Origin: a virus
Lineage: Duplodnaviria; Caudoviricetes
Virus record (IMG/VR): IMGVR_UViG_3300047160_009226
Coordinates: 136,690-200,689 of that record
Strand: one strand, 5' to 3'
Length of the DNA stretch: 64,000 bases
Shown: positions 1 through 64,000 of the stretch, piece by piece
Position numbering within the stretch: position 1 is the stretch's first letter
Layout of the letters: each line of letters begins with the position of its first letter
Program-made: the position numbers and the translations under genes
The notes under the pieces: generated by a model
What the model was told of the DNA's origin: nothing
The model's input: only the letters and a program-made list of their open reading frames with translations
Databases searched by the model: none

Positions 1-227
1 ATCTTAGCTTTTGGTTCTTTATCAACAGGTTCTAGATGGGTTATCTCTTGAGTAGTAGAAACAAGAACTTTTAAAGGTGTTGATTCTTGATCAGAAGTAG
101 ACGCCGCTTTCTTTTGACGTGAAGAAGAATCTGTCTTATCTATTTGACTATCTAAAGAGCCACATACTATATAGAGGTATGCACCAAATACAAGTCCAAA
201 ACATGTAGTAATGGCAAGCCTTCGCAT
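1..227 (-). CDS. Partial CDS (runs off left edge) with N-terminal signal anchor
   Basis: Hand translation from ATG at 227 after SD GGGAG: MRRLAITTCFGLVFGAYLYIVCGSLDSQIDKTDSSSRQKK...; open to window edge; not in ORF track. Confidence 0.6.
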   Translation of the reverse strand, partial: MRRLAITTCFGLVFGAYLYIVCGSLDSQIDKTDSSSRQKKAASTSDQESTPLKVLVSTTQEITHLEPVDKEPKAK

Positions 228-247
228 AAACTATCTCCCACTAAAAT

Positions 248-469
248 TTACTCTACGATGACCCTATCAAGTGGAATTAAACCTGGCTCATTGGTCTCAG
301 GATCAACAACACTCACATGTTCTTGTCCTCTGCGTACAAAATTAACTTCTCTCGGATTCCCAGCGTCATCCTTAACTTTAAAAGAAAAACCTTGCTTCTT
401 ACCCCTCAGGTAAGAAAAAACTTTATCAAGTATAGCATCCTTATGAGCGTTCTCTTCAAACCGACGCAT
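248..469 (-). CDS. Hypothetical protein, 73 aa (possible N-terminal extension via -1 slip, see findings)
   Basis: ORF track; fits gene spacing on the coding strand. Confidence 0.6.
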   Translation of the reverse strand: MRRFEENAHKDAILDKVFSYLRGKKQGFSFKVKDDAGNPREVNFVRRGQEHVSVVDPETNEPGLIPLDRVIVE

Positions 470-531
470 AAAAAAGTTCCCAAATAGCAGTTTACATAGC
501 TCATCGTTTCTCTCCTCTACTGACTAGCAAA

Positions 532-1899
532 CTAAACTCTAATTGAAATAGAACCCCTCTGCACCAGCAAAGCTTTTCTCCTAGTTCCCAATCGCTCGTA
601 AGTTTCTCGCGTCACATATACCTTAGGCCACGGATATGCGCTAAACCTTATTTCTGCCACTTCAGTCCTCATGTCTGTTCCACAAAAACGACATTCATCC
701 CGTTCAATCAAGTCCAACTTATGGCAACCGGGACATTTGTAAGTCTTTGCCGCTAAAATCTTGTTCTCCCTTGGAATCTTACTTGAAACCAACCAAAAAG
801 CTCGAAACATGGATTCCAGTCTCTGTATCCGTGCTGGAATGGAAGGAGGAGCCATTCTCAATGTATGCGCAATCTCCTCGATTTGCAAACCAGCCATCAA
901 TAGAGTATAAAAATCCATCCACGTTCGCCGCTCTTTAATCATGATCGAAGGATCATAATTCGGGTTAGAGAAATCCTTCTGTGTAATAAAATCTCCTGTA
1001 AACATATCGACATACTGCGCATGATCCACCGGATCTTGTGTAATATAATCCACTAGTAAATAATTGGGAACCATTGGGCAAATTCCAATGTCATTAAGTT
1101 CAGGAGTTGTTACCCTACTATTGAAACGTCCTCCTTGAAGATAGAAAACATTCATCTCTACCAATGTTGGAATTTCAATAGTTCCTGGAGGAAGAAGAGT
1201 GCATAACTTTTCAAAATCGCGACGCACAATAGTCCTGATTGGTTTCTGTAATCTCAAATATCTCTCCCAATCTTCCATAACCTCCTGCCTGATGAGATCG
1301 TCCTCAAGAAACTCATCCTGATTGAGATCGTATAAACAGGATGCAGCTGTTCTGCCGTGTTTATCACGATCGTGTTCTCTGTCTAAAGAAAAAGCACCAG
1401 TTGTCACCTTCTTGCTTCTCCTTGACTTATATGTGTGCACATACCGTTGAATCGGCTTCAACAAAAAGTTGCGCCACGGTGAGACCAGTGGATTATATCT
1501 CTCCACCCATCTTGCCTTCACCCACTTTAGAGACATTTCCTGTACGATATCTTCAACATCATCATTCAACACTCTTGTACTGCGGACCAGTTGACATAAC
1601 CAATCACGGCCATTGCTCGATGAAAAAGCCTGCTCGAATGTTTGACCAGTGAATCCATAATTCTCAATCAACAACCGATATCTATCTCTGTAGAATTCCT
1701 CCCATGAGTCATATGTTTTATTCAACCTCGCAAGAATGTTAATAGCTTCCTCACTGTAAAGCGAAAAACCATCTATAAAAATTTTCAAAATCTCAGCTTC
1801 CTCACCCTCCCTGGAGCATTCCCTCGCCAATAACTCAAGAATGTTCACACTCTCTGGAGTGAGGATCCACATCTGTGCTTTCTCCCGGTTGGAGTCCAT
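532..1899 (-). CDS. Atypical sigma-70/ECF-like factor with internal insertion and C-terminal Zn ribbon
   Basis: Region-2-like EDIVQEMSLKWVKARWVERYNP..WRNFLLKPIQRY; region-4-like HTH LMAGLQIEEIAHTLRM; CPGC...CRFC. Confidence 0.6.
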   Translation of the reverse strand: MDSNREKAQMWILTPESVNILELLARECSREGEEAEILKIFIDGFSLYSEEAINILARLNKTYDSWEEFYRDRYRLLIENYGFTGQTFEQAFSSSNGRDWLCQLVRSTRVLNDDVEDIVQEMSLKWVKARWVERYNPLVSPWRNFLLKPIQRYVHTYKSRRSKKVTTGAFSLDREHDRDKHGRTAASCLYDLNQDEFLEDDLIRQEVMEDWERYLRLQKPIRTIVRRDFEKLCTLLPPGTIEIPTLVEMNVFYLQGGRFNSRVTTPELNDIGICPMVPNYLLVDYITQDPVDHAQYVDMFTGDFITQKDFSNPNYDPSIMIKERRTWMDFYTLLMAGLQIEEIAHTLRMAPPSIPARIQRLESMFRAFWLVSSKIPRENKILAAKTYKCPGCHKLDLIERDECRFCGTDMRTEVAEIRFSAYPWPKVYVTRETYERLGTRRKALLVQRGSISIRV

Positions 1900-2061
1900 T
1901 CAATCATCAGAATAAAAACCTTCTCTCGGTTTCAACGAGAAACCAATCGTAAATGCAAAAAAGCACACAACACAATCTTGATCCTACCCATTACAGATAG
2001 TATCAGATTTAGAATACCAAGGTCTAATTCAATAAATAAGAGAAAGCCGAAGAATAACCAA

Positions 2062-3357
2062 TCACAAAACCTTGACGTTCGATATCCCTTGTACCAATCG
2101 ACGTAGATGCCCCTCAGAGACCCGCTCAAGAGACCTTAAAGAATATGCACGATCGCCCATCTTGATCAATAGTGGCACCTTTACTACATTCTGTACATGC
2201 GCTGCCTGAAAGATCGCCAGGTGGAGTCTACCTGCGTCTTCTGCTGTAATCCCTGACACCAAGAGCGTTACATCGTCTCTTTTAGGCGAAGCCTTCTCTG
2301 GCTTTGGCAAATCCTTTGTTGCTGGATCGAGATCATCAATTCCTGTCAGATTCCCCCAATTATCTCCAATCTCAATATCAACTTTCAGTGGAATATTCCA
2401 TTTAGGAATGGTAGGGAGGATTTTCCCTTTAGGAGTAAGCGTCATTTCCCGGCCGATGTCCCGTAAAATTTCATACATTGCTGCGGATTCACGGATCTCA
2501 AAGTCCAATTCATCATGAACTGTCAACATCATTTTCACGTCATCACATAACTTTTGCTTTGTGAGAAAAGAATCAACACGAGTCATGGCTATCTTCAACA
2601 GATCAGCACTCGATCCCTGAATCGGGCTGTTACATGCCGTTCTGTGACAGAATCCATGACCCATCTTCTTTCCGGCTTTCTTCCCTTTCCCCGTACCTAC
2701 ATTCTCATTGGCCTTGGCAATCATCGCCTTCATCTCACGTTTACGTCGAAAGAATGTCCAGACATGTCCATGTTCCTTATAATACTCTTCCTGATTCTTT
2801 GTCCATTTTTTATAAGTCGGAACAGCACCACACCACTTCCTCCATGCAATAACTGCTTCAGCGTATGTTAGTGTTGTCAAATGCCAAAATGTATCAACAC
2901 CAGAAAGATATAGATTTCCGAAGTTGCCCATCTTAGCAATGTCTCGTTGAGCCTTATCCGGTTCGTCAGTTCGGAACATAACACGAGCCATCTCAAAATG
3001 TAAATCTCTGTCCTCCTGAAATGCTTTGACCCAGACAGGCTCACCGGACAGAAGTGCTGCCACTCGAAGCTCGATCCCAGCAAAGTCGATGCATGCCCAC
3101 TTGAATCCTGGTCTAGCTATGAATGCTTCTCGAATATTGATCCCAGGGCCGATCTTGATGGTCGTCTCTTCTTTGTCACAAATAGGAAAATACAGACAAC
3201 CATCACAAGAAGGACGTACACAGTAATTTGCTTTGTCACGGATATAAAAATACTTCTCCTCCGGATGCTGAAGTTTTTTCTCGGGATCAGGATAGTATGT
3301 CAAGAGCTGCTTGGGAGGCTTGACATCACCAACTTCAAGGGTTTTCTTCTCAGCCAT
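2062..3357 (-). CDS. polA: Family A DNA polymerase, C-terminal (palm/fingers) subunit
   Basis: Motif A DFAGIELRVAALLSGE, motif B RDIAKMGNFGNLY, motif C LTVHDELDFE; own SD (AGGAG) upstream of 3357. Confidence 0.9.
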   Translation of the reverse strand: MAEKKTLEVGDVKPPKQLLTYYPDPEKKLQHPEEKYFYIRDKANYCVRPSCDGCLYFPICDKEETTIKIGPGINIREAFIARPGFKWACIDFAGIELRVAALLSGEPVWVKAFQEDRDLHFEMARVMFRTDEPDKAQRDIAKMGNFGNLYLSGVDTFWHLTTLTYAEAVIAWRKWCGAVPTYKKWTKNQEEYYKEHGHVWTFFRRKREMKAMIAKANENVGTGKGKKAGKKMGHGFCHRTACNSPIQGSSADLLKIAMTRVDSFLTKQKLCDDVKMMLTVHDELDFEIRESAAMYEILRDIGREMTLTPKGKILPTIPKWNIPLKVDIEIGDNWGNLTGIDDLDPATKDLPKPEKASPKRDDVTLLVSGITAEDAGRLHLAIFQAAHVQNVVKVPLLIKMGDRAYSLRSLERVSEGHLRRLVQGISNVKVL

Positions 3358-3375
3358 GACCTATCTCCTAGTTAT

Positions 3376-3549
3376 TTACACATTTTTGACCTGATATCCA
3401 GGAAGCACTGGCCCAACAAATCCAGGTGATGATGGGTCATGAAGCCAAAAATATACAATTAGATTGGGATCAAGCAATCCTAATCTAACCATCAACTCAA
3501 CATCAACCTCTCTCTGGCCAAACCATTTCATCATTTCTTTTGTTGGCAT
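3376..3549 (-). CDS. Small 57-aa ORF between the two polA halves
   Basis: Hand translation MPTKEMMKWFGQREVDVELMVRLGLLDPNLIVYFWLHDPSSPGFVGPVLPGYQVKNV*; fills the 215-nt gap. Confidence 0.55.
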   Translation of the reverse strand: MPTKEMMKWFGQREVDVELMVRLGLLDPNLIVYFWLHDPSSPGFVGPVLPGYQVKNV

Positions 3550-3572
3550 TGTTTTTCAATCATTTACTATAG

Positions 3573-4805
3573 TTATTTATTCGGGTCTTCAATCTTCACC
3601 CGCCTAACTTTAGCCGTCTTATAATCACTGGCGCTGGTAATTGCCTGCGGGTTCATTGGAGTGTACAGACTGTCGCCCTTGTCCACTCCTCCTGATGAAA
3701 ATCTACCCGTAGGAGCCCCAATCGAGACGAACCGAAAAACCACCGAAGGACTGTCTTCAGTGGCAGTCAACAAAGGATCAACATAAGTTGTTATTTCCTT
3801 CACAATCGATCGATAAAAAAGAATGTCATCGACAATAGGATGCTCTTTCGCCAAAGGTGTAAGTGCTTTGGCGTTAGTCTCGTAATTCACCTGCTTCTCG
3901 TTCTGAGTTCTCTTCAATGGCACTCCCTTCTCTCTCAGAACCCGAGCCACTTCCTTGTTGGAGTCCAAGTCAAACTCTTCCTTCAAGTCGTCATAAATAC
4001 CAGAAGAGACGTCATCGACCCATCGCTCCAGATCCTTATGTGCCTGCTGCAAAAATGCCCGATCAATCGTAATCCGATTCTCTGTCATTCGGCCCAACGT
4101 GCCAAGAAGTCTATGCTCCATATCGGCAATGAATCCTTGCTCTCGATCCACTTCTGGCTTACAAATATCTAAGACTGCCAATGAAAAGACTGGGTCGGCT
4201 GCCGCATATAGTGTAGCTTCTTCAGGATTCGAAAGAGAAAAGTCAATCTCCTTGGATCGCTTCCCTTTCCTAATCCCAGGAACATCATGAATGAGGTTCA
4301 TCTCCTGCTTACAAATCTCTAAGGCCGCATCCTTAAGGTTGAATTGTTTTTTATCAGAGTCGTACAGCCAACGATATACCATAGCATCGTTGAGGCTTTT
4401 TAGGGTGGTATCACGATATACCCCCTTGTTCCGAAGAATCGTTCCCTCAAACTCCCAGTTATACACAACCACTAGTCTATGTTCAATCTCGTCCAACAAC
4501 ATCTGCCATACTTGACTTGGATCCAGGTTCATTTCTGGAAAATTCATATGCTTGATCGGGACATATACCCCCTCCCTTTCTGTGAATGCCAAACAAAAAC
4601 CGCACACAGATTCCCATGTGCGGCTTAAGTCCTTCGTTTCAAAGTCGATCGAGATTCTATTAAATGCGTGCCCTCTCTGAAAGAATTCCCGAAGCTCTGA
4701 CAAGGTCGTGATCTGATACAATCTCCTCTCCGTCATCCACTCTTTCCACAAATGAGACTCCGCGAACGCTTTCTGAGTCTCTAAGGAAAAAGTATCAACT
4801 TGCAT
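3573..4805 (-). CDS. polA: Family A DNA polymerase, N-terminal subunit (3'-5' exonuclease + thumb)
   Basis: ExoI DFETKD, ExoII YNWEFE, ExoIII YAAADP, thumb region, GAPTGRFSS...MNPQAI (cf. TATGRLSS..PNLQNIP). Confidence 0.85.
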   Translation of the reverse strand: MQVDTFSLETQKAFAESHLWKEWMTERRLYQITTLSELREFFQRGHAFNRISIDFETKDLSRTWESVCGFCLAFTEREGVYVPIKHMNFPEMNLDPSQVWQMLLDEIEHRLVVVYNWEFEGTILRNKGVYRDTTLKSLNDAMVYRWLYDSDKKQFNLKDAALEICKQEMNLIHDVPGIRKGKRSKEIDFSLSNPEEATLYAAADPVFSLAVLDICKPEVDREQGFIADMEHRLLGTLGRMTENRITIDRAFLQQAHKDLERWVDDVSSGIYDDLKEEFDLDSNKEVARVLREKGVPLKRTQNEKQVNYETNAKALTPLAKEHPIVDDILFYRSIVKEITTYVDPLLTATEDSPSVVFRFVSIGAPTGRFSSGGVDKGDSLYTPMNPQAITSASDYKTAKVRRVKIEDPNK

Positions 4806-5097
4806 GAGATCCCTCGATGTATTTTTCTAAAGGACACTTCCGATCCCTGTGATAAACACATTCAATGCAATGAACCGAAGAATCTGGACAGATCGTCAAA
4901 GATAATTCAGACACATAAAAAATAGATCTACTGTTCTCAGGATTCGAAACCAACTTGGAACCTACACCAATACCTCTCAGACGACATCTTCTCATAACAA
5001 TTTGATGACATAGCGGCCCAAGACATACATTACTAACAATCTGAGCTGTTTTAGTTGAGATCAACTTGAGACAGCGGTGACATTTGATCATAATCAA
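4795..5097 (-). CDS. Cys-rich putative Zn-finger protein
   Basis: CHRC, CLGPLC, CIEC and further Cys; coupled to neighbours. Confidence 0.5.
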   Translation of the reverse strand: MIMIKCHRCLKLISTKTAQIVSNVCLGPLCHQIVMRRCRLRGIGVGSKLVSNPENSRSIFYVSELSLTICPDSSVHCIECVYHRDRKCPLEKYIEGSHAS

Positions 5098-5458
5098 CGT
5101 TCAACTCTCGGTCTTGTTGAGCCAAGATAATACATCCCACGGGATCAAATCGATCTCTCATTAAGAGTCTCAAAACGCTTTCCAATAAATTACCTTCAAC
5201 TTTAGCTCGCATCAGCAAATCATACTCAGGACTTATGATCTCTGGATGCTTGATATAATCTTCAATCGACTTGATCAATTCGACTCTAGTCTGATTATCT
5301 TGAGCTTTCTTCGTCTTTAAAACCAACAACAACTCCCGAAAAACGGGCTCCTTGAGCATCGCAACCATATCATTGGTCTCCTTCTTTCTACGATGTGGTA
5401 AAAATCCATTCTTAAGAAAGCCCTTCCTATGTAGTTTCTCCATCACTCTTTTAGACAT
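5051..5458 (-). CDS. Hypothetical protein
   Basis: ORF track 5051..5515; start refined to ATG 5458 (MSKRVMEK) after SD GAGGG. Confidence 0.6.
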   Translation of the reverse strand: MSKRVMEKLHRKGFLKNGFLPHRRKKETNDMVAMLKEPVFRELLLVLKTKKAQDNQTRVELIKSIEDYIKHPEIISPEYDLLMRAKVEGNLLESVLRLLMRDRFDPVGCIILAQQDRELNVDYDQMSPLSQVDLN

Positions 5459-5525
5459 ACCGCCACCCTCAAAGAAAAAATCTTCCTTTTTCAATCCATT
5501 ATAATTAAACACCAATCCATTAAAA

Positions 5526-6089
5526 TTAATCCTTCTTTGACAAGTTAAAATTCATTCGCTCTACAAAAGATTGGAGTGCGATTTCTCGATGCTCCTTAGG
5601 AAGAGTAGCTATAAACACCATAAAATCGTCACATGCCTTCGCCCATTGACGATACTTATCAAACTTGGCAACCCCTCGATGATTGATTAGATGCCGCTCC
5701 AAAAACCCCCGGTAAACCCCTTCTAGAGATGGCCGATACGGCACCTGAGCCCGCCGCAACACCTCCTGAGCCCGATCCCCGTCCACCGGCCAACGAACCA
5801 GGATGGCCCCTGCAGCGGCCTCCCGATCGATGTCCCGCATGGCCGCCCAAACTTGAGTGACCGTATATTGTACTACGCAGTAAAAGCACCAAATCGTTTT
5901 ATCGTCTTCGTAAATCCGGGCTGATGGCTTTGCTTCTTGTCCAAGTTTATGAACGGGACATAGAATCTGGAGTGGAACTTTCCAGATGTCATACCCAAGT
6001 TCTGTTAATACAGCCTTCATCGAAGCAGAATGATCAGCAACAATAATCATTTCCTGAGGTGTCACATGAATCTCTCCATACCGATTCAA
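5526..6089 (-). CDS. Stand-alone DnaG-type CHC2 zinc-finger protein (no TOPRIM domain)
   Basis: ILCPVHKLGQEAKPSARIYEDDKTIWCFYC matches the primase CHC2 Zn-binding pattern; 187 aa, too short for a catalytic domain. Confidence 0.75.
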   Translation of the reverse strand: MNRYGEIHVTPQEMIIVADHSASMKAVLTELGYDIWKVPLQILCPVHKLGQEAKPSARIYEDDKTIWCFYCVVQYTVTQVWAAMRDIDREAAAGAILVRWPVDGDRAQEVLRRAQVPYRPSLEGVYRGFLERHLINHRGVAKFDKYRQWAKACDDFMVFIATLPKEHREIALQSFVERMNFNLSKKD

Positions 6090-6304
6090 CCAGGCCGTCT
6101 GACCTTGAAACCTTCCTCCTTCATCCTGGCCATACCCCTGTTAAGAATCTCAGTCCCTGCCGCCTTGGCCTCATCCATAGTGGAAAAACGGAAATCCGAC
6201 TGGCAGATTGGAGTACCATCACCGTCGTGAATCAGTATAGCGAACTTTCCATTTTTCGCGAGAATGGTAGAACAGACCCTCATCTGAGTTTTTCCAGCAC
6301 CCAT
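6086..6304 (-). CDS. Hypothetical protein
   Basis: ORF track; 4-nt overlap with next gene. Confidence 0.6.
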   Translation of the reverse strand: MGAGKTQMRVCSTILAKNGKFAILIHDGDGTPICQSDFRFSTMDEAKAAGTEILNRGMARMKEEGFKVRRPG

Positions 6305-6333
6305 TCATCAGCCCTCCCTAAATCAAGGTATCA

Positions 6334-7011
6334 TTAAGAATTCGCTTGAGGCAATCGTCTCCACATGCGAGGACTCTCATCGTTGATTCTACTACGACGT
6401 GCTAACATGGCCTGCCAAACACGACGCTCACGCTGGTCCTGTTCGTACTCGGAATATTCACGCCAAACTGTCATGCACTTATCATTATAAAGCTTGCGGA
6501 GTCCATGATCTCGGATCTGTCTGATCCGTTCCCTCGTAAGCTTAAAGATGCGGCCAACCTCCATAAGCGTGTAAGTATCTCCAGTCTCAATACCATACAA
6601 GAGTCTAAGAATAGTTGCCTCACGTTCCTGAACGAACCTCATCGCCTCGGTAAGTTTAGCCGCAATGGCTTGTCGCTCACTCTGCTCTTCATACTCTGTA
6701 AGCCAATAGTGCTTGTCAATCACATCCTCAGACCAGAGTGGAAAAGCACCGACCACAGGATCACGATGATATGCTTTGCCATATGCTATACTGATCTGCC
6801 ATAGAGCGTGTTTAGCACACCAACTAGAAAGTTTGGTACGTTTGATGTTATTCGGATCGTAGGTACGGTAAGCAAAAAGTATACCATACCAAGCCTCCTG
6901 AATCAAATCATTGATAGAGATAGATTGATAATACGTTGAAGCCTTGGCGCGTTTAGCTGCCCAGATCGCTAAACGACGGTGCTTGATCAAGAACTCCTGT
7001 TCAGTTTCCAC
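6334..7011 (-). CDS. Phage-encoded sigma-70 family factor
   Basis: Region 2 INDLIQEAWYGIL; region 4 REATILRLLYGIETGDTYTLMEVGRIFKLTRERIRQIRDHGLRKL. Confidence 0.9.
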   Translation of the reverse strand: METEQEFLIKHRRLAIWAAKRAKASTYYQSISINDLIQEAWYGILFAYRTYDPNNIKRTKLSSWCAKHALWQISIAYGKAYHRDPVVGAFPLWSEDVIDKHYWLTEYEEQSERQAIAAKLTEAMRFVQEREATILRLLYGIETGDTYTLMEVGRIFKLTRERIRQIRDHGLRKLYNDKCMTVWREYSEYEQDQRERRVWQAMLARRSRINDESPRMWRRLPQANS

Positions 7012-7026
7012 AGTAAACTTACCCTA

Positions 7027-7293
7027 TCAGACATCCTGGCTCTTGGCGACGAGAGAATCAGGCATCTCAATCCGCAGTACTTCCTTCTTCTCTGGCTCAG
7101 CAGGAAAAAGAACTGGCTCTACTCCAAGACGCTCGTTTAGAACGACACACATGTTGAGTCGAATGCTAATCGAACCCTCTTTATTCTTCCATGCGGCTCC
7201 GACATCCATCCATCGTTCTGTTTTCTCATCCTTGATCTTCAACCTGTAGTCTGGCTTCCGGCCCGACATAATCTCTTTCTTCATTCTCATCAT
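7027..7293 (-). CDS. Small DUF736-like (putative ssDNA-binding) protein
   Basis: KPDYRL....VGAAWKNKEGSISIRLN pattern; ATGA overlap with the helicase stop. Confidence 0.5.
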   Translation of the reverse strand: MMRMKKEIMSGRKPDYRLKIKDEKTERWMDVGAAWKNKEGSISIRLNMCVVLNERLGVEPVLFPAEPEKKEVLRIEMPDSLVAKSQDV

Positions 7294-8726
7294 ACCACCA
7301 ATAATTGTGAAAGTAGCGAATCGTCTGCCCTTGCCAATTCACCGACAAACCTGTATTCGGCTGGCATGTAAATAGAAAAGGGATCGATCAAACCAGCATC
7401 TCTCATCTTGAGATTACAGACGACGGCCTCTCTTTTCTGTCTGAGCGGCTGGTCCTGGTAAACAGTGAACAATGCATCGGCCGTCTTTTCCAATTCACTG
7501 GTATCAGCGATGGCCTCCCTATCATATATACCCTGAGAGTCGGCCGCTTTCTTCTCCCCCACGCGATTTACTTGACAAGGCGTAATCACAGTGATCCCAT
7601 AACCGTTGTCGAACTCCAGGGCTAGTTGTTTACACCGGCTAATATTCTCTGCAATACGCTCATTTCGTGAAAGACGGACTCCCTTTGGTGCTGAAAGTAT
7701 ATTAATGTAATCGATCATAATCGCATCTAATGGATATTCACGATTAAAGACTTCTGCCTGTTGCTGAATATCCTCGATACTTGTGCGCCCAATTGGATTA
7801 AATACCTGAATTGATCCATTAGCACTGTTAAGATCTGGAATCACCGTATTCAAGTAGAAGTCTGCGTCTTCCGTAGAAAGAGTGCCAAATTTAATCTGAC
7901 TGTGTAAAAGTGGTTTCCTATTAAACTTGGGATCACAAGCATGAGAACAATAAAGCATTCTTAGAACTTTATCTTTACTCATTTCCAAAGAATAGAACAA
8001 GATGTTAAATCCAAGCAGTACTAGATGTCGTGCCCAGTTGATTATAAACGTACTCTTTCCATGCCCAGTCGCACCTGCCAGAATCCAAAGTTCCTTGTTA
8101 TGTGCTCCTCCTGTAGCGTCATCTATCGAACTGATATTCGTCGTCATTCCATAAGAAAGTGCCGGATTTCTTGACTTTCGAATATAATCTTCAGTAAGCT
8201 CTTTCGCTCCTAGACGTAAATCCATCGGCATCTGATTCGGATTTAATTTCTGCTTAAGTTTTGTTGCTCCTGTGACAACATAATCAATGGCATCCCTAAC
8301 GCCCTGCTTAAGTTCAGTATTGGCTCCTACTCTAGTTTTCACTCCCTCCTTCATAACCTGTGTCGTATCTTGGAGCAACTGAGAAAGTTCAGAGCCAACA
8401 AGGTCTCCGATAAACCAACCAAATAAGCTCCGATAACTTGCTCCAAAAGTCTGAGTCTCTACTCCTACCTCTTTAATGTAAAGAATTAAATCTGTATTGA
8501 GGTCTACCTCGGCAAATTGAAGCAATGATGAGATAGATGGAGGTCCAGCCAGGTTTGATCTCTCATAAAACTGCTTAACCAAATCAAATGTGCTGCCCTC
8601 TACGGCCGAAAGACTCACGGATTCTATATTAGTATATCGATAATTCTCCAAGGCCTTAATTTCTTCGTCTGGAGTATTTGCGCAAAGTGATCTCAAAACC
8701 ATCTTCGTCAGTGTCTTCTTATTCAT
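7290..8726 (-). CDS. dnaB: DnaB-like replicative helicase
   Basis: Walker A AGATGHGKST, FYSLEMS, IMIDYINIL, TPCQVNR, LEKTADAL. Confidence 0.9.
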   Translation of the reverse strand: MNKKTLTKMVLRSLCANTPDEEIKALENYRYTNIESVSLSAVEGSTFDLVKQFYERSNLAGPPSISSLLQFAEVDLNTDLILYIKEVGVETQTFGASYRSLFGWFIGDLVGSELSQLLQDTTQVMKEGVKTRVGANTELKQGVRDAIDYVVTGATKLKQKLNPNQMPMDLRLGAKELTEDYIRKSRNPALSYGMTTNISSIDDATGGAHNKELWILAGATGHGKSTFIINWARHLVLLGFNILFYSLEMSKDKVLRMLYCSHACDPKFNRKPLLHSQIKFGTLSTEDADFYLNTVIPDLNSANGSIQVFNPIGRTSIEDIQQQAEVFNREYPLDAIMIDYINILSAPKGVRLSRNERIAENISRCKQLALEFDNGYGITVITPCQVNRVGEKKAADSQGIYDREAIADTSELEKTADALFTVYQDQPLRQKREAVVCNLKMRDAGLIDPFSIYMPAEYRFVGELARADDSLLSQLLVV

Positions 8727-9429
8727 AGGATTTCCATCTCAACTTCTCGTCATCTCGTTTGCGCCGTCTCGCTTCCTCTGGATCACCCAAGATTGGTGAC
8801 GGTGCCTCGAACTCGCCTATTCGACCGTTTGCGGGCCTTCCAACATCGTCTGTTGTCATCGGAGTGACTACAGAAACAGGCCCGGCTGTCTCTCCTTCCT
8901 CCTCTCCTAGAAGATCCAGTATGGGAAACATCTGAAGATTCATCAAGGCATCGCCCCATTGAGCTGCCATTGCTTCAAGAGTCTTTGGAATGATCAGCCA
9001 AAAATGATTCTCCGCACGATATCTAGTGAAGAGAGTCTCAACAATTAGTTCATGCAATTTCTTATTATGAGAATCGGTATATCCAAACTGCAAGTAGAAC
9101 TGCTTGAACACAGGGAATCCATCTCGATAGTTGTCGTTGTCAAAGTAATACTGAATCAGAGTAGTGCCGCTGAATACCTTATGTGGTCTTTTATCCAATT
9201 CCAACCGTGACCGAACAACTCTATTTGCTGTATTATAATGTGCCAGAATGATCAACTGTTTCTCTTTAAGTTTATCTCCAAAAGATGTCAGAGGTAAAGA
9301 AACCACACTAGCAAAAAACTCCATTCGATAATGATCAAGTTCCTGCTCAGTTTCAGGAGTGCGTGCGTAGACTATCTTTTCTTTTCCGTTGACCACGATT
9401 TTTTTAGGGATGTGAGTAATCTCATCCAT
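8719..9429 (-). CDS. Hypothetical; possibly degenerate DnaC/IstB-like helicase loader
   Basis: Adjacent to dnaB; FYLQFGYTDSHNKKLHELIVETLFTRY resembles the post-Walker-B segment of DnaC-like ATPases, but no Walker A/B. Confidence 0.4.
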   Translation of the reverse strand: MDEITHIPKKIVVNGKEKIVYARTPETEQELDHYRMEFFASVVSLPLTSFGDKLKEKQLIILAHYNTANRVVRSRLELDKRPHKVFSGTTLIQYYFDNDNYRDGFPVFKQFYLQFGYTDSHNKKLHELIVETLFTRYRAENHFWLIIPKTLEAMAAQWGDALMNLQMFPILDLLGEEEGETAGPVSVVTPMTTDDVGRPANGRIGEFEAPSPILGDPEEARRRKRDDEKLRWKSYE

Positions 9430-9441
9430 ATACTTGATCTC

Positions 9442-11085
9442 CTACTGGGCGATTCGTAGCTTTCTCATCTTTCTTGCAACTTCTACTGACAAAGATCCAA
9501 CAAACTCAGCCACAGGCTCATTACTACTAAGTAATGTCTCAAACTGAAGTGTCTTCGGTCGAAGAATGCTCTCTACCAACTCATCTACAGAATTCTGCAT
9601 GAGAAGATGCCAAACTCCCAAGTATCGGTGCTCCGACCCAAATCTACGGGCTCGACCCACTACCTGTACATACTGCCCAACCGTCCAAGGCATCGAGAAA
9701 AAAATAACATGCTTCGCTCTCTGTAGATTTAATGCTTCTCCTCCCGCATCCGTCATCAACATCAAATTGGATCGGCCCTCCTGAAAATCCAATCTAGCTT
9801 GATCTCGATCAGCCTGTTTCACAGATCCCGTAATCACCACCGGATTTTGATCGGCAAGCGCTGACTTCAAATGCCAAATCGAAGTCGAAAAAGGAGAGTA
9901 TATAATAACAGGATCATCTTCAAGCTCATTACTAAGAAGATCTTTTAGCATGGCTAATTTAGTATTCTTTTCTTGGACAGCTTTATACTCCAATCGCTTA
10001 TTTGTGTCTGTATGAAAAACAGATGGAAAGCCATCAACTTCCAGTGGCAAGCTGATATCAATAAAGTGCTCTGGAGTTGATGCGGCAATCTGTGCATGAG
10101 CGAGTGCTGAATTAGCAGCTATGACATCATTATCATAGTCAGCCAAAAATAAACCACGTTCTGCGTCAGCGTAGACCCTACGATGCAGTGACGACATGGT
10201 CTCCCGACGACTCACCGTCTGTACCTCAGGACGCTCCAGATCCATCTCTGATTCTGGTGGAGAGAGATAAAGATGAGATACCCTTGCAGCAAAGTCCGGT
10301 AGATTCTTATAGCCCTCGATCGTCTTGATCGTAATGAACCGTCGTCCCCCTCCCTTTCCTGTACGCATGGGAACCTTTTTTAGTCCCTGAATCACATAGG
10401 TTCGATTAAAAAAGATCAAAGACATCGTCCCTGGATTTAACAGGTTCAAGATATGCAATGCATCATGTGCCTTATTCTTAATAAGAGTCGCCGTAAAACC
10501 GTGGATTCGTGGGACAATCTCAGAAAGCTGCTGTGTAATTTTATAAAGCTTGGACTTTGGATTCCTCACACGCTGGCACTCGTCCAAGATCACCCATGTA
10601 CCCTCCTTCCAGAGATCCTGCGTCTCCAAAAAGAAGTCCCAGTCCCTCTGATACTGGCTCCAACTGAGACACAACATTGATCCCATACCAATCTTAATCC
10701 ATTCCTGATAGTAACGCTCGCGTTCCCGGTTAGGAGCATCTTCGCTCGATGGTACCTCAGTGCACGGAACACCCGGTAGAAATCTGTGGCACTCGTCACA
10801 CCACTGCGATACAGCGGACTTGGTTGTTACAACCAATAACCTGGATGATCTTTGCTCACGAAAAATTCCCCAAGCATTCAGACCACAAATAGTTTTCCCA
10901 GATCCTGTCACATGACCTAACACGAACCGTTTCATCACCAATAGATGAGAAACAGCTACTCGCTGATACTTGCGGAGCGGAAACTCGGTATTCCAACTTG
11001 AAGGCACTGGCAGATTGGGATTATCCCTCTGATCCCGGATTTTCTGCAGGGCCTGTTGCGCATCAGAAACTACGATCATTCTCAA
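9442..11085 (-). CDS. SNF2-family helicase/ATPase
   Basis: GHVTGSGKT, ILDECQRVRN, TATLIKN, GGEALNLQRAKHVIFFSMPW...QVVGRARRFG. Confidence 0.9.
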   Translation of the reverse strand: MRMIVVSDAQQALQKIRDQRDNPNLPVPSSWNTEFPLRKYQRVAVSHLLVMKRFVLGHVTGSGKTICGLNAWGIFREQRSSRLLVVTTKSAVSQWCDECHRFLPGVPCTEVPSSEDAPNRERERYYQEWIKIGMGSMLCLSWSQYQRDWDFFLETQDLWKEGTWVILDECQRVRNPKSKLYKITQQLSEIVPRIHGFTATLIKNKAHDALHILNLLNPGTMSLIFFNRTYVIQGLKKVPMRTGKGGGRRFITIKTIEGYKNLPDFAARVSHLYLSPPESEMDLERPEVQTVSRRETMSSLHRRVYADAERGLFLADYDNDVIAANSALAHAQIAASTPEHFIDISLPLEVDGFPSVFHTDTNKRLEYKAVQEKNTKLAMLKDLLSNELEDDPVIIYSPFSTSIWHLKSALADQNPVVITGSVKQADRDQARLDFQEGRSNLMLMTDAGGEALNLQRAKHVIFFSMPWTVGQYVQVVGRARRFGSEHRYLGVWHLLMQNSVDELVESILRPKTLQFETLLSSNEPVAEFVGSLSVEVARKMRKLRIAQ

Positions 11086-11100
11086 CTCTCGTAGAGAATA

Positions 11101-11607
11101 TTAACTTTGAAAAAGAGACTTCAAATCTGGAATAATACCCAATAAAGTTCGTGTGTGTTGAGGTATCATGACTTCGTGTGAATCAAAAGCAATCTTAAGT
11201 CGATCAGATGACCTCATACCACTGAGATTCATTTCCTTGATAACCTTATCAAGCCCATTTGGAATCGGAGTATCATTCCCATGGTTGAGATAAAAGTTTG
11301 GAGTGTCAAACTCCTGAGAAACACGACCCCTTGGAACTGAATACGGTATCTTTTTGAGAGTCATAATCTGCTCTGAAGAGAGAGACCATTCTTCGCTAAG
11401 CTTAGGAACAATATAACGACGCCAGAACCAATCATGAACCTTATCCTCGGGATAAAGTTCTTCAGGAAAGACATCAAGATCCCAACCGTTGGAAGTAGGA
11501 ACCCAATAATAAGGGCCAGTCATTGGCCGTGCCGACTCCCTTAATGCAGCAAGTCGTTGAGCCAATCGATGAGTACGAGCTACACGGATTAAAGTAGACC
11601 TGTTCAT
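11101..11607 (-). CDS. Hypothetical protein with Arg-rich N-terminal leader
   Basis: ORF track; SD GGGAG; leader MNRSTLIRVARTHRLAQRLAA. Confidence 0.7.
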   Translation of the reverse strand: MNRSTLIRVARTHRLAQRLAALRESARPMTGPYYWVPTSNGWDLDVFPEELYPEDKVHDWFWRRYIVPKLSEEWSLSSEQIMTLKKIPYSVPRGRVSQEFDTPNFYLNHGNDTPIPNGLDKVIKEMNLSGMRSSDRLKIAFDSHEVMIPQHTRTLLGIIPDLKSLFQS

Positions 11608-11709
11608 TTCATCTATCTCCCTTTATTACCCATAACTGTCGTAGCCCTTGATACAATCCTTTCTCATGGAATCTCGGAGATCATATTCAGTACTCGCCAT
11701 AATCAACGA

Positions 11710-12243
11710 TTATTCGACAATCATTGATGCCATACGACTATTGTACAGTTCAAGTCCTTTCTTAACCTCGTCTACGGAGAACCTCTTGAGTTCTCCCCCT
11801 GACCCTTCCACTATAATCGGATATGGACTCACCATCGGACCCTCCTTATGCAACCTTTCCCCGACAATCTGGTACTTCGAACCATTACGCATAATCGTGC
11901 GACCCAAATCCGATGGCGATAGACCGTACTTAGTTGCAATCTCAATGAAATTGTTCTGAATAACGGAGTTCCCTGTCGGTTTAATCACATTCGATTGCGT
12001 CACATCTCCTGACGCATGCACTTGAGTATAAAAACCATCGGTGCTCAAGGTCTGAACCACAATCCGTGCCTTTTCAGTAACCGAATGCGTGAGACCTGTA
12101 CTCGCCACAAACAAGTCAAACCTGATCGACGTCTCCCATCGGTCCTCGTCCTCATTCAATCCACACTCTATCTCCGTAATCGTCCAACGATTTCCCGTGA
12201 CACTCAAGAATATGTCACCCACAACAATCGACTTCACAATCAC
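11710..12243 (-). CDS. Hypothetical protein, paralogue of 12320..12883
   Basis: GTG start after GGGGGG SD; shares VGD.F.S...RWETS and KYGL.P.DLGR.I...Y.IVG with neighbour. Confidence 0.7.
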   Translation of the reverse strand: MIVKSIVVGDIFLSVTGNRWTITEIECGLNEDEDRWETSIRFDLFVASTGLTHSVTEKARIVVQTLSTDGFYTQVHASGDVTQSNVIKPTGNSVIQNNFIEIATKYGLSPSDLGRTIMRNGSKYQIVGERLHKEGPMVSPYPIIVEGSGGELKRFSVDEVKKGLELYNSRMASMIVE

Positions 12244-12266
12244 GCCATTCCCCCCAAGAAAAAATG

Positions 12267-12313
12267 ATTCACGCCGACCATAGAACTATACCACGTCGGC
12301 GTGAATTTTTCCC
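12267..12313 (-). promoter_or_regulatory. Phage promoter motif (GGGAAA-N17-TATAGT) embedded in a 12-bp inverted repeat
   Basis: TATAGT at 12290..12285, -35-position hexamer starts 12313; ATTCACGCCGAC (12267-12278) / GTCGGCGTGAAT (12295-12306). Confidence 0.65.
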
Positions 12314-12319
12314 CTGGAT

Positions 12320-12883
12320 TTACACCAAACCAGCCTTCGCTTTCTCCGCAGTGATCTTATAGACACCACCACGCCTACCCTGAATCAGAATCGGCATCTT
12401 CCAGTTACGCGGTTTAGCACCGACGATCGTATAGTTCTTGGTACGATTCTTGCCAAGACTGATTTTGCGGCCCAGATCCGTCGGAGCCAAGCCGTACTTA
12501 GCTGCGTGTTGACGGAAGTCGGCTTCCCATTGCCTACGCTTCTGATCAACCGATGGTGTAGAAGGAAGCGGCGCTCCAGCCAGAGGTCCGGTCGTCACAA
12601 CCGAAGAAGGCGTTGTTGTTATACCATCTGAGGAAGTCGCTGCCTTCCTCACGCGTACAAAACCGCCTTCTTTCAGTCTCTGTACGAAGTCACGGCCCTT
12701 ACTCGAGAGCTGAAGGTTATTTCCAGACCCGTAACTCGAATTCCATGCCACAGACGTCTCCCAACGATTGTCTACCATGCTGAATTCGAACCAGATCTTG
12801 ACTACCTCCAGCGTGGTTGCAGAATCAGCACTCACAAATCGATCGCCCACCTCAACCGAAAGAACTGCAAGGATGTCAGCCAT
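12320..12883 (-). CDS. Hypothetical protein, paralogue of 11710..12243
   Basis: ORF track; C-terminal KYGLAPTDLGRKISLG...YTIVGAKPRNWKMPIL domain. Confidence 0.75.
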   Translation of the reverse strand: MADILAVLSVEVGDRFVSADSATTLEVVKIWFEFSMVDNRWETSVAWNSSYGSGNNLQLSSKGRDFVQRLKEGGFVRVRKAATSSDGITTTPSSVVTTGPLAGAPLPSTPSVDQKRRQWEADFRQHAAKYGLAPTDLGRKISLGKNRTKNYTIVGAKPRNWKMPILIQGRRGGVYKITAEKAKAGLV

Positions 12884-12938
12884 TGATCGTCACCTCCATG
12901 TTACTATACTCGCCCATCCGTGGTTTTTCGCATAAATT

Positions 12939-15311
12939 CTAAAGATCGCATCCTGGACCCGTACAAGCCACTTGAGCGGAGAGTGTTGTCTCGTCTTCTT
13001 CCTCGTAGAGTAAAATTCGTGACCAGTCAATCTCCGTCGGCATGACTTTCGCACGCTGAGTATATTCCTGCTCAGTAATCGTTTGATAAGGGGCCAATGG
13101 ATAAACTGCGTTATCAAATGGATAGAACGAAATTCCACCTACAATATCCCAGTTCTCATAGACCCAGTTGCCTGCCTCGATCCACTCATGATCCTTGACA
13201 CTAACCGTTATACTTGGATTGTGCTCTGTAAAATTGACTTTCCAAGTCTTCCAGTCCTCTAATTGTTCAACGGCTGTCATATCGCCAAGAATAATGGTAT
13301 TATCAGGGGCTCTACACGGAAATTCAAACACACACATTCCTGTCTTATCATAATCGAACTGCCATGGAATCTTAGCGTCTTTTAATACCTTAGCAATAGG
13401 ATTGGTTTCCTCAAACCGAAGACGTCTGATGTAGAACCTTCCGTGATGCGGTTTAAATCTGGCCGGCTTATCAAAGAATACGCTCGAATCTCCGGACGGT
13501 TTTCCACAAGTAAGAGCCGCTCCAGGCTTAATTCCAATTCTCTGTGCCCAATAAACGTTAGTTTCCTGAACTTTCTTCAAAAGTCTCCGAAGGATCTCTT
13601 CTCGTCCCGATACTCCTGGCTTCAAAAGTTTACAATCCATATGCCCAAGAATATCTACCCCGAGTAAAGCCTCATCTTCACAATTAAATTTCCATTCAGA
13701 ACTAAGATATCTAAAATTAGTCATGCTTGCCTGAATAGTGCCCCAAATCGTCGCAATCTCAACCTTCTTCTCAATTTCCTCATAAGTATCATCAACTTCA
13801 ACAATCGCGATACTAAGGTTACAAAATTCTTTATGTCTAAGAATAATTTCACCACATGGATTTGTTCCTAGTACATGTTCACGTGCTCTCCTAACTGGCA
13901 TCTGATAATTTAACCCACCACGATTAAAAATCCCACGCTCTCCTGATCCGGATTTCGCCAATGCCATCCATTCGTCCATAAAGTCCACAGAAGTCGGCTT
14001 CTCTTCATATGCCGTTGAGTTATTAGTTTGATTCCTCCAAGGATGGGTGTTAAAAAACTCTCCCTTCTTCGCATCACGCATCAATAGATCATCTTTATCA
14101 GATAAAGAAAGACCTGATGCCCGTCTCACTCCACCCATCTGACCGATCCGATGCAACATGCATGTCATATCCAAAAGATCAATACTTCGTAAGCGCTTCT
14201 TCTGTCTCCTAAAAACCAAGTCACGGTCAAAATTCAATAAGTCACGCAATGGGAGTGGGCCACTCGCCCGTCCTCCTTTAGTTCTCAAAATAGAACCTGC
14301 TGGCCTGATCTGTGACAAATCAAAATTTACATCAGCTCCATCCATCCAATGGTGAAGGCCAAATTTCAGTGCATCACACCAAGCCTCGGTATCGTCTTCG
14401 ACCGTATAATCAACAGGATCGCAATCTCTCTTGGCATGAATTCTCGGCCACTTGTCAACGGCATATTCTTCTTCAACAGAGAATCCAAAACCTACACCTT
14501 GCATTAAAAGATAAAGATCTTCCGTCATCAATTCAGGACTGTCCATTAAACCAAATGCGCAATTATAAATTCCAGACTGACATCGTTCCAATGCCGGTCC
14601 TGCCATTTGAATTCCACGCATGCTGCCCGTTGCCTTGTGATGCAACAAGTAGTCATGCATAATTGCCCATGTCTCTTCTGAAACAGATCCAGGTGCAATC
14701 TTAGTGATATGACTACGATAATAATCTATTACTCGTTTGCAGGATTCAGGCCAGATCTCTCGTCTCTTGGGTGTAAAGTCACGACGAAACCGAGAGAACT
14801 TATCAAACGCCTGAACTTCCTGAAGAAGCCTATTCTTCCCGGTAAATGTATCACATCCCTTCTTAAAAAAGTCTCTCATCTCAGGTGAGATACCTTTAGA
14901 TTCTTCTCTAATACGTCTTCGCTCATCTCTATAGAGAATGTAATGCTTGGCTGCTTCAAATTGCCCAAGTGCCATTAACTGGGCTTCAACAATATCCTGA
15001 ATCGCTTCTATTCCAATTTCTGCCAGGTGGCCGTTCTCACCAAACTGAAGCGCTTTCAATCTCAGAATTGTATCCACTTGATCAGTAACAATCTCAGGAG
15101 TCATTCCTCCAATTCTTTCTGCCACACTTTCAAAACACATTCCCACGGCTCGAAGAATCTTATTTCTATCATAAGGTACAATATGCCCCTCTCGCTTCAC
15201 TACTCTCATCAGATTAGGATCAGCCAAAGTCAATAGAGCAGCGTCTGATTCACTGTGATTCTTGTTGTTTCCGTTAGTGAGCTTGTTCGTAAGAGCAGAA
15301 ACCAGCGCCAT
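12939..15311 (-). CDS. nrdJ: Class II (B12-dependent) ribonucleotide reductase with N-terminal ATP cone
   Basis: ATP cone VVKREGHIVPYDRNKI...AAKHYILYR; active site TNPCGEI...CNL; C-terminal CTGPGC; start refined to 15311 (SD AGGAG). Confidence 0.92.
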   Translation of the reverse strand: MALVSALTNKLTNGNNKNHSESDAALLTLADPNLMRVVKREGHIVPYDRNKILRAVGMCFESVAERIGGMTPEIVTDQVDTILRLKALQFGENGHLAEIGIEAIQDIVEAQLMALGQFEAAKHYILYRDERRRIREESKGISPEMRDFFKKGCDTFTGKNRLLQEVQAFDKFSRFRRDFTPKRREIWPESCKRVIDYYRSHITKIAPGSVSEETWAIMHDYLLHHKATGSMRGIQMAGPALERCQSGIYNCAFGLMDSPELMTEDLYLLMQGVGFGFSVEEEYAVDKWPRIHAKRDCDPVDYTVEDDTEAWCDALKFGLHHWMDGADVNFDLSQIRPAGSILRTKGGRASGPLPLRDLLNFDRDLVFRRQKKRLRSIDLLDMTCMLHRIGQMGGVRRASGLSLSDKDDLLMRDAKKGEFFNTHPWRNQTNNSTAYEEKPTSVDFMDEWMALAKSGSGERGIFNRGGLNYQMPVRRAREHVLGTNPCGEIILRHKEFCNLSIAIVEVDDTYEEIEKKVEIATIWGTIQASMTNFRYLSSEWKFNCEDEALLGVDILGHMDCKLLKPGVSGREEILRRLLKKVQETNVYWAQRIGIKPGAALTCGKPSGDSSVFFDKPARFKPHHGRFYIRRLRFEETNPIAKVLKDAKIPWQFDYDKTGMCVFEFPCRAPDNTIILGDMTAVEQLEDWKTWKVNFTEHNPSITVSVKDHEWIEAGNWVYENWDIVGGISFYPFDNAVYPLAPYQTITEQEYTQRAKVMPTEIDWSRILLYEEEDETTLSAQVACTGPGCDL

Positions 15312-15315
15312 GAGA

Positions 15316-15879
15316 CTATCTCCTGGTAAACTGTCCATTGATAGATGGTTGATAGGGCACTGGGCCATCGTACCCCCTGTAAAGCCCCTTATATGGAAGG
15401 ATTTCTCCTTCAGGCGTGTCATAGCTTATCTGACATATCGGCGTAAATGGAAAAATTACCACTGGAATAATTGAATAGATCTCTAATGTCCAACAACCTT
15501 CAAATCCGACGTCTCCAAAACCTGCTGTAGCGTGTATATGCAAACTCAGACGACCAGTAGAACTTCGTCCATCGAGCATAGGAATCAAATCCGGTGATAT
15601 TGTATACTCAGCGGTCGATCCCAGATAGAACCATCCTGGCTTAATGAGAAACCCTTTCTCAGGAGTCATGTAAACAGAGTAATCCGGTTTGTTTATCTGA
15701 CCCCAAACTAAAGGCTTTCTCCAAGGAGTAAACCAATATCGTGGTCGATAAACTAACAACCTCGGTCCAATAGACAGGTTATAACTATTCGGATTCACTC
15801 TCTCTTCATCAAAAGGTTTGATGGTTAATCGATTATCAGCGGCTCGCTTAGCGATCTCTTTTCCAGTCAATTTCGACAC
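15316..15879 (-). CDS. dcd: dCTP deaminase
   Basis: VNPNSYNL, LDGRSSTGRL, AGFGDVGFEGCWTLEI, ICQISY. Confidence 0.92.
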   Translation of the reverse strand: MSKLTGKEIAKRAADNRLTIKPFDEERVNPNSYNLSIGPRLLVYRPRYWFTPWRKPLVWGQINKPDYSVYMTPEKGFLIKPGWFYLGSTAEYTISPDLIPMLDGRSSTGRLSLHIHATAGFGDVGFEGCWTLEIYSIIPVVIFPFTPICQISYDTPEGEILPYKGLYRGYDGPVPYQPSINGQFTRR

Positions 15880-15901
15880 AATATTCCTCCCTTTTTTAAA
15901 A

Positions 15902-17419
15902 TCACCAGTAACTACTAATTGAGAGTGCTTCTATCAAAGATGTTGGATATCCTCCTGGAATCAAAATTGATTTTCCTACAATCGGAGGAGCGATTTGTGG
16001 AGTCAAGGACTCTGGCAAACTTCCCATCCTCCTATATTCATCAAAGTGATCTGAAGGACATTGAATCGTAAAATCTACATGAGGATTTCCAGCACAGAGA
16101 GAAACAGTAGCTGCCGCTGGATATCGATAGGTTAGAGCCGCTGTAATAAAGAAATCGGTTCCCAAAAAAGATGTCATCTTGGGTCTGCCCAGCAATACCT
16201 TATTAATCCCTCGTTCAAGAGCCAATACCGGTCTAGGATGCTTGACTATAAGATACGTATCATTTTCTTCACTAATTTTAGTAGGAACAGGTCTGTATGT
16301 TGATGTAAGTTGATCTGGATCATCTTGCTGATTTCCGACCATCAACCAGCCTTCTGTCTGCATGAGAATCCGTGAACAACGATCCAGTCCCATTAATCGT
16401 TCTAAAGCAAGAACATAAGTATCTAACGTCGATCGCTCACTCGGTCGAAGATAGAGTCCTTGTTTGACATTATAAAGTATACTTGTAAGAGTTTGTGTCG
16501 TTTTACTAAAAGGATACGTTAAATACGGAAAATTTCCAATAAACGAAGCAGGTGGCTCTGTAATCACCGGAGGTGGCAACACAAATAGTGGAGGCCCTGG
16601 AGGACCTGGAGGTGGACTTGGCGGGACATGAGGATCTTGAATCGGCGGAGGAGGAAATGGATCGTAGTTTGCTGGAAATCTAAAAAGATGGGCATCCGTA
16701 AATGGTGCAACCCAAAATCTAGTAACGTCAATCGGCCCCAATCTCTCTGAGATCTTAGTCATTGGAGGGATGACAAGATCTAACAAATCTGAATCAACAG
16801 GACTTTCAGGTGCTTTCCCATCAAGATACCAGTTTGGAACATTCCTAACAGCTGTATATCTAGGAAATGGTTGTGGTCCTTGATATGAAGGGTCCGCCCA
16901 ATACTTATAATCAATCAAAGAAGGTAGCGGAGGTTTCACCCCTTCGAACAGGGTGGACTTACTCTGCGAAGGTGGAGAAGGAGACGGAGAAGTGGAATAA
17001 TTAAACAAAGGCGGGGGTGACCATGCGTTTATCCAATAGTACAATACAAACTTCTTCTCAGTCTCAAAATACTGCAACACAGGATCAACGGCTGACTCTA
17101 TCAATGTTGCTGAAAAAGGACCTGATGTAGCACTATCAGAATCTGGCATAAGTGCAACAACTGGAATTAACTTTCCAGTCGGAGCACCATTAAAGGTGGT
17201 CGTAAGAAACAATGCCTTGATTCCAGCTCCCCAGCCAATCAACCCTAACAAATTTCCATCTGGATTATCTCTGGTGACTCTGACATACGCCTCTGGTGTA
17301 GGTGTACCTGCACTATACAAAGTAAATGCTGGCTGAAACTCTTCGAAGTTTTCTGCGATGACAGTCATCGCCTCCCCTGTCTCTGTGACCACAGATGAAG
17401 ATAATCGCATCACAGCCAT
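15902..17419 (-). CDS. Pro-rich putative virion protein, paralogue family member A
   Basis: N-terminal module shared with 17665..19182 and 19511..22501 (SVV..GE.LTVI.E...W.NAW.P). Confidence 0.7.
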   Translation of the reverse strand: MAVMRLSSSVVTETGEAMTVIAENFEEFQPAFTLYSAGTPTPEAYVRVTRDNPDGNLLGLIGWGAGIKALFLTTTFNGAPTGKLIPVVALMPDSDSATSGPFSATLIESAVDPVLQYFETEKKFVLYYWINAWSPPPLFNYSTSPSPSPPSQSKSTLFEGVKPPLPSLIDYKYWADPSYQGPQPFPRYTAVRNVPNWYLDGKAPESPVDSDLLDLVIPPMTKISERLGPIDVTRFWVAPFTDAHLFRFPANYDPFPPPPIQDPHVPPSPPPGPPGPPLFVLPPPVITEPPASFIGNFPYLTYPFSKTTQTLTSILYNVKQGLYLRPSERSTLDTYVLALERLMGLDRCSRILMQTEGWLMVGNQQDDPDQLTSTYRPVPTKISEENDTYLIVKHPRPVLALERGINKVLLGRPKMTSFLGTDFFITAALTYRYPAAATVSLCAGNPHVDFTIQCPSDHFDEYRRMGSLPESLTPQIAPPIVGKSILIPGGYPTSLIEALSISSYW

Positions 17420-17664
17420 TATAATTGCCTCATGTCAACTGGTATGAACCTCTCCGTGACTCCTAATACCACGGCCCTCTGAGAAAAAATGCCCAAAAAA
17501 ATAAGATCCATACCAATAAAAATAGGAATAGAGTTTCTCTATCCCTAGTACACGACATACCAACAGTCTATGGGCTACACAAACCGAAGTTTTAGACGGA
17601 TTAGCGAGGAGGAAAATAAGACAGTGCTTTTTCTAACCAATCTAGATAAAATCATTTTATATTA

Positions 17665-19182
17665 TCAATAAGAAATAAAATCCAAATGAAATTGATATAC
17701 ATCGTAGAACTCAGCTGCAACATCACAAGGATCTGACATGACCCAATCCACGGCTGCTTCTTGAAATAAGTCCGAAGTCGCACCATCTGTCAAAAATCCA
17801 TCATCGAGTATAGCCGTCCCGATATCGGGATAATCGTTCCAAGGAAACCACACACGATCCGCATTAATAAGAGTCCGATAGTTCGTCGTAACAGGAAAGA
17901 CACCAACAACTTGTGGAAAGTTCAATACTACCATTGACACTGTCGTTTCTTCTTCCTGCGTTGGCCACCACGGACCTCGAAATGTCCAATTAGTGCGGGG
18001 TAAAGAAAATGCACAGTCCAAACTAAATTTCAATTCACCATGAGAATTAAAATAAGAAGCGAGAAATTGTTTAGATATCGACTTGAAGATCGCCCCGTCC
18101 AATATCCATCCCTTCGCATACATGAGCACTCGCGTCGAATTCACCAGATTAGCGTGATCAAAATGAGCTTTCAATGCGTTGACAATGATCAAGTGATCTT
18201 CCCAATTCGTTGTCTTTAAAAACTCAACACCCACTCCAGGCAGACAAGCAGGTTCCATCTCACGGGTATATGGATTAGATTCTCCTACAGGAATAAACTC
18301 AGGGACATCTCGTATCGAAGCTTGCCTGATGTGTTCACCCGCTGCTATAATTCCACCCCGCCGTTCCCAGTCATCCCGTGCATCCGAAGGATCCGCCCCA
18401 AAGTCCGCAGGCGGTGGCCCGGGATAATCCATCAGGCCCCTCTTGATTGCGTCCTGAAGCCAACGGGCCCCCGAGGTCATAGGCATCCGTGGATCGCCAT
18501 TAGCCTTACTCTCCCCCATAATGATATTAGGTACCCCCTTCACTCCCATGGGGAAATAGTCGAATTGATATCCCTCAGGAATCGGTGCAATCCAGAATGG
18601 TTTAGTTTGATCAAAAGCTGAAGGATTTGTCTTTGGTACTAAACTTCTCAACCACGTTGGAGATTGTACATCTGGAACACTATGTGCTGCATAAAATGTA
18701 TTGGGAGGAGCAGGAAGTTTTCTCGTTAACAACTCAGATGGTGGACCTGGTGGAAGAGACAGTAAAACACTTGGAGTAACTGAAGGAGGAGGTGATAATG
18801 ATTCATTTGATATATAGTCCGGAGTCCATGCATTCCACCACCACAAACAGTGAACTGTTTTAGTAGTTTCATCAAATCCTACAGAAAGACCAATGGCATT
18901 ATGAAGTGGAAAAACTTTAATAGGCCGTGCTCCATAATTTGCATCTTTATACATACAAAGAATCGGCACAGGAAACGACTGAACCTCCTTCTTGGAAAGC
19001 AAAGAATAACTGATCCGACTTCCTATAGGATAGATCTCCTCCTGTATAAGAATACTTCCAGATGATTTCGGTAAGTTCACTTTAAACGCAGGAATACTAT
19101 ACTGAGCTGCCTCTGTAATGACAGTCAGTGATTCTCCAGAAGGAAGTGTAACTACTGATGGTCTCCGTCCAATAACCGGCAT
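17665..19182 (-). CDS. Pro-rich putative virion protein, paralogue family member B
   Basis: As above; WWWNAWTP and RVLMYAKGWI motifs. Confidence 0.7.
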   Translation of the reverse strand: MPVIGRRPSVVTLPSGESLTVITEAAQYSIPAFKVNLPKSSGSILIQEEIYPIGSRISYSLLSKKEVQSFPVPILCMYKDANYGARPIKVFPLHNAIGLSVGFDETTKTVHCLWWWNAWTPDYISNESLSPPPSVTPSVLLSLPPGPPSELLTRKLPAPPNTFYAAHSVPDVQSPTWLRSLVPKTNPSAFDQTKPFWIAPIPEGYQFDYFPMGVKGVPNIIMGESKANGDPRMPMTSGARWLQDAIKRGLMDYPGPPPADFGADPSDARDDWERRGGIIAAGEHIRQASIRDVPEFIPVGESNPYTREMEPACLPGVGVEFLKTTNWEDHLIIVNALKAHFDHANLVNSTRVLMYAKGWILDGAIFKSISKQFLASYFNSHGELKFSLDCAFSLPRTNWTFRGPWWPTQEEETTVSMVVLNFPQVVGVFPVTTNYRTLINADRVWFPWNDYPDIGTAILDDGFLTDGATSDLFQEAAVDWVMSDPCDVAAEFYDVYQFHLDFISY

Positions 19183-19412
19183 TTGTCAACAATCTCCTTC
19201 CATAATGCTCGGATCACCCTTACCACACTTTTAGGCATCCAGAACGGAGAGGTCAGTACCGTAAGAACCAACCCGATGATAAAAATCGTATACCTTGTCG
19301 TAGGCGATATTTTCTCTACCACCATCTTCATGTTCTGAATCGTCACAATCGCTGCCAGCGACATGCACACGAATACGTAAATCACCAAAATTTGCAAGAT
19401 CGATCCCATCAT
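19152..19412 (-). CDS. Small two-TM membrane protein with its own promoter
   Basis: Two hydrophobic stretches ILQILVIYVFVCMSLAAIV and YTIFIIGLVLTVLTSPFW; SD GGGAG. Confidence 0.65.
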   Translation of the reverse strand: MMGSILQILVIYVFVCMSLAAIVTIQNMKMVVEKISPTTRYTIFIIGLVLTVLTSPFWMPKSVVRVIRALWKEIVDKCRLLDGDHQ

Positions 19413-19442
19413 TCTCTCCCGAAGTAGAAAATCTCTCTCTAT

Positions 19443-19471
19443 ACTATACCCAGCTTTCGGGAGAAATTCTC
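19443..19471 (-). promoter_or_regulatory. Phage promoter motif GAGAAT-N17-TATAGT
   Basis: Minus strand GAGAATTTCTCCCGAAAGCTGGGTATAGT in intergenic DNA; upstream element is the palindrome GGAGAA-T-TTCTCC. Confidence 0.75.
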
Positions 19472-19510
19472 CTTAAATCAAAAATTTTTTTCTCTAAGCT
19501 TATCAATGAT

Positions 19511-22501
19511 CTAGCAAGGCCATAACGGCCTGATTCTTTTTCCAATTGGAATCATTTCATCAATACTTGTCCCCGAAACAGGAGTCGTTGGAATACCAGG
19601 TAATGCTGGTGGTCCAGGATTTACCGGAACCGGATCAAATCGATCCACGATATTCCTAAAGTATGCAACTGGATTTGATCGAAGATAGTCCAAAAAGTAG
19701 AAAGACGGAGCTGATTCCTCAATTCCAAGTCCGATCACCTTAACCGGATTCGTTGTGCCTGGAGTGATAGAAGTAATAATCCCTGGATTAACATTCATCC
19801 CTCCAAGATCTGGTCGTAGCGGATAAGGTACGTTCCCTTGTAAATAGATGTTCTTTCCCTGGATAAATGTCTTGACAACCACTGGAGGATTTAAGATCAA
19901 ATACGGTCTCATAGGAACCTCTGCCTGATACGCTCCTTCAGGAATCCCCTTTTCAGCAGAAGTCGCAATTGGATCAGGCATCCCAGCCACTTGTGTAGTT
20001 CCGATCGACAAGGCCAACCCCCTGAGATCACAAGTCTGATTTACTCCTTTTGGCACTACTTCTGTCACACCAACTTGAAATAACCAGACTCCCATAAAAC
20101 TACTAAAATTATTAGTTGTTAAACCATTAATTGTCATAACTCCAGTGTTGATCTGCATCTCCAACATAATTTGATTTTTATAAGTCGGAACCATTTGATT
20201 TGGTGGATCTATTGGATTCGGAAAAAGGAATAAATAGTTTCCTGTTTGACCTCCAGTCGCTTCAACTGTTCCCCTCCATTTAGCAATTGATTGATCAGTA
20301 TTTTGAATAGATGGCATACTTGTTCGCGTAATAGTTGCCTTAAACGTCATCGGAACCTTCCGGCTCTCTGAACAAGGTGTAGGCGGCGTACCATCAGGTG
20401 TATTATAGTAAATATCCTCCATCACAAAAAACAGAACAGTCGCTTCTCCATGCAATCCAGAACTATCCTGAACATGAATTCGAAAAACATAAGTTCCTAT
20501 TTGTGTAGGTGTTCCATAAAATAACCCATTGATATCAAATAACATTCCAGGTGGCATTCCCCCACTTCGTGATGCTGGAGGAAAATTAACATTCGGAATT
20601 AAATTTCCATATATATCAAAAGGATAGGGAGGAGTTGGCTGACCCTCCAAAATCGGTGTACGTGCTGGATCATTAGCACTTGATCTTGTTCTTCTCAGAC
20701 ACCATTGATAAGGACCAGTTCCTCCGGATACCCTAAACTGATGTCCTACTTCCCCAGGTGTCGAAGCCGCAAATCCCGGTAGAGCCACCCCAAAAGGAAA
20801 CAAAAGATTGGAATTTACAATCGTAACCGTATTAGGTCCTTGATATTCGCTATTCACGACTGCCGGAGTCAAATCAGATAGCCCGACTGTCAAGCCGCCA
20901 AACTGTTCCATAACTACATCATCTACAGGTGGAGTATCTTCAATCAATACTAAATTTTGTACTTGTCCTTTAGCCATCATCAGAACTCGAGTTCCCATTC
21001 TACTAGCTTGAACTTCTCTTTGATGATAAAGGTGTTGTGTATAAGTATTCATCGAGTCTTGAATAGCAGTGAGGTTGAGTAATCCTCCTTCCTTTTGTAC
21101 TTGATCAGATGAAATCAAACCAGGATCATGTGGTAATGCCTTATAAGCATCCGTAAACTGAAATGGATCAGTGTCTTTGCCAGGTGATGCTCCATCTACA
21201 GCCAAAAGACTATTCTTGTTCGTCCTGTTGTAAATTCCAGCCCAACCACCACCTGGATCTAACGGAGGATCTCCAACGGAATAATCGAAATCGACATTTT
21301 CTGTGGTTCGCTGAAATGCATGTGGTTCGTTGGCATCCAGCGGAAGTGTAAACGTAATAGGAGTCTGCTTATATGTATTATAAAAAGCGTCTATGTTTGA
21401 TTCCTGCGAGATGGAACATTGCAACTTCCCATCTACAGACACCACGTAAATTGATGTAAACCCATCACCAGTAGCACGACTTACTGGAATATACATCTTA
21501 TCAATGTATACATTAAAGTTGAGTGTTACATTTTGCTCTGTATGAGAGTGCTGGAAATCTATCGTTGCAGAATAAATGATCAAAGAATTAGGTGCGTCTT
21601 TGTTAGAAGGAACTTGTAAAGTATAAGGGTCATTTTGATCTGCACCGAAAGTCCATACAAAAGGCTGCACTTCAGACCCAATTGCCGCTGTACCTTGCAT
21701 CCTCACGACAGCCTTAGGATTTCCATCCCGAAAAGGTCCGTTCGTTGGATCCTCTCCAGCGTCTGGTTGATCTGAACTAGATAAAGGAAGATTCAAGCTT
21801 TCCCTGATGCTGCCAGGTACTTCTCTTCTCGCCAAGACAATCTGCACAAATAAACTCTTCCAAGTCATTCCCTGTTCTGGCTGATTCCCATTCGGATCTA
21901 CTCCCAAGTTAACCGTCAAAGTCCCACTACGTCCAAATATCCCCGTTATCGGGAAATGATTCGGTCCAATCGGTGGTGGAAAAGTCATCACCTGATTCAC
22001 AGGTTTATTAATCGCCTGTAATGTTGTCCCATCTGGATCTTGATAAGTTTTCCAATCACCTCTCGTTAAGGCTGCAGCGGGAACCAAATGAGTCGGAACA
22101 CAAGAGATCTGAATAGGTACACTATTCAATGGAGAAAAAAGATTCCACCAGAATAAAACGGTGACCTCTTTTGTTGTAGGAAAATATGTTAGATCTAACC
22201 CCTGAGCATCTCTAAGATAATGAGCTGTTTTCGGATTAGGGCCATCTCTTGCGTTGTTTTCCAGTATAAAAATCGGAGTAACCGTCGGATTAGTCTGAGC
22301 TTTATTGCCAACCGTTTGAAAGAGCCACCCAAGCCGCTCATTACGTTGAGGAGCCTCACGACATACAATCAATCTCCCACGGCTTCTAGGATCAAGTAAC
22401 CATGATTGTGCTCTGACTCTCTGCGCGCATTCAGATAGAACTGCTAATACTTCCCCACTCTCCAAAACAACCATCGCTGGGTTTCTTGCGAAAAGTGGCA
22501 T
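19511..22501 (-). CDS. Large putative virion protein with He_PIG-like Ig domain, paralogue family member C
   Basis: FRVSGGTGPYQW...GMPPGMLFDINGLFYGTPTQIGTYVFRIHVQDSSG; N-terminal module shared with A and B. Confidence 0.75.
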   Translation of the reverse strand: MPLFARNPAMVVLESGEVLAVLSECAQRVRAQSWLLDPRSRGRLIVCREAPQRNERLGWLFQTVGNKAQTNPTVTPIFILENNARDGPNPKTAHYLRDAQGLDLTYFPTTKEVTVLFWWNLFSPLNSVPIQISCVPTHLVPAAALTRGDWKTYQDPDGTTLQAINKPVNQVMTFPPPIGPNHFPITGIFGRSGTLTVNLGVDPNGNQPEQGMTWKSLFVQIVLARREVPGSIRESLNLPLSSSDQPDAGEDPTNGPFRDGNPKAVVRMQGTAAIGSEVQPFVWTFGADQNDPYTLQVPSNKDAPNSLIIYSATIDFQHSHTEQNVTLNFNVYIDKMYIPVSRATGDGFTSIYVVSVDGKLQCSISQESNIDAFYNTYKQTPITFTLPLDANEPHAFQRTTENVDFDYSVGDPPLDPGGGWAGIYNRTNKNSLLAVDGASPGKDTDPFQFTDAYKALPHDPGLISSDQVQKEGGLLNLTAIQDSMNTYTQHLYHQREVQASRMGTRVLMMAKGQVQNLVLIEDTPPVDDVVMEQFGGLTVGLSDLTPAVVNSEYQGPNTVTIVNSNLLFPFGVALPGFAASTPGEVGHQFRVSGGTGPYQWCLRRTRSSANDPARTPILEGQPTPPYPFDIYGNLIPNVNFPPASRSGGMPPGMLFDINGLFYGTPTQIGTYVFRIHVQDSSGLHGEATVLFFVMEDIYYNTPDGTPPTPCSESRKVPMTFKATITRTSMPSIQNTDQSIAKWRGTVEATGGQTGNYLFLFPNPIDPPNQMVPTYKNQIMLEMQINTGVMTINGLTTNNFSSFMGVWLFQVGVTEVVPKGVNQTCDLRGLALSIGTTQVAGMPDPIATSAEKGIPEGAYQAEVPMRPYLILNPPVVVKTFIQGKNIYLQGNVPYPLRPDLGGMNVNPGIITSITPGTTNPVKVIGLGIEESAPSFYFLDYLRSNPVAYFRNIVDRFDPVPVNPGPPALPGIPTTPVSGTSIDEMIPIGKRIRPLWPC

Positions 22502-22505
22502 TCTT

Positions 22506-22757
22506 TTATACCTGAAGATTATCCAACTGAATCAATTCAGCATTAATCAGTAAATCATGCCAATTACCACCCTCTTCTGATGGCCTAGTATCTGTCTCCC
22601 AATTAGCAAAGACTCCATAGACATTAAATCCATTGAAGCAGTGGGCCTGAGCTTCCTCTTCTGTTTTCCATACAGAACCTCCCACCGGCTTTATAGGGCG
22701 CATTTGATTCTCAAAATAACCTTCATATAAAACTTTCTTGCCGACACAATAGATCAT
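22506..22757 (-). CDS. Hypothetical protein
   Basis: ORF track; tight spacing. Confidence 0.6.
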   Translation of the reverse strand: MIYCVGKKVLYEGYFENQMRPIKPVGGSVWKTEEEAQAHCFNGFNVYGVFANWETDTRPSEEGGNWHDLLINAELIQLDNLQV

Positions 22758-22772
22758 ACCTTCAAATCCTTT

Positions 22773-23141
22773 CTATTCAATATCAGAAATTCCCATCTCT
22801 TTCATAAACTTTCTTCCATTCTCACTAAGCTTCAATTTTTTCTTGTCGTCTTCTTCAATAGAAACTATCTTTCTTTCGATACCTTCAAGAATTACATGGA
22901 ATGCTTTCCAAACCACTTTAATTGGACCTAATGAATCAGATGACCAGTCATTGACCCACAGCGTGACTCGATAAAACCTTTGCAACGCTGTAGCATATAG
23001 AGGAATCACTTCTATCTTTGAAAACTTCTGCTTACAAGGATACTTTTTAACAATCTCATCTAGTATCTTTCGTTTACAAGCCTCCGAACACCATGCCATG
23101 TCAACCTGATTCTCAGGTAGGTCAAGTTTCGTGGTACTCAT
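22773..23141 (-). CDS. Hypothetical protein
   Basis: ORF track; SD GGGGG. Confidence 0.65.
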   Translation of the reverse strand: MSTTKLDLPENQVDMAWCSEACKRKILDEIVKKYPCKQKFSKIEVIPLYATALQRFYRVTLWVNDWSSDSLGPIKVVWKAFHVILEGIERKIVSIEEDDKKKLKLSENGRKFMKEMGISDIE

Positions 23142-23193
23142 GGCTCACCCCCTATGAGTATCTAGAGAAAAAACCCTTGTTTGAACACCTCCC

Positions 23194-26100
23194 CTATTGA
23201 CTCGAAAGAATTCGAGGTCTCTTCGGATCTCGTGACTGGAGTACGTACAAAACCCTTTTAGCGGGAATATAGTTATTACCATTTGGACCGAAGTAAGCAC
23301 CAGGACCAGTGGAAACAAATCTATCAGGATAGTCTGATAAAGTAGGGTCTGAATCACTGGAAAATCCGTAGATATCACTGACTCTTAGTCGCAACAGCCA
23401 CCTAATAGGATAGTTTCCTGAGAACGGTCTGAGATCCAGTGGTCCATCCTGGAGCAATTCACCTGGAGTCCCATTATCAGTATTTGGTGGGGTATTCCAT
23501 CCCACAGCATGACCTTTAAATTCCCCAGTCGCAGCTCCCGATACTTTAATCTGGTACATAATTTCCCAATAAGATACTGGAAACACAATTGTACCCACAT
23601 TATGAAACGCCTCGAATGTCTCATTCACGCCTCTCCAAACATTATTGAGCAATCCACCATTGAAGTCGATCTGTTCGTTCTGTACCACGATTAACTCATC
23701 ATCAATCATGAAACCGTGAAAATATTTATTCAATGGGTCCTTGAGAGCATTAATATTCTTAAGCAAAATCGTAGAATCCAGTACTCCAATTCCAGTAGCC
23801 AGTGATGCCATACTCGACTCTGACGGATCATCACCAGCGTTCGCTGTTCCATCTCCATCTTTATCCAACCAACCGAAAATCTCATATCGATCCAGAACAG
23901 AATCGGCTGACTTTTGATCCACTCCACCCTTATGAGCCGTTCCCAAGATGCTCTGTATGAATGCTGGAGTACTGCCAACAGGGCGGTATGGCAAAACATC
24001 AAAATCATACCACATACCAGAAATAGGTCCTGGATCAACTCTCGAAGATAGCCATTTGATGCGTCCATCTGGTAACTGGCTCACCAACCAGTTAACTACT
24101 TCAGGACCAGCTGCTTCAGTGACAATGAGATCAAGTGCGGCAATATAAAGATTATTCTGTGCTCCAGGACTGACTGGATCCGCCAAACTCATTTGAAACT
24201 CAATCATAATCTGACTGAGTTGATCCGCAGTCCAGAAACCATACCATGTATATGTAGTAAAGTCTTTCCACGGACCAGCTGATGGTGGTTCACTAGATCC
24301 TGTCTCTGGTCTCGGAATCAAAAAGTTATTGATCAACATTGGTCCTAAACCAGCGAGCGCTCCGGTGCACTTATCCGGAAGCAGTGGCTGGAACCAAACA
24401 TCAATTCCTGGAGCTTCTTCGACAACAAACACAACTTGCCCTGGAGGCCCAATTATTGGTGGCGGTCCTGGAGGTAACACTCCCGGTGGCGGTGGCAACA
24501 AATGTGGTGGCGGTGGCGGAGGAAGAACCAGAATCGGTTGTATAACCGTAATAGAAAGATCCGCAGTTTGTACCTGATTAGCAGAATCCACTACTCCAAC
24601 AGAAAATGGATATCTTCCTCCACTAGTGCCTACTGTAACTGGTATTCCAGAGAATACCCCGCTACCACCAGGATCGAGAGTAATGTTAGGAGGCAAGTTT
24701 CCTGCTAATAAACCCCAATGGTAAGGTGGGGTTCCACCAACAGCCGATAATGATTCAGAATAAGGAGCGCCCAACGTCGCATTAGGGAGTTCACTTGTCA
24801 AAATCACCAGAGGAGATAGATATCCCCAGTAGATCTGTCCAGATCCTGCTCCAGTTCCGCTCATGTTGCCAGTGGCATCAGGATGGCCAGTGACACTCAT
24901 GAGCACATCACCCTTATCGGGTTTTCCAGCGGTCCCAAAATATTGGAGCTTCAAAGTAAAGGGAGCTTTTCCAACAGTGCCACCAGACTGATAAGGACCT
25001 TTTGGAATTGTTGTCGGCGGTGGAGTAGTGTCGGGGACTCCCGCAAAAGTCGCCTTCAGCCCCGTATTCAGTCCACTAATATCCGAATCAGGAATGTTAG
25101 ACCACACAAGACCCGATCGTGCAAACCCAGCCAGTTCAAGAAGATCGGCTCCTCCTTTCGCTCCCAATTCGATAGTCTGATTAATCGTATTAAAACTAAC
25201 CCGACTAACAGCCACATGGTTTAAACCATCATCCGGAGGTGTTATTGGAGCATAATCCGGAGGCTCCCAAATTGTCGTCGGATCATCTGGATCTAATCCA
25301 GTCGTATATCCTGAAATCCAGATCTTCATATCATAGATAGGCGGTGATGGAGGCGGCGGTGGTAATGTAGGTGGTGGTGATGGTGTTGGTGGTACTGGCG
25401 GACCAGGTGGCGATGGTGGTGGCAGTACCGGTGGACCAGGCGGTGGTCCAGGTGCGATAATATCATGTGTTGTATTCCAATGATTCTGCCTGCCCTTTGC
25501 ATCTGTAACCGTAACACCAAACAGATATACCCCTGCTTGAGTCGGGGTACCACTATAATTAAACTCTGACGAATCAGCCGGATTCGTAACGCCTATGATT
25601 CCTGGTGGAATTCCTGCCAACTGATTACCACTCGTCGGAACAATATAAATGTACCAAATATAAGGAGGTTGTCCACCAGTCACAGTAAATGCGACGATAT
25701 CACTTTGATCCTTAGGATATGGCACTCCTACCTGTCCATCAGGTAGTATTGTCGGATTACCAATAACCGTAAAAGGAGGTGATGGAGGGACAGAATAAAT
25801 CGTTGGAGGAACAAGTCTAGGATCTTGATGCAATCTCACCCGAACTGTAATGGCCGTATAGAAAGGCGAGCTAACTCCAGGAGGCGGTGGTAGAAAACCT
25901 GGCGGTGGAGGTAAAAATACTGGAGGTGGCGGACTTGGAAATACAGCTGCATTCGATGGATCAGCGAAATCATATACTACAGCAGAAGATCTCTGATCAA
26001 AAGAAAGTGGGAAAATTTCATAATCACTATTAATATCAGTATCACTATAAGCAATCTTAGGCAAAGGACTTGGACTTGTTGGACTGCCAGAAGGCCACTT

Positions 26101-29100
26101 TAATCCTTCCCATATATCAACAATTGATCCTTGATGCGTCCCATAAGACTGGATCTCATTGACAGGAATGACCTTAATCTGATTATATGCAATAGGTACT
26201 CCTCCAGCAATAATATCAACACCAGATACTTCTACCGTAGATTTAGTACTGCCATCGGAGTTCATCAGGATTACATTTACTGTTGCTCCTGAGATATCTG
26301 CATTATCCCAGCTTCCAGTAAAAACAGCCAAGTAATTCGTGAACGAACCTAAAGCCAAGGTGTTCATTGGCCCTTTGATCGTCATCGTACCAAGGTTCAA
26401 GTCCGCTTCAAGTCCAGCAACTCCTCCTGTAACATATCGAGCCCGTACTCGAACCGTAATATTATTCCATACTGCCTGAATTGGCGGATCTGTAAATCCA
26501 AACTCTTGCTGAGAAATATCAGTACCTGATCCAGCGGGATCAAGAATAATCGTCGCATAATTACTATCATCTGTGCAGTCGATGTCTACATTAATAGCAT
26601 CCAATAAAGTATCTGTTGAGAAACCCCAAAGTGGCGGTACAGAACTCAAAACTTGATCCGGCTCCAATCGAACAGGTACGGTTACTGGCAGTGGATTAAC
26701 AATGTTACCTGATACCAGCGCATCTATTTCTGTGACCTTAATCGCATTGAGTTGTGTTTGTCCTGCCGTCGTATAACAAGCAACTTGAACCACCAACCCT
26801 CTTATTTGCTCCGTCGTCCACTCCCCCTCCCAAGTCCAAGCGAAGTTCTGAAGAACAGTAGACAAACCATCTACCACACTAAATGTCTTTGGAGATCCAA
26901 CTGGCAATCCGTCAATATAAGGCTGGAATGAAAATACAGGAGATTGAACATCATATACCTCTTGCATCCTCACCCGCAGAATCAACATTGTCCAAATTGC
27001 ATCAGTAACTGGATCAGTCATACCATAGTTGACAGCGGCCATGCTCAAAAGAGGCGGTGGTCCAAATGAATACATTACATATGTTTGATCATTTGGAGAC
27101 GTTATCGTCGAATTAATGTCGGACCATGTCCCTGATATTGTCCCCAATTGACTCAAAACAGAATCAGGAACTAATGTCTCTACAACACTAGTGCCCGCAG
27201 GAGGTGGTAACACTGGAAGCGGAGGAGGAACTGGAATAGGTGTGACAGGAGCACCTTTAACGACTAAGATCGCCTGCGTACCCGCATATCCCACGTCACT
27301 CCCCACGCCAAGAATATCAATCGAATAGCTATCTTCTCGCGTATTTGTTGTTTGTACAGTAAGAGTCACCTTTACAGGCGCTCCAGGAGCTGGTTGCACT
27401 ACAGACTGTGAAAATGCTTTCTGAATAGTGGCTCCACCAACATCATCAAAAGGTCTAATACCCGCTGAAAGTGCGACTGTCGTTGTTCCAATGGGTGCCG
27501 TTACTGTCACAGCGTATGATGCTGTACCATATGTAGGAATCTCTGCAACAACAGGAAGAACATCCACAAAGAATTCAGTCGAACCAGGTTTAGATGGCGG
27601 TGATGGTAACGGAGGTAGAGGTGCCTCTGCAATGATAAACTGGACAATGCCCGACGCCCCTGAACCAGAACTATCAGATGCTACAGCCGTAATTGAAAAC
27701 CGAGCTACAGTACCTACTGCAGCTGTTCCACTCGTCACATGAAATAAGATCTGAACCGTCTCTCCATTATTAATAGAAATCTGATCCTCTGAAAACGTTC
27801 CTGTAACACCAGGATTCAATCCTATCCACGTCACACCTGGAAAGACCGTTCCATCATATCCATTTGAAGTAATCTTAACAGCGAAATCATACCATGATAA
27901 ATCCGCTGCTCCCATCGGATCAACTTCTACACTTAAAAGATCAGGGATCTGCGGAGGAGGAATAATAACCGCTGGAGGTGGCTCTACAGCTGCTTCAACT
28001 TCTACATTCGAAAGAAGAACCCAAGGTGTAGCTGCATTGGCGTCATCCACATCTTCAGCAATAAGATGTGGTTCCATCACCAAAGAAAGATCCTCAATTT
28101 CGCGTCCAGTCCAATGACCAGTCCACAACATTTCATATGTTTGCCAAGAATCGGAAAGTTCTGGAGTAAACTGGATATCGCCTATCGGCTGACCAGCTGT
28201 TAATAAACTGGCTTCAAGAGCTAATTCTGGAATAGGAATAGCTCTGACTACTACACTCAAATCCGAAAGCTCAACCTGATTTCTCCCCAACTCATCCGGA
28301 TGGTCAGTCCACATTTTGTCGGGGAACCGTGGCTCAAATCTTATGGCCAGCCGAACCAGATCTGATTGGAACCATAGACCTCTCCAAACCATTTGATGTG
28401 AAAAATTACTAGATACAAAATCAAGAGGTAATGTTGATTTCTCAACTGCTCCTCTAAGTGGAATTCCGCCTGACATTGGCCTAACAACCAATGTCATTTT
28501 AAAATCTTCTGAATTAGATGGGCTTTTAATCGCTGAAAAACTGACTCTGACCTCAGTCCATGGTCCAGGGCCATCCAACGGATCCATCTGAATAATAGCA
28601 ACAGATGGCTGCCCACTGAGAGACATAACGCTGGAAATTTCTCCTCCATTCTTCAGTGTAAGCCACAAAGGAACCGGTCCCCAGAATGTTCTATGTATAT
28701 CTGCAAACGGAATTAAATTTTGAACGGGATTATCAGGTATTGGATCAGTTAAAACCCCATCAAGTTCCGGTTCTGTTTCATCATAGATTTCTCGTGGAAG
28801 TACCCAATAATCACCAAACTTAACCGCAGGTTCAGGCCTACTTGGGAAAATCGTGATTGATGCTTGTGCAGTTGATCGATAATTGTTGCTATCTGTCACA
28901 TGAACAGTAACGACGTAATCCCCCTCTTGAGTCGGGACACCATAAATTGCTGCTAACGCTGAATCAAAGTTTAATCCAGGTGGCAGTCCATTAGTTCCAT
29001 AAAGACCTGGAGTAATCGACCATATAAAAGACGGAGGAGGCGGAGATGCAAAAGGAGTTACTAATAACGTTATTCCTCTACCTCCACTACCTGATGATCC

Positions 29101-30585
29101 TCCACCTCCTCCACCTGATGATCCTCCACCTTGGCTCGCAATATCTCCACAAGCTCCAGCACTGGTCGGTGGTAAAGAAGCTGAAGTTGCATCAAAAGAA
29201 GGAGTTGGATCTGTCCCGCCTTTGAAAGATGTCTTCTTTAAAGTATCAACTAGTCCAGTAATATCTCCCACCCCAATAACGTTAACTAAATTATTCGCCA
29301 TTCCATTATTACGAATAGCTGTCTTAACGTCATCCGCTGTTGATATAAATGCACTTCTATAATCTGTTCCCAAATAAACAGTGATGTCCATATTAAGGAC
29401 AACCACTCTTAATGGAGAGTTAGGAATGACCGACGGAGGAGGAGAACTAGGAACTTGCGGTGATAGTGGTGCTGCATAAGTCAGTGAAATCGAATTACCA
29501 GTCGCTCCTAAAATATTTGATGTGTAGTTTAATTGATTATCAGTAGAAGTATCTCCAGTCGTAAGATTAGCCGACACCATGCTAGGTGGATATTGCACAC
29601 CTACATAACCTGGTGTAAGCTGCATCGAACCAAGAGGCAACGATGATGATGAATCTCTTACAACCGAAATTTCTGGAAAAGTCCAATACCCATGAGCTTG
29701 AACTGGAGCATCAACAAATAACTTAATTGATAATTGGACTTCACTGTTATCAGATCTTCTTGCATGAAACACAACATTGTATGTACCAGGTTTCAAATTT
29801 TGAGTCAAAAGCCATGCTGTTGTTCTTTGACTTTGCCCTCCAGCTTGAATCGGAAGTTGCTCCACATCAATATAAACACGAATCACACCATCAATACACA
29901 CTGCAGGAGGCAATGCCGGTGGCAGTAAAATCGGTTGCGGATCCCCAGGAGGTACCACTATTGCCGGTGGTGGTAATAAAGGAGTGCCAATCGGTAGCCC
30001 ACCACTGGCTGAAGGTGGTGGGCCATAAGTAATAGGTGGTAATGACGAAAGCGGTGGTAATGGCGGAAGCGGTGGTAATGGTGGAGAAAAAGTCGGAGGA
30101 GGTGGTGGAGGTGGCGGAAGTGGTGGAAGTGGTGGAGAAGGCGGTGAACCCGGAGGTAATGGTAGTGATCCCCAACCACCCGGACAACCACCACGAACAA
30201 GTACAGTATCATTGCCCAGCTTAAAAAATAAAGATCCAGTGTTATCCCAGGGAATAATGTCCTGATCTTGTATTAGTGAAGGAGCACCCTGACCTTGACA
30301 TGGAACCAATACTCTAGTTAATCGAACATTGCTGGGAGGAAAACACTCAAGAATATAAGTAATAACACTATTCCCATAAGTCTGACACCTATCAACGAGT
30401 GTTTTTGATATATGCCCATTCTGATCGAATGTAGCTGGAAACCAATTGGGAAGAGATCCTCCAGAAATCTGAGAAGGATCCGATACCAGTATCCACGTCC
30501 CCTGAGGAATGCAACACGGCACTAAACCAGCCATAGGTGCAGGTGCGTTTACCAGCGCTATAGGTGACTTCGAAGTAGACGGCAA
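23194..30585 (-). CDS. Giant (2463 aa) Pro-rich tail fibre/adhesin-like protein with three He_PIG-like Ig domains and about five repeated beta-rich domains
   Basis: LP.A..G.PY...GG.PPY.W...LPPG...SG.P..G.Y.F.V.V.DS repeats; recurring W.G.WT...I..L motif; C-terminal IDDELI...NVWRGVNETFEAFH motif typical of phage tail proteins. Confidence 0.8.
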   Translation of the reverse strand: MPSTSKSPIALVNAPAPMAGLVPCCIPQGTWILVSDPSQISGGSLPNWFPATFDQNGHISKTLVDRCQTYGNSVITYILECFPPSNVRLTRVLVPCQGQGAPSLIQDQDIIPWDNTGSLFFKLGNDTVLVRGGCPGGWGSLPLPPGSPPSPPLPPLPPPPPPPPTFSPPLPPLPPLPPLSSLPPITYGPPPSASGGLPIGTPLLPPPAIVVPPGDPQPILLPPALPPAVCIDGVIRVYIDVEQLPIQAGGQSQRTTAWLLTQNLKPGTYNVVFHARRSDNSEVQLSIKLFVDAPVQAHGYWTFPEISVVRDSSSSLPLGSMQLTPGYVGVQYPPSMVSANLTTGDTSTDNQLNYTSNILGATGNSISLTYAAPLSPQVPSSPPPSVIPNSPLRVVVLNMDITVYLGTDYRSAFISTADDVKTAIRNNGMANNLVNVIGVGDITGLVDTLKKTSFKGGTDPTPSFDATSASLPPTSAGACGDIASQGGGSSGGGGGGSSGSGGRGITLLVTPFASPPPPSFIWSITPGLYGTNGLPPGLNFDSALAAIYGVPTQEGDYVVTVHVTDSNNYRSTAQASITIFPSRPEPAVKFGDYWVLPREIYDETEPELDGVLTDPIPDNPVQNLIPFADIHRTFWGPVPLWLTLKNGGEISSVMSLSGQPSVAIIQMDPLDGPGPWTEVRVSFSAIKSPSNSEDFKMTLVVRPMSGGIPLRGAVEKSTLPLDFVSSNFSHQMVWRGLWFQSDLVRLAIRFEPRFPDKMWTDHPDELGRNQVELSDLSVVVRAIPIPELALEASLLTAGQPIGDIQFTPELSDSWQTYEMLWTGHWTGREIEDLSLVMEPHLIAEDVDDANAATPWVLLSNVEVEAAVEPPPAVIIPPPQIPDLLSVEVDPMGAADLSWYDFAVKITSNGYDGTVFPGVTWIGLNPGVTGTFSEDQISINNGETVQILFHVTSGTAAVGTVARFSITAVASDSSGSGASGIVQFIIAEAPLPPLPSPPSKPGSTEFFVDVLPVVAEIPTYGTASYAVTVTAPIGTTTVALSAGIRPFDDVGGATIQKAFSQSVVQPAPGAPVKVTLTVQTTNTREDSYSIDILGVGSDVGYAGTQAILVVKGAPVTPIPVPPPLPVLPPPAGTSVVETLVPDSVLSQLGTISGTWSDINSTITSPNDQTYVMYSFGPPPLLSMAAVNYGMTDPVTDAIWTMLILRVRMQEVYDVQSPVFSFQPYIDGLPVGSPKTFSVVDGLSTVLQNFAWTWEGEWTTEQIRGLVVQVACYTTAGQTQLNAIKVTEIDALVSGNIVNPLPVTVPVRLEPDQVLSSVPPLWGFSTDTLLDAINVDIDCTDDSNYATIILDPAGSGTDISQQEFGFTDPPIQAVWNNITVRVRARYVTGGVAGLEADLNLGTMTIKGPMNTLALGSFTNYLAVFTGSWDNADISGATVNVILMNSDGSTKSTVEVSGVDIIAGGVPIAYNQIKVIPVNEIQSYGTHQGSIVDIWEGLKWPSGSPTSPSPLPKIAYSDTDINSDYEIFPLSFDQRSSAVVYDFADPSNAAVFPSPPPPVFLPPPPGFLPPPPGVSSPFYTAITVRVRLHQDPRLVPPTIYSVPPSPPFTVIGNPTILPDGQVGVPYPKDQSDIVAFTVTGGQPPYIWYIYIVPTSGNQLAGIPPGIIGVTNPADSSEFNYSGTPTQAGVYLFGVTVTDAKGRQNHWNTTHDIIAPGPPPGPPVLPPPSPPGPPVPPTPSPPPTLPPPPPSPPIYDMKIWISGYTTGLDPDDPTTIWEPPDYAPITPPDDGLNHVAVSRVSFNTINQTIELGAKGGADLLELAGFARSGLVWSNIPDSDISGLNTGLKATFAGVPDTTPPPTTIPKGPYQSGGTVGKAPFTLKLQYFGTAGKPDKGDVLMSVTGHPDATGNMSGTGAGSGQIYWGYLSPLVILTSELPNATLGAPYSESLSAVGGTPPYHWGLLAGNLPPNITLDPGGSGVFSGIPVTVGTSGGRYPFSVGVVDSANQVQTADLSITVIQPILVLPPPPPPHLLPPPPGVLPPGPPPIIGPPGQVVFVVEEAPGIDVWFQPLLPDKCTGALAGLGPMLINNFLIPRPETGSSEPPSAGPWKDFTTYTWYGFWTADQLSQIMIEFQMSLADPVSPGAQNNLYIAALDLIVTEAAGPEVVNWLVSQLPDGRIKWLSSRVDPGPISGMWYDFDVLPYRPVGSTPAFIQSILGTAHKGGVDQKSADSVLDRYEIFGWLDKDGDGTANAGDDPSESSMASLATGIGVLDSTILLKNINALKDPLNKYFHGFMIDDELIVVQNEQIDFNGGLLNNVWRGVNETFEAFHNVGTIVFPVSYWEIMYQIKVSGAATGEFKGHAVGWNTPPNTDNGTPGELLQDGPLDLRPFSGNYPIRWLLRLRVSDIYGFSSDSDPTLSDYPDRFVSTGPGAYFGPNGNNYIPAKRVLYVLQSRDPKRPRILSSQ

Positions 30586-30595
30586 GAGATACCCC

Positions 30596-33058
30596 TTACA
30601 CGATGATCACATTGATCAGTTTCGTAGCATACATCCGTGTTTGTAGCCCTGTTTCTTTTGTTGCCGCAAAGATCAAGGTTTGCTGTTCTGCCGGCCCTAA
30701 CACAATTCCATCTGATTTTAATACTCCATTCTGCGTAAATCTCATCCCATGATTAGCAAGAAATGATGGATCATTGACTGTCCATGTCACATTACCTTCT
30801 GCCCCTCCTGCCGTCGTGAACTGCTGATTAAACGATGTTCCATGTGTTACATTAATAGTCGATGGTGTAGTAATCTGATAATACTCAGGGATCGCCGCAT
30901 TAGGATTACAATTCACTATAACATGAGATTCTATCTCACCGCTTTCTGTAAAGGCCAACACTTTAACATCCGATCTACTAGCCACTGAGGCTGAAACCGT
31001 CAATGCCAATAAAGCCACCTCAGTAGTATTAGATCTGACATTGATATTTGGTCTCTCCGGAACTGCTATCACTTGATTTGATTGATCAAGATCAGTCACA
31101 GTGACCAACAAAAATACCATCTGATCTAAATAAGTTTTATTAGTAAGATAAACCTCGCATGTCAAATCATAAAGATATCCAGTTTGCAAATCCCAATTTG
31201 GTGGTGCAATTGCAACTTGAAATGGACCGGGTGGACTCTTATATGGTAATTGAGAATAAAACTTGACTTCAGGATCCCCCGTTACATACAGTTGTACCAA
31301 ATCAGTGATCTCAGCAGATCGATACTGAGTTGGACCAGGTTTAATCAATACTCCAATCTCAAGATCTCCTGAAAACAAACCAGACTGTCTATCCGCTTGA
31401 ACATGTAATTCCGTAGGAAACACACTAAGCTCAAACGGTACCAAAGGTAATAATGTTCCATCTATTGCTAATGGAGGACCTGTATATGGAGGTGATATTG
31501 GAGTCGTTCCTCCGCCATCTCCGCCACCTCCACCACCTCCACCACCTCCGCCACCTCCACCACCTCCACCACCTCCGCCATCCGGAGGTGGAGATACAGT
31601 CGGTGGTGGAGATACAGTCGGTGGTGGAGATACAGTCGGTGGTGGAGATACTGTTGGTGGAGATGCCACCACTAAAGTAGCATTCAATTCAACGGGACCA
31701 CAAGGCTGATTTTGATCTCCATTCCAAGTAATCGTACCAATTGGTATATTCGACTGAGTACCTACAGTTGATCCAGGAGTAAAAGTAAAACCTACGTTAT
31801 AAACTAATCGATTTGCTGTAGGACTTGGTCCTGAAGTCAATGTTATGCCAGAAACAGGAGGCGATGCCAGTGTCCAAGTCGGAGTACCGGTTAAACCAGA
31901 AATAGCGAAATCCCATGTAATATTAAGAGTTACAGGAGATCCACTCTGTAGAGCACTAAACAAAAGAGGTGGAGTTGGATTTACCGTAACTGTACACTGA
32001 CCAGGTGCAGGAGGCTGCGGACCTAAAACAGTAGAAGAAGTACAAGGAAATTTTGCTAAATCAAGCTGTTGCGGACCAGTTAATGCAACAGGGGATGTGC
32101 TAAGCCAAACATCTGTCTGAAGAATAGCAATTTGACACAATCCAACGGCATTTATTACCGATGATTGAAAAGTTGCATGAGTAAAATCCAAAGCATTGCC
32201 ACTAGTATCTCTTTCACCAGTAGACCACGGAAAATCATATTTTACATTGCTTCCAGTATCTGGAATCTGACCGCTTGTATTTGACCACGATATACTTATT
32301 TTATTTCCAGTCGGACCTGTTACCTCCACCTGTCCCCACGCTCCCAACTGAGAATAAGAGGCTGGACCTGACATTGTCCCAGTATCTTTAGGAGGTGTCG
32401 TAGGAGTGCGTGCATAAGTAACAATCACATCAAACGAACCAACTATACCAGGACTACCAGAAAGCAGGAAATAAACACCATTACTATGATATGTTACATT
32501 ACAAGGGTACTCACTAATATCTGCTGCACCTCCACTCATCGTAAAATTTGTTATTTGTTGAACTGTAATAGGATCCGTTGGACTATACCGTTGGGCTTCC
32601 AAACAGTAAATATCAAGCGGCAATTGTACTGATCCATCGCAACTCTTACCAGTAGTAGGATTACTAGCAGTATAATTAACAGTAATAGTAGTCGAATGAG
32701 TCCCAACTGGAAGATTACCAACACTCGGTGGTGGAAGAATACCACTGATAGTAATATTATAACTATCAAGCCAATTATTATTAGATAACTGAGTGAGGTC
32801 AATAACATGACCCTGAGATTGTTGATTCCCATATAAATTATACCATTTGCCAGCCACACGCGCCCATGTAGCATTACTTGGTAAGGAGTAAGACCAGTAG
32901 ATTTGAGTATAACCATCATGCAAAGCTTGAATACTAATCCTAACTTGTACAGTCAGATCCCGCTCACAACCTGCCAACACGAGATACGGAGACACTGCCC
33001 CAGAGTAGGTAGTCTCTGCCAACGTAGGAGTCAAATATTGAGTTGCACAAACTGCCAT
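30596..33058 (-). CDS. Ser/Thr/Pro/Gly-rich putative tail appendage protein with C-terminal Ig-like domain
   Basis: Beta-rich sequence, (VSPPPT)n and poly-Gly linker, C-terminal FNQQFTTAGGAEGNVTW. Confidence 0.7.
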   Translation of the reverse strand: MAVCATQYLTPTLAETTYSGAVSPYLVLAGCERDLTVQVRISIQALHDGYTQIYWSYSLPSNATWARVAGKWYNLYGNQQSQGHVIDLTQLSNNNWLDSYNITISGILPPPSVGNLPVGTHSTTITVNYTASNPTTGKSCDGSVQLPLDIYCLEAQRYSPTDPITVQQITNFTMSGGAADISEYPCNVTYHSNGVYFLLSGSPGIVGSFDVIVTYARTPTTPPKDTGTMSGPASYSQLGAWGQVEVTGPTGNKISISWSNTSGQIPDTGSNVKYDFPWSTGERDTSGNALDFTHATFQSSVINAVGLCQIAILQTDVWLSTSPVALTGPQQLDLAKFPCTSSTVLGPQPPAPGQCTVTVNPTPPLLFSALQSGSPVTLNITWDFAISGLTGTPTWTLASPPVSGITLTSGPSPTANRLVYNVGFTFTPGSTVGTQSNIPIGTITWNGDQNQPCGPVELNATLVVASPPTVSPPPTVSPPPTVSPPPTVSPPPDGGGGGGGGGGGGGGGGGGGGDGGGTTPISPPYTGPPLAIDGTLLPLVPFELSVFPTELHVQADRQSGLFSGDLEIGVLIKPGPTQYRSAEITDLVQLYVTGDPEVKFYSQLPYKSPPGPFQVAIAPPNWDLQTGYLYDLTCEVYLTNKTYLDQMVFLLVTVTDLDQSNQVIAVPERPNINVRSNTTEVALLALTVSASVASRSDVKVLAFTESGEIESHVIVNCNPNAAIPEYYQITTPSTINVTHGTSFNQQFTTAGGAEGNVTWTVNDPSFLANHGMRFTQNGVLKSDGIVLGPAEQQTLIFAATKETGLQTRMYATKLINVIIV
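31510..31662. repeat. Coding tandem repeats: about 4 x 18-bp GGTGGTGGAGATACAGTC (VSPPPT) next to a poly-Gly tract
   Basis: Direct reading of 31586-31662 and (CCA/CCT/CCG)n at 31510-31583. Confidence 0.85.
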
Positions 33059-33065
33059 ACAACCC

Positions 33066-36000
33066 TCACAAACCGATGTAATACCACGGAACAGAAATCT
33101 GATGCACTCCCGCTGAATAAATTAAACTGACGATAATTCCTCCATCTTCAGGATCTACAGGGAAAGAATCAATCTGATCTCCAATCCATCCATAAATAAA
33201 GAAAGTAATCGAATTTTTGCCACTACCAACACCAGCAATTGGCTGAGAAGAACTATATGAATTACCAGCCAAGTCAGAGATTCTGAGATTAACACTTCCA
33301 TCTGCGATAAAATTAACAGTCGATAAAGTCGCATCTGGATTCGTAACCATAACTTGAGCTACAAGCTTCCCCTGAGGTGCAGCACAATCTCCAAGGGAAC
33401 CACAAGAAAAGATCTCTGGTGTCGATTCCACCACAGTCATAATTGTATCGGGTGGTGAAGGTGGTGACGGTGTTGGCGAAGGTGCAGGAGTTATCAAAAC
33501 ATCTTGGAACGTCAATCTCACAGAGAGTGCACATAGAGCAACTTCAACCGGATCCTGGATCTCCCCATTGCCACCCAAAGAATTAGCAATGACCGCGACC
33601 TTCAACCGATTAATTTGATCTGTAGTCAATCCTGGATCATAGTTCCAAGTGATGAAGTATAATGCCTGATCTGATGTCAAAGGAGAAGTCCATTGCTCTT
33701 GTCCAAAATTTGTAGATACTAAAAGATTAGCGTTTACTGAACTCCAAGTAATCAGTCTTGCTTGAATGATCGCTTCTACCGTAATCCACTCTCTGACATA
33801 GCCAGACATTACAATAGGGAGGCCCGTAGGCGCTGCCATCTCCAATAATAACTGGTTATTTGTGCGAGGATCTGCTATGACATCATTATCTGAAGCTAGA
33901 GTTGGATCAGTTACTAACATAATCCACGCAGGAATAGGAGTCCATGCCGTTACCGAAATATCAGCCATGGGGATAACATCTACTTGATTAAGCTTGATTA
34001 ATGGCTGAGAAATAGGTTGCGATATTCCAGGGCACCAAGGAGAAATAATCGCATCCATTGCACAAATATCAATAAACGGTATGTCATCATCAAGCAATAA
34101 GGCTTCAGAAGAAAGTCGTATTCTCAAATCTTTAATATTATTAGCTGACCAAAATCCATTCCATATTAAGTCATATTCAAGCCAATTTAAAGTGAGATTG
34201 TCTGTATGTTGGATCAAAGATTCCATTAAGTCCATATTACCTTGAAGACTAACTCCGACCCGACATTCACTTGTCAACTGAAGAGTAGAGCCAATAGTTT
34301 GTGTAACCTGAATAAAAAATGGCGGAATATCTTGAGAATACTGAATAATATTGAGTCCAGTAACTACATACGGTCCTGTAATCATCAATGCAGCACTGAT
34401 CGCAGTGCTTCCAACAGGGGTAGGTAATCCTCCTTTATTCAAAGCAATTTTGTAATAAATGACCGTACTCTGAAACGCTGCTAGGTCAAATACAACTGCT
34501 CCATAATAATTAATTCCGTCTGTACTTACAGAGACTGCAAAATTATCTGAATCTTGCCCAGAGAAAAAGAATTCTGCATGAATATCTATATTCGTTTGTA
34601 AAACACCTGCCCCACTAATTTCCGTAGATGAAACTCGATAGGCCATAAGCTGATTATTACATTCAGCAAAAGGATTCCAGCGAACTTGATAGTTTGGTAC
34701 TCCAATAGCCACTTCATCTGATGTCGGAGCAAACGTAATAATATTAGCTTGAACTCCCGAAAGACTGTTATCAGTCGTACCGGGAGCATTTGATCTGGCT
34801 TTAGCAATCAACCTAACCTTAATCTGATTGTATCCGGCATCCCAGTGAATCGGACTTGGTGTTAATGCTATCTGTCCAGGAGCCCCTGGCGGAACATTCA
34901 CCGGAGCCGTAATAAAACACACATTCGCAGGAAGAGGAAAAGCTACTGGAGCAGTCAGTTCGACCTCTAATGGTGGAACCTGCCATATACCAGAGAAATC
35001 TGTTGCTCGTGGAGTTAACTGCTGCGGTGGAGGGCAAGGATATACAGCTGGCTCTTTAGTTGCCGGAATTGGCAACGGTGGTGCTGGTGTCTCCGGTTGA
35101 GGTGGCCTCGATCTTGCAGCCCGAAACCTTAACTGAAGAGCATCCCAAGGTCCCTCCGTAATCGGATTGGTAAACCCAACTTCTAACCTTGGTCTGATTG
35201 TACCTGTATAATTTCCTGTGGCTTCGTCAAATGTATCTATAGTTGCTGGGCCATAAAGAGGGACAGCAGCATCTACAGGATTATCTGGATTCAAAGGATC
35301 ATTTAATTGCATGAAAGCAGGTCGCGGCTGCCAGAGCCTGACCAAAATATCTCGGTTAGGGCGAAGAATCTCCGATCCAGGAGGAAGTGGCGGTAAAAAT
35401 ACTGGTGGCGGTGGTGGGAGCGGAGGTAACGGTGTCTCAATCTCGATAAATGGAGGAAGAGTTCCAGGAACATCCGGCGGCTGAATTGGTTCAGTCAGTG
35501 GTGGAGAAGGTGGTGGCGGTAAAAGAGCGGGAGCAATACTGCAGTATGCAATCGTCAGATGATTAATTCGAACGTCACCGGCATCAAGAGTCGCTACTAT
35601 AACTACTACCCTGAGCTTTGTGATGCTCGGTAAGTTTGGTAATCCCACAAAAATACCTGAAATAAAATTTGTTGTATATCCGCTACTTAAAGTCACTGAA
35701 GAGGAATATTGATTATTCCAAAGATTATCAGCTAAATCAAAATACTGAAGTACAATCTTCAAACCAGCGGTTGTAGCATTATTATATCTCGTGGAGATGA
35801 TAATCTGAGCGTCACTAGGATTTGTAATAGATGGATATGAAGGAAGTGGAAACTCTACCCCCAATTGACTATTAACTGTCGTCGATCCAACATATTCTTC
35901 TTCCAGTGGGACAAATGGATCTTCTAACTCTTCAAGCCCACCATACCATCCAAATGAATCTGGTGAGAATCTATATGGCTCCAGAACAAGGGGAGATCCT

Positions 36001-36116
36001 TGACTGCATATAAGACCTCCAGTAAAAGGAGGAGGTGAAGGGGATGATGATGCTGCAATGCTCACATACGGAGGCATTCGTGCCAGAAAGCTCAATTTCT
36101 TAGGAAGTCCAGTCAT
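33066..36116 (-). CDS. Large Pro-rich putative virion protein sharing the repeated beta-rich domain with the 2463-aa protein
   Basis: ILRPNRD..W....ND...GFTNP...WDALQLRFRA...WNGFWSANNIKDLRIRL. Confidence 0.75.
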   Translation of the reverse strand: MTGLPKKLSFLARMPPYVSIAASSSPSPPPFTGGLICSQGSPLVLEPYRFSPDSFGWYGGLEELEDPFVPLEEEYVGSTTVNSQLGVEFPLPSYPSITNPSDAQIIISTRYNNATTAGLKIVLQYFDLADNLWNNQYSSSVTLSSGYTTNFISGIFVGLPNLPSITKLRVVVIVATLDAGDVRINHLTIAYCSIAPALLPPPPSPPLTEPIQPPDVPGTLPPFIEIETPLPPLPPPPPVFLPPLPPGSEILRPNRDILVRLWQPRPAFMQLNDPLNPDNPVDAAVPLYGPATIDTFDEATGNYTGTIRPRLEVGFTNPITEGPWDALQLRFRAARSRPPQPETPAPPLPIPATKEPAVYPCPPPQQLTPRATDFSGIWQVPPLEVELTAPVAFPLPANVCFITAPVNVPPGAPGQIALTPSPIHWDAGYNQIKVRLIAKARSNAPGTTDNSLSGVQANIITFAPTSDEVAIGVPNYQVRWNPFAECNNQLMAYRVSSTEISGAGVLQTNIDIHAEFFFSGQDSDNFAVSVSTDGINYYGAVVFDLAAFQSTVIYYKIALNKGGLPTPVGSTAISAALMITGPYVVTGLNIIQYSQDIPPFFIQVTQTIGSTLQLTSECRVGVSLQGNMDLMESLIQHTDNLTLNWLEYDLIWNGFWSANNIKDLRIRLSSEALLLDDDIPFIDICAMDAIISPWCPGISQPISQPLIKLNQVDVIPMADISVTAWTPIPAWIMLVTDPTLASDNDVIADPRTNNQLLLEMAAPTGLPIVMSGYVREWITVEAIIQARLITWSSVNANLLVSTNFGQEQWTSPLTSDQALYFITWNYDPGLTTDQINRLKVAVIANSLGGNGEIQDPVEVALCALSVRLTFQDVLITPAPSPTPSPPSPPDTIMTVVESTPEIFSCGSLGDCAAPQGKLVAQVMVTNPDATLSTVNFIADGSVNLRISDLAGNSYSSSQPIAGVGSGKNSITFFIYGWIGDQIDSFPVDPEDGGIIVSLIYSAGVHQISVPWYYIGL

Positions 36117-36278
36117 TCAAACCTCATATAACAATTCCAACCTGTCTCAATTTCTCAAAAATCATCTCTCACTAAATTGTATCCAAGTGTGCTTTCGACC
36201 CTCCTACCATACGCCATAACTGAATAGTACGATATCCACAATGCAAAATTAACAACAATTCATTTATAACTCAACCCT

Positions 36279-37070
36279 TCAATAATTCGTAATCAACACA
36301 ACCTCAATCTCATTGTCTTCTTTCGATCTCACTAACTCAGTCACATCAAATTTATATAACAACAAACGCATAAACGCTGTATTGTTATCAGTGACAGCCC
36401 ATCTTATCCCACGCTTATCCAGATCTATGCATACTGTAGTTAATCTTGAGTAATCCTTCTGAGTAAATTCAAAAGTATCTTTCTCATTTCTGTGGTAGCC
36501 AAAAACTCGTTTCTCCGGGCATGGAGGATCAAAATAAATGAAGTCATTTTCTTTTGCTGATTCTACGGTCTCTTCAAAATCTCCATACTCCAATTTGACT
36601 CCCTTTAAAGCTTTAGATACTGCCTTGAGATTTTCCTCTGTATAAACCGATTGTATCTTTCCAAAACTGACGTTAAACTCTCCACGTCTATTCGTTCGAA
36701 AGATTTCTCCAAACGAAAGTTTGTTCAGGAAAATAAAATGAGCGGCCCTGTAATTCACATCGATGTGATCAGGGATGATTTTCCTAACTCGATTGTAAAC
36801 TTCACGACAGGGAGTCAAACTTTCCAAAATCTTGACGACTCCCTGATAGTCATCCTTGATCGCCAAGTACATATCCATGAGCCAGCAATTCTTATCCCCA
36901 AGAACTGCGGGGTAATGCTGACTCTTAAGGAACACACTTGCCGAACCAACTAAAGGTTCATAGTATGTTCCAAAGTCCAGGGGAAATCTCTCTTGAACCT
37001 TCTGGGCAATCTCATACCGATTATCTGGCCAAGATATGACCGGATGAGGTTGAACTTTCAGGGATTCCAT
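36279..37070 (-). CDS. Dam-family (D12 class) adenine methyltransferase homologue with degenerate catalytic motifs
   Basis: Overall Dam layout (YYEP, LGDKN..L, FNVSFG, FIYFDPP); DPPC for DPPY, EPLVGSA for EPF.GGG, SWPDNR for KW.GGK; start refined to ATG 37070. Confidence 0.8.
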   Translation of the reverse strand: MESLKVQPHPVISWPDNRYEIAQKVQERFPLDFGTYYEPLVGSASVFLKSQHYPAVLGDKNCWLMDMYLAIKDDYQGVVKILESLTPCREVYNRVRKIIPDHIDVNYRAAHFIFLNKLSFGEIFRTNRRGEFNVSFGKIQSVYTEENLKAVSKALKGVKLEYGDFEETVESAKENDFIYFDPPCPEKRVFGYHRNEKDTFEFTQKDYSRLTTVCIDLDKRGIRWAVTDNNTAFMRLLLYKFDVTELVRSKEDNEIEVVLITNY

Positions 37071-37071
37071 T

Positions 37072-37866
37072 TTATTGGTTGGAAGGGTCTTCAACCCAGG
37101 TTTTGTTGTGTATAATACTCCATATACTCGGTTCAGTTAACCCATATTCCAATGCCAAGTCTTTTTGAGTGTAGTTCCCGGTGGCATACTTCACTCGTAT
37201 CTCTCTAGCCTGTTCCAACTTCAACTTCGCATTTCCATTGTTTTCCCCCTTCTTTCCTTTACCTCGAATAACTTTACCTACATTATTATATCGATTAGGA
37301 GGACTTTCAACCCATGCCCGGTTATTTAAAATCCTCGATATTGTATTTCTAGAAAGACTATAATCAAAAGCTAACTCTTCCTGATCATACCCCCCAGTAT
37401 CATATTTCGCTCGAATCTCTCTGGCCTGTTCCCAGTTTGATTTCGCATTATAATGGGTTTCTGCCCTAGGAATCGTCCCATGCGTTATTCTATCAATATT
37501 ATTACCTCTACATGTGTCATACCGTAAATTCCACCAATAATTATTTGCGGGATTGCCATCATTATGACAAACTTCCATCCCTGCCGGGCAAGGTTCTGAA
37601 ACCGCTTCTAGAACCAACCGATGAACCTTGTTCGTGTATATAACTCCATTAAAACTGAGGTGAATAAAGAAATATCCGTCCTTATCTCGTCCTGGATTTA
37701 GTCTCGTCCAATTATTGGACACAATCCAATTCCACCCTATCTTTTGATATCGACTCCAAATGGACCCGTCATCCCCAACAAGATAAACACTATCAAAGTT
37801 TGGAATCACAAAATACCGAACCACCGCCGCATCTGAACCAACATTCTCACTCCAAAATTCGTACAT
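37072..37866 (-). mobile_element. Free-standing NUMOD4-HNH homing endonuclease with tandem C-terminal HTH domains
   Basis: Y.VGDDGSIWS, KVHRLVLEA...MEVCHNDGNPANN...NLRY; two copies of AK....Q.REIR.KY..G...Q..LA..Y.L....I..I..N..W. Confidence 0.9.
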
Positions 37867-37955
37867 GCTAACCCCTTTTCAAAATTGATCCTATCTCTAA
37901 ACTTAATATACCCCCAACCATCGAAAAATTATTCCTCAAAATGAGCCTACCTTCT

Positions 37956-37964
37956 ATTATAACA
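37956..37964 (-). promoter_or_regulatory. Extended -10 promoter (TGnTATAAT) upstream of HNH-dam
   Basis: Minus strand TGTTATAAT in the 106-nt intergenic gap. Confidence 0.45.
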
Positions 37965-37972
37965 CCCCTTCC

Positions 37973-39619
37973 TCAACCAAATACGAACGAGCCGATGTCC
38001 TCCAGTCCGTACTGGCCATTAAACTCTGATACTGCAATAGAATAGAGATGTCTCAAGAAAATCCCATCCCCATGCTGGGGTTCGTACTTGACCTTCGTAG
38101 GACGTCCATCCGATTGAAGTTGTAAATCCCCAGGTAGCCCCCCAGAATCGAGCGGTACCCACATAGGGTCTGGAGCCGGGTCCGGAACCAAGATCGCCCC
38201 TGGAAGTGCGTAGGGATCAGGAGGTGGTGACGGTGGCAATGGAGGAGCTGGTGGTTGATGTTCATACCACCAGCCTGTCACACTAACTTTGGATTCTTTC
38301 ACTACAGGAGGAGAAGGCGGGGGAGAAGGCGGGGAAGAAAGCACGGTAAAACTTTCCGCTGCTGCTATTGTGATCTTAAAGTGCAAATGAAGTCCCAATT
38401 CTTCTGGCCAGACTTCGAACACTATTGGACTAAGCGCCGGTGTAGTAAGACCAACAATTCCATCAACCTGGTTTGAAAGAGACTCAATTAATTCTAGGAG
38501 TTCATTAAGTGCTCCTATAAGAGAATCAGATGCTCCCAGATATATCGGATTATCTGGATCTGTAAGATAAATCCCTCCTCTGATATCACAGAGTCGAAGT
38601 TCTCCAGTGCTCTGAATATCACAGTGAGGTGGTGGCGGAGGCCCCGGAGGAGATCCCGGAGGAGGTGGAAGTAATACCGGTGGATTGATAATAAGTTGCG
38701 GGACTTCTAAGGAATCCGATAAAACTAGACTGGTTTGATAAAGAGTGGGTCCATGAGGATCATGATTATTATTAATGTGAGTTAATAGTTCTGTGAGTAT
38801 TTCATTCAAAGCCCCGATAATACTAACTGCAACTCCCTGATAAGAGGTATTTGCTGCATCTGAAAATGCAAAACCTTGTGGAATATACTGATCGGCAAAT
38901 CTGAGATCCCCTGAAGAAGCAATCTCTGGTTGTGGAGATACATTCTCAATAGTAAAACAGGGCAGAGTAGCATCAGGATTCAATTGCTTGATTAAAGTCG
39001 TACTACCCTGATCCAATAGTACTGTTAGACTATCCAAGATCGTCAAGACGCTTTGCGTCATACTTGGACCAAATGGATTATAATTATTATTCAATAACTG
39101 AAAAAGATTAAATGCTGTTGGCTTTCCAGGAGGAGATACATCAAGCATTGGTTGTGTTGGCGTGGGAACTGCATCTGCCCCAGTTGTATCAACTGTAGCC
39201 AGAAAAAGATAATCCAGACCTGAGATGGGAGAGTCACTAGCTACTATATTAACGTTAGTCGAATCTGTATATGTGTTTTCAGTCGCTTGGACATAAAGAT
39301 AATAAAAGGAATTAGGTGCCAAATCCTCCCATACAATCGGATCGTAGACTTCCACTAAACAGTTATTTGCGATTCCTTGAACCGATGGATTCCCTTCCAT
39401 GCCAGTCAAAGTCACGTCGACTGTGCCCAAAGCAGGATCAGAAATATTCGCAACAAACGCACCATTCTGATATACACGAGTGCCACCCGCTCCAAGTATT
39501 CCAGCCCTAATCTGGTTGTCGATAATGAGAGCGGCTATCTCCTCTTCGGAGCCAGCCATAATCTCATTATCGGAAATATACGGAATGCCGTAGTGAGGAG
39601 TGATCTTAATGTATGCCAT
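37973..39619 (-). CDS. Putative tail fibre/baseplate-associated protein with internal repeat
   Basis: N-terminal TPHYGIPYI; duplicated NNN.(N/D)P.GP...Q..L and G.LR..D...SLIGALNE blocks; PPSPP linkers. Confidence 0.65.
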   Translation of the reverse strand: MAYIKITPHYGIPYISDNEIMAGSEEEIAALIIDNQIRAGILGAGGTRVYQNGAFVANISDPALGTVDVTLTGMEGNPSVQGIANNCLVEVYDPIVWEDLAPNSFYYLYVQATENTYTDSTNVNIVASDSPISGLDYLFLATVDTTGADAVPTPTQPMLDVSPPGKPTAFNLFQLLNNNYNPFGPSMTQSVLTILDSLTVLLDQGSTTLIKQLNPDATLPCFTIENVSPQPEIASSGDLRFADQYIPQGFAFSDAANTSYQGVAVSIIGALNEILTELLTHINNNHDPHGPTLYQTSLVLSDSLEVPQLIINPPVLLPPPPGSPPGPPPPPHCDIQSTGELRLCDIRGGIYLTDPDNPIYLGASDSLIGALNELLELIESLSNQVDGIVGLTTPALSPIVFEVWPEELGLHLHFKITIAAAESFTVLSSPPSPPPSPPVVKESKVSVTGWWYEHQPPAPPLPPSPPPDPYALPGAILVPDPAPDPMWVPLDSGGLPGDLQLQSDGRPTKVKYEPQHGDGIFLRHLYSIAVSEFNGQYGLEDIGSFVFG

Positions 39620-39869
39620 CTAATAGCCCCCACTCTTCTGGATAGTCAAAATCGTCATCATCAGACCACAGTTCAGGATTATCTGAAATATTAATACGTG
39701 GGTCTGTGGCTTGATGCCTAGGTTTCAGTCGTTGTACGTCAGGGTGTGGCATCCCTGCTACCACCATCACCCCACAATATGGGCAGTGGTACATGCCAAT
39801 TGGTTCACCTGAGAATTCCATGGGATCATGAAGACAGTGATATGGCATTTTTTGACTAACTCCACTCAT
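39606..39869 (-). CDS. Small Cys/His protein
   Basis: CLHDP...IGMYHCPYCG..VAGMPHP; start refined to ATG 39869 (ATGA overlap with upstream stop). Confidence 0.65.
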   Translation of the reverse strand: MSGVSQKMPYHCLHDPMEFSGEPIGMYHCPYCGVMVVAGMPHPDVQRLKPRHQATDPRINISDNPELWSDDDDFDYPEEWGLLDGIH

Positions 39870-40105
39870 CCGCAAACGTCTGGTCCACCACACTTACTTT
39901 TTCCACAAATAATGAGGTTTAAACCAGTGGGATGGACTAACTGAATATTGACGAAATTTCTTGACGACGCAGTTATCAATGCTCCCATACTGCCGTCGTA
40001 AAATCCACTCATAGGAATGACTTGCCCCTTAAGAAGTAAGTCAGTCACACGATTATAAATATCCTCTCGTCTCTTTCTCCCTGTTCCGTGAATGGTACTA
40101 GGCAT
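39866..40105 (-). CDS. Hypothetical protein, 79 aa
   Basis: ATG 40105 with SD AGGAG, overlapping the upstream stop; stop overlaps next start. Confidence 0.55.
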   Translation of the reverse strand: MPSTIHGTGRKRREDIYNRVTDLLLKGQVIPMSGFYDGSMGALITASSRNFVNIQLVHPTGLNLIICGKSKCGGPDVCG

Positions 40106-41132
40106 GAACAAGCTTCTCCTTAAAGTATTTCCGATACTCCTGCCAATATTTAGGAACAGACCGAATAGCTGGCTCACCTTTAGGCCAAGGTCTGTCTATA
40201 GCATACACGGAGTAAAGAAAGGCAGCCCGTGGATCAGTAGCTATGTAATCTTCTGCCTGAGGTAAGGCCCCTCCACCAATCCCAATATAACGTGATAATC
40301 GCTCAGTGGAAACTAATCTATTGTCAATAAGGTGCTGAAAAAACACAGGATACTTATGGGGATGTATACGCAAATGATAAATGCAGTAATCAAATATCTT
40401 GTCTTCTTTTTCAGATGGATAAGCTTTATCGGCCCAAAACTGAAGGATCCCTGATTTTAATAAAAGCATCAAAGTCTCGTCACTCAATTTAACCATTTCG
40501 TTACTAACATCTTTAATTTCACTGCCCCTGTAGTCCGCCAGGAAAAGTCTCTCTTTTCCTTTAAATGCAAGAAACAAACGACCTCTCTGAAGATAGCTCT
40601 TGGCCGTGTTTTCAGATCTAGTGCACCATGCAGTCCCTTGCGAATAACTGCATACTGCTTCCACAGCTGTTTCTGGATCAACTCCTTCACCACCAATCTG
40701 TAGTATTTTATAAGGCCCATTATTATAAATGACCTTGACTGTCTCTTTGGCTTTCTTAGTTTCTTGTGCCTTGGATTTCAAATCCTCGTCTTTATGTGTA
40801 ATCCAACTATCATAAAGTTCATCCAAAGTTAACTTATTAATATCAGCAGGTAATCCTACATGCTCAAGCAATGCCGGTGACTTAGATACTTTTTGAAAAA
40901 ATGCTAATGCTTGTCTAACACGTCCAAACCATTCATCAGCGGAGTTGCCGCCAGGATCAACAACATTTCTGATGATCCATCCCAGATACTTCCCCCCCGT
41001 CGGATCGGCTTTTGCAAGTCTCCGAAGCTCTTCTTCTGATATCTTATGGTTTTTAGCGTAGAACTGAATACGTTCTTCTAGTCCTGCTATTCGCAAAAGA
41101 CGATGTGCCAATCTAAGTGTTCTGGAAATCAT
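40098..41132 (-). CDS. Large-phage hypothetical protein (DPT..KY..W / GT.WCT type) with Arg-rich leader
   Basis: ADPTGGKYLGWII, SQGTAWCT, C-terminal AFLYSVYAIDRPWPKGEPAI; leader MISRTLRLAHRLLRIAG. Confidence 0.7.
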   Translation of the reverse strand: MISRTLRLAHRLLRIAGLEERIQFYAKNHKISEEELRRLAKADPTGGKYLGWIIRNVVDPGGNSADEWFGRVRQALAFFQKVSKSPALLEHVGLPADINKLTLDELYDSWITHKDEDLKSKAQETKKAKETVKVIYNNGPYKILQIGGEGVDPETAVEAVCSYSQGTAWCTRSENTAKSYLQRGRLFLAFKGKERLFLADYRGSEIKDVSNEMVKLSDETLMLLLKSGILQFWADKAYPSEKEDKIFDYCIYHLRIHPHKYPVFFQHLIDNRLVSTERLSRYIGIGGGALPQAEDYIATDPRAAFLYSVYAIDRPWPKGEPAIRSVPKYWQEYRKYFKEKLVHA

Positions 41133-41134
41133 GT

Positions 41135-44104
41135 TTATTCAATCGAAGTGACGGGTGCCAAAGAGACTGATACTGAAGGTTGTACATCAGGAATGAAGAG
41201 TTCCACTCCTAGATCAGTGCTCCACGTCTTTCTCTGCAAGTCTATCTGATGTGAAATAGAAGTAACAAGCCACTTGCTATTAACTGTATCCAATAACTCA
41301 ATCCTAGCATTCCCGGGAATCTTACATCGTGCTGCTGAACGTGGTCTTGATTGTCCCTTAGAAATCTGAACTGCTAATCGTTGTATTTCATTAACATCTT
41401 TAACTATTTGAGGAATTGCATATACTGCCATCTTTGCCCAAGCAAATGTTGGATAAGTATCCAGATTCACAGTCATCATAACTGCTTGAGTTGGTGTAGT
41501 TGTAAAATTAGTAGCTAGAGGTTTTCCGATTTGTGGATATGCTACCAATGCAGAAATTATAATCTGATTTCTAACCCACGTATGATCTGGTTCATCCGAA
41601 AAAGTTTCAAGTGCAGAGTCAGGTAAGATCCAATTATTTCCAGTTGATTTCTGTACATCTATATAAATGCAAGTACCGAATCTATCAAAGTAATATAAAG
41701 TTCCTGCATATTTAGCAATTGTATCCATTGCCTCAGAAACTGGTGTCCCCCTCGGAAAGTCTATAACCGGATTATTGATATTATAAGAAGAAATAAGCTT
41801 AAACGGTGTTGCCAAGCTTGTGTTAATAGGAAATCCACCATAAACCGCCATATAACGCATGGCATCACGATGATCATATCCATCGAAAAATGGTACATTG
41901 ATTAATCCTATCCCACCTTCAGAATTAATCTTGCTCTCTCGTCCTTTAAGAGGCATCTGAACCAGATTTTCTCCTGGATTATCTACTTCAGCATTGCCAT
42001 AAGCAATTCCTGTGAAGATAATTCCAGGTATGGTGTTCGCTCCACCTATCACCTGAATCTGAATTGCTCCCACTTCCTGATATGGTCGTGGATCAACTGT
42101 TTGTGTCACAGGATCAAAACGATCCCATTCAATAGTCCCACTGGCACCATCCAGTGCTCTTTGAACATTGACCGATCGAATACGAGGTATTGAAATCGCA
42201 GCACTTGATAAGACTCCATCTTGATTCATAGGGGCATGTGTGACGAAGTCCTCGTCTATGATGACATTATCCACAATTATAGCACCCCAAACTTGTATAG
42301 GAACTCGCACATCTGGGGTAATACTCTTAAACTCCATGGAGAAGCACGCAAACGGAGCTTGCCTATCCTTGACGATAGTACAGAGATGTGTCCGAAAATC
42401 TACAAAATTTCCACTCTGAAATCCAAATACCGGCATAGTGATTGCTTTAGACTTTGTCTCAACATAAAATACATTCTGATTAATAGGTTTTTCCTTAATT
42501 TTAGATTTCTTTCTCTTAGGTGGGAACAATGGCGGCGGTGGTGGTGGAGAGCCAGGTGGTGCAACAGGAACATACTCTGATGTTGTTAAATCCTGAGGAC
42601 TAGCTGCTCCTGGATAAATAAAGTGATATCTTGAGAACTGAGGAAAATATATCGGTACAAATTTTAATGCTCCACCACAATGAGAGTAGAATACGCTTAA
42701 TCGATTCCCCATTGAAAATGTAGATGGTTGTCCAGTACCAGTATTCGATCTTGAAAGTAAACTTGTGCCTGTCTTCGAGTTGACAATCCTAACTCCAGGG
42801 GTCTTATATCTCTTGCCTTTACGCATGACAACAGTTTTAGGAATGTAATTAGGATCTCGGACATCATAGTCGCTCTGCAGAGGAGGATTAATTATGTTAG
42901 TAATTTCTGTATTAATATTCAAATCTTCATCAATCGGAACAAAGCTAACAGTGTTACCCCAGTCAGAAGATTGAGGATTGCCATAAGAGATCAGTATCCC
43001 ATTCCAAACTGGAATGAAAGTCAAAATATAAACTTTATCCCCATATCCATGAGTTAGCACATTAGCCACCGTCGGCTTTATATTAATCTTCTGAGGAGGA
43101 TCCTTCCTCCGTATTGATACATGAAGCTCTTCTTGCCCTTCAAACAATTCTACTACTACAGTGTCAAAACCAAAAGTAATCTTAATTGACCATGCTGCAG
43201 CTTGAGATCTATTATCGTTAGTTCCTTTCTTTATTCCAAAAATTAGCGAAAAAGCATTTAATGAATCTCCATTTTCAATTCCAGCATCTTTTTCCCGTTC
43301 AACAGGGTATAAATAAACATGATTCATTATCTCCTCATCACATGGCTGAACTTGAACATCAACAGCCCCATCCGTCCTCGGTGTAAGTTTCTCTTTCTGC
43401 TCGTCTTTGTGTTTCATCTGCCACCAATACGTCGTATTCTCTGGATCAGTCGTGTTACCGTCATTTAAAACTCCATTGCGATGTCTCCTAGCTTGAGGAG
43501 AGAAATAAGGAGTACTGATACATGAATTAATAGCATCGATATATACGGCTGAAGGAGTGTCCTTGAATGCCTTATACATAGACTTCATAAAAGGATCCCA
43601 CTTATCTTTATAACGTTTATAATTCGGACTCCCTGTATTAGGAACAACTCCTATTAGATCTCTAGGTGTATACTTAATTTCATCAAAAGGAAGATTCGCA
43701 GGTAAATCTGGGATAGGATTTTTAGAAGAACGAGGAGGAGGTGGTAGTAGAAGTGAAGGTGGAGGTGGCAGACTAGAAGATAGAAGTAGAGGTGGAGGTG
43801 GAGGTAACGGACTAGAAGATAGAGGTGGAGGTGGTGGTAAGAATATAGTTCCAGGATCAGCATAATTCTTAATTAAAAAATGCGTTGGTGGCTTCGGCTT
43901 CGTCGTTAAAACAATCAAGTCCTTAGTCTGATCTTTTCCAATAGGTTGCGTTCTCCTAGAATAAATATCCAAAATTGTAAAAATATTCGCCGGTACTGCG
44001 TCTATTGATGGAAGTTCTCCAGGAGGTGGTTGGGACGGACTCCCCACCTGCACCTGAATATTAGGTGCTACCTTCTCCAAACCCTCATCAGCATATGATG
44101 GCAT
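41135..44104 (-). CDS. Putative tail-tip/baseplate hub protein (gpD/gp27/Tal-like C-terminal half)
   Basis: Directly after the tape measure; FPRGTPVSEAMDTIAKYAGTLYYFDRFG and KIPGNARIELLDTV...WLVTSISHQID. Confidence 0.7.
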   Translation of the reverse strand: MPSYADEGLEKVAPNIQVQVGSPSQPPPGELPSIDAVPANIFTILDIYSRRTQPIGKDQTKDLIVLTTKPKPPTHFLIKNYADPGTIFLPPPPPLSSSPLPPPPPLLLSSSLPPPPSLLLPPPPRSSKNPIPDLPANLPFDEIKYTPRDLIGVVPNTGSPNYKRYKDKWDPFMKSMYKAFKDTPSAVYIDAINSCISTPYFSPQARRHRNGVLNDGNTTDPENTTYWWQMKHKDEQKEKLTPRTDGAVDVQVQPCDEEIMNHVYLYPVEREKDAGIENGDSLNAFSLIFGIKKGTNDNRSQAAAWSIKITFGFDTVVVELFEGQEELHVSIRRKDPPQKINIKPTVANVLTHGYGDKVYILTFIPVWNGILISYGNPQSSDWGNTVSFVPIDEDLNINTEITNIINPPLQSDYDVRDPNYIPKTVVMRKGKRYKTPGVRIVNSKTGTSLLSRSNTGTGQPSTFSMGNRLSVFYSHCGGALKFVPIYFPQFSRYHFIYPGAASPQDLTTSEYVPVAPPGSPPPPPPLFPPKRKKSKIKEKPINQNVFYVETKSKAITMPVFGFQSGNFVDFRTHLCTIVKDRQAPFACFSMEFKSITPDVRVPIQVWGAIIVDNVIIDEDFVTHAPMNQDGVLSSAAISIPRIRSVNVQRALDGASGTIEWDRFDPVTQTVDPRPYQEVGAIQIQVIGGANTIPGIIFTGIAYGNAEVDNPGENLVQMPLKGRESKINSEGGIGLINVPFFDGYDHRDAMRYMAVYGGFPINTSLATPFKLISSYNINNPVIDFPRGTPVSEAMDTIAKYAGTLYYFDRFGTCIYIDVQKSTGNNWILPDSALETFSDEPDHTWVRNQIIISALVAYPQIGKPLATNFTTTPTQAVMMTVNLDTYPTFAWAKMAVYAIPQIVKDVNEIQRLAVQISKGQSRPRSAARCKIPGNARIELLDTVNSKWLVTSISHQIDLQRKTWSTDLGVELFIPDVQPSVSVSLAPVTSIE

Positions 44105-47100
44105 TATGCAAAAAATCCTGGTTTTTGTGCGCGATTACTTACCAATATCGACTTATCTTCTACCTCTCCTTTAAACATTGCAGTGTCACTTTTAACAACT
44201 ATTTCAATATTTCCACTGACATCAATCGCTCCAGCAGCTTTTGCAGCGGCCCTTGCTGCTTCTGGTGGCATTCCAGCAGCAAGGGCCGCCGCTTCCACAG
44301 GATTGACCCCAGGACGCCCCCCTGGACCAATCCCAATCGCCCCTCCCCCCACTCCAATTCCACCACCCCCGATAGCTCCCCTGATATTCCCTCCCATTGC
44401 CATTCGTGTTTCCATCATCGTCTTGGGTGCTCCCTGCCACATTTGCCCGAACGGATCTTTTACAACTTCACCAAAAATCCTAGGGCTAAAGTTAGGCAAG
44501 GCTTTGGTTCCACCACCCATTCCGAAACTTGCTGCGATAGCTTTATCCAAGAAATCACGCTGCTTGCCCATGATGGCTTCTCTTAAAGCAGCGTCCTTCT
44601 GAACTACTGCAAGCTGTTTCTCCATTAACGGTGCACCAGTTAATCCAGCTGCTTTAGCTTGTGCAAATGCCTCTTGTGCGGCTTTCAAATCCACTCGTGA
44701 TGCTTCAATAATCTTCGACTGATATCCCATCTGTACCCGCCAGGATTGTCCTGTCCTAGCTGCCGTATCTCTCATGACCTCCAGCATACTCTTCTGAATT
44801 CCAGCCTGTTTCATCGTCTCTTCAGCTTCAGCTGTTGCAGCATGGACACGTGCTTGAACAGTAGCCTGAGCGACCTCATATTCTTTTTGTCTTAGTGCAA
44901 AAATCTTATCCTGAATTACTAGTACATCTGCTTCTCTGCCACCAGCTCTGGCTTCTGCCAGTCTTTGATTCAAATCATCAAGATCTTTCGCAAAATTCTC
45001 CATGAATTTAGCCTGCATCTGCTCAGCGGCTCGTCCTTGCTCTCGTGCTGTTTCGCCAATTTCTCCTGGTGTAGCCCCACGTTCACGAAGGAAAGACTCT
45101 CTAGCCCTTGCCAAACCTTGCTCTAGTTTACCTCTTCGATAGACTTCCGTCCTTTCATATGCTGTTATTTGAGCTTCCATGGCCGCGATATCAGCAGTAC
45201 GCTTTTCAACTTGAAGCGCGTTCTCTCTTAATTTAAGATTTCGTTCTAACTGCTGTCCTTTCACTTCCAGATCTCGAGCCTCATTTATTAAATTTTGTCT
45301 TTCCTTATCTCTTAGTCCTTTTGTCTGAAGTGCTATGGCGATGTCCCTCTTTCTCGCTTCCAGTGTGTTCCTTGCCTCCTGTGCCTCTTCATTAAAGTTT
45401 TTAATCTGTTCCGCATAGGTCCGTGTAATCTCCTGTTGATACTCAGCGACATCCTCCCTTCTTCCTGTAATCGCTCCCGTTGCCTCATAACGAGCCTGAG
45501 CCCCCTGACGTTCCAATCCAAGCTGCCCCTGACGAGTTTCCATTCGTCCCATAATGTCTTCAACCTGACCTCCAACATTCAATTCCTTAAGTTGATTCTG
45601 CATGTTCTGACTTTGTCGATTAATTGCATTCTGAAAAATAGCCCCAGTCTTTTGCAATTGATCATCTGTAGCTCCTCTATCTGCCATTTCCTTAAGTGTT
45701 TTGTCTCTCTGCATCTCAAGTCTGCTGATTTCATCAGTTGTTCCTTGAGTAATCTTACCAATACTAGCTGTAATATTTTCTCCGATTTTTTTCTGACCCT
45801 CTGCAAAACCAGCTCGATCAATTTCTCCCTTTCCAATTTCCATTCCTCGCCTAGCAGTTGCTGCCTCAATCGCTTCTGGCATCGTCTTTAAAGTAGCGTT
45901 CAAATTATTCATATATTTATCAGAAGTCTGTATCGACGTGGTCATTTCTCTCGTCACGTCTCGCAGAGTGCGCTGTTCAGTCTGCTGATCCTTAGTAGCA
46001 TCAGTATTCCCCATAATCCAACCACTTAAACTTTTCATTCCTGTTACAATATCACTACCATACTCTTTTGCGACGCCAGCAGCGCCTCCAACCGCGCCTC
46101 CAATCGCCGTTCCTGCACCAGGAAGAACCAATGATCCGATAAAAGCACCCGTACCCGCCGCTCCTGCAATTCTCCCTCCTTTTCCAGTATGTTTCAGAGC
46201 AATATCAGCCGTTGATCCTTTCGTTGTATATCCTCTCAGGGCCTCAGCCCCCATAGCAACACCTTCTCCAATAAGTCCAATTCCTAAAGGGCTCTTAGCA
46301 AAACGACCAACCTTCCCCACAGCCCCCGCAAATCGACCTGCTCTCGCAACAGCGCCCGTGGTAGTTGCAACAGTACCAGCCTCGGCTGCACCTATACCGG
46401 CTTCGGCTGCACCTAGACCGGCAGCTTGAGCCCCAGCCTTGGCCGCACCACCAGCAGCTTGAGCCCCAGCCTTGGCTCCTAAAAAGCTTGATAGACTCGA
46501 CCAACCTGACTTCCCTGCTTCTGCAATTTTCTGAACATTACTAGCGATATCTAAAACTGGTGCAAGAAGTTGCGCACCTTCAGGTCCAATACCTTTATTA
46601 ATCAATTCTCCCATTGCATGCTGAAAATCATCATATGTCTTTGCTACCGCAGCACCAGTTGTCTCAAACTTTGCTGCCTCTGCCCCTGCCTTTGGTTCTT
46701 CTCCTGGTACGCGACCAACAAGAGCCTCTTGTTGTTCCGGAGTTTGTGCTGTCCGTAATGCTTCGAGAATTGCCCCAAAATCTGCCTTCTCAGCTGTCAC
46801 ACCCTGAAATGTCTGACGAGTCATCGGAGTTGCAATAATCTGCTTAGCTGCCTCAATACCTCCTATCTGACCATAAATTGCTTGAAGCTGCTTCCCCATC
46901 GCTTCAAGTTGCTTGGTAGTAGCACCGAGTTTAAGACCTTCGGCCCATGTCTTGCCGAAGTCTTCAGCGGCTTTTCTGGTGAGATTTAGACTAGTGCGAA
47001 GTGATTCGAATTCGCGGCGGGCTTGAGCGGATTGACCACCGAACTTCCCTGTTGCGTCAATCGCACGTTGAGTTGAAAGATTGTACTCGTAATACCTTTC

Positions 47101-47472
47101 AGATATACCCTTAATTGTCTCAGCATAAGATCTAGCACTATTAAGAGTGCTCCTAATCTTCATGCTATACTTATCGAATTGATCAAGCTCTTTAGCTCTC
47201 TCTTCGATAAGCGGGCGAAGTGCCTTAAGAGTGTCTCCATATGTCTTAGCTAGCTTTTTTTCTTCGTCCTCAAGATCACCGGTCGCTTCCCCGGCCTTCT
47301 TCTTTGCTGCAATCTCTTTCTCAATGAGTTTTAGTTCTTGCTCCTGTATCTTTGCCTTTCTCTCAAGTGCATCAGTATACTCATCAAGATCCTTTTTTCC
47401 CATGCCACCTGCGCCACCACCGGCACCACCGGCACCTGCTCCACCACCAAGACCTCCAGGAGTGGCAGGCAT
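44104..47472 (-). CDS. Tape measure protein
   Basis: 1122 aa, Ala/Gly-rich centre, long coiled-coil helices; lies between chaperone-like genes and the hub. Confidence 0.85.
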   Translation of the reverse strand: MPATPGGLGGGAGAGGAGGGAGGMGKKDLDEYTDALERKAKIQEQELKLIEKEIAAKKKAGEATGDLEDEEKKLAKTYGDTLKALRPLIEERAKELDQFDKYSMKIRSTLNSARSYAETIKGISERYYEYNLSTQRAIDATGKFGGQSAQARREFESLRTSLNLTRKAAEDFGKTWAEGLKLGATTKQLEAMGKQLQAIYGQIGGIEAAKQIIATPMTRQTFQGVTAEKADFGAILEALRTAQTPEQQEALVGRVPGEEPKAGAEAAKFETTGAAVAKTYDDFQHAMGELINKGIGPEGAQLLAPVLDIASNVQKIAEAGKSGWSSLSSFLGAKAGAQAAGGAAKAGAQAAGLGAAEAGIGAAEAGTVATTTGAVARAGRFAGAVGKVGRFAKSPLGIGLIGEGVAMGAEALRGYTTKGSTADIALKHTGKGGRIAGAAGTGAFIGSLVLPGAGTAIGGAVGGAAGVAKEYGSDIVTGMKSLSGWIMGNTDATKDQQTEQRTLRDVTREMTTSIQTSDKYMNNLNATLKTMPEAIEAATARRGMEIGKGEIDRAGFAEGQKKIGENITASIGKITQGTTDEISRLEMQRDKTLKEMADRGATDDQLQKTGAIFQNAINRQSQNMQNQLKELNVGGQVEDIMGRMETRQGQLGLERQGAQARYEATGAITGRREDVAEYQQEITRTYAEQIKNFNEEAQEARNTLEARKRDIAIALQTKGLRDKERQNLINEARDLEVKGQQLERNLKLRENALQVEKRTADIAAMEAQITAYERTEVYRRGKLEQGLARARESFLRERGATPGEIGETAREQGRAAEQMQAKFMENFAKDLDDLNQRLAEARAGGREADVLVIQDKIFALRQKEYEVAQATVQARVHAATAEAEETMKQAGIQKSMLEVMRDTAARTGQSWRVQMGYQSKIIEASRVDLKAAQEAFAQAKAAGLTGAPLMEKQLAVVQKDAALREAIMGKQRDFLDKAIAASFGMGGGTKALPNFSPRIFGEVVKDPFGQMWQGAPKTMMETRMAMGGNIRGAIGGGGIGVGGGAIGIGPGGRPGVNPVEAAALAAGMPPEAARAAAKAAGAIDVSGNIEIVVKSDTAMFKGEVEDKSILVSNRAQKPGFFA

Positions 47473-47485
47473 GTTTCACTCCCTT

Positions 47486-47938
47486 CTAAGTAAAGAGACA
47501 AGCCTCTGATCTGTACTTGTCGTATAGTAGATCAAAAATCCCGGATTGCAGGGACTTTACTTTATCCAAGGATTTCTGAGTCAGTGCTTGACTCTCATCC
47601 CGTTCTAACTCAATCTCGATCCCGTCAATAGACAGTCCTCTCAAATGATTAGCCACTACACAATCAGACACGATAAGATCATCTACAACCAACGTACCAG
47701 TCGTAGGATTGAATCTAGCAGACTTCCGTCGATAAGATTCCATGTTGGCACGAGAAGGGATTGACCATTGTGAAACCAACTGAGACTCCGTCAATCCTGT
47801 CTCCAAAAGCTCAGGTATTGGAAACTTAGAAACACTGCTGATCCTGCTTTCCTTCTGATCCACATACAAATAGATCGTAATCTCTAAAGGTGCTGAATCC
47901 TCAGTTACCCAGATCAAACTTTCCACATTACTCGACAA
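47486..47938 (-). CDS. Putative tail assembly chaperone, paralogue
   Basis: TIYLY...QWSIPS...YRRKSARFN; aligns with 47951..48481 and 52354..52794; precedes tape measure. Confidence 0.65.
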   Translation of the reverse strand: MSSNVESLIWVTEDSAPLEITIYLYVDQKESRISSVSKFPIPELLETGLTESQLVSQWSIPSRANMESYRRKSARFNPTTGTLVVDDLIVSDCVVANHLRGLSIDGIEIELERDESQALTQKSLDKVKSLQSGIFDLLYDKYRSEACLFT

Positions 47939-47950
47939 GATATGATCTCC

Positions 47951-48481
47951 CTAAATAATGAGTGCCGCTTCTTCGATAAACTTGGAAAGCATCATGTCCA
48001 TCACCGTCGAATGCAGCTTATTGATGTGTGCCATGGCTTCCGCCGTCAAAGTCCCTCTTCGATCCCTCGTGAGATCGATGACGTGAGCCGAATCCCCAGA
48101 ACCCATCTTCATCTCCAGGAGATGATTCTGGACGATCAGTTCTTCCATCCGGGCCTTATGTACCAGTACAGCCCGTGCTTCTCGATTGAACCTCGATGAC
48201 TGCTCCCTGTACCTATCGAGTTGCGTCTTAGAGGGTACAGACCACCTCGTCTCGATCGGGAACTCACGCATCTCTAGAGCACGCAAGTCCTCCGACGGCT
48301 CAAAAAGAACTGTGCGTAGTCGCCCTGTAGTCGGACTTTGATACACGTAGATCGTGCTTAGTACTTCATCCTTTCCTTCAGAAATCCACAAAAGATCCGG
48401 AGGGACTCCGTTGTCTTCAACACGAGAAGATTCAGTCAACTCCTCAGCACTCTCAACAGGCGGGCTTTCTTCGTCTGGCAT
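47951..48481 (-). CDS. Putative tail assembly chaperone, paralogue
   Basis: TIYVY...RWSVPS...YREQSSRFN. Confidence 0.65.
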   Translation of the reverse strand: MPDEESPPVESAEELTESSRVEDNGVPPDLLWISEGKDEVLSTIYVYQSPTTGRLRTVLFEPSEDLRALEMREFPIETRWSVPSKTQLDRYREQSSRFNREARAVLVHKARMEELIVQNHLLEMKMGSGDSAHVIDLTRDRRGTLTAEAMAHINKLHSTVMDMMLSKFIEEAALII

Positions 48482-48484
48482 GGT

Positions 48485-49297
48485 TTACACTCCCCTTTCT
48501 CGCTCTCTCCTACGAAGTTGTGCTTCAATCATTCTCCGGTGAGTCTCCTCACTCACTTTTTTACCTTTCCTAGCTTCACTAAGTTTTTTCTTGTGTTCCT
48601 CACTAAGTGGCTTACCACGACGCGATTCACGAAGTTTCTTTTTATGCTCCTCACTAAGTTTCTTGTTAAGACCCGCCTCTCTTAATTTTTGTTTGTGCTC
48701 TTCACTAAGCTTTTTGCCACGTTGTGACTCACTCATTCTTCTAAGGGTTTCCTCACCATAAACTCTACTACGATTCGATTCACTTATCTTCCTTCGTGCT
48801 TCATCCGTATGCTTCATTCCACGGTGAGCTTCACTAAGCTTTTTCCTGTGCTCCTCACTTAGAAGTTTACCACGCTTAGCCTCACTCAGCTTCCGTCGTA
48901 TTTCTTCCGGATAACGTCTTCCAGCAAGTAATGAATTAAAGCCAAATCGCGGATCAGCAGCTTGATATCTAACAATATGTTCGTCCTCAAGAACTCCCAA
49001 CAAACTTAAATCACATACATATCCCATCACCTCAAACACAAACGCTTCTTCTCCACACTCATTCCACACCCTCTGAAGTCTGTAATTCTTATGCTTATTT
49101 AAGTTCAATGCACTTCGATGTTGACTCCAACGACTACTAAAATTAATGGTGCTTCCAACATAAACCCGATTATCGATAAGACATCGAATCCAATAAATCC
49201 CTGACTCTATTCTCTGATCACCGATGATCCAAATAGGCAACTCCTCCGAGATCTGCGAAAGATCTGGAGGAGTGTCCGCCCGATGTTCTTCAGTCAT
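48485..49297 (-). mobile_element. Free-standing GIY-YIG homing endonuclease with NUMOD3 repeats
   Basis: SGIYWIRCLIDNRVYVGST...RWSQH...LQRVWN..G...FVFEV; repeated SEEH.KKLSEA..G units. Confidence 0.92.
48540..48900. repeat. NUMOD3 coding repeats (17 aa / 51 nt period)
   Basis: CACTAAG recurs at about 48601, 48652 and 48703. Confidence 0.8.
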
Positions 49298-49314
49298 GGA
49301 AAACCTTTGTTTTG

Positions 49315-49635
49315 CTAATCCCCTCTGCCGAACACCACCTTAAGAACTCCAACTACAAGCAGCACGAAAAACAGGATCGTATGACCAGAAAATCCTGTCC
49401 AGTTCTGAAACCAAACCAACGGCAGACCTACTGTCAACACTACCAAAAGCAAACCACCACTGCCATAGTCAGTGATAGGCAGACTTCCGTTTTGTTTCCA
49501 AGCCTTCTGAGGATCATAAAACGGACTGTGCGGATTTCTCAGATTAAATGGCGAATCCGAATTGCGGGGATTCAGCAGATCGTCATCCTGTCTCATCGAT
49601 CTCTCTTTCTTGGTTAAAACTTGGTTCGGGCTCAT
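49315..49635 (-). CDS. Small membrane protein with NPxxPxSP-type motif and two C-terminal TM helices
   Basis: LLNPRNSDSPFNLRNPHSPFY; hydrophobic C-terminus. Confidence 0.6.
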   Translation of the reverse strand: MSPNQVLTKKERSMRQDDDLLNPRNSDSPFNLRNPHSPFYDPQKAWKQNGSLPITDYGSGGLLLVVLTVGLPLVWFQNWTGFSGHTILFFVLLVVGVLKVVFGRGD

Positions 49636-49651
49636 CGGAGCCCTCTCTAGT

Positions 49652-49680
49652 ACTATACCCCACTCGTCCCGAAATTTCTC
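49652..49680 (-). promoter_or_regulatory. Phage promoter motif GAGAAA-N17-TATAGT
   Basis: GAGAAATTTCGGGACGAGTGGGGTATAGT. Confidence 0.8.
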
Positions 49681-49919
49681 TATTTTTCCCGTTCCAAAGT
49701 ATCGGCCAACTCACCGTGAATACGATTCACGCCACGGTAATCAAAAATGGCCGGTACACCACCCGGCGCTATGTGTACCGCTACCCCATCACGGGTAACT
49801 AATGCTCTCGGAGAATCGACCTCCAACAACCGCCCGCTCACCAACTCAATAGCAAAAGGCTGAAACGGTTGTCGCTGCATAAAAGCATCAACGGCATTCT
49901 CAAAATTCTCTCGCTCCAC
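49680..49919 (-). CDS. Small protein of a Planctomycete-type family (RxPFxPFxIxLxSG)
   Basis: QRQPFQPFAIELVSGRLLEV; start refined to GTG 49919 after SD GAGGGG. Confidence 0.75.
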   Translation of the reverse strand: MERENFENAVDAFMQRQPFQPFAIELVSGRLLEVDSPRALVTRDGVAVHIAPGGVPAIFDYRGVNRIHGELADTLEREK

Positions 49920-49983
49920 AACAATTCCCCTCCCCCTCAACTCAAGGATTTCTCCATTTTAGAAGTAACGAACCCTCTATGGT

Positions 49984-50012
49984 ACTATACTCTACTCATC
50001 CCGAAATTTCTC
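49984..50012 (-). promoter_or_regulatory. Phage promoter motif GAGAAA-N17-TATAGT
   Basis: GAGAAATTTCGGGATGAGTAGAGTATAGT. Confidence 0.8.
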
Positions 50013-50246
50013 CTACTCTGGCAAAGATTCATGTTTGCATTCGACGGCATCAATAGAACTCAACCTCATCAAGTTGATCCCTTTGCCAGGAATAGCCATG
50101 ATCAGTAAATTGGGATAAGAATTTGTAACGAATATCTCAGATCCTTCTGTAATCTGATAAACTTTATTTGCTTTAGTTCTAATGGAATACGGGCGAGTCA
50201 AGTCTCCCTCAAGAATCAGGGTCTTAAAATCAGTAATAGTAGACAC
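50013..50246 (-). CDS. Small protein, divergent member of the same family as 49680..49919
   Basis: RPYSIRTKANKVYQI...INLMRLSSIDAVE. Confidence 0.65.
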   Translation of the reverse strand: MSTITDFKTLILEGDLTRPYSIRTKANKVYQITEGSEIFVTNSYPNLLIMAIPGKGINLMRLSSIDAVECKHESLPE

Positions 50247-50289
50247 TCAAAAATTCTCCCCGAAAACAGAATGAGACACTCCCTCTAAT

Positions 50290-50318
50290 ACTATACTCGA
50301 CTCAAGCCGGAATTTCTC
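50290..50318 (-). promoter_or_regulatory. Phage promoter motif GAGAAA-N17-TATAGT
   Basis: GAGAAATTCCGGCTTGAGTCGAGTATAGT, immediately after the terminator. Confidence 0.8.
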
Positions 50319-50328
50319 TACTTTTTCC

Positions 50329-50362
50329 AAAAAAGAAACCCCTTCCAATCCATGGAAGGGGT
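50329..50362 (-). terminator. Rho-independent terminator ending the tube operon
   Basis: ACCCCTTCCA-TGGAT-TGGAAGGGGT stem (10 bp) followed by TTCTTTTTT. Confidence 0.9.
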
Positions 50363-50397
50363 CCTTGATCTCTCGATCTATTACCAACCATCCATCA

Positions 50398-50625
50398 TCA
50401 GTCAGGATCCAGCACCAATCCCCGTCCTCCTGATATACCACTTCTCCTGGCCCAAAGTGCATATACTGCGTGAATGCGATCATTAGACTGTGAATCTGTG
50501 ATTCCATATGAAGGGAGCATAACGTCATTATACGGATCTAAAATTTCTGGAGCGCCCACCAGATATGGAGGTTTAAAATTCGGATCACAAACTTCAGGAT
50601 CAAGCTGATTGATGATAATCAACAT
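50398..50625 (-). CDS. Small hypothetical protein at the end of the tube operon
   Basis: ATG 5 nt after the tube stop; ends 36 nt before the terminator. Confidence 0.55.
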   Translation of the reverse strand: MLIIINQLDPEVCDPNFKPPYLVGAPEILDPYNDVMLPSYGITDSQSNDRIHAVYALWARRSGISGGRGLVLDPD

Positions 50626-50630
50626 TGGAC

Positions 50631-51512
50631 TTAACTATATCCTGCGTCAGGTACCCCATTTAAGAATATATTAACATACTCTACATAGGCATTTGCTTGA
50701 TTTGCTACCGCTGCATTACTAGAAGAAACTTCATAAGTCACCGGAGAATTGCGATCACCATACGTAATGTTTTCAGAGGTCACAACCATCTCAGCATAGT
50801 TCACATACCCAAACCCAATCTTGATCAATGTATAGTAAGATAAGGCAACCGCTGTTGTTAACTGAAGAGTAAATTCCGAGTCAAGTGCCCGATAGTAGGC
50901 CGGTAGCATGTTCGGATTATTAAACCAATATGGTTGTAAGTTGACATTATGGCTCAGACTCCAGGACAATACAAGATCATTTCCAGTCGTCCAGGATGCT
51001 ACCGGCGTGCTAACACCTACCGTAGTTATGGGAACCGATGAGTTCACCGCGTCAATCGTCGACTTACCCTCTAGAGTGAACGTAAGTCCAGCATTCTGAT
51101 TTCCGTTCACCGAGAACTGGTTCCAAGGTAGGCTGTTCCCGTTCGGATTGTCAAGGAAATAGTTGGCGTTTCCCTGGGAAATGAGCAACTGGCGGAAGTT
51201 CACCCCCCGAGCCGATCCCTTTAAAAGCTCCAAAAGCCCCAAAGTCGCGGCAGTAATCTCACCCCCCACCGACCAGGTAACCTCCCTCGTTCCAGCCGTG
51301 TGAATCGCCTTCTGCTTGGGACCGACTCCAGGAGTAAGTGCGTACTTCGTGTAATTCGGACTTCCGGTGTCATTAAATGATGCGTCAGTAGAGAGTAATG
51401 TCTCCATTCCACACATAGGATGAATCATCTGCACCAGTCGCCGAAAACCGGCTACTTGTCTTGGATATATGACCGGAGCAACAACTACATTAGGATCAAA
51501 CGTTTGAGGCAT
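50631..51512 (-). CDS. Tail tube-like protein, paralogue 1 (two-subdomain type)
   Basis: Beta-rich, about 300 aa; GTREVTWSVGG, FSVNG..LTFTLEG, VLSWSLSHNVNLQP...LPA; aligns with 52844 and 56312 genes. Confidence 0.65.
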   Translation of the reverse strand: MPQTFDPNVVVAPVIYPRQVAGFRRLVQMIHPMCGMETLLSTDASFNDTGSPNYTKYALTPGVGPKQKAIHTAGTREVTWSVGGEITAATLGLLELLKGSARGVNFRQLLISQGNANYFLDNPNGNSLPWNQFSVNGNQNAGLTFTLEGKSTIDAVNSSVPITTVGVSTPVASWTTGNDLVLSWSLSHNVNLQPYWFNNPNMLPAYYRALDSEFTLQLTTAVALSYYTLIKIGFGYVNYAEMVVTSENITYGDRNSPVTYEVSSSNAAVANQANAYVEYVNIFLNGVPDAGYS

Positions 51513-51521
51513 CTATTTTAG

Positions 51522-52145
51522 TTATCTCCTCATCACCTGTGGTTTGATTCCCGTCATCTCTTGGACATGCTTACGAACCGATTGCTCCTTGAGATTTAAA
51601 GACATCGCCTCGTTATAACAATCCATGACCTTCCGGATGACAGCATAAGTTTTAATCGGGATATCCCCGATAGTAGGCCATGCGGGAACACCAAGTCGCT
51701 CATGGATATTCATCGCTGTGATCACTTCTTCCAGAAGAGGATGAGGATCCCGGACCGAACCCCCATCTTGCCTCCATAACTCCATGCATTCCCTCCCAAT
51801 CTGATATAAGTCTCGCCTCGATAATGTACTCGTCTTCAAAAACTGTCTTACCAAGTTCGTTGGAATCATTGCGGGGGCAAATTCCATAATATCTTTGAAC
51901 GAATCGTCGGATAAAAGATTTTCTGAGAACGTCAAGGGTCTTGAGGTCAGGGATGTTTCCGTTAGGAAGATTCGCCATAACTTTTTCTCTTGGGTAAAGA
52001 GGTTCTGTTTTGAACTGCCGAGCCTCTTCCATAAAGATACTGTAGGAAACCTCCATCTCGCAAAATAACGTATAAATCCGAGTTTATCTTTTTCTGACGT
52101 GCTCCAAATGCCCTTCTCTGACCTTGCCCAAACTTCTGTGATCAC
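51522..52145 (-). CDS. Tail assembly chaperone, G+T-like protein
   Basis: Start refined to GTG 52145 (GTGA overlap with upstream stop); C-terminal ERLGVPAWPTIGDIP resembles gpT-type tails. Confidence 0.6.
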   Translation of the reverse strand: MITEVWARSEKGIWSTSEKDKLGFIRYFARWRFPTVSLWKRLGSSKQNLFTQEKKLWRIFLTETSLTSRPLTFSENLLSDDSFKDIMEFAPAMIPTNLVRQFLKTSTLSRRDLYQIGRECMELWRQDGGSVRDPHPLLEEVITAMNIHERLGVPAWPTIGDIPIKTYAVIRKVMDCYNEAMSLNLKEQSVRKHVQEMTGIKPQVMRR

Positions 52146-52354
52146 GGTACTCCCAGGTACTCCCATAACCTGTTCATGATCGACTTCCTCACCAGCGTGG
52201 GAATCCCCTTGAAATCCTCCCAGGACTCCACCATGAGCTGATTGTTGGAGTGCTGTAATCTCTTGCAGAAATTGTGCAACTTCCGGTGAGGGGGATTCCA
52301 TACTCCCATTTCTCCAATTTCAAGCACAAAGATCGAATTCCTCTCTACAATCAT
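52142..52354 (-). CDS. 70-aa mini-protein duplicating the C-terminus of 52354..52794
   Basis: 27/48 identical aa by hand alignment (FCKR...ESWEDFK..P.LVRK.I.N.LW..LG.P); start overlaps upstream TGA. Confidence 0.8.
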   Translation of the reverse strand: MIVERNSIFVLEIGEMGVWNPPHRKLHNFCKRLQHSNNQLMVESWEDFKGIPTLVRKSIMNRLWEYLGVP

Positions 52355-52794
52355 CACGGTCCACCTAAAGATCTCCACAATTTATTAATGATCGCCTTCC
52401 TAACCAGCGGTGGAAGTCGCTTAAAATCCTCCCAGGATTCGTCCGTTAGCATTTTATTGTATTTGCTCACTCTTTTACAGAAACCTTTTAATCGTAGATG
52501 AAGATTCCAGCGGATCAAACATCTTTTAATTCGCCACTCGGAGATCACGTCATTATCTACATAGTGAATCCCCCGAACCTCGTCATAGGTAGTTGCATTC
52601 TTCTTGGCGTCAAGTTCCTCGCTGTACTCAGGATATTCAAATTCGATCGTAAAACCCAGGGTCGATAATTCTTTCCGGGCGACTGGACGCAGTGTCTTAT
52701 TCGCCATGATGCGTAAATAGAGCTTAGTCCGGAATCGTTTGCGCTCGACTTCCGGTTTACCATTAGTTTGAGCAGAGAAGTCTTTCCTAATCAT
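52354..52794 (-). CDS. Tail assembly chaperone (gpG-like)
   Basis: Follows a tube gene; IEFEYP...GIHYVDNDVISEWRIKRCLIRWNL. Confidence 0.7.
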   Translation of the reverse strand: MIRKDFSAQTNGKPEVERKRFRTKLYLRIMANKTLRPVARKELSTLGFTIEFEYPEYSEELDAKKNATTYDEVRGIHYVDNDVISEWRIKRCLIRWNLHLRLKGFCKRVSKYNKMLTDESWEDFKRLPPLVRKAIINKLWRSLGGP

Positions 52795-52843
52795 AATTAA
52801 CTCTCAACCTCTTGAGTAACATACATCTTACTTTTTCATCTTT

Positions 52844-53731
52844 CTAATTAGAACGAGGAAGTGATCCTTGTGCGAAATAGGATGCTTCCCATTTTATCGT
52901 TTCGTTCGGACCGGCTATTCCAGTAAATTGTCTCTGTGGATCTCGTATCAGATTATCAATAGTGATGGTATCAAGAGGTCCCATACCAGGAGCGACACCA
53001 ATCTGAAGCTGTAAAGTTCCTATATCTTTTGGCCTGTTATTGCGTGCTGCAAGCCAGGCAATCGTAAAAGTGATATCAAGATCGCCGGCTGAAATCAATG
53101 CAGGGTTAGGTGGCTGTGTGTACCCCGCTAGAAAATGTTGGTATTGCCATTGATTATTAAAAGTCAAAGACCAATTCATCGGAATCGCATTAGATGTAAT
53201 TACTGTAAAATTAGGAATAGTCTGCCATCCAGCTATGGGCCGATAATTATCACTCATCGGAAATAGCGGAGGTACCGGTTGTCTCTGTAATACTTGTGGT
53301 GAAGCCACTTCCTTCCATACCCACGCTGTCATGTTAATGTTTAAACTGACTAGTGATTCTGGAGAACCCGCTATCGTCAACTCATCGACATACCCTGTTC
53401 CACTGTAACCTTCCCCAACCGCAGGATAAATCTCAAATGAAACCTCTGGAACCATATCCATAAGATTCAAGGTTCTCCATTCGTAAGTCAAAGCCTTAAC
53501 CAAGGACATTGTAGCAGGACAGATAAATGTGGCAAAACTTACAGGTAAAGACCTCCTATTCTTAACTGCTAATGGACCTACTGCTAATGCAGGGTTATTG
53601 TGATAAGCGCCCCCCGCTTTAATCACATTTTCACTTTCTGAAGCACTCCCTGGAAGAAGAGGAATAGGTATGCCATTCACAATGGCATAGCCGGAATACC
53701 CTAACCCATCGAAAATATCGGTAGCTGGCAT
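52844..53731 (-). CDS. Tail tube-like protein, paralogue 2
   Basis: GYSGYAIVNG, YSGTGYVDELTIAGSPESLVSLNINM, NWSLTFNN...PNPALISAGDLDITF. Confidence 0.75.
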   Translation of the reverse strand: MPATDIFDGLGYSGYAIVNGIPIPLLPGSASESENVIKAGGAYHNNPALAVGPLAVKNRRSLPVSFATFICPATMSLVKALTYEWRTLNLMDMVPEVSFEIYPAVGEGYSGTGYVDELTIAGSPESLVSLNINMTAWVWKEVASPQVLQRQPVPPLFPMSDNYRPIAGWQTIPNFTVITSNAIPMNWSLTFNNQWQYQHFLAGYTQPPNPALISAGDLDITFTIAWLAARNNRPKDIGTLQLQIGVAPGMGPLDTITIDNLIRDPQRQFTGIAGPNETIKWEASYFAQGSLPRSN

Positions 53732-53740
53732 GATTTACAC

Positions 53741-54535
53741 TCAAGCAGTCCGTGATTTCACCCATAATATCTCTGTTCTACGGCTTTTAGCCCCCTTGAG
53801 GGGACTGCTAAAAGCTGCGATGTCGATCTCTACACGATCCCACCCAGAAAGTTCTTTATCGTACATATGATGTGCATATCCACTCAAGATAACACTTCCC
53901 TTCAGGTCTTTAATTAATCTGAGCAATCGGAGATGATCGAACGATAATAACTCATTGGTATACATATTATGAGCCACTCGCGTTGACCTATAATAAGGAG
54001 GATCAAGGTAGAAAAATGTTTCAGTAGAATCATACTCAAGAATGACGTCGAGAGCAGATTTCGAAACTATTCTCACCCCCTTTAATCTCCGTGCTACAAT
54101 AGGAATATTATAGGGCAGGGTTTCCCAAGATTCCCCTTTCTCATCTGTTTTCACCCAACTCCCACATCCAGAAAACGACATGCGGTGACGAATCAACAAA
54201 TTCACTGCCCGTGTCAATTCATCACCTTGACCAATCGCAGATCGGGCAGCTAAAAAAGTTTCCTTCTCCCATTTCGTCTGCCGAATCCTCTCCATTAACT
54301 TTTCCGGTGTCTCAACTAGCACATGATAAAAATTAATGACCTCCTTATTAATATCACACGCAATTTCAATGTCTGATCTGAACTTATTTAGCAGGACACT
54401 CAGACCTCCAGCAAATCCTTCCACGTATGTGGTATGAGGCGGGGACATCTGAAGAATACGTCGACAAATTATGGTCTTTCCCCCGTAATAATTTAAAATG
54501 GGGCTAACTTTTTGAGCTACATAATTCTCAATCAC
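53741..54535 (-). CDS. dam: Dam-family N6-adenine DNA methyltransferase
   Basis: PILNYYGGK, YVEGFAGGLSV, FFYLDPPYY. Confidence 0.9.
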   Translation of the reverse strand: MIENYVAQKVSPILNYYGGKTIICRRILQMSPPHTTYVEGFAGGLSVLLNKFRSDIEIACDINKEVINFYHVLVETPEKLMERIRQTKWEKETFLAARSAIGQGDELTRAVNLLIRHRMSFSGCGSWVKTDEKGESWETLPYNIPIVARRLKGVRIVSKSALDVILEYDSTETFFYLDPPYYRSTRVAHNMYTNELLSFDHLRLLRLIKDLKGSVILSGYAHHMYDKELSGWDRVEIDIAAFSSPLKGAKSRRTEILWVKSRTA

Positions 54536-54640
54536 TTTCCAATCCCTCCAATAAAATTATACCTAAGTAAACAATACATTATCACACTGACATAGAAAAC
54601 ATCCGCAGTCATCCACTTGACTAAGCCCCAGGTCAACCCC

Positions 54641-55450
54641 CTAAAACCACCTAGACTTCACCCACACCACCTCGACTCTTTGTGACTTGACCTTATCCGT
54701 AGAAGAATTAATCGACGTCTCAAAAGAATATTTTTCCCAACCATCAAGCTCTTTATTATAAACTGGATTGTCATACCCACTGATAATGACATTACCTTGA
54801 CACCTGAGAATTCTTTTAAGTAAAAAAAGATGTTGAAAAGCTGTCATCTCATATTCATACGCGTTAGAAGATTGCCTGGTTGAAGGATAATAAGGAGGAT
54901 CTAAATAAAAACTAGTGTTTGGTCCGTCATACCGATCAATTAAATTCAGAGCTGGCTCATTGTAAAACTCCACCCCCTGGAGTCTATAAGCCGTAAACTT
55001 GAGATCCTCGTCAAGATAGCCCCAACCGCTCTTTTTACTCTGCTCACTGATCTTACCAGAGATCTTTGAAAAATAATCGCCCATTCCAGAGGACGACATG
55101 CGATGCTTGATCAAAAAATTAAGAGCCCTGTCTACGGGATCTGTAGATATCCCCGCAGCCAAGGCTCTCTTGAAGACTTCTTCTCTATATGGGATATCTT
55201 TCAGACGATCTAAGATAACAGAAGAGTAATCCCTAACTGTTTCATAGAGGTGAATAAGTTCGGTGTTGAGATCACCGACTATCTCAGTTCCATACTTACA
55301 CTTGTTGAGCAGAACATTCAATCCACCTGCAAATGGCTCGACATAAATATCAGAGTCAGGAATAAGATCAATGATTCGACGGGCTAGAAAACTTTTTCCT
55401 CCGTACCACTTCAAAACTGGTCTAACCTTGAAATTGATATAGTTTGCCAC
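54641..55450 (-). CDS. dam: Dam-family N6-adenine DNA methyltransferase (tandem paralogue)
   Basis: PVLKWYGGK, YVEPFAGGLNV, FYLDPPYY. Confidence 0.9.
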   Translation of the reverse strand: MANYINFKVRPVLKWYGGKSFLARRIIDLIPDSDIYVEPFAGGLNVLLNKCKYGTEIVGDLNTELIHLYETVRDYSSVILDRLKDIPYREEVFKRALAAGISTDPVDRALNFLIKHRMSSSGMGDYFSKISGKISEQSKKSGWGYLDEDLKFTAYRLQGVEFYNEPALNLIDRYDGPNTSFYLDPPYYPSTRQSSNAYEYEMTAFQHLFLLKRILRCQGNVIISGYDNPVYNKELDGWEKYSFETSINSSTDKVKSQRVEVVWVKSRWF

Positions 55451-55459
55451 GACTTTTCT

Positions 55460-56032
55460 CTATAATACTTGTTCTTCTACCCATCTCAAATTATTTACAA
55501 TTCTACTAATACAAGAAACACGAACATTAAACTCCAGAGCCAAAGCTTTTTGACTTACTCCGTTAGCATATCTTCTTCTAATTTCTCTCACCTGTATCCA
55601 ACCCAATACCGCCTGATGATTTCTTTCCCCATTTTGATCTGTCCCATGAATGAGCTTATCATAATGGTTGTTTACCCTTGTATCATATCGCAAATTCCGA
55701 TAATCATTGTTAAGAGTATCGCCATCATTATGACAAACTTCCATCCCCTTAGGGCAAGATCCATACACCGCTTCACACACAAGTTGGTGAACTTTTCTAG
55801 GACATTTATTCCCATTAAAACAAAGGAAAGCCATCCGATATCCATCACCACCTACTGATGCTTTTAATCTCGTCCAATCATCTGATATATAACAATCGCT
55901 AAATCCTCGGCGTTTATACCTACTCCACAGAGAGCCATCATCTCCAATCGCATATGCACTTCCAAAACCAGGAATCCAAAAATATCGAATCGGACCATCA
56001 GATCCGACACCAATACTTTGAAGATTATACAT
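55460..56032 (-). mobile_element. Free-standing NUMOD4-HNH homing endonuclease
   Basis: YAIGDDGSLWS, KVHQLVCEA..MEVCHNDGDTLNN..NLRY, C-terminal HTH; paralogue of 37072..37866. Confidence 0.9.
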
Positions 56033-56041
56033 CTTAATACC

Positions 56042-56092
56042 TCATAAAAATTTAACACATGGTCTAACTTTAAAATTGATATAATTAGCCAT
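56042..56092 (-). other. 16-codon mini-ORF duplicating the first 11 codons of dam 54641..55450
   Basis: MANYINFKVRPCVKFL* versus MANYINFKVRPVLKWYGG. Confidence 0.8.
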
Positions 56093-56100
56093 GTGAAAAC

Positions 56101-56289
56101 TTAGTTCGTGTTGATGAGTGGTGCTGTCATGTATCCGAATTTGGGTGAGACTCGAATCAGGTAATTCGTTGACTTATCCTGAAAGAAGATGCTGTGCTGA
56201 GGTAATCTAATGAGTAAATCAGCGGCCCTCTCTAACCTTTTTCGGTTCTCGATCTCGTTCTGTTTCTTTTGTGAAATGGGTTCAATCAT
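56101..56289 (-). CDS. Small hypothetical protein, 62 aa
   Basis: ORF track 56101..56418 trimmed to ATG 56289, downstream of the tube stop. Confidence 0.5.
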   Translation of the reverse strand: MIEPISQKKQNEIENRKRLERAADLLIRLPQHSIFFQDKSTNYLIRVSPKFGYMTAPLINTN

Positions 56290-56311
56290 TGAAAAAACCC
56301 TGTCCCCCCTA

Positions 56312-58682
56312 TCACGTATAAGACATGGCCATGGGAGGTGCGGTGCCATCACCGAGTCCTCCGAAACCAAAAGTACGCGGCACGACTTCGTTCTGCCCTG
56401 CAATAGCGAACTCTTCACTCGTCAGAAGGACATGTGCGAATGTGATCGTCGGATTCGTACCGCCACCAGTATTACCCGCAAGGAACAGAGTGACATTCGT
56501 CGTTGACGCGGTGAATGGTGCAACAGGTGGCCACTGATATGCATACGGGTCCGGAATCACACCATCCCGGAATAGACGCATCGTGCCATCGACACTCATA
56601 ACACCCTGAAAGACGGCTGCAGGGTTTGGATCCCCTGTGCAATTCGATACCGTAATCCCATTGGCAATAAATGAACGTGTGCTTGATTCGTACACGTCAT
56701 AAACATCAACGGGATAGTACCAGGGAGTAACTCTTTCAACCTTATCAAAGTACCAGTCCTGTGCCTGATACATTCTCAAAAGTTGGAGTTCAGAGCCAGA
56801 GCACTTCAAAGTTTCTGCCCGCTGAATAATGCGAGGCAAAGTCGTCTCAGCCAAAACGTTCGAATGTCCATTCCTAACGTTCTTAATTCGAGCCGTCGTC
56901 GCATCTTCTTCTCGATCCCTGGCTTTATACACATACTTACCAGGGAACAGAGCCCGAATCAGAACCTGAGCATAGGGAACATACAGGGATTTATCAATCT
57001 CCTGTGTCCGGTTCGCAAAGTAAGATTCCAAGGCGTCCTGCTTGGAATCCAATGCAAAACCAACTTTCTCTAGGAACCACTTCCTGCTGCGAATCCCAAC
57101 CACCCGAACGTCATACCTTCTTGCAACATACTTTCGTCCGTTGATCTCAGACTTAAAAGACGTCGGAGTAATGGTGGAAATGACTCCCAGCAAATGCAAA
57201 GCTCGACGAACATCCCTGGCCAAAAAACGATACTTGGTCGAAAAATGAATAACACCTCCATTTCTCACACCACCATCCGTAGTGAATAAGCCTCGTAGCA
57301 GTGCTCCCAATTGCTTCTCTCCCAAAGACCACGTCTGTTCAGGGAGTCCCTTCTCTCTCCACCGGCCCTTCGGTTGATAAGAAGGAATCTCAGTGAATTT
57401 TGATCGATCCGCCTTTCGTGTACCCAAGTAAAATTGAGTCTGTTCGCAATCCATCTCCCCATTTTCCAACTCAAACGGAGGACGAATCGACTCAGAATAT
57501 TCAAGACCCTCTTCCTGGAAGAAATCCTCCAGTAGAGATACCAAGCTCTTCTCAGACTCAGTCACTTGCCATACCAATCTCCCGTTATCATCCTGAGATC
57601 CATCTCCATAAAGATGACCGATGGCATACCACCTCTTGATCGACCCACCACGATCCTCAGGGATCAACCCTCCATGACCACGACGACACAACAACCAATC
57701 TCCCTCCCCCAACTCATCGGCCCGTTTCCAGCTCAGCGTCCCGTCACCACGCATCACTCGCATCTTATGATCTGGAGTGACTCTGATATCGTTATGCAGC
57801 TCGGTACGAATCCTCAGGACGTCCCTCTTGCCCTGATAAACCAATCCCCTGTGCCTCTGAATTCCATGCTCAGAAAGCACCCGACCAGGCTCATCCAACA
57901 AGGAATCAATCCGATGATAACCTATAGGTGTCATGATTCTTGAGTCTGCGGCTAAACAACCACGCACGACTTGTGTGTTGTTGTTCATAGTCCAGTCAGC
58001 TCCCATCATAAACATGCCCGTTGGATTCGTCGGAGAGTAATTCGGCGGAGCCCCTCCCGGCCAACCACCCCCAGCAGGGAAATTAGGAGGCCACAGATTC
58101 ACCTGTGCCTGAGCCAACCAACCAGGAAACGGATTTCGGTTGATAGGAGCCGGATTCAAAGGGAGTGTCGGTACGTTCGATGTTGTCCGGACTGCCCGAT
58201 ATGTACTTGCAGAGTAAGTCTCTGATCTCTGCAAACCGATCACATTGCAATTCAACTTGATTGATGCCGCTGGATCGACCGTAAACCCAGCTGAATTCAT
58301 CCAGACCCCACCACGGGTATTCCCAGTAGGATTGGGATCAGCCTGAAAAGACTGGATCGCCAATCCATTCGGCGACACGATCATGCTCTGAGGATACACC
58401 CTCCAGTTGACTAACCAGTCCGAAATCAAATTCCAGACCGTAGGAAGACCTCCCTGAAGTTCGAAGGTCAGTGCCCCTGAGAATTGCATCTGACTATCTG
58501 CGTAGTTTGTGTGTTGAGCACCAGTCCACCACCCGGCTCCCCATACTGCTTCGGAGAGAATCGGGTTCACCTCGCGGTTCAATCCACCCGTGTTTGTCAA
58601 CAGGAGAATTGCAGGATATTGACCGCCTGGAGATGCGGTAGGTCCACCTAACTTCGCAAAACCCGAAGTACCCTATTGACAT
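56312..58682 (-). CDS. Tail tube-like protein, paralogue 3, intein-containing; true start at 58682 needs a +1 shift at codon 8
   Basis: Exteins align with the other tube paralogues (GYFGFAKL vs GYSGYAIV; ADWTMNNN...PNPAAVFQG vs NWSLTFNN...PNPALISAG); SD GGGGGG before 58682. Confidence 0.75.
56642..57958 (-). mobile_element. Intein with LAGLIDADG homing endonuclease (439 aa)
   Basis: Block A G|CLAADSRIMT, block B IRVTPDH, LAGLIDADG-like AIGHLYGDG and LRGLFTTDG, block F/G VYDV...FIANGITVSN|C. Confidence 0.95.
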
Positions 58683-58743
58683 AGGATACCCCCCTTTCTT
58701 TGAAAAAAGACACCCTGATTTCCGTGACGCCTCAATCTACCCA

Positions 58744-59229
58744 TTACTCATCCGAGAGTGGAAATAGCTTGAATTTACTTTTTTCCTTCAATCGATATGG
58801 ATAAGGAAACACATTAAATCCGCCCTTCGCCGCCACAACAATCGGAAAATATCCTATGAGTCCCGTCATACGCCCCTTAATAGCATAAAAAATTGTCGGT
58901 TCCTTATCTTCAAGAAGATTCATATCAACACCTACAATAATACCAGGACGTTTACCAGGTTCTGTCCAACTCAAAGCCTCTTTAATAAGTAATGAAGAAC
59001 TGATCTTTTCAGCGATTGCTAATCCCATGTGATCTGCTGGATCACACAAAAAGATAACAGGATGATTGATTCCTTCGTGAGCTAAACGATTGGCGAGTGC
59101 TTCACAGCGATCCCAAAGAACCTGAGTCACCCTGTATGCAATTGCCTCCAGTTCTTGATCGTCAGCATCGCCCATATCGATGCCTAAACCATCATCATTG
59201 TCATCATCGGGTCTCTGAACCAACTTCAT
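58744..59229 (-). CDS. Hypothetical protein
   Basis: ORF track 58744..59313; start refined to ATG 59229 after the upstream stop. Confidence 0.65.
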   Translation of the reverse strand: MKLVQRPDDDNDDGLGIDMGDADDQELEAIAYRVTQVLWDRCEALANRLAHEGINHPVIFLCDPADHMGLAIAEKISSSLLIKEALSWTEPGKRPGIIVGVDMNLLEDKEPTIFYAIKGRMTGLIGYFPIVVAAKGGFNVFPYPYRLKEKSKFKLFPLSDE

Positions 59230-59233
59230 GCCA

Positions 59234-59530
59234 TTATTTCTCCCACCAGTTCTTGGGTTTTCGTAGATTTTCGACTGGCTCAGTACGTCCGACACGTCCT
59301 CTGCGTTTCTCAACAGACCGCTCCACCAATTCCTTCACCCATGGGATGGCTAAGAAAATCTCCAAAGCCTCCTTGATTTCCCCAGTCAACTTATTCTCAG
59401 ACATCCAGTCGAGATATCCAACTCCTGCCGGATCACTAGTGGCAATCTTCTCTAATGTCTGGCCCTGATACTTACCAAAGGGCATCGAAAATTGACAGGC
59501 TTGCTCAGGATTCATATTTTTACCCTCCAT
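59234..59530 (-). CDS. DUF3820/ExoX C-terminal-like small protein
   Basis: MPFGKYQGQTL..I......GYLDWM motif. Confidence 0.75.
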   Translation of the reverse strand: MEGKNMNPEQACQFSMPFGKYQGQTLEKIATSDPAGVGYLDWMSENKLTGEIKEALEIFLAIPWVKELVERSVEKRRGRVGRTEPVENLRKPKNWWEK

Positions 59531-60077
59531 TTTTTTCCTCTGCCTCTTTCACCAACTCCGGATCTAAAGGAGAAAGAGGGTCCTTCCAAAAGACCTTAAT
59601 ATCACGGGCAGCTGGAATTTGACCACTCGGGAATTGCTGTTTCAACCCATAGTCAAGGACAAAACTCTCAGCGACTTCCTGTTCCATCAACAAAGTAGCA
59701 AATTTGACTGCCTCAGAATCTGGCGGCATATCTTTCATTCTTTCATTAAATTCTCTTCCAAAACCGGCATAATAAATAGGACCTCCGTCGTCCTCCCTTT
59801 TTGCGTCAGGGAAGACCACACACCAAACGGTACACCCTTCAACCACATATCCGCCTTGATGCCCGATCAATCCATTAACAATTCGTGAAAGAACCTGTCC
59901 CTCCTCATCAATGTCATCTCGATTTAAAGTTTGGCCAACACTCATACGCTCATTGGCCATTTCAATAAGTTCTGCCAGAGAGAAAATTTTGATACTTTCA
60001 AAATCAATGACATCAGGATAAAAAGCTGGACCTTGTTCCAGATGATTCAGAAAATACGCATGCTCTTCGCAATCCAT
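59520..60077 (-). CDS. Hypothetical protein
   Basis: ORF track; start refined to ATG 60077 (SD AGGGG). Confidence 0.65.
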   Translation of the reverse strand: MDCEEHAYFLNHLEQGPAFYPDVIDFESIKIFSLAELIEMANERMSVGQTLNRDDIDEEGQVLSRIVNGLIGHQGGYVVEGCTVWCVVFPDAKREDDGGPIYYAGFGREFNERMKDMPPDSEAVKFATLLMEQEVAESFVLDYGLKQQFPSGQIPAARDIKVFWKDPLSPLDPELVKEAEEKNGG

Positions 60078-60210
60078 TGTCTTTCCCCTAAGCAATAAAC
60101 TTCTATTGCGATAATAGCTCAATCTCAGATCTTGAAATTTTCTCTTTCTTCTCCAACTTAAAGAGGGTCATCTCATTAAGCCACCATAAGCATGGTAACT
60201 TAATCATCGT

Positions 60211-61071
60211 TCACCTCCCCTTGATCAAACTATGCGCAGCATTAAGGGCCAAATATCGATCGTCAAAATGGTTCTGGAAGTTCACGGAGACCAACCCATT
60301 TCTAGTCTGAAATGCTGCTGCCTCCGCAATCACATCCAGATAAACTGAATTCTTGAGAATGGAACCCAGTAGATCCAGGTCTTTGATAGACTTGGCCGCA
60401 TCCACGATCTCGAATAATGCACTTACGAAGTAGGGAAAAATCTCCTTGGGCCACTTCCCACCCCGAGTCATGACGTCAAAACCGCAAGCCACCTGAGCAA
60501 GCCTGTACCCTAAGGCACAACCGCAATGGGGTTTCTGACCTGCCAAGGTGATACATCGGCTAAACTCCATTTTCATCCATGAAACCAAATCCTTATCCAG
60601 ATCAACCCCATCCTGTGGTGGCGTTGCCTTTGGAACTGGTGTGCCATTATTAGATACAGAAGTTGCAACAAGTGTCTTCTGTGGAGAAGATCCAGAAGGA
60701 GGAGATGTCATGGGAGTCACGGCAACCCCCATAATTGTCTTCGAAAACTTGGTCACCGATGCCGGAATCGGAGGATTTGTCAATGATGGTGCCGGTTTTG
60801 GCGGAGCCTTCTTAACTTGCTCCTCAAACTTCACCTCAAGGCACGGCAGACAAATAACTGAAAAAACCTCTTCTTTCGGACCGGCAGGAAACGACTCAGT
60901 GGCTGCCACGATCCACGCAACACACTGCTCCAGGGCAATAGTTCTACGCCCGTTCCCCTTCTTCGGAGGAATCAACTTCTGGGCTTCAGACTTTGTCTTG
61001 GCAGGCTTCCTCTTCCCAGGAACCTTCTTCTCGGAAACCTTCTTCTCGGATGTCATACTCATCGACTCCAT
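60211..61071 (-). CDS. Hypothetical protein, Lys-rich N-terminus and Pro/Ser/Thr linker
   Basis: ORF track. Confidence 0.65.
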   Translation of the reverse strand: MESMSMTSEKKVSEKKVPGKRKPAKTKSEAQKLIPPKKGNGRRTIALEQCVAWIVAATESFPAGPKEEVFSVICLPCLEVKFEEQVKKAPPKPAPSLTNPPIPASVTKFSKTIMGVAVTPMTSPPSGSSPQKTLVATSVSNNGTPVPKATPPQDGVDLDKDLVSWMKMEFSRCITLAGQKPHCGCALGYRLAQVACGFDVMTRGGKWPKEIFPYFVSALFEIVDAAKSIKDLDLLGSILKNSVYLDVIAEAAAFQTRNGLVSVNFQNHFDDRYLALNAAHSLIKGR

Positions 61072-61177
61072 AATTTCTGATGTAACTTGTATCTAGCCCC
61101 GTAAAGGAGTGACGATTTCTCCTCTCCTAAGAAATCGCCACCCACTTCCAGACAGAAGTACTTCTGCCTAGACCAAT

Positions 61178-61390
61178 CTAGTCCTCGTCGTCCTCTTCCT
61201 CGATCTCATCATCGTCCTCGTCATCGTCGCCATCGTCGCTGATAATCCTCGACTGATCATTCAGGTGCTCCTGAATCTCGTCAAAAAGTTCCTCTTTGGT
61301 ATCGTCATCGAGTTCTGGATCATTTGCGATGGCATCAATTGCTTTCATCACATCCGCTTTCAATAGATCCGACTTGACTGACATGGGCAC
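61178..61390 (-). CDS. Small, highly acidic protein
   Basis: C-terminus DDGDDDEDDDEIEEEDDED; SD AGGAGG; own promoter. Confidence 0.7.
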   Translation of the reverse strand: MPMSVKSDLLKADVMKAIDAIANDPELDDDTKEELFDEIQEHLNDQSRIISDDGDDDEDDDEIEEEDDED

Positions 61391-61435
61391 CTCCTAAGAA
61401 TTCAATCGAAACCTGATGATCCGCTCCCGTAACCT

Positions 61436-61464
61436 ACTATACCCCCAACAAGCGAGAATTTCTC
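61436..61464 (-). promoter_or_regulatory. Phage promoter motif GAGAAA-N17-TATAGT
   Basis: GAGAAATTCTCG...GGGGTATAGT; upstream element is the palindrome CGAGAA-A-TTCTCG. Confidence 0.75.
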
Positions 61465-61548
61465 GGTGGAACCCAGATTGATGATATTCTACTTGGCTAC
61501 AATAATTCTAATTGCCAGTCAAGTCGTTCTCGACACGGTAAGCATGGA

Positions 61549-62223
61549 TTAACGCCCTCCGATATATTGCCTGAAATATTGTTCCACCTTCTTATCTGGA
61601 AGTCCCCGAACCAAATTGAGTGCTTCTTGCTTGGTCTTCTCTGGATTCTGACTCAACCATCTAGCAATCAATTCTCCCCTCATCTTGTTCAATCGAGCCG
61701 GTTCATCAGACTCCGGTCCATAGGTGCGTGGCCACTGACCATACCTCTCCAGAAATCTGAGTAACTGTCTTCCCTTCACAAATTTATCAGCCGATAATTC
61801 TTCTGAGAAGTAATCGCCTGGCTCTACATGGGAAGGATACTGACCATAATAGTTCTCATCTTCTTCCGGTCTTTGCTCGACTCGATTTTCTGTATCATAG
61901 ATGATCACCAGTAATCCATGATTCAAAATATCTCTATCCGTGACATCATGAAAGTCTTTTCCTAGCTTAACTCCAATATGGTGAACCATCGCAGTAACGG
62001 CTCTTCCCAATCCTCCCTTATCTGCTGCAAACACTATTTCAGATAGATCTTCCCCTGCTTCCAAATATTCTCCATAAGCCTGCTCTACAAAATGACCAAC
62101 TCCACCTACCAAACCGATCTGTCTAATACTCGCTTCGTTATCTACGGTAGTGCCGTGGTACAGAGTCCTGGCGATTTTTCGTGACCCACAAAGTAATCGA
62201 GCAATTCGGGTGATTCTATCCAC
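61549..62223 (-). CDS. ADP-ribosyltransferase-fold-like protein with Arg-rich leader
   Basis: RTLYHGTTVDNEASIRQIGL (YHGT..I...GL start of ART/Tpt1-like folds); leader MDRITRIARLL. Confidence 0.55.
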   Translation of the reverse strand: MDRITRIARLLCGSRKIARTLYHGTTVDNEASIRQIGLVGGVGHFVEQAYGEYLEAGEDLSEIVFAADKGGLGRAVTAMVHHIGVKLGKDFHDVTDRDILNHGLLVIIYDTENRVEQRPEEDENYYGQYPSHVEPGDYFSEELSADKFVKGRQLLRFLERYGQWPRTYGPESDEPARLNKMRGELIARWLSQNPEKTKQEALNLVRGLPDKKVEQYFRQYIGGR

Positions 62224-62233
62224 GAATCCATCC

Positions 62234-62911
62234 TCAAATCAAATTTTGAGACACCATATTGTCATAGATTTCCTTGGCTCGTTTCATCACAGCCTGAGTA
62301 GCAAACTTTCGCTCCTCTTCTGTCGGAGTGTAGGACTCGACACCTTCAAGATACCGATCCACATAATTTTCTGCATGAAGTTCCCCTAACTTGCGATGAA
62401 AATAATTCCAGATCCGGAAATTCGGTTCGTCTTTCAAATGGCGAAGCATCTGCCGCAATCTAGGAGTGAACTCGCTGAGATGAGCCTGTTGATCCTTCAT
62501 TTCGTACTTCTTATCGATCAGCAAATCATGCAGATGTTCCACCTCATGAATGAAGGAGCCACCCAGAGACCGACCACTCCCTTTATGCTTGAAGCCCCAC
62601 TTGCCAACTTCTATGTAACCATGCCTAACATTGTGTACAAGTCTAGCCGCACATCCCCGAATCAACGGATTCCAGAACACCGAAATCAACCCCATACCAT
62701 TCGCAGCCCGAGGAAAGAAATCAGAGACATGCCCAAGAAACAATATGTTCGTCTTGTAATCCGCATAAGGGTCCTTCACTAGATTACGCAAGACTTCCTG
62801 AAGTTTCTTCTGGGCATACACCTCATCGTCAACGGTCGCACCGCTCCCGATCTCATTCCAGTTCGCCAGAAGCCTCCGTGCCAGTCCCATTGTTCGTGAT
62901 AAAGTCTGCAT
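62234..62911 (-). CDS. Putative zincin (HExxH) metalloprotein with Arg-rich leader
   Basis: SFIHEVEHLHD...HLSEF; start refined to ATG 62911 (MQTLSRTMGLARRLLA). Confidence 0.6.
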   Translation of the reverse strand: MQTLSRTMGLARRLLANWNEIGSGATVDDEVYAQKKLQEVLRNLVKDPYADYKTNILFLGHVSDFFPRAANGMGLISVFWNPLIRGCAARLVHNVRHGYIEVGKWGFKHKGSGRSLGGSFIHEVEHLHDLLIDKKYEMKDQQAHLSEFTPRLRQMLRHLKDEPNFRIWNYFHRKLGELHAENYVDRYLEGVESYTPTEEERKFATQAVMKRAKEIYDNMVSQNLI

Positions 62912-62915
62912 ACCT

Positions 62916-63401
62916 TCAGCTTTCCACGAATTGAACAAGCATTTCATTTAATCCGCGAACTTTGTCCCACAACTTACCGACATTGACCCATTTCCATATA
63001 CCAACAATCCCGGAATCCAAGTTCACCTGGAACTCCTGGATCTCAGCAACCTGTTTTGAGATCAAATCAGTTATTGGCAACTCTTCATACTTAAAAGTCA
63101 CCTTATACGGCAGTGAGAAAGTCTCATAGAAAAGATGGGGTAAAGCCCCGTACTTGATCCGATACCCGTACGAAGATTTTTCCAAGAAAACAGCACGGTC
63201 TGAAGTCCCGGTTTCCTTAATCTGATTTTTAAATCGTTCATACGACTTGTTCAGAACAATGAACCCATCCTCTACAATATAGACGCCTCCGTGCCTGAGA
63301 GTGTACGTCCCGACCTTCGACGCATAACCAGGAAACACACTCACCGTATCAATACGTGGAACATCACCAGAAAAAATTTCATCTAAACTCGTTTCAGCCA
63401 T
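62916..63401 (-). CDS. Hypothetical protein
   Basis: ORF track; start refined to ATG 63401 (MAETSLDE). Confidence 0.6.
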   Translation of the reverse strand: MAETSLDEIFSGDVPRIDTVSVFPGYASKVGTYTLRHGGVYIVEDGFIVLNKSYERFKNQIKETGTSDRAVFLEKSSYGYRIKYGALPHLFYETFSLPYKVTFKYEELPITDLISKQVAEIQEFQVNLDSGIVGIWKWVNVGKLWDKVRGLNEMLVQFVES

Positions 63402-63424
63402 TGCTTTTACACCTAGAGCTAAAA

Positions 63425-64000
63425 TCACGGAAACGGAATCAAAAATCGTTTTCTCGTTGGAGGAACATTCCCAGGGTCTTCGCGATCACGACGATTACCA
63501 GGTCCAGGATCACGAGGAGTTCTCTCAATCATAGGATCGCGAAGTTTTCTCCCTCGCTGATGCGGTGTCTTCCCCTTGAGATACGAGTAAAACTTCTCAG
63601 CATCATAAATCTCTTCCTTGCCCGTCACCGGCTCGTCCGTCTCAGTTACGATATTCCCATCGCGATCCAACATCTCAAAATGAAATCCCGGCTCACCATC
63701 CTTATCAATCTTTTCCCCATAAATCACCGTTGATTGATTATACTTCATACACATCTGCAACAAAAACTCACGGGTGATATGTGGAATCAAAAGAGATCCC
63801 TCAGGCAAGTCTTCATACATACCTCCAATACTGATCGCTCTCCCCAGACCACCCTTACGCAAATCACGCCGAAGTCTAACTGTTGCTCGCTCATTGTCTT
63901 CAATCTTTGCGGCTTTCGACCTTGGATTCCAAGCGGTCATGATCCCGATGGAATCAACCTCAGGATTCAACCCCGCAAGCATCGACCGCAGGTGAGCGTA
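63425..64000 (-). CDS. DUF3293-like large-phage protein, probably 5'-truncated by window edge
   Basis: GIMTAWNP...NERATVRLRRDL...GG.Y...EGSLLI...KYNQ.TVIYG; frame stays open to 64000. Confidence 0.6.
   Translation of the reverse strand, partial: YAHLRSMLAGLNPEVDSIGIMTAWNPRSKAAKIEDNERATVRLRRDLRKGGLGRAISIGGMYEDLPEGSLLIPHITREFLLQMCMKYNQSTVIYGEKIDKDGEPGFHFEMLDRDGNIVTETDEPVTGKEEIYDAEKFYSYLKGKTPHQRGRKLRDPMIERTPRDPGPGNRRDREDPGNVPPTRKRFLIPFP

What the first reader, a model, noticed from the sequence alone, without database searches (positions are those of the whole stretch)
2062..4805. Family A DNA polymerase split into two genes with an unrelated ORF in between
Seen: exo+thumb (3573..4805) ends just after the NLQNIP-equivalent (MNPQAI) with a short basic tail. 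Palm/fingers (2062..3357) has its own AGGAG SD and a ~70-aa N-terminal extension containing C-x4-C-x2-C-x5-C (CVRPSCDGCLYFPIC) before IREAFIA. A 57-aa ORF fills the gap. No group I intron core or intein termini are recognisable. Inference: a naturally heterodimeric PolA whose halves gained docking extensions, possibly metal-bound.
Basis: partly seen in the sequence, partly recalled or inferred. Interest (0 to 1): 0.7.

Follow-up and report, generated by a model that had tools for sequence, protein, structure and literature searches.

The report
Two-gene phage DNA polymerase with Cys4 insert
An uncultured 200-kb soil phage encodes its only recognisable DNA polymerase as two proteins, cut inside a cysteine-rich insert that uncut relatives also carry; split phage polymerases are known, but this cut site, the four invariant cysteines and a bacterial-replicase-like tail are not described.

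Summary
ORF 3573..4805(-) encodes the 3'-5' exonuclease plus thumb, and ORF 2062..3357(-) encodes palm and fingers. The second ORF has its own AGGAG and a 71-aa leader holding C-x4-C-x2-C-x5-C. A 57-aa ORF lies between them.

The split is real and old. About 35 C-halves and 35 N-halves from independent metagenomes (30-88% identical) keep it, always adjacent, with all catalytic motifs. No other replicative polymerase was detected in the 91%-complete genome. The predicted heterodimer scores ipSAE 0.88 against 0.00 for controls.

No intron, intein or assembly error is involved. The gap is a variable slot: 8 nt to a 191-aa ORF in relatives, with unrelated contents. The 57-aa ORF is an orphan passenger.

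The "gained docking extensions" reading is not supported. The N-half tail and C-half leader are two pieces of one 70-130-aa insert, between N-x-Q-x-I-P and motif A, that single-chain relatives also carry, Cys4 knuckle included.

One new point: the last 76 residues fold like the tau-binding tail of bacterial Pol III alpha (Z 6.7 and 5.8, next 3.4). The phage also encodes DnaX-type clamp-loader subunits.

The metal (Zn or Fe-S) and the tail's partner are untested. The scan has found other split polymerases elsewhere, of different types.

The parts
3573..4805 (-). PolA subunit 1 (410 aa): 3'-5' exonuclease, thumb, and the first part of the lineage-specific insert
   Evidence: PF01612 res 32-218 and PF00476 positions 3-123 at res 251-371. 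phrog_17 E 3e-26. 35 homologs, most 405-450 aa. Invariant D54, E56, N116, E120, Y200, D204, T366-G367-R368.
4152..4712 (-). 3'-5' exonuclease domain (res 32-218)
   Evidence: PF01612. Exo I D54-x-E56, Exo II N116-x3-E120 (Glu where Klenow has Asp) and Exo III Y200-x3-D204 are invariant in 24 sequences.
3576..3650 (-). Tail of subunit 1 (res 386-410): N-P-Q-A-I, S-A-S-x-Y-x-x-A-x-x-R-x-V strand and a short variable end. This is the N-terminal piece of the insert.
   Evidence: Conserved to R-x-V and variable after it. Colinear with the insert of single-chain relatives. Residues 386-387, 389-392 and 394-408 are in the predicted interface.
3358..3572 (.). Intergenic slot between the halves (215 nt)
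   Evidence: No Rfam hit. Fold z -0.44. Promoter-like sites not above shuffles. Unrelated to the gap of the 78%-identical relative L082. Relatives have 8 nt, 68 nt, two small ORFs, a 127-aa ORF or a 191-aa ORF here.
3376..3549 (-). Orphan 57-aa ORF, probably a real small passenger gene and not part of the polymerase
   Evidence: Only itself found among 5.8 billion proteins. No Pfam or PHROG hit. In-frame codon score 0.297 against a gene mean of 0.267, with shifted frames at -0.70 and -0.52. No clear Shine-Dalgarno sequence.
3365..3369 (-). AGGAG Shine-Dalgarno sequence of subunit 2, 7 nt before its ATG
   Evidence: Read directly from the sequence. The N-terminus M/V-A-E-K-K-x-L-E-V-G-D-V is conserved from the start codon onward in relatives.
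2062..3357 (-). PolA subunit 2 (431 aa): second part of the insert with the Cys4 knuckle, palm and fingers (motifs A, B, C), and the C-terminal tail domain
   Evidence: PF00476 positions 138-380, E 6.7e-49. About 35 homologs, most 400-440 aa. Invariant D91, E96, R98, R138, K142, N145, F146, H281, D282, E283. Model pLDDT 81.7, with best PDB matches Bst, Taq and Klenow Pol I.
3145..3357 (-). Leader of subunit 2 (res 1-71): P-P-x-x-L-L, F-Y-x-R...Y-C beta-hairpin and Cys4 knuckle. This is the C-terminal piece of the insert.
   Evidence: Alignments A1 and A5. pLDDT 45-65 when folded alone. Residues 7-13, 15, 17-18, 20, 22, 29, 37-48, 56 and 59-82 are in the predicted interface. An HMM of this leader also hits 10 single-chain PolAs.
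3178..3222 (-). C46-x4-C51-x2-C54-x5-C60 knuckle, a presumed metal site
   Evidence: C46, C51 and C60 invariant and C54 at least 90% in 25 sequences. All four invariant in the 23-sequence leader alignment. The same motif lies about 30 residues before motif A in 33 split and 10 single-chain proteins.
2065..2277 (-). C-terminal domain (res 361-431), beta-alpha-beta-beta-alpha-beta, with a Pol III alpha tau-binding-tail-like fold
   Evidence: pLDDT 85.5. VIA-align: 2hpi_A 1124-1197 Z 6.7, rmsd 2.3 A over 68 residues; 5fku_A 1076-1152 Z 5.8; next row Z 3.4. AlphaFold DB clusters return C-termini of Pol III alpha entries. Sequence-level comparison is not significant.

Best explanation
The locus encodes the phage's replicative family A DNA polymerase as two separately translated polypeptides that assemble non-covalently into one enzyme.

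Subunit 1 carries the proofreading exonuclease and the thumb. Subunit 2 carries palm and fingers with all three catalytic motifs.

The cut lies inside the polymerase domain, in the variable linker of a 70-130-aa insert located between the N-x-Q-x-I-P motif and motif A. This PolA subfamily carries that insert whether or not the gene is split. After the cut, the insert's first strand stays on subunit 1. Its hairpin and four-cysteine knuckle stay on subunit 2. The two pieces pack against each other and against the thumb base, so the old insert serves as the seam.

The cysteines most likely hold a structural metal, either Zn or a [4Fe-4S] cluster.

The space between the genes is a slot where unrelated small genes come and go. 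The 57-aa ORF is one such passenger.

A 76-residue tail on subunit 2, found only in the split clade among the sequences held, resembles the tau-binding tail of bacterial Pol III alpha. It probably tethers the polymerase to another replisome protein, such as the phage's DnaX-type clamp loader or the host's tau.

Shown here: the split, its conservation, the intact motifs, the shared insert and the fold likeness. Inferred: assembly, metal binding and the tail's partner.
For: Split and domain content.

Conservation: about 35 C-halves and 35 N-halves at 30-88% identity, from separate JGI, ENA and Logan assemblies. The N-half lies directly upstream in all five contexts read. The index-free profile search adds more split representatives and no single-chain form within the near clade. 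The window sits in an all-split clade of 30 rows with SH-aLRT 98.

Function retained: motifs A, B and C and the Exo I-III residues are invariant.

Only replicase detected: no Pol III alpha and no PolB in the 200,689-bp, 91%-complete record.

Independent translation: the AGGAG and an N-terminus conserved from the start codon.

Insert shared with single-chain PolAs: the distance from TGR to motif A is 51 aa in canonical PolAs and 118-183 aa in both split and single-chain Cys4 forms, and the break falls in the variable linker.

Assembly: complex prediction ipSAE 0.88 in all three runs, best of 3 controls 0.00. That mark was reached by 58 of 80 solved complexes and 2 of 110 mismatched pairs. The runs agree in at least 95% of contacts and the partner's pLDDT is 81. 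The interface includes tail residues 386-408 and leader residues 7-22, 37-48 and 59-82. Because single-chain Pol I structures are solved, much of this pass reflects likeness to them and does not prove that this pair binds.

Tail. In E. coli Pol III alpha, residues 1079-1160 are the tau-binding domain (PMC4703070). Clamp-loader genes are present in the genome.

The CX2CX5C spacing ligates Fe-S clusters in NUBP1 and RseC (PMC8007109, PMC11729352).
Against: There is no biochemical or expression evidence.

The heterodimer model is expected to pass by resemblance to solved Pol I structures.

No public contig bridges the gap in this exact genome. Independence rests on relatives.

The tree backbone is weak, so the order of events (insert first, split later) rests on canonical PolAs being single-chain and not on a rooted test.

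The Cys motif matches no metal-site family. The best PDB hit is ZAP at E 0.87 and Pfam gives nothing.

The tail's likeness to Pol III alpha is at fold level only. hhalign gives probability 0.7-1.3%, with E 0.04 and 0.076. Z 6.7 is below the level at which the tool says a common arrangement can be excluded.

The phage DnaX-like protein is gamma-length (410 aa), with no room for tau domains IV-V. No sliding clamp was detected.

The genome is 91% complete, so another polymerase could be missing.
Confidence: 0.8

Rival explanations
1. After the gene split, each half acquired a new terminal peptide as a docking device. Under this reading the Cys module evolved for heterodimerisation, and the single-chain Cys4 PolAs are secondary re-fusions of split genes.
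For: The tail and leader lie in the predicted interface. The leader is disordered when folded alone. The tree backbone is unresolved, so direction is not formally excluded. One single-chain pair (P0162, P0212) groups with split forms in an open fork.
Against: Ten single-chain PolAs in at least five separate lineages carry the same insert in the same place, colinear with tail plus leader. Repeated exact re-fusion is less parsimonious than one or a few fissions. Every other PolA family is single-chain across this junction. The break position differs slightly between split lineages: L001 breaks after P-P-A-E-L, the window before P-P-K-Q-L-L.
Confidence: 0.1
2. The halves are rejoined into one chain by a small intron, a split intein (a 'fractured gene' with a cargo ORF between the halves), or translational bypass.
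For: The layout of two halves in order with an ORF between them resembles fractured genes (PMC2677866). The genome holds other mobile elements according to earlier notes of this scan. Relatives carry true inteins elsewhere in the C-half (P0012).
Against: No Rfam hit at E <= 1 and no excess RNA structure. One relative has only 8 nt between the genes. The N-half tail after N-P-Q-A-I is 22 aa, not a roughly 100-aa N-intein, and starts with no Cys or Ser block. The leader has no H-N plus Cys/Ser/Thr junction. Tail and leader are extein sequence, since single-chain relatives retain them. The start codon, SD and N-terminus are conserved.
Confidence: 0.03
3. The gene is a broken pseudogene or an assembly or frameshift artefact, and replication relies on a host or unassembled polymerase.
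For: The record is 91% complete. No public contig bridges the gap in this exact strain.
Against: The same two-gene layout occurs in dozens of independent assemblies at 30-88% identity, with all catalytic residues invariant. Both ORFs have gene-like codon usage, scoring 0.24 and 0.28 for the terminal peptides.
Confidence: 0.02
4. The two products work apart: subunit 1 as a free proofreading or repair exonuclease and subunit 2 as a stand-alone polymerase.
For: Exo-less and exo-separated PolAs exist (PMC10201439). The two genes have separate translation signals.
Against: The cut is not at the exo/pol boundary. Subunit 2 lacks the thumb and the T-G-R and N-x-Q-x-I-P DNA-binding motifs, and subunit 1 carries them without a catalytic centre. 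The genes are always adjacent and in order. The predicted interface is large, about 240 contacts.
Confidence: 0.05

Closest known systems
Split PolA of T7-like cyanophages (S-SBP1 / S-TIP37 type, PolA cluster 5; PMC10201439, PMC12695635)
   Same: A family A phage polymerase encoded by two adjacent genes. It arose by gene fission, not by frameshift or splicing. The halves are predicted to reassemble into the normal fold.
   Different: That cut separates the exonuclease domain from the whole polymerase domain, and the new termini are solvent-exposed. Here the cut is inside the polymerase domain (thumb | palm), within a lineage-specific Cys4 insert, and the termini are buried in the predicted interface. 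The sequence family is different, with at most about 30% identity to any cultured phage PolA.
[quoted passage not shown]
   Same: Two-gene PolA with small unknown ORFs between the parts.
   Different: LUZ24-like part I is 171 aa (exonuclease only) and part II is 546 aa, about 2 kb apart. The break point of MEP401/402 could not be checked here. Neither paper reports a Cys module.
Split family B polymerase gp43 of some T4-like phages, and fractured genes with split inteins (as reviewed in PMC2677866)
   Same: The polymerase is cut within the catalytic region into two genes kept in order. The intervening DNA is variable and sometimes holds a mobile ORF. Invasion of a free-standing gene is the proposed origin.
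   Different: Different polymerase family. There are no split-intein halves here, and none of the gap ORFs seen has a homing-endonuclease domain.
HMO-2011-type phage PolA with a partial DnaJ Cys-rich (2 x CXXCXGXG, Zn-binding) insert (PMC9038755)
   Same: A phage family A polymerase with a cysteine-rich, presumably metal-binding insert upstream of the catalytic palm.
   Different: Different motif and no detectable relation. Only one chance CXXCXGXG occurs among 282 proteins held. [quoted passage not shown]
C-terminal tau-binding domain of bacterial Pol III alpha (E. coli residues 1079-1160; PDB 5fku, 2hpi; PMC4703070)
   Same: The same beta-alpha-beta-beta-alpha-beta arrangement, at the extreme C-terminus of a replicative polymerase (Z 6.7 and 5.8, 68-69 residues aligned).
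   Different: It is attached to a family A polymerase, not a family C one. There is no significant sequence similarity. The preceding OB domain is absent. The binding partner is unknown.

Membership tests
Family A DNA polymerase (PF00476) | Motif A (D-x-x-x-x-E), motif B (R-x3-K-x3-F-x3-Y) and motif C (H-D-E) in a palm/fingers fold | tested here: met
   PF00476 E 6.7e-49. D91, E96, R138, K142, F146 and H281-D282-E283 are invariant in 25 sequences. Foldseek E 4e-18 to Bst, Taq and Klenow Pol I.
Family A DNA polymerase (PF00476) | Thumb with the T-G-R and N-L-Q-N-I-P-type motifs, contiguous with the palm in one chain | tested here: not met
   The motifs are present (T366-G367-R368, N385-x-Q387) but lie on the other polypeptide. 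The enzyme is a member only as a two-chain assembly.
DnaQ-like 3'-5' exonuclease (PF01612, DEDDy) | Exo I D-x-E, Exo II N-x3-D, Exo III Y-x3-D | tested here: met
   PF01612 E 7.7e-7. D54, E56, N116, E120, Y200 and D204 are invariant. The Exo II acid is Glu instead of Asp. Activity was not tested.
Exo/pol-split T7-like PolA (S-SBP1 type) | [quoted passage not shown] | tested here: not met
   The break falls after PF00476 position 123, between the thumb and motif A.
Fractured gene with split intein | An N-intein of about 100 aa at the end of the first half, and a C-intein ending H-N followed by C/S/T at the start of the second | tested here: not met
   The tail is 22 aa beyond N-P-Q-A-I. There is no H-N junction. 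Both peptides are retained in single-chain relatives, so they are extein.
Group I / II intron-interrupted phage polymerase gene | A structured ribozyme core between exons that join in frame | tested here: not met
   No Rfam hit at E <= 1. Fold z -0.44. Gap of 8 nt in one relative.
[4Fe-4S] cluster sites with C-x(n)-C-x2-C-x5-C spacing (NUBP1/Nbp35, RseC; EndoIII/MutY loop recalled from memory) | Four Cys with the C-x2-C-x5-C core ligating a cubane, shown spectroscopically | tested here: inconclusive
   The spacing C-x4-C-x2-C-x5-C is present and conserved. No profile match to any Fe-S or Zn family. Metal content cannot be tested with these tools.
HMO-2011-type DnaJ-insert PolA | Two CXXCXGXG repeats in the polymerase | tested here: not met
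   None in the window's protein. One single motif in P0024 only.
Pol III alpha C-terminal tau-binding domain (PF20914) | The fold of the alpha tail domain | tested here: met
   Z 6.7 (rmsd 2.3 A, 68 aa) and Z 5.8, against 3.4 for the next row. AlphaFold DB hits are C-termini of Pol III alpha entries, E 4e-3 to 0.1.
Pol III alpha C-terminal tau-binding domain (PF20914) | Sequence homology to DnaE tails | tested here: inconclusive
   PF20914 finds nothing in the genome at E <= 1. hhalign probability 0.7-1.3% with E 0.04-0.076, although colinear over 59-78 columns. The control domain gives E 0.81.
Pol III alpha C-terminal tau-binding domain (PF20914) | Binds tau / DnaX | not testable with these tools
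A DnaX-like gene (410 aa) and a delta'-like gene (291 aa) exist in the genome.

The most novel reading that the evidence does not exclude
This clade of soil jumbo phages runs a hybrid replisome. Its family A polymerase is held together at the thumb-palm seam by a [4Fe-4S] cluster, which would be the first iron-sulfur site in a family A polymerase. The polymerase is coupled to a DnaX-type clamp loader through a tail domain borrowed from, or convergent with, the tau-binding domain of bacterial Pol III alpha. The probability given is for at least one of these two claims holding.
Probability: 0.3. Interest if true: 0.8.

Novelty: new variant of a known kind. Interest (0 to 1): 0.55.

Why it matters
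Two-gene family A polymerases were first reported in 2023 and only as exo | pol splits. This clade shows that the polymerase domain itself can be cut between thumb and palm and kept that way over deep divergence (30-88% identity). Natural single-chain cousins are available as controls.

Three questions become directly testable:
- Can a surface insert serve as the seam of a split enzyme?
- Can a family A polymerase carry a structural Zn or Fe-S site, as family B polymerases and primases do?
- Can a PolA be plugged into Pol III-type accessory machinery through a tau-binding-like tail?

The naturally split, self-assembling pair may also be useful for engineering split polymerases.

Tried and rejected
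- **Rfam** over 1500-5500 at E <= 1: nothing.
- **Gap signals:** the promoter scan of the gap shows no enrichment.
- **IMG/VR scan** with the C-half profile: only PolAs at 29% identity or less.
- **JGI metagenome scan:** one close relative with DNA (L082). Loci that matched from residue 8-17 proved to be ordinary bacterial Pol I, so those early match starts are alignment noise.
- **Leader against cultured phages** by tblastn: no match. Hendrix gp88 and a faecal contig lack the module.
- **Metal-site family searches:** Pfam at E <= 10 on all 25 C-halves finds no Zn or Fe-S family. A PDB profile search with the leader finds only ZAP at E 0.87 and a glucosidase. The EndoIII/MutY loop resemblance is recalled from memory and was not confirmed by any tool.
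- **Language-model look-alikes of the tail:** scores 0.82-0.83, a lead only.
- **DnaE profile building:** the genome-contig scan for DnaE tails returned only 95-100% identical enterobacterial copies. A phylum-wide sample replaced it.
- **Wrong accession:** KC465899, recalled for HMO-2011, was a pelagiphage. No HMO-2011-type sequence was held for comparison.
- **Sequencing runs:** no RNA holder listed. The laid Logan contigs are short and low-depth, and none bridges 3358-3572.
- **L001's record** is not held, so its gene set could not be searched.
- **Gap ORF comparisons:** 57-aa ORF against L082's 127-aa gap ORF gives E 3.1. The gap DNAs are unalignable.
- **Translational bypass or readthrough:** rejected because the gap ranges from 8 to about 600 nt and the downstream start is conserved.
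Full report
**What is there**

On the minus strand, ORF 3573..4805 (410 aa) carries a DnaQ-type 3'-5' exonuclease (PF01612, residues 32-218). It also carries the first third of the family A polymerase profile (PF00476 positions 3-123, residues 251-371). ORF 2062..3357 (431 aa) carries the remainder (positions 138-380, residues 72-335). PHROGs agree.

The first ORF ends 22 residues after N-P-Q-A-I. The second starts 7 nt after an AGGAG and has a 71-residue leader with C46-x4-C51-x2-C54-x5-C60. A 57-aa ORF (3376..3549) lies in the 215-nt gap.

**Context**

The window is the last 64 kb of a 200,689-bp viral record, estimated 91% complete. Upstream lie a DnaB-type helicase and a sigma factor.

The genome has no detectable Pol III alpha or family B polymerase. 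The only other PolA signal is a sub-threshold remnant elsewhere. The split gene is therefore the only recognisable replicase.

**The split is conserved, not an accident**

Searches of 5.8 billion proteins found about 35 C-halves, most 400-440 aa, and about 35 N-halves, most 405-450 aa. They are 30-88% identical to the window's proteins and come from separate assemblies.

In all five relatives whose context could be read, the N-half is directly upstream of the C-half. The polymerase motifs (D91, E96, R138, K142, F146, H281-D282-E283) and the exonuclease residues (D54, E56, N116, E120, Y200, D204) are invariant.

An index-free profile search of 1.84 billion representatives added more split members. 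It found no single-chain form inside the near clade. In a tree of 101 sequences the window lies in an all-split clade of 30 rows with SH-aLRT 98.

**Not spliced**

- Rfam finds nothing at E <= 1.
- The gap RNA is no more structured than shuffles (z -0.44).
- One relative has only 8 nt between the genes.
- The tail is too short for an N-intein, and the leader has no H-N/Cys-Ser-Thr junction.
- Both peptides persist in single-chain relatives, so they are extein sequence.

**The gap is a slot**

Between the halves, relatives have 8 nt, 68 nt, two small ORFs, a 127-aa ORF (L082, whose C-half is 78% identical), or a 191-aa HhH-GPD/Ogg-like ORF (L001). The window's gap DNA and its ORF are unrelated to L082's.

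The 57-aa ORF has no homolog at all. Its codon usage is typical of this phage's genes: in-frame score 0.297 against a gene mean of 0.267, with shifted frames at -0.70 and -0.52. It is probably a real orphan passenger gene and not a polymerase part.

**The extensions are an old insert, cut in two**

The profile search also returned single-chain PolAs of 768-1553 aa: P0155, P0162, P0164, P0185, P0206, P0220, P0232, P0248, P0256 and P0270. Each has the same C-x4-C-x2-C-x(3-5)-C motif about 30 residues before motif A. BLAST shows that each has an N-half-like region, then an insert, then a C-half-like region.

I aligned the stretch from T-G-R to motif A. Canonical PolAs need 51 residues. The Cys4 subfamily needs 118-183, whether single-chain or split.

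The insert reads as follows:
- a conserved S-A-S-x-Y-x-x-A-x-x-R-x-V strand;
- a variable linker;
- P-P-x-x-L;
- an F-Y-x-R...Y-C hairpin;
- the Cys4 knuckle;
- an acidic turn, followed by I-G-P-G-x-N-I-R-x-A-F.

In split genes the stop and start fall in the variable linker. The exact position differs a little between lineages: L001 breaks after P-P-A-E-L, the window before P-P-K-Q-L-L.

An HMM of the leader hits the ten single-chain proteins at E 1e-7 to 8e-4 within the held set. So the halves did not gain docking peptides. They inherited the two sides of an existing insert. The tree backbone is too weak to root the order of events formally. Fission of a single-chain ancestor is still the economical reading.

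**Assembly**

The heterodimer prediction gave ipSAE 0.88 in three runs against 0.00 for the best of three controls. That mark was reached by 58 of 80 solved complexes and 2 of 110 mismatched pairs. The runs agree in at least 95% of contacts, and the partner's pLDDT is 81.

The interface has about 240 contacts. It includes the N-half tail (386-408) and most of the leader (7-22, 37-48, 59-82). The leader is disordered when the C-half is folded alone (pLDDT 45-65).

Solved single-chain Pol I structures exist, so the pass largely reflects that likeness. It supports binding but does not demonstrate it.

**The cysteines**

Four invariant cysteines within 15 residues argue for a metal site. No profile links them to a known Zn or Fe-S family.

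The C-x2-C-x5-C core is a recurrent Fe-S ligand spacing. NUBP1/Nbp35 CX13CX2CX5C binds [4Fe-4S] (PMC8007109), and RseC CX5CX2CX5C forms an oxygen-sensitive Fe-S cluster (PMC11729352). A compact zinc knuckle is equally possible. I leave Zn against [4Fe-4S] open at roughly even odds.

The 2023 reclassification of PolAs does not contain the words cysteine, zinc or iron. The only Cys-rich PolA insert I found in the literature is the unrelated DnaJ-type one of HMO-2011 phages (PMC9038755).

**The tail**

Residues 361-431 are conserved (P395 and L418 invariant). They fold confidently, alone or in context, as beta-alpha-beta-beta-alpha-beta.

I aligned the model against 48,161 PDB representatives. 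The two best matches are the extreme C-terminal domain of Pol III alpha: Taq 2hpi_A 1124-1197 at Z 6.7 (rmsd 2.3 A, 68 residues), and E. coli 5fku_A 1076-1152 at Z 5.8. The next row scores 3.4. Foldseek against AlphaFold DB clusters returns the C-termini of several Pol III alpha entries at weak E-values.

In E. coli, residues 1079-1160 are the tau-binding domain (PMC4703070).

Sequence comparison does not reach significance. hhalign gives E 0.04 against E. coli alone. Against a 30-genome DnaE-tail profile it gives E 0.076 at probability 0.7%, colinear over 78 columns. A neighbouring-domain control gives E 0.81. This is therefore a fold-level likeness.

Among the proteins held, the tail HMM hits only split-type C-halves, 43 of 43.

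The genome encodes a DnaX-like clamp-loader ATPase (410 aa) and a delta'-like subunit (291 aa). No clamp is detectable by Pfam. A tethering role for the tail is an inference.

**Comparison with what is known**

- Split PolAs are published for T7-like cyanophages, as an exo | pol split reported as the first in the family (PMC10201439, PMC12695635).
- LUZ24-like phages have a 171-aa part I and a 546-aa part II (PMC3890496).
- Split family B polymerases and fractured genes are also known (PMC2677866).
- Earlier reports of this scan describe several split polymerases in other genomes, of other types.

What differs here is the cut site inside the polymerase domain, its location within a Cys4 insert shared with single-chain relatives, and the Pol III alpha-like tail.

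**Verdict**

This is a real, conserved, two-subunit family A replicase. It is a new variant of a known kind, with two open and testable features: the metal site and the tail's partner.

Noticed in passing
P0012 (relative's C-half, 567 aa); also P0138, P0139, P0141, P0165, P0174, P0180, P0183: Some C-halves of the family carry inteins. P0012 has an insert of about 150 aa at R-T-A-C-N | C-L-A-D-G ... V-L-V-H-N | S-P-I-Q-G, with a weak PF14890 hit. Others are 600-1580 aa and match in 2-3 stretches, which suggests one or two inteins each.
   Followed up: partly
L001:3385-3960 (+): In a 38%-identical relative the slot between the polymerase halves holds a 191-aa HhH-GPD/Ogg-like DNA glycosylase gene (PF22175, E 5.5e-8).
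   Followed up: partly
window 532-1899 (-): The 455-aa ORF just downstream of the C-half has a same-sized neighbour in all four relatives' contexts. It is homologous to L001's neighbour (E 7e-10). It has no Pfam or PHROG hit. Language-model features point to phage sigma-70 region 2 proteins (score 0.93, a lead only). It ends with C-P-G-C ... C-R-F-C.
   Followed up: partly
G000:C1:~42466-43698 and ~104248-105123 (outside the window; L168:805-2037, L169:1081-1956): The phage encodes a DnaX-like clamp-loader ATPase (410 aa) and a delta'-like subunit (291 aa). No Pol III alpha and no Pfam-detectable beta clamp were found. An unassigned 330-aa ORF sits next to the delta'-like gene and could be a divergent clamp or delta.
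   Followed up: partly
G000:C1:91159-91485 (outside the window): A sub-threshold PolA-like remnant (PF00476 positions 260-378, 22 bits) in a 295-aa frame. It was noted earlier in this scan as a possibly dead polymerase.
   Followed up: no
window 1922-1942 (-) and 3739-3764 (-): There are two terminator-like hairpins. One lies about 120 nt after the C-half stop. The other lies inside the 3' part of the N-half coding region.
   Followed up: no
window 3300-3368: One soil-metagenome contig (run X2, 91% alike, depth about 2) matches the start of the C-half and then diverges exactly where the gap begins. This fits a strain with different gap content.
   Followed up: no
P0157, P0159, P0165, P0171, P0174, P0183, P0190: A second group of split C-halves carries a different cysteine pattern (C-x2-S-P-x-D-Y-D-C-x-F-x-C) at the same place before motif A. 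The insert's metal site may therefore come in more than one version.
   Followed up: no

Follow-up and report, generated by a model that had tools for sequence, protein, structure and literature searches.

Four proteins encoded on the minus strand of the window, the stretch of 64,000 nucleotides analysed here, begin with a common arginine-rich leader. We read this leader as a capsid-targeting propeptide that would be removed by a prohead protease after the motif R-x-A, and we give this reading a probability of roughly 60%. A capsid-targeting tag that is removed by a protease is the best-supported explanation, and its basis is purely comparative, above all the occurrence of leaders resembling the capsid-targeting sequence (CTS) of phage T4 on the same cargo cores. 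Packaging, cleavage and injection of the tagged proteins are what we infer from sequence. The window is the final 64 kb of a 200,689-bp phage record of 91% completeness. The phage belongs to a clade of soil-type jumbo phages, to which Tunturiibacter phage Tunturi_5 and Bacillus phage G are distantly related. Tunturi_5 is the nearest cultured phage (portal identity 30%), and its first 50 kb contain no leader of the type described here (class 2). Close relatives were found neither in IMG/VR (queries: portal and P0001) nor in metagenomes (query: P0001), and a metagenome profile scan returned distant lineages almost exclusively.

The leader and the proteins that carry it

All four leaders were confirmed as first read in the earlier note, with starts at window positions 11607, 41132, 62223 (GTG) and 62911. 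The tagged proteins, together with an open reading frame that may belong to the same group, are as follows.

11101..11607, minus strand: P0001, function unknown, 168 aa; leader approximately residues 1-27 (window 11527-11607)
40098..41132, minus strand: P0002, 344 aa; leader residues 1-16 (window 41085-41132)
61549..62223, minus strand: P0003, 224 aa, GTG start; leader residues 1-18 (window 62170-62223)
62234..62911, minus strand: P0004, 225 aa from the Met at window 62911; leader residues 1-16 (window 62864-62911)
63425..64000, minus strand: open reading frame running off the contig end, sharing 38% identity with the C-terminal region of the DUF3293 protein in the relative L052

The last of these may be a twelfth cargo protein with its N-terminus beyond the record end; the L052 DUF3293 protein has 521 aa and starts with a class-2 leader.

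The class-2 leader consists of Met and 1-9 residues, the core R-x-x-R-[LI]-A-x-x-L-[LV] and a further 0-8 residues, and it usually terminates in [RK]-x-A or h-x-A with the folded core directly after. In P0002 it ends R-I-A immediately before the conserved core G-L-E-E-R-I, in P0003 K-I-A directly before the invariant core R-T-L-Y-H-G-T, and in P0004 L-L-A ahead of the core N-W-N-E-I-G-S-G-A-T. The core of the P0001 leader is doubled, as R-V-A-R precedes R-L-A-Q-R-L-A-A, and E-S-A comes after it; the PSSM score of this leader is 28-29 bits at residue 11; the protein has no Pfam or PHROG match, no relatives and nothing in Atlas. Public automated gene calls begin P0001 at Met29 and P0004 at Met8, which truncates the leader. 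We favour the long forms because a Shine-Dalgarno-like AAGGGAG lies upstream of the long P0001 start and the full leader is present on P0004 orthologues.

At the head of proteins the core motif occurs 11 times genome-wide, and it has 0 internal occurrences. With a PSSM seeded by the four window N-termini alone, the top non-seed matches were five further proteins, each at most 10 residues from the start of its open reading frame; after refinement, 11 proteins scored 26.6-33.6 bits, all at the N-terminus, and the next match reached 9.0 bits. The motif also exceeded the shuffled control, in which 200 shuffles gave approximately 0 matches of at least 15 bits. Nothing comparable was found in six-frame open reading frames from the loci of other phage lineages (879,461 residues), where 6 matches scored 14-17 bits and 0 lay near an open reading frame start. 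The earlier note had expected many more hits, including scaffold and capsid proteins: seven additional proteins did appear, but none of them is a scaffold-like protein or any identifiable capsid protein. Its claim that the downstream parts are unrelated holds, as the best E-value among the 11 mature sequences was 0.04 in an 11-sequence database and not significant. As for a T4-type CTS, we are dealing with a short N-terminal peptide common to unrelated proteins of one phage, here 11.

The shared N-terminus could in principle reflect a nucleic-acid or translational signal, a recombination hot spot at gene starts or a chance similarity of sequences rich in Arg, Leu and Ala. In the relative L052 two adjacent genes have near-identical leaders, which points to recombination as a means of copying leaders. 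However, where two leaders agree in amino acid the codon is identical at just 78 of 318 positions; codon choice is essentially unconstrained, the leader is therefore conserved as protein and not as DNA, and similarity at the nucleic-acid level was rejected. Moreover, the peptide is retained on orthologues with identities as low as 32-33%. The shuffles, the codon comparison and the scan of other lineages largely refute such an origin, and we consider it extremely improbable.

In all 11 leaders the helical hydrophobic moment is 0.49-0.87, compared with about 0.4 in shuffles, the net charge is +2 to +4, and a cationic amphipathic helix is predicted. The AF2 models of P0003 and P0004 have a separate leader helix and then a low-confidence linker: in P0003 the helix spans residues 3-13 and the linker residues 13-16, with the core strand from residue 20, and in P0004 the helix spans residues 4-17, with pLDDT <50 for residues 1-8. 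Arg interrupts the hydrophobic positions every 3-4 residues and leaves no long uncharged hydrophobic run, so that the pattern is amphipathic and not that of a hydrophobic signal peptide. Neither the charged n-region followed by an uninterrupted h-region of at least about 10 residues that marks Sec signals nor the Tat motif S/T-R-R-x-F-L-K was found in the leaders.

The shape of a cationic amphipathic helix also binds membranes and nucleic acids, and the leader might thus be a docking or localisation helix, cleaved or not, that takes the proteins to some place outside the head interior, such as the cell membrane, DNA or another part of the virion. The location of several tagged genes outside the head module, among them P0001 and the gene at genome 106706-108841, would agree with this, as would the probably non-late operon of P0001, which is headed by a promoter of the class GAGAAA-N-GTATAGT that otherwise precedes small non-structural genes and would fit early rather than late expression. 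We nevertheless regard such docking as unlikely, as the leaders have no long hydrophobic stretch of the Sec/Tat type, the cargo consists of enzymes and not of adhesins, leaders tend to terminate in a motif enriched among head-module proteins, and homologous cargo in phages encoding the T4-type protease gp21 bears T4-CTS-like leaders at the same junction.

Leader exchange at a fixed junction and the head module

The comparison of homologues carries most of the argument for a capsid-targeting propeptide. In four cargo families, three of them represented by window proteins, the core is retained in homologues from other lineages but is preceded by a different leader that ends at the same junction; many of these leaders have 8-12 residues and end in [LIF]-x-E. 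All 13 class-2 leaders of the P0003 family end in [RK]-x-A directly before R-T-L-Y-H-G-T, whereas 53 of 63 homologues with other leaders have Glu at that junction, mostly with L, I or F at P3. These E-type leaders are typically 8-12 residues long in the P0003 family; one of them reads V-K-T-F-K-Q-F-I-A-E, and the T4 CTS is M-K-T-Y-Q-E-F-I-A-E (PMC8442874). In the P0002 family, which is large (905 matches), 16 of 19 class-2 leaders end in Ala and 10 E-type leaders end in [LIF]-x-E, and the P0004 and g2657 families also show the exchange. Judged by sequence only, the leaders ending in [LIF]-x-E are T4-CTS-like. A protease of the T4 gp21 type is encoded in 5 of the 9 records searched for homologues with other leaders: Peptidase_S77, the family of gp21, is present in all four large records with E-type leaders of the P0003 family and in one record of the g2657 family. 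Since homologues carry a peptide resembling the head-loading tag of T4 at the same spot, the leader most likely represents a new form of this tag.

The genome studied here also contains a second, shorter leader, M-[KR]-L-[TS]-x-x-[YF]-[TS]-R-[IV]-A (class 1), which is able to stand in for class 2 on homologous cargo. Peptidase_S77 gave no match at E-values up to 10 in the 91%-complete record. A weak PHROG match to a head maturation protease, different from the gp21 type, lies in an intein-bearing gene at genome 11286-13481.

The head module holds four tagged genes, one of which overlaps the start of the protease gene. In the relative L051 the portal gene is flanked by the orthologues of P0002 and P0003; that of P0002 is its immediate upstream neighbour and has the same leader. 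The motif R-x-A-[ASG] is enriched three-fold in head-module proteins (37 observed and 12.4 expected, z 7.9), as compared with z 2.7 in the remaining proteome, and control motifs show no enrichment in these proteins. A second [RK]-x-A follows the leader core in 8 of the 11 proteins (P 2e-6) and is absent in three. The observation in the earlier note that the leader ends at Ala fits these data, as the leaders tend to end in the very motif that is enriched in the head module. The cut after R-x-A is putative, deduced from the enrichment and the junction alignments only.

Two candidates for the major capsid protein, encoded at 5126-6511 and 16503-18206, had no match in PDB, PHROG, Pfam or cultured phages, and the former resembles an acidic scaffold. 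The tagged 452-aa protein g2657 was ruled out as major capsid protein since it is a member of the widespread 'PKLGINP' family. In a search for late promoters, the structural genes were found in long operons with no common upstream motif; the only clear promoter-like motif, GAGAAAwwT-N-GTATAGT, marks mostly small non-structural genes.

The leader could instead have no part in targeting and be solely a pro-segment, removed by the protease, that holds potentially harmful enzymes in an inactive or unstable state until the phage makes its protease. The P0003 leader abuts the first core strand and could occlude or destabilise the fold, [RK]-x-A sits at the junction, and several cargo proteins resemble modifying enzymes. 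A pro-segment would, however, be expected to be tailored to its fold, yet the leader is common to 11 unrelated folds and three leader types are exchanged. The acidic low-complexity protein g38489 bears the class-2 leader as well, and in T4 one peptide both targets its protein and is cleaved (PMC9026906). A function as pro-segment alone is therefore, in our judgement, quite improbable.

Cargo and proposed route into the host

Some of the cargo is of a kind known or predicted to be injected, namely ADP-ribosyltransferase-like proteins, a GNAT and domains of polyvalent proteins. The functional leads for P0003, P0004 and g2657 come from fold comparison or language models and are weak. In the case of P0003 they point to a probable member enzyme of the ADP-ribosyltransferase superfamily: the protein has no Pfam match, its top fold matches are DarT1, Arr, Tpt1/KptA and the A chains of pertussis and cholera toxin (E 0.04-0.5, TM ~0.3), Atlas points to DarT/PARP and Arr, and the alignment has no variation at His23, Tyr50 and Glu134. 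P0004 carries an invariant H-E-V-E-H and weakly matches folds of zinc peptidases and HExxH domains, which makes a weak case for a zincin-like protein. For g2657 the leads are ART-PolyVal/RES-like.

Direct HMM searches of the genome for ART-PolyVal and MPTase-PolyVal gave no match. Domains like P0002 and g2657 are, as polyvalent modules are, fused to other effector domains in giant proteins. The P0002-like domain occurs together with Pfam ART-PolyVal (P0271, 2.3e-15; P0283, weaker) in proteins of 986 and 2,733 aa, and the g2657-like domain occurs inside proteins of 1,841-1,898 aa and also fused to nucleotidyltransferase-like N-termini.

We propose that during prohead assembly the leader helix would bind part of the internal core, for which the highly acidic scaffold-like proteins of the head module are conceivable candidates. 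Cargo enzymes such as two ADP-ribosyltransferase-like proteins, a GNAT, an AdoMet-decarboxylase-like protein and an HExxH protein would thereby be enclosed. The intein-bearing prohead protease would then cut after Ala and release the cargo, which would remain in the head and enter the host alongside the DNA. More tentatively, and with somewhat less than even confidence, we suggest a system analogous to that of T4 but built from different parts, in which interchangeable leaders of class 1 (12 residues) and class 2 (18 residues, helical), both ending in R-x-A, would be served by a protease that has Ala as its P1 and Arg as its P3 residue. Where the cargo is placed, or how much of it is loaded, might depend on the class of leader.

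If the leader is a capsid-targeting propeptide, a motif of 12 positions predicts which proteins an uncultured phage clade delivers into its host with the DNA, and the delivered ADP-ribosyltransferase-like, acetyltransferase, AdoMet-decarboxylase-like and metalloprotein enzymes probably counter host defences. Phage capsids could then also be loaded with foreign proteins by a second tag of different chemistry. The exchange of class-2, class-1 and T4-like leaders on conserved cores is a natural experiment that makes the recognition of CTS-type signals testable by comparison; if our reading is right, it shows that head-loading tags form exchangeable, lineage-specific modules that follow the type of head protease. 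Should the two-class system be real, sequence could suffice to read off the injected proteome of an uncultured clade of soil jumbo phages, and the types of leader and protease would co-evolve from one phage lineage to another.

Comparison with known systems

[quoted passage not shown] Both the T4 CTS and the leader described here are short N-terminal peptides on unrelated, dispensable-looking proteins, stand directly before the folded core and end in an apparent head-protease site. Alt is paralleled by the ADP-ribosyltransferase-like cargo, and homologues of three of the four window cargo proteins bear T4-like leaders in phages encoding gp21. In contrast to the T4 CTS, which has 10 residues of mixed acidic and hydrophobic character, the leader has 16-22 residues, and its predicted structure is a strongly cationic amphipathic helix. 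While T4 has Glu at P1 and Leu or Ile at P3, the predicted residues are Ala at P1 and Arg or Lys at P3, so that the leader does not show the [LI]-x-E of gp21 sites. Furthermore, no Peptidase_S77, the mark of a gp21-type protease, was detected in this genome, and two leader classes coexist in it.

The giant phages phiKZ, 201phi2-1 and SPN3US have propeptides on head and ejection proteins that are cut by gp175 or gp245 at S/A/G-x-E or A-x-E (PMC5694885, PMC10052503). They are likewise jumbo phages in which many head-loaded proteins are trimmed at a short recurring motif, as we infer here, but their propeptides, mostly longer than 100 residues, do not form a short tag that can be carried from protein to protein. 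Every protease characterised in this group cuts after Glu, whereas the motif deduced here is R-x-A; a specificity for Ala at P1 and Arg at P3, if confirmed, would set the protease apart from the Glu-specific enzymes of every characterised giant myophage.

A comparable layout is found in the encapsulation peptides of bacterial microcompartments and the cargo-loading peptides of encapsulins, in which a short amphipathic helix and a flexible linker direct diverse enzymes into a shell, and encapsulin shells share the HK97 fold with phage capsids. Those peptides, however, are not known to be removed by a protease, have other sequences and serve cellular metabolism, and the resemblance does not imply homology. 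Polyvalent proteins of phages and conjugative elements, finally, are predicted to be delivered with DNA (Iyer et al. 2017, PMC5512222) and contain the same kinds of effector domains as the cargo described here. While polyvalent proteins string these domains on one polypeptide, the phage studied here encodes them as separate small proteins, each with one leader.

Eleven proteins with one N-terminal leader

The N-termini of the four minus-strand window proteins P0001 to P0004 were confirmed by translation as the earlier note gave them. A PSSM made from only these four seed leaders returned five more proteins as its best non-seed matches, each within 10 residues of the ORF start, and the refined PSSM recognizes 11 leader-bearing proteins in the genome at 26.6–33.6 bits, which confirms the shared leader and extends it from four proteins to 11. 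The next best score in the proteome is 9.0 bits, and no internal site in the proteome exceeds 10 bits.

Leader-bearing (tagged) proteins found with the refined PSSM, genome coordinates
2657-4024, minus strand, g2657
13475-13954, minus strand, GNAT acetyltransferase (Pfam)
20843-21346, minus strand, AdoMet-decarboxylase family protein (Pfam)
38489-39550, minus strand, g38489
56793-57179, minus strand, tagged protein
57169-57531, minus strand, tagged protein
106706-108841, minus strand, tagged protein, start probably an internal GTG after AAAGGGA
147790-148296, minus strand, P0001
176787-177821, minus strand, P0002
198238-198912, minus strand, P0003
198923-199636, minus strand, P0004

The mature parts of these proteins are unrelated to one another, as had been claimed for the first four. 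The leader (class 2) consists of Met, 1–9 residues and R-[TSVI]-x-R-[LI]-A-[RQHSC]-x-L-[LVAF], with a net charge of +2 to +4 in all 11 cases. Its helical hydrophobic moment of 0.49–0.87, compared with a shuffle mean of about 0.4, lies above the leader's own shuffle mean in 11/11. In AlphaFold2 models (mean pLDDT 79), residues 3-13 of P0003 and 4-17 of P0004 form a helix of their own; in P0003 a low-confidence linker connects it to the core, whose first strand comes at residue 20. A second [RK]-x-A is found at most 16 residues past the core in eight leaders (11% expected, P 2e-6), and the remaining three end in L-L-A-A or L-L-A-N. A DNA-level signal or chance is excluded as the origin of the shared leader: shuffled proteomes give essentially no PSSM matches, no comparable N-terminal leader occurs in 879,461 residues of stop-to-stop ORFs from loci of other phage lineages, and the codon is identical at just 78 of 318 positions where two leaders have the same residue, which argues that selection acts at the level of the peptide rather than of the nucleic acid.

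In public automated annotation the chosen start codons are Met29 for P0001 and Met8 for P0004 (window 11523-11607 and 62890-62911), so that all or part of the leader is removed; leaders of this type may be systematically lost in annotation. A degenerate class-2-like helix with a low PSSM score, ..[KR]-V-A-R-[QN]-L-L-[SA]-E-G, opens the orthologous head-module proteins at genome 30834-31871 and at 815-1855 of L051, a locus of a relative.

Genome setting and cargo

The window (G000:C1:136690-200689) forms the final 64 kb of one 200,689-bp IMG/VR record with a completeness rating of 91% and a GC content of 44.7%, in which the minus strand holds about 196 of 215 greedy ORFs. The genome has no nucleotide-level relative among deposited phages; the closest cultured phages by portal similarity are Tunturiibacter phage Tunturi_5 (30% identity), whose acidobacterial host came from tundra soil, and Bacillus phage G (23%). 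No gene was identifiable as encoding the capsid protein.

Genes identified by PHROG and Pfam searches
Genome 11286-13481, head-maturation-protease-like gene with a LAGLIDADG intein inside
Genome 23386-25593, portal
Genome 27230-29359, large terminase
Within the window, replication genes: split DNA polymerase, DnaB-like helicase, SNF2-type helicase, ribonucleotide reductase

LAGLIDADG inteins in this prohead protease gene, in a structural gene (window 56312-58600) and in the L051 portal gene (6381-9995) are mutually related by BLAST. A small protein at genome 74538-74873 (..IIVVFNDDDHTFEYVVELF) may, judged by eye, resemble the Clp adaptor ClpS.

No recognizable replication, tail or lysis protein is among the 11 tagged proteins, and P0001 and three others have no annotation. 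P0003 may have an ADP-ribosyltransferase-like fold, and His, Tyr and Glu are invariant in its family; its best PDB matches (DarT1, Arr, Tpt1/KptA, toxin A chains) are weak leads at E 0.04–0.5. P0004, with weak matches to zinc peptidases, contains an invariant HEVEH. For the P0002 domain 905 relatives were found, and it also occurs in giant proteins alongside Pfam ART-PolyVal. g2657 belongs to the widespread 'PKLGINP' family, with ART-PolyVal/RES-like features as weaker leads, and g38489 is extremely acidic, Pro-rich and of low complexity, a kind of protein that occurs in head cores.

The leader is retained on orthologues of g2657 down to 32% identity, of P0003, of P0004 and, at 33% identity, of P0002. 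In L051 the portal gene is directly flanked by a tagged P0002 orthologue upstream and a tagged P0003 orthologue downstream. In L052, another locus of a relative, a 521-aa DUF3293 protein and the adjacent P0003 orthologue have nearly identical leaders, and the C-terminal part of the DUF3293 protein matches the window ORF 63425-64000, which runs off the contig end. Because this homologue carries a class-2 leader, the record may end within the gene of one more tagged protein.

A promoter-like motif (GAGAAAwwT, 14–16 bases, GTATAGT) has about 22 intergenic minus-strand copies at genome 73-100 kb, 148-156 kb and 186-198 kb, in the window at about 12291, 12909, 19449, 49658-50296 and 61442; of its core heptamer, 32 copies lie on the minus strand and only five on the plus strand. 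Since these copies mostly lie 11–60 bases before small non-structural genes of unknown function, P0001, which is downstream of the element at genome 148980, may not be expressed late.

Leader exchange at a fixed junction

Four cargo families combine a conserved core with leaders that differ between lineages and are swapped at one fixed junction. In the P0003 family, [RK]-x-A directly precedes R-T-L-Y-H-G-T in 13/13 class-2 leaders, which are 17–22 residues long (one, apparently mis-started, 30). Among the 63 non-class-2 homologues, whose leaders typically have 8–12 residues, 53 have Glu at the junction, most of these with Leu, Ile or Phe at P3. One of them, V-K-T-F-K-Q-F-I-A-E, is identical at 7/10 positions, counting its GTG start as Met, to the T4 capsid targeting sequence (CTS) M-K-T-Y-Q-E-F-I-A-E (PMC8442874). 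In the P0002 family, Ala precedes A-L-E-D-R-I in 16/19 class-2 leaders and ten T4-CTS-like (E-type) leaders end in [LIF]-x-E; the P0004 family has four class-2 leaders (L-[LR]-A before [NST]-W), three E-type leaders (e.g. F-L-E before N-W) and one of class 1. Distant members of the g2657 family start with M-R-Y-x-E-I-x-x-E-A-R-R-N-P or lie inside proteins of about 1,841-1,898 aa. Four P0002-family proteins of other lineages (P0222, P0267, P0281, P0289) carry a leader ending ..A-R before P-T-E-x-K-I on the same cargo core, which may be one more lineage-specific tag with its own cut site.

The shorter class-1 leader, M-[KR]-L-[TS]-x-x-[YF]-[TS]-x-[IV], often continues into R-[IV]-A and is found on at least nine proteins, mostly small and of the head module (9 N-terminal matches, 0.1 expected); it is conserved in a relative (L011, 3307-8595).

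Class-1 proteins, genome coordinates, all outside the window
2402-2602, 14215-14808, 18210-18446, 18464-19120, 19681-20067
22860-23213, 26481-27233, 45988-46380, 111583-113577

Class 1 stands in for class 2 on homologous cores of two families (P0002 family: P0197 and L011 7037-8173; P0004 family: P0328), so the two leaders seem to have related roles.

Predicted processing and function

Peptidase_S77, the family of the T4 prohead protease gp21, is encoded in 4/4 large IMG/VR records holding E-type P0003 homologues and in one record from the g2657 family; in our genome it gave no match at E up to 10. Cleavage after Glu is common to the characterized prohead proteases of T4, phiKZ, 201phi2-1 and SPN3US (PMC5694885), and the T4 CTS, besides targeting proteins, is itself removed by cleavage (PMC9026906). 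Together with the junction swap, this puts the class-2 leader exactly at the place where the homologous enzymes of T4-like phages carry a T4-type targeting-and-cleavage peptide. In 39 head-module proteins R-x-A-[ASG] occurs 37 times (12.4 expected, z 7.9), and neither of the control motifs, R-x-S-[ASG] and L-x-A-[ASG], departs from expectation; the other 156 proteins have a weak excess (51 vs 37, z 2.7). The motif is densest in the acidic scaffold-like or internal-looking proteins 33277-34791, 30834-31871 (five sites), 34825-35499 and 5126-6511. These statistics, which are not mapped cleavages, support R-x-A as a mark of processing sites.

The comparative evidence thus supports the capsid-targeting interpretation of the earlier note, with the leader as a putative CTS-like head-loading leader in a lineage in which no gp21-type protease was detected. 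A localization helix for membrane, DNA or another virion site would be compatible with the leader chemistry, but it leaves the junction-exact exchange with T4-like leaders and the terminal head-type motif unexplained, and a purely inhibitory pro-segment gives no account of one peptide on 11 unrelated folds. For a head-loading leader we infer that the helix would bind a prohead component, that the tagged cargo would be enclosed in the head and the leader cleaved after Ala, and that the cargo would be retained in the head and then injected. Compared with the T4 CTS, class 2 has another sequence and length, a different chemistry and a different predicted cut site: Glu is the last leader residue in the T4 system, whereas Ala holds that position in class 2.

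Follow-up and report, generated by a model that had tools for sequence, protein, structure and literature searches.

A soil phage with a genome of about 200 kb, whose host is probably to be found among the Planctomycetes, carries a recurrent class of bipartite promoter-like elements, GAGAAA-N17-TATAGT, which, judged by sequence, is phage-specific, is confined to one strand, precedes non-structural genes and is conserved in related phages. The contig comprises 200,689 bp, the record being 91% complete, and the stretch of DNA that was analysed, referred to here as the window, is its last 64 kb (64,000 nucleotides); about 198 of the 215 crude gene calls lie on the minus strand, which is the coding strand. 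To our knowledge almost nothing is known of transcription in phages of Planctomycetes. The motif maps about 23 candidate transcription units in an uncultivated phage, flags the non-structural inserts of its tail block and offers three candidate sigma-like proteins as partners of a defined DNA element. We consider it somewhat better than an even bet that these promoters are read by the core RNA polymerase of the host together with a phage sigma, for which the 455-aa protein P0039 is the likeliest candidate, the reader being assigned by exclusion and resemblance.

A bipartite element on the coding strand

The initial annotation described six copies in which GAGAAA, GAGAAT or GGGAAA is separated by 17 nt from TATAGT, and all six are present where it placed them, on the minus strand, with 0.05 matches per window expected from dinucleotide shuffles and none of 100 such shuffles of the window reaching six. 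Relaxing the second base (GNGAAW) yields a seventh window site, GCGAAA-N17-TATAGT at 12903-12931, that had been missed (expected 0.02). The whole-genome scan that had been proposed gives 15 strict matches in the contig and 20 matrix matches above 12 bits, all on the minus strand, where shuffles give 0-2; the plus strand has no matrix match above 12 bits. If a spacer of 17 or 18 bp is allowed there are 23 credible sites, 20 with the shorter and three with the longer spacer, and every one of them is on the coding strand.

The conserved unit is longer than first described, running from an A-tract near -46 to -41 through G-n-GAAA-W-W and the spacer to G-TATAGT. The G immediately before TATAGT is invariant and an A usually follows the box; among sites with a TATAGT box the G residues at -13 and -8 are both fixed. 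The -10 box fits the form TAnnnT and agrees with TATAAT at five of six positions, A-11 and T-7 being kept, whilst GAGAAA agrees with TTGACA at three of six and does not qualify as a host-consensus -35. The upstream element had also been called often palindromic and a dimeric activator suggested as its reader. Neither idea is borne out by the larger set of sites: inverted repeats with arms of at least 5 occur at -35 in three of the 23 (3% in a column-resampled control), with arms of at least 4 in five (13% in the control), and the other 18 lack a -35 inverted repeat of even 4 bp; the palindrome is thus not a feature of the class and a dimeric activator is not supported.

At 22 of the 23 sites a Shine-Dalgarno sequence and start codon lie 18-64 nt downstream of the -10 box. 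The sites stand before genes of the accessory block (at 73-100 kb of the genome), at the start of the replication block and before single small genes inserted in the tail block; structural genes are not preceded by sites of this class. A terminator-like hairpin is found within 70 nt upstream of about nine of the 23.

In the window, where all features described here are on the minus strand, the association of each site with one small accessory gene, as originally proposed, holds for five of the six sites. The copy at 61436-61464 (GAGAAA), its -35 lying within the inverted repeat CGAGAAATTCTCG, is upstream of a gene for a 70-aa product with an acidic tail, and that at 19443-19471 (GAGAAT), with its -35 within GGAGAATTTCTCC, follows the gene of a 996-aa Ig-domain protein and precedes that of an 86-aa membrane-type protein. 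Three further copies form an array of three cassettes, each with one small gene (49315-50246; 77, about 80-86 and up to 106 aa). The first, at 50290-50318, directly follows an intrinsic-terminator-like hairpin of 12 pairs with a T-run (50336-50364) that ends 15 nt before the -35; in the second, at 49984-50012, the 77-aa gene ends in a TAG that directly adjoins the -35, and in the third, at 49652-49680, an upstream stop codon overlaps it. The three genes are mutually unrelated and not paralogues, and PHROGs and Pfam supply no family name for any small gene downstream of the promoter copies.

The exception is the GGGAAA copy at 12285-12313, which heads a tightly packed string of genes encoding proteins of 177 and 168 aa, an SNF2 helicase, DnaB and a 225-aa sigma. 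The copy at 12903-12931 lies between a ribonucleotide reductase gene and a gene for a 187-aa protein; the 187- and 177-aa genes (11710-12883) are paralogous (29% identity, E 4e-14) and each has its own promoter copy. The -10 box of the 12285 promoter lies in the loop of a conserved hairpin (12259-12304) with arms TCACGCCGAC and GTCGGCGTGA and a T-run. Three of the hairpin's 10 pairs show compensatory double changes and there are G-U variants in addition; it probably serves as terminator for the 187-aa gene that lies upstream.

A late or otherwise second promoter motif was sought in 61 motif-free upstream regions and nothing convincing was found, the best 7-mer having p 2.5e-5 before correction for multiple tests. 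Enrichments of TAGAGA and TAAGTTT were also noted, which in part represent stop codons and leaders.

Conservation in relatives and the question of host type

The relatives that could be compared are phages from soil metagenomes. In four of them (L006, L008, L009 and L012) the helicase is 86-88% identical to that of this phage, and in two distant ones (L004 and L007) 50-58%; a megablast of the phages collection returned no relatives, nor did scans of IMG/VR proteins with the helicase and a 293-aa protein as queries. Orthologous copies of the 12285 site are present in all four of the closer relatives and of the 12903 site in L006, L009 and L012, and in these orthologous sites both hexamers are kept while the spacers have diverged. 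A further phage, L045, keeps a variant site upstream of a 281-aa sigma-like gene. Promoter-gene cassettes of the 187/177-aa type number two or three among relatives, the number changing exactly at the sites. No copy of the motif was seen in the stretches of L004 and L007 that were compared. No RNA run is listed as containing the phage, and four soil DNA runs gave no usable sequence variation, the few contigs of 150-350 nt all being identical to the window. Scanning IMG/VR with GAGAAA-N16-GTATAGTA produced at least 102 single matches, which is the chance level, and a matrix rescan gave no locus with multiple good sites among the matches listed; searching the literature turned up nothing relevant on this motif or on a Planctomycete promoter consensus.

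The host assignment is indirect, being based on one acquired gene, for a ricin-calpain protein, whose best bacterial matches are Isosphaeraceae genomes (50-69% identity), together with region 4 of the 225-aa sigma. In two Isosphaeraceae genomes TTGACA-N17-TAnnnT is enriched over the control (64 vs 27 and 58 vs 10), whereas GAGAAA-N17-TAnnnT is not enriched over its reversed control (32 vs 35 and 18 vs 24), and among 301 Planctomycetota genomes there are nine exact copies of the motif against about 27 of the control, the phage alone having 12. A host regulon of this kind is therefore not apparent. The residues TRER(V/I)RQ of sigma region 4.2 read TTGACA, as established by structural work on sigma factors, and the RpoD proteins of both Isosphaeraceae genomes carry the canonical helix TRERVRQ. 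On this sequence evidence the motif is not of the host type and the -35 element would not be specified by the host primary sigma. The initial annotation was accordingly right that TTGACA is replaced; of the unusual sigma that it offered, the phage version finds backing in sigma-like genes that could read the motif, and the notion of an unusual host primary sigma is contradicted by the canonical helix. TTGACA-type promoters are not enriched in the phage either (27 copies on the minus strand and 30 on the plus, almost every one within a gene), and no phage RNA polymerase family was found in it; taken together, these two observations mean that the host polymerase must be used.

Candidate readers of the promoters

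We infer the firing of these elements, its timing and the protein that reads them. Three sigma-like genes are present, encoding P0039 (532-1899), the 281-aa P0040 (positions 133753-134598 of the genome, just outside the window) and the 225-aa sigma (6334-7011). P0039 appears to consist of an ECF-type sigma2 (about residues 79-165) and a sigma4 (about 199-217 and 327-378) split by an SH3-like insert, with a CxxC...CxxC motif in a zinc-ribbon-like C-terminal tail, and the position of its gene after a split PolA gene is conserved in relatives. Its model (pLDDT 68) resembles ECF sigma2 and sigma4 in the right order at Z 6.7-8.3, which is middling for helical proteins. By VIA-align the fold matches are Z 7.8 to sigma2 of SigK (residues 79-161) and Z 8.3 to region 4 of sigma-H, with Z 6.7 and an rmsd of 2.3 over 68 residues to region 4 of sigma-E on -35 DNA. 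Matches to sequence profiles are below the cut-off (TIGR02937 E 0.014, Pfam Sigma70_r2 E 0.079), a P0039 profile found nothing among PDB sequences and Foldseek with the whole model gave weak local matches only; some homologues have been named 'sigma24 family' by JGI. The putative recognition helix is identical in L006, where the motif is present, and different in L004, where it is absent from the stretches compared; in L045 it is changed (PTSMSGRIKKLEK), yet GAGAAA is still used at the one site seen.

P0040 has fold matches at Z 6-7.8 to sigma32, SigL and AlgU, again middling values, with sequence profiles below significance. Its gene is preceded by a variant copy, GGAAAA-N17-TATGGT, which is the site conserved in L045, and the 12285 promoter heads the string that includes the gene of the 225-aa sigma. 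Of the three sigma-like genes, that of P0039 alone has no promoter of the class upstream; the 162-nt gap preceding it lacks the motif, and no host-type promoter is evident there.

The scheme that we favour would have host core RNA polymerase carry a phage-encoded ECF-like sigma, with P0039 as the first candidate and P0040 as the second. The class would drive non-structural genes, namely the accessory block, the start of the replication block and the small inserts of the tail block, many copies being packaged as cassettes of terminator, promoter and gene, and the other phage sigma genes would sit behind this class in the fashion of a sigma cascade. If P0039 reads the motif, the two would be an orthogonal pair of sigma and promoter in which the sigma has its domains arranged in an unusual way. 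As a phage sigma would be required, this scheme leaves the first transcription after infection unexplained. A bolder version, which we regard as rather improbable, is that this jumbo phage of Planctomycete type has no host-type promoters at all and that all its non-structural genes are transcribed from one private class. The reader would be an oversized sigma of new architecture (sigma2, then sigma4 with an SH3-like insert in it, and a zinc ribbon), and it would have to be there when infection begins, for example by being carried in the virion and injected. From the first minute the phage would then have no need of the host primary sigma, although it has no polymerase of its own.

That difficulty of the first transcripts does not arise if the host sigma-A holoenzyme reads TATAGT and a monomeric activator, should it be a host protein, binds GAGAAAWW in place of a -35, as transcription could then begin with no pre-made phage sigma. 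We hold this arrangement, with an activator of either phage or host origin that would act in the manner of class II activators or of sigma appropriation by MotA/AsiA in T4, to be possible but tentative: the near-consensus -10 box suits it, and the upstream A-tract is located where an UP element would be. However, the invariant G-13 and G-8 are not required by a -10 of the sigma-A type, the three phage sigma-like genes would be left with no detectable promoter class, and a host activator is at odds with the lack of enrichment in the 301 genomes. No candidate activator emerged either, and a search admitting E values up to 1 gave no match to the AsiA and MotA C-terminal domain families (PF09010 and PF09158) in this 91%-complete record, though very divergent analogues could escape it. 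It is unlikely that the primary or an alternative sigma of the true host reads the motif directly, the host having been misassigned. The indirectness of the host assignment leaves some room for this, and a sole conspicuous promoter class before early-looking small genes is typical of early promoters read by the host, but the counts in the two Isosphaeraceae genomes and across the 301 genomes, as well as the canonical RpoD helix, all speak against it.

The 225-aa sigma is the only one of the three that sequence profiles confirm (Sigma70_r4 E 3e-10, RpoD C-terminal model E 3e-16), and its region 2.3/2.4 is divergent in a way that could suit an unusual -10 with fixed G residues, presumably with W434 replaced by C, Q437 by H and T440 by W if E. 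coli numbers are placed on an alignment with SigA chains. Its region 4.2 helix, LTRERIRQI, is nevertheless that of primary sigmas at the base-contacting positions, for which reason it is predicted to read a TTGACA-type -35 and would be an unlikely reader of GAGAAA. A homologue is missing from the sequenced stretches of L006 and L004, though L006 shares the motif, and its own gene is itself behind a promoter of this class; we think it quite improbable as the reader. Least credible of all is that the repeats are mainly recombination signals, cassette boundaries or operators and not promoters. The change in cassette number exactly at the sites and the overlap of one copy with a conserved hairpin would fit such a role. 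Against it, two blocks at a fixed spacing of 17 bp, a TAnnnT box, restriction to one strand and a constant distance from the start codon are expected of a promoter but not of a recombination site, and in T4-type phages promoter and recombination roles coexist (PMC2839356). Host core polymerase with a phage sigma, P0039 foremost, stays our preferred reading.

Likeness to known systems

T4 middle promoters consist of a MotA box at -30 and a sigma-70 -10, used with AsiA. The elements described here are like them in that a near-consensus -10 is joined, at a fixed distance, by something other than TTGACA where the -35 would be, and unlike them in having no MotA-box sequence. The sigma cascade of the Bacillus phage SPO1 uses gp28 at middle promoters of the form AGGAGA-N17/18-TTTnTTT and gp33/34 at late promoters. 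SPO1 too is a large lytic phage that depends on the host core polymerase and has several small sigma-family proteins, and its private promoter is bipartite, with a -35 rich in purines (GGAGA-like in some copies here) and 17-18-bp spacing, later sigma genes lying behind an earlier promoter class. The -10 here is TATAGT and not T-rich, however, no sequence relationship to gp28 has been demonstrated, and one promoter class is detectable, with no canonical host-type early promoters visible.

ECF sigmas use promoters with a -35 of the GAAAC type and a -10 of the CGTA type, as in tGAAAC-N16-CGTA of B. subtilis sigma-W (PMC5758882). The phage elements are loosely like those of ECF (group 4) sigmas in their GAAA-based -35, often followed by T residues, and in a -10 that begins with an invariant G and then TA, and P0039 and P0040 are predicted to fold similarly to ECF sigmas. 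They differ in lacking a conserved C of CGT and in having a complete TATAGT as their -10, which includes A-11 and T-7 like that of primary-sigma promoters. Against an ECF-type reader it may also be noted that GAAA and GTATA stand 2 bp closer together than the corresponding blocks of Bacillus ECF promoters and that TATAGT would serve well as a primary-sigma -10. P0039 departs from ECF sigmas in its length of 455 aa, its SH3-like insert and its zinc-ribbon-like tail, and with regard to the autoregulation of ECF genes it is P0040, and not P0039, that is preceded by a copy, albeit a variant one.

The PeSLs of T4-type phages are promoter-terminator cassettes with early promoters for host sigma-70 (PMC2839356, PMC4122927). 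The same composite of stem-loop terminator and promoter is found here between small variable genes, as in the pair at 50336-50364 and 50290-50318, with indels between close relatives falling at the units, whose number varies; the differences are that the promoter is not host-type and that a clear upstream hairpin accompanies about nine of the 23 copies. The principle of a phage-private promoter class, phage sigmas and promoter-terminator cassettes is thus already well known from SPO1 and T4-type phages, and what is new is the lineage.

A predicted promoter class on the coding strand

The initial annotation had described six promoters in the window with a GAGAAW-type -35 hexamer and TATAGT, and a search for GRGAAW-N17-TATAGT returned exactly these six (12285-12313, 19443-19471, 49652-49680, 49984-50012, 50290-50318 and 61436-61464), all on the minus strand, where 0.05 matches are expected by chance and none of 100 dinucleotide shuffles reached six. 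A seventh copy with GCGAAA is found at 12903-12931 once the second -35 position is allowed to be any base. The window is the final 64 kb of one 200,689-bp virus contig (CheckV completeness 91%), whose minus strand carries ~198 of 215 crude gene calls. Across the whole phage genome there are 15 strict matches, and 20 position-matrix matches scoring more than 12 bits, every one on the minus strand (first-order shuffles gave 0-2); allowing a spacer of 17 or 18 bp gives 23 credible sites. Two weak variants in the window were left out of the class: GAATAA-N18-TATATT (37905-37934, minus strand), in the gap upstream of a 264-aa gene, and GGGAAA-N16-TATACT (47374-47401, minus strand), within a 1122-aa gene.

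Both blocks originally described are present, but the conserved unit is longer than was first written. Its upstream part is an A-tract around -46 to -41 followed by G-n-GAAA-W-W and the spacer, and its -10 part has a run that is usually G-R-G, with an invariant G immediately 5' of TATAGT, and mostly A after it. The palindromic -35 element, on the other hand, did not survive as a feature of the class: inverted repeats with arms of at least 5 bp occur at only 3 of the 23 sites (3% in a column-resampled control) and with arms of at least 4 bp at five (13% in the control), and the copies in the accessory block read GAGAAAAA..., without symmetry. Symmetry of this kind marks a few of the copies in the window and does not define the class.

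The accessory block (73-100 kb of the genome), which encodes a ricin-calpain protein, an SNF2 helicase, an HD protein, an AAA/VWA pair and many small genes, holds 13-16 of the sites. On the minus strand of the window there are seven: 61436, 50290, 49984 and 49652 each precede one of the small, unrelated genes set within the tail block, 19443 is at the end of that block, and 12903 and 12285 are where the replication block opens; none of the 23 falls within the head block (1-73 kb) or 100-134 kb of the genome. A Shine-Dalgarno sequence and start codon follow 18-64 nt past the -10 at 22 of 23 sites, and ~9 have a terminator-like hairpin no more than 70 nt upstream, for example one of 12 pairs at 50336-50364 (minus strand). 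In the array at 49.3-50.3 kb of the window every stop codon abuts or overlaps the following -35, and a comparable number of sites inside genes or on the opposite strand, which would speak against promoters, was not observed.

Three promoter copies within 1 kb (genome 84399-85380, minus strand) have similar leaders, ...ACAAGGAAC..., with no gene of at least 40 aa called behind them, and may be the promoters of very short genes or of RNAs. The only tRNA gene of the phage, tRNA-Leu(TAA) (genome 73902-73984, minus strand), belongs to the accessory block and has a promoter copy upstream of it. The gene at window 61178-61390 (minus strand) encodes a 70-aa product with a poly-acidic C-terminal tail, DDGDDDEDDDEIEEEDDED; that it might mimic DNA or bind another protein is no more than a guess.

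Conservation in related phages

Homologues of the SNF2 helicase in the gene string behind 12285 are found at 72-88% identity on soil-metagenome contigs. The orthologous gaps between ribonucleotide reductase and helicase on four such contigs (L006, L008, L009 and L012) each contain one to three motif copies, and in alignments of orthologous sites both hexamers stay the same or almost the same whilst the spacers have diverged. Two contigs with helicase identity of 50-58%, L007 and the 199-kb L004, have no motif copy within the 16-22 kb examined.

The genes behind 12903 and 12285 (187 and 177 aa; window 11710-12883, minus strand) are paralogues (29% identical), and each has a promoter copy to itself. 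At this locus there are two promoter-gene units in L009 and three in L006 and L012, and this variation points to turnover of cassettes at promoter boundaries. A conserved hairpin with a T-run (window 12259-12304, minus strand; L006:2909-2968; L008:314-373; L012:1269-1328) encloses the -10 box of 12285 in its loop. With compensatory double changes at three of its pairs and G-U variants at others, it probably acts in RNA as the terminator of the preceding gene and overlaps the promoter that follows.

Host promoters and the source of specificity

The best matches of the phage ricin-calpain gene are in two Isosphaeraceae (Planctomycetota) genomes, with 50% identity across almost the whole protein and 69% within the protease domain. 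There GAGAAA-N17-TAnnnT occurs as often as its reversed control (32 vs 35 and 18 vs 24), whereas TTGACA-N17-TAnnnT is enriched 2.4- to 5.8-fold (64 vs 27 and 58 vs 10), and the region 4.2 helix of their RpoD is canonical, VTRERVRQIEAKAVRKL. Exact GAGAAA-N16-GTATAGT occurs nine times in 301 Planctomycetota genomes (~27 for the control) and 12 times in the 0.2-Mb phage; given this, and the lack of enrichment in the two Isosphaeraceae genomes, the motif is private to the phage, to the extent that the indirect host assignment holds. Canonical promoters are not enriched in the phage genome (27 on the minus and 30 on the plus strand, nearly all intragenic). Taken together, the sites are predicted from sequence to be a real, conserved and phage-private class of promoters.

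No RNA polymerase family, T7-like or multisubunit, was found in the phage record, which is 91% complete. Since the motif is not of host type and transcription has to rely on the host polymerase, the specificity factor would seem to be supplied by the phage. The main rival to this is that host sigma-A reads the good -10 and a putative activator sits at the -35 position; no member of the AsiA or MotA families was found in the 91%-complete record. A difficulty for the phage-sigma model is how the very first transcription would start.

Candidate sigma factors

Three sigma-like genes are present. The product of one, a 225-aa sigma (window 6334-7011, minus strand) recognised by Pfam and NCBIfam, has a region 4.2, LTRERIRQI, identical to that of primary sigmas at the base-contacting positions. 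Canonical residues here read a TTGACA-type -35, and because of this match the protein should read that element and not GAGAAA. It shares 48% identity across 61 residues with Isosphaeraceae RpoD, and the region 4 sequences are alike (TYTLMEVGRIFKLTRERIRQ in the phage, TYTLEEVGRIFKVTRERVRQ in RpoD); this closeness is a clue to the host and suggests that the phage took up part of the gene from it. No homologue turned up in those parts of L006 and L004 for which there is sequence.

P0040, of 281 aa (genome 133753-134598, minus strand, 2.1-2.9 kb before the window start), has no family match, and its model resembles a two-domain sigma, with Z of 6-7.8 to sigma32, SigL and AlgU. Upstream is a weaker variant of the motif, GGAAAA-N17-TATGGT, conserved in the related contig L045 as GAGAAA-N17-TATGGT.

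P0039, of 455 aa (window 532-1899, minus strand), has sub-threshold sequence-profile matches, and some homologues carry the JGI name 'sigma24 family'. A structural search of its AlphaFold model (pLDDT 68), run all against representatives, matches almost only sigma factors, including sigma2 of SigK (Z 7.8), sigma4 of sigma-H (Z 8.3) and region 4 of sigma-E on -35 DNA (Z 6.7, rmsd 2.3, 68 residues). The protein is unusually built, with an N-terminal extension of ~80 aa, an ECF-like sigma2, an SH3-like beta insert (residues ~225-290) inside sigma4 and a C-terminal CxxC...CxxC motif. The gene is kept after a split PolA gene in L006 (70%) and L004 (~40%). Directly upstream of its ribosome-binding site is a small conserved hairpin, TCTCG...CGAGA (window 1900-2061, minus strand, and L006:12014-12113).

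ECF sigmas read a -35 of GAAAC type and a -10 of CGTA type (PMC5758882), and the ECF-like fold is one reason that P0039 is the favoured candidate. It is also the only one of the three genes without a motif copy upstream, and its putative recognition helix is unchanged in the motif-sharing L006 and differs in L004, where no motif copy was seen. The host polymerase would then act at these promoters with a phage sigma-like factor, P0039 being the first to consider. A promoter class of this kind adds a new case to a strategy already known from phages, here in a group of hosts that has hardly been studied. The two or three promoter-gene units that the relatives carry recall the PeSL promoter-terminator cassettes of T4-type phages (PMC2839356, PMC4122927).

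Follow-up and report, generated by a model that had tools for sequence, protein, structure and literature searches.

A putative gene-end-replacing homing cassette with an HNH_3 endonuclease at the 5' end of a tailed-phage adenine methyltransferase gene

Among the homing endonuclease genes of phages, those of the Seg and Mob types lie between genes, or split one gene into two working pieces, and are not known to bring a duplicate of the target's end with them. SegF and other free-standing endonucleases of phage T4 are reportedly spread by intronless homing, and mobE is said to split nrdA in phage Aeh1. The locus described here lies in the last 64 kb (hereafter the window) of a 200,689-bp IMG/VR virus record and resembles these systems in its free-standing phage homing endonuclease, its presence/absence polymorphism and an apparent co-conversion of flanking markers. 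It is unlike them in that the putative cassette in the window carries a duplicate of its target's end.

Gene-end replacement is itself already known, from fungal mitochondria and from yeast. The mitochondrial mORFs, found in Allomyces macrogynus atp6 and in Glomus atp6, atp9, cox2 and nad3, have a native copy that matches a close relative and an inserted copy that is diverged in nucleotides and conserved in protein (Beaudet et al. 2013, PMC3630166). Our locus shares with them an endonuclease ORF accompanied by a duplicated gene end, the native end being displaced and the foreign one lying in the gene, as judged from a filled/empty pair of relatives (L008 and P0004, below). The mORF duplications, however, are C-terminal, involve LAGLIDADG or GIY-YIG enzymes and reside in organelles, whereas that in the window is N-terminal, involves an HNH_3 enzyme and resides in a tailed phage. 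In the WHO elements at FBA1 of Torulaspora and Lachancea, each homing event swaps the gene end for the donor's diverged copy, the replaced end is extra diverse, and some copies have transposed to other loci (Coughlan et al. 2020, eLife, PMC7282813). There too, the endonuclease gene sits between a full-length target and a displaced end fragment that gives homology for recombination (PMC7282813). WHO elements nonetheless act at the 3' end of a nuclear gene, through an intein-like LAGLIDADG/zinc-finger protein and in meiosis, in contrast to an HNH_3 gene at the 5' end of a phage gene, and the displaced piece in the window, unlike theirs, keeps its start codon and so reads as a short ORF that immediately precedes the endonuclease gene. 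Cleavage specific to one allele, demonstrated for WHO (PMC7282813), is a prediction for the window's enzyme. A looser likeness is to restriction-modification (R-M) genes inserted with long target duplication, which are flanked by a direct repeat of more than 30 bp and lack a transposase (Furuta et al. 2010, PMC2853133). Both are nuclease-bearing inserts flanked by a direct repeat of the target, but those repeats are near-identical and enclose a whole R-M cargo, whereas the window has diverged 5'-end alleles and its methylase is the target. A full-text literature search found no phage description of a gene-end-replacing architecture, although one may exist; a paper on Xanthomonas phages reports HNH genes and tail-fibre domain duplications, with no flanking gene-end repeats. 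The window thus differs from the published cases in its tailed-phage host, its HNH_3 enzyme, the use of the 5' end, and a displaced piece that would serve as a mobile ORF or leader.

All features of the locus lie on the minus strand. A tail-tube-like gene with a LAGLIDADG intein (58600-56312) is followed by orf62 (56101-56289), the native upstream neighbour of dam1, whose TAA stands 8 nt before the ATG of a displaced dam1 5' end. This displaced piece comprises a mini-ORF of 16 codons plus TGA (56042-56092) within a remnant whose full homology to dam1 extends over codons 1 to about 19, to the GGK codons (56035-56092). After it come an HNH_3 homing endonuclease gene of 190 aa with a C-terminal helix-turn-helix (55460-56032) and an intact dam1 (54641-55450), which encodes a D12 N6-adenine DNA methyltransferase of 269 aa (Pfam PF02086, E=3.5e-20). 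The first 20 codons of dam1 (55391-55450), opened by a GTG, have a non-native upstream flank and, by analogy with L008 and P0004, are inferred to be a replacement 5' end belonging to the cassette. The next gene, dam2 (53741-54535), is a D12 paralogue 42% identical to dam1 in which the HNH site is empty. The FAGG(L) and DPPYY motifs, corresponding to the SAM-binding FxGxG and DPPY motifs, are invariant across the dam family.

Direct base comparison bears out the duplication of the dam start on both sides of the HNH gene that had been claimed from a first reading of the DNA: positions 56092-56060 and 55450-55418 agree at 28/33 bases and encode the same peptide, (M/V)ANYINFKVRP. Of the five differences, one is in the start codon (ATG versus GTG) and four are at synonymous third positions; with only 20% of the possible single changes silent across codons 2-11, the chance of four out of four being silent is 0.0016. 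The first-pass annotation had described the copies as differing only at silent positions, which holds for codons 1-11 and fails at codons 12-17, where the upstream copy reads CVKFL-stop and the functional one VLKWYG. The Cys12 of the remnant is a natural variant also present in the P0004 allele. Across both strands of the 64-kb window, all other 33-mers stay below 22/33; when the upstream 1 kb was shuffled 2000 times, no best match scored above 22; and local alignment of the two HNH flanks gives z=13, with 0/300 shuffles as good. As in mORF- and WHO-type elements, therefore, an intact gene and a displaced copy of the same gene end stand on the two sides of an endonuclease ORF. The short upstream ORF is likewise as had been claimed, its TGA overlapping the GAGG at 56043-56040, with 7 nt separating that GAGG from the HNH ATG at 56032.

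Which of the two copies is the older resident can be read from their flanks. The sequence GAACTAAGTTTTCAC directly precedes the window remnant, and GAACTAAGTTTTCA directly precedes the dam1 ATG in the HNH-less relative L007, with the same motif in L171 and before the L008 remnant. The shared element cTAAGTTTTc thus stands before the remnant in the window and L008 and before the gene itself in the HNH-less L007 and L171, where the order is an orf61-67, then cTAAGTTTTc, then the dam1 ATG. The flank of the functional copy is unlike this native one and is formed by the 3' end of the HNH gene. Because its native flank is common to HNH-less L007 and L171, the upstream copy is, on this sequence evidence, the resident dam1 start in its ancestral place, with the stop codon of the orf62 homologue 8 nt ahead of it. 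This agrees with the earlier proposal that the HNH gene had left an old start upstream and that a second start restores dam, the HNH gene being followed by a dam1 that is complete and has codons 1-20 of its own.

The insertion point proposed with it needs revision: the HNH does lie inside the dam 5' end, but not at codon 11-12, as remnant homology extends as far as the GGK codons, at about codons 18-20. Against a panel of dam 5' ends, the window remnant aligns over 53 nt with the 5' end of L006 dam1 (z=10.8, 0/300 shuffles), and ends in ...TTTTTATGAGG where the L006 dam1 counterpart has ...TTTTTCGGAGG. Since the alignment ends there, the remnant appears to reach the GG codons of the conserved YGGK motif (about nt 53-58, or codon 18-20), and the TGA of the mini-ORF would be the former GGA codon 17. 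The remnants at dam2 in L006 and L009 likewise end at GGK(T) codons (the L009b remnant being detectable only against other dam2 alleles), such that in 5/5 dam-site insertions the remnant homology stops at the GGK codons and the HNH gene starts within a few bases. All six HNH leaders have a G-rich, GGK-derived 3' end right before the start codon, and the GGK codons contain a GGAGG-like string at the spot expected of a Shine-Dalgarno sequence. In the window, the GAGG is likely the Shine-Dalgarno of the HNH gene and seems to be derived from, or microhomologous to, the GGA GGA codons. Such a string may have come from the target, from the cassette itself, or from microhomology used at the first insertion.

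The layout recurs among relatives of dam1. Megablast found no match to the locus in 50,697 phage records, and hence no close isolated-phage relative, and single-protein pattern scans of IMG/VR gave distant relatives only; a large protein collection held about 20 dam1 relatives at 60-85% identity. DNA or gene order was recovered for 12 of these, with P0003 and P0075 (84% identity) outside the set and the P0004, P0007 and P0011 contigs compared by gene order only. L006 (85% identity) has a remnant, an HNH gene and dam1, with a flank duplication at z=14.5, and also a second remnant and HNH gene at dam2; L008 (79%) has a remnant, a frameshifted HNH gene and dam1; and L009 has a remnant, an HNH gene and dam2, together with a further HNH gene between its tail-tube gene and orf61. 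The layout is therefore present at dam1 in two related contigs (L006, L008) and at dam2 in two (L006, L009). Eight HNH-less relatives were found. In six distinct sequences representing seven loci, dam1 is HNH-less by sequence (L007, L009, L010, L168/L170, L171, L172), and by gene order the P0004 and P0007 contigs have no HNH gene beside dam1, the order in P0004 being tail318-orf61-dam1. The first-pass annotation had proposed comparing the dam start in HNH-less relatives, and all seven loci read as DNA lack the duplication: within up to 2 kb upstream, the best match to a second dam1 start is at most 20/33. No duplication without an HNH gene was seen among them. Empty dam2 sites occur in the window, L007, L012, L168 and L171; an apparently truncated dam2 in L171, considered as a possible scar, proved to be an intact gene called from a late start.

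Recurrence also bears on two other origins of the repeat, a scar of local duplication or recombination with a passenger HNH gene and an assembly chimera of two strains, either of which we regard as very improbable. A chimera gains some room from the public read data, which yielded only low-depth fragments: four soil runs contributed short identical contigs at depth 1-6 that contain no joints and leave 55891-56103 uncovered. One run's contig, however, spans the HNH-dam1 junction exactly, and three independent assemblies show the architecture, in different sequences and at either of two paralogous genes, always with its junction at the GGK codons. A scar is further disfavoured by duplications flanking HNH_3 genes at other targets, considered below.

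That the functional 5' end is imported can be examined most directly in L008 (filled) and P0004 (empty), which are sisters on the dam1 tree (support 99/96) with very short branches. Their dam1 proteins, the level at which native and imported ends were compared, are identical at 258/265 residues and differ at residues 6, 12, 13, 15, 66, 75 and 82, with none of the differences in the last 183. Four of the seven thus fall within residues 6-15 (Fisher p=7e-4, residues 1-20 versus the rest). D6 is common to the L008 remnant and P0004, and the functional copy of L008 has S6, I13 and Y15, as does that of L006. This fits an imported functional 5' end and a native displaced copy in L008, with a short co-conversion tract, as seen in fungal mORFs and WHO elements. 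For the window, where no near-identical HNH-less relative was found among the dam1 relatives examined, the same assignment (displaced copy native, in-gene copy foreign) is inferred from the flank evidence. The replacement start had been thought recoded, so as to be immune to cleavage. It looks instead like an ordinary diverged allele travelling with the cassette, the L008 5' end differing from P0004 exactly there. The codons GTT (codon 12) and GGA GGA AAA (codons 17-19) are common to the three HNH-linked functional copies, but these copies are also close relatives, so that shared ancestry could explain them as well as immunity could. The locus is in addition a mosaic. Its left flank is nearer to L008, with orf62 and the remnant flank at 65-68% nucleotide identity versus 40-48% to L006, and its HNH gene is nearer to L006, at 67-86% versus 48-78% to L008. 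On the dam1 tree, HNH presence requires at least two changes.

The endonuclease belongs to the HNH_3 family (Pfam PF13392, 47.3 bits against a cut-off of 24.8). Residues C100, H101, D103, N109 and N113 are invariant in seven relatives, in keeping with a His/Asn catalytic core, and there is a weak direct sequence match (E=8e-4) to I-HmuI of Bacillus phage SPO1 (PDB 1u3e). It shares with I-HmuI the Pfam family and an HNH core with a C-terminal helix-turn-helix; I-HmuI, however, is intron-encoded and nicks its target, whereas the window enzyme is free-standing and a predicted nuclease. HNH_3 genes are often intron-borne, and tblastn matches of the HNH protein overlap annotated thymidylate synthase genes in Acinetobacter phages, which raises the question of a group I intron whose HNH ORF splits dam. 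We give this next to no credence: an Rfam search of 53000-58000 returned no match at E<=1, the gene downstream has a start of its own and is complete, and the piece upstream duplicates part of it where an exon would complement it. A TTGAGA-16-TATTAT string inside the HNH 3' end was dropped as a candidate promoter, matches in the promoter/terminator scan being no more frequent than in shuffles.

The HNH proteins from dam1 and dam2 sites group together, with 66-73% identity among them. An identity of 70% between the enzyme at dam1 in the window and the one at dam2 in L006 suggests that the gene has moved between these paralogous sites. The L008 HNH gene, frameshifted and only 51-57% identical to all others, may for these reasons be a separate lineage or a decaying copy. 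Related HNH genes also lie beside the tail-tube gene in L007, L009 and the P0011 contig. Within the window, a paralogue, HNH2 (37072-37866, minus strand; HNH_3, 49% identity), sits directly upstream of dam3 (36279-37070, minus strand), a divergent D12 methyltransferase with 27% identity to dam1. Over its whole length, the 77-nt stretch preceding HNH2 (37945-37869) aligns with 56118-56035 (z=4.5, 0/300 shuffles), covering the 3' end of orf62, its TAA, the spacer and the ATG/dam1 start region; against dam 5' ends alone the match is weak (z=2.3), and it is significant only against the whole dam1-site leader. On the strength of this alignment, HNH2 appears to carry a worn souvenir of the dam1 site, a decayed third copy of its leader that would have travelled with the HNH gene. 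A similar case is L009a, an HNH gene at another genomic site than L006a, where 28/32 of the nucleotides just ahead of the gene match the L006a remnant in its decayed 3' part (z=10.3). Flank-versus-flank alignment found no duplication at the L007 HNH (before the tail-tube gene), at L009a or at HNH2 in the window, where dam3's own 5' end was not duplicated. As HNH2 adjoins dam3 with no such duplication, end replacement is evidently not used by every member of the HNH family.

Both HNH genes of the window stand directly upstream of D12 methyltransferases, and L006 has an HNH gene at both of its dam genes, as would be expected if nuclease and methyltransferase formed a functional pair (R-M-like or anti-defence) with the short ORF as a regulatory leader. 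Obligate co-occurrence of the two is nevertheless not observed. L007, L168 and L171 have dam1 and dam2 without an adjacent HNH gene, in a set of 156 D12 methyltransferase loci of more distant relationship none has a related HNH gene within some 4 kb, related HNHs adjoin the tail-tube gene as well, and the duplication layout is also met at unrelated target genes. We therefore hold a functional pair to be improbable.

Taken with the recurrence of the layout, the empty sites and the native flank of the remnant, the imported 5' end leads us to regard the locus as probably a gene-end-replacing homing cassette, composed of the HNH_3 gene and dam1 codons 1-20 with their own start, and inserted immediately behind the GGK codons of the YGGK motif in a phage gene for a D12 adenine methyltransferase. 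The endonuclease is predicted to cut HNH-less dam alleles near codons 12-20. The broken left end, with the recipient's codons 1 to about 20, would then pair with the donor's upstream remnant, and the broken right end with the donor's dam body. Repair would copy in the HNH gene together with the donor 5' end, and the recipient's old start would consequently stay behind as a short ORF, with dam left intact behind a foreign first 20 or so codons. The remnant would in turn provide the left-hand homology for the next round of homing, as in the yeast WHO elements. The old start would still be translated, ending in or near the GGAGG-type Shine-Dalgarno that the GGK codons supply, so that the remnant is probably also a source of expression signals for the HNH gene. 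A role of the mini-ORF in translational coupling would be compatible with this arrangement, and the replacement copy may be immune to cleavage.

The peptide of the remnants is well kept: those of the window, L006 and L008 all encode MANYI(N/D)FKVRP (N6D in L008) despite 5-6 silent differences per pair. This could reflect a single old insertion, inherited vertically, whose mini-ORF selection has kept as a translated leader of the HNH gene. Other features point the same way, in that the stop of each remnant ORF precedes the HNH start by 1-19 nt, the remnant start may pair in a hairpin with codons 9-12 (z=-2.6), and the decayed HNH2 leader retains a 17-codon ORF ending 1 nt before the HNH2 ATG. 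The peptide of that ORF is unrelated, however, so the amino-acid sequence itself is not kept, and a 17-codon ORF would be open by chance in about 44% of cases. Vertical inheritance fares poorly with the patchiness of the HNH gene among near-identical dam1 genes (L008 versus P0004) and with the discordant similarities of flank and HNH. We accordingly think this reading unlikely. The loss of the peptide at HNH2 and the patchy HNH distribution favour the explanation that remnants are refreshed at each homing from recently functional recipient starts, which accounts for the silent-only pattern without any function of the peptide.

Beyond the dam genes, we screened 34 distant HNH_3 loci from IMG/VR, 31 of which were testable, and found duplications of a flanking gene end at 3/31. 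L199 has a 62-nt 5' repeat of an unknown gene (z=15); in L188, where the HNH_3 ORF is of double length (337 aa), a weakly GT11-like gene next to it has a 5' repeat, MSG(I/V)ITM...GRWGN (z=11); and L179 has a 3'-end repeat of a weakly SWIM-like gene (z=3.8). It is conceivable, if somewhat short of an even bet, that end-replacing cassettes are a common, unpublished lifestyle of phage HNH_3 genes, used at perhaps one in ten loci in this small screen, in which the displaced start becomes a portable translated leader that ends at a GGK-derived GGAGG and is carried to paralogous or unrelated sites, as at HNH2 and L009a.

If the cassette reading is correct, homing endonucleases have a way into the coding start of a gene that needs neither an intron nor an intein and keeps the gene alive, and a mechanism proven in yeast and fungal organelles would extend to tailed phages and to 5' ends. 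It would account for short orphan ORFs and "recoded" repeats near phage HNH genes, which annotation pipelines miss or miscall. The window, L006, L008, P0004 and L007 moreover form a natural series of filled and empty sites for the study of I-HmuI-like target recognition. Finally, the model predicts that gene ends beside such cassettes would be mosaic and fast-evolving.

Duplicated gene ends flank HNH_3 genes in unrelated IMG/VR phages. The 5' end of the flanking gene is duplicated at loci L188 (1837-3000) and L199 (2407-3124), and the 3' end at L179 (2427-3061); the HNH_3 ORF of L188, at 337 aa, is of double length. Within the window, the remnant, which is the dam1 start displaced upstream of the inserted HNH gene, coincides with a near-perfect inverted repeat on the minus strand (CACATGGCTAA / TTAGACCATGTG; 56045-56095), in which the remnant start codon is paired with codons 9-12, and the resulting hairpin has a minimum free energy of -21.6 kcal/mol (z=-2.6). 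At the other end of the insertion, a sigma-70-like match (TTGAGA, 16 nt, TATTAT; 55462-55489, minus strand) falls within the 3' end of the HNH gene, just ahead of the dam1 GTG; in this region, matches of this kind do not outnumber those in shuffled sequence.

HNH2, the second HNH_3 gene of the window (37072-37866, minus strand; 264 aa), carries its C-terminal helix-turn-helix module twice, in tandem, with the repeat units (residues ~122-187 versus ~194-260) being 43-44% identical. The third D12 methyltransferase, directly downstream (36279-37070, minus strand), has DPPC in place of DPPY and WPDNRY at the position expected for YGGK, and still matches PF02086 (E=7e-27) despite these altered motifs. 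In the related contig L013, a homologue of the dam1 paralogue dam2 lies directly downstream of a tRNA-Leu (taa) at 109-185.

Among the relatives, L008 has a dam1-site HNH gene (709-1286) with one frameshift, near residue 84; either this copy is decaying or the assembly is in error. In L009, an HNH gene (170-818) separates the tail-tube gene from orf61, a homologue of dam1's native upstream neighbour; the leader of this HNH gene is a dam1 remnant that has been partly deleted. In the window, the tail-tube-like gene (56312-58600, minus strand) contains an intein of the LAGLIDADG type (matching Intein_splicing and LAGLIDADG_3 in Pfam); intein-less forms in relatives measure 317/318 aa. Contig P0011 likewise places an HNH gene between the tail-tube gene and orf61, as judged by gene order only. 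On L009 and on the gene order of P0011, this interval is a second recurrent HNH site.
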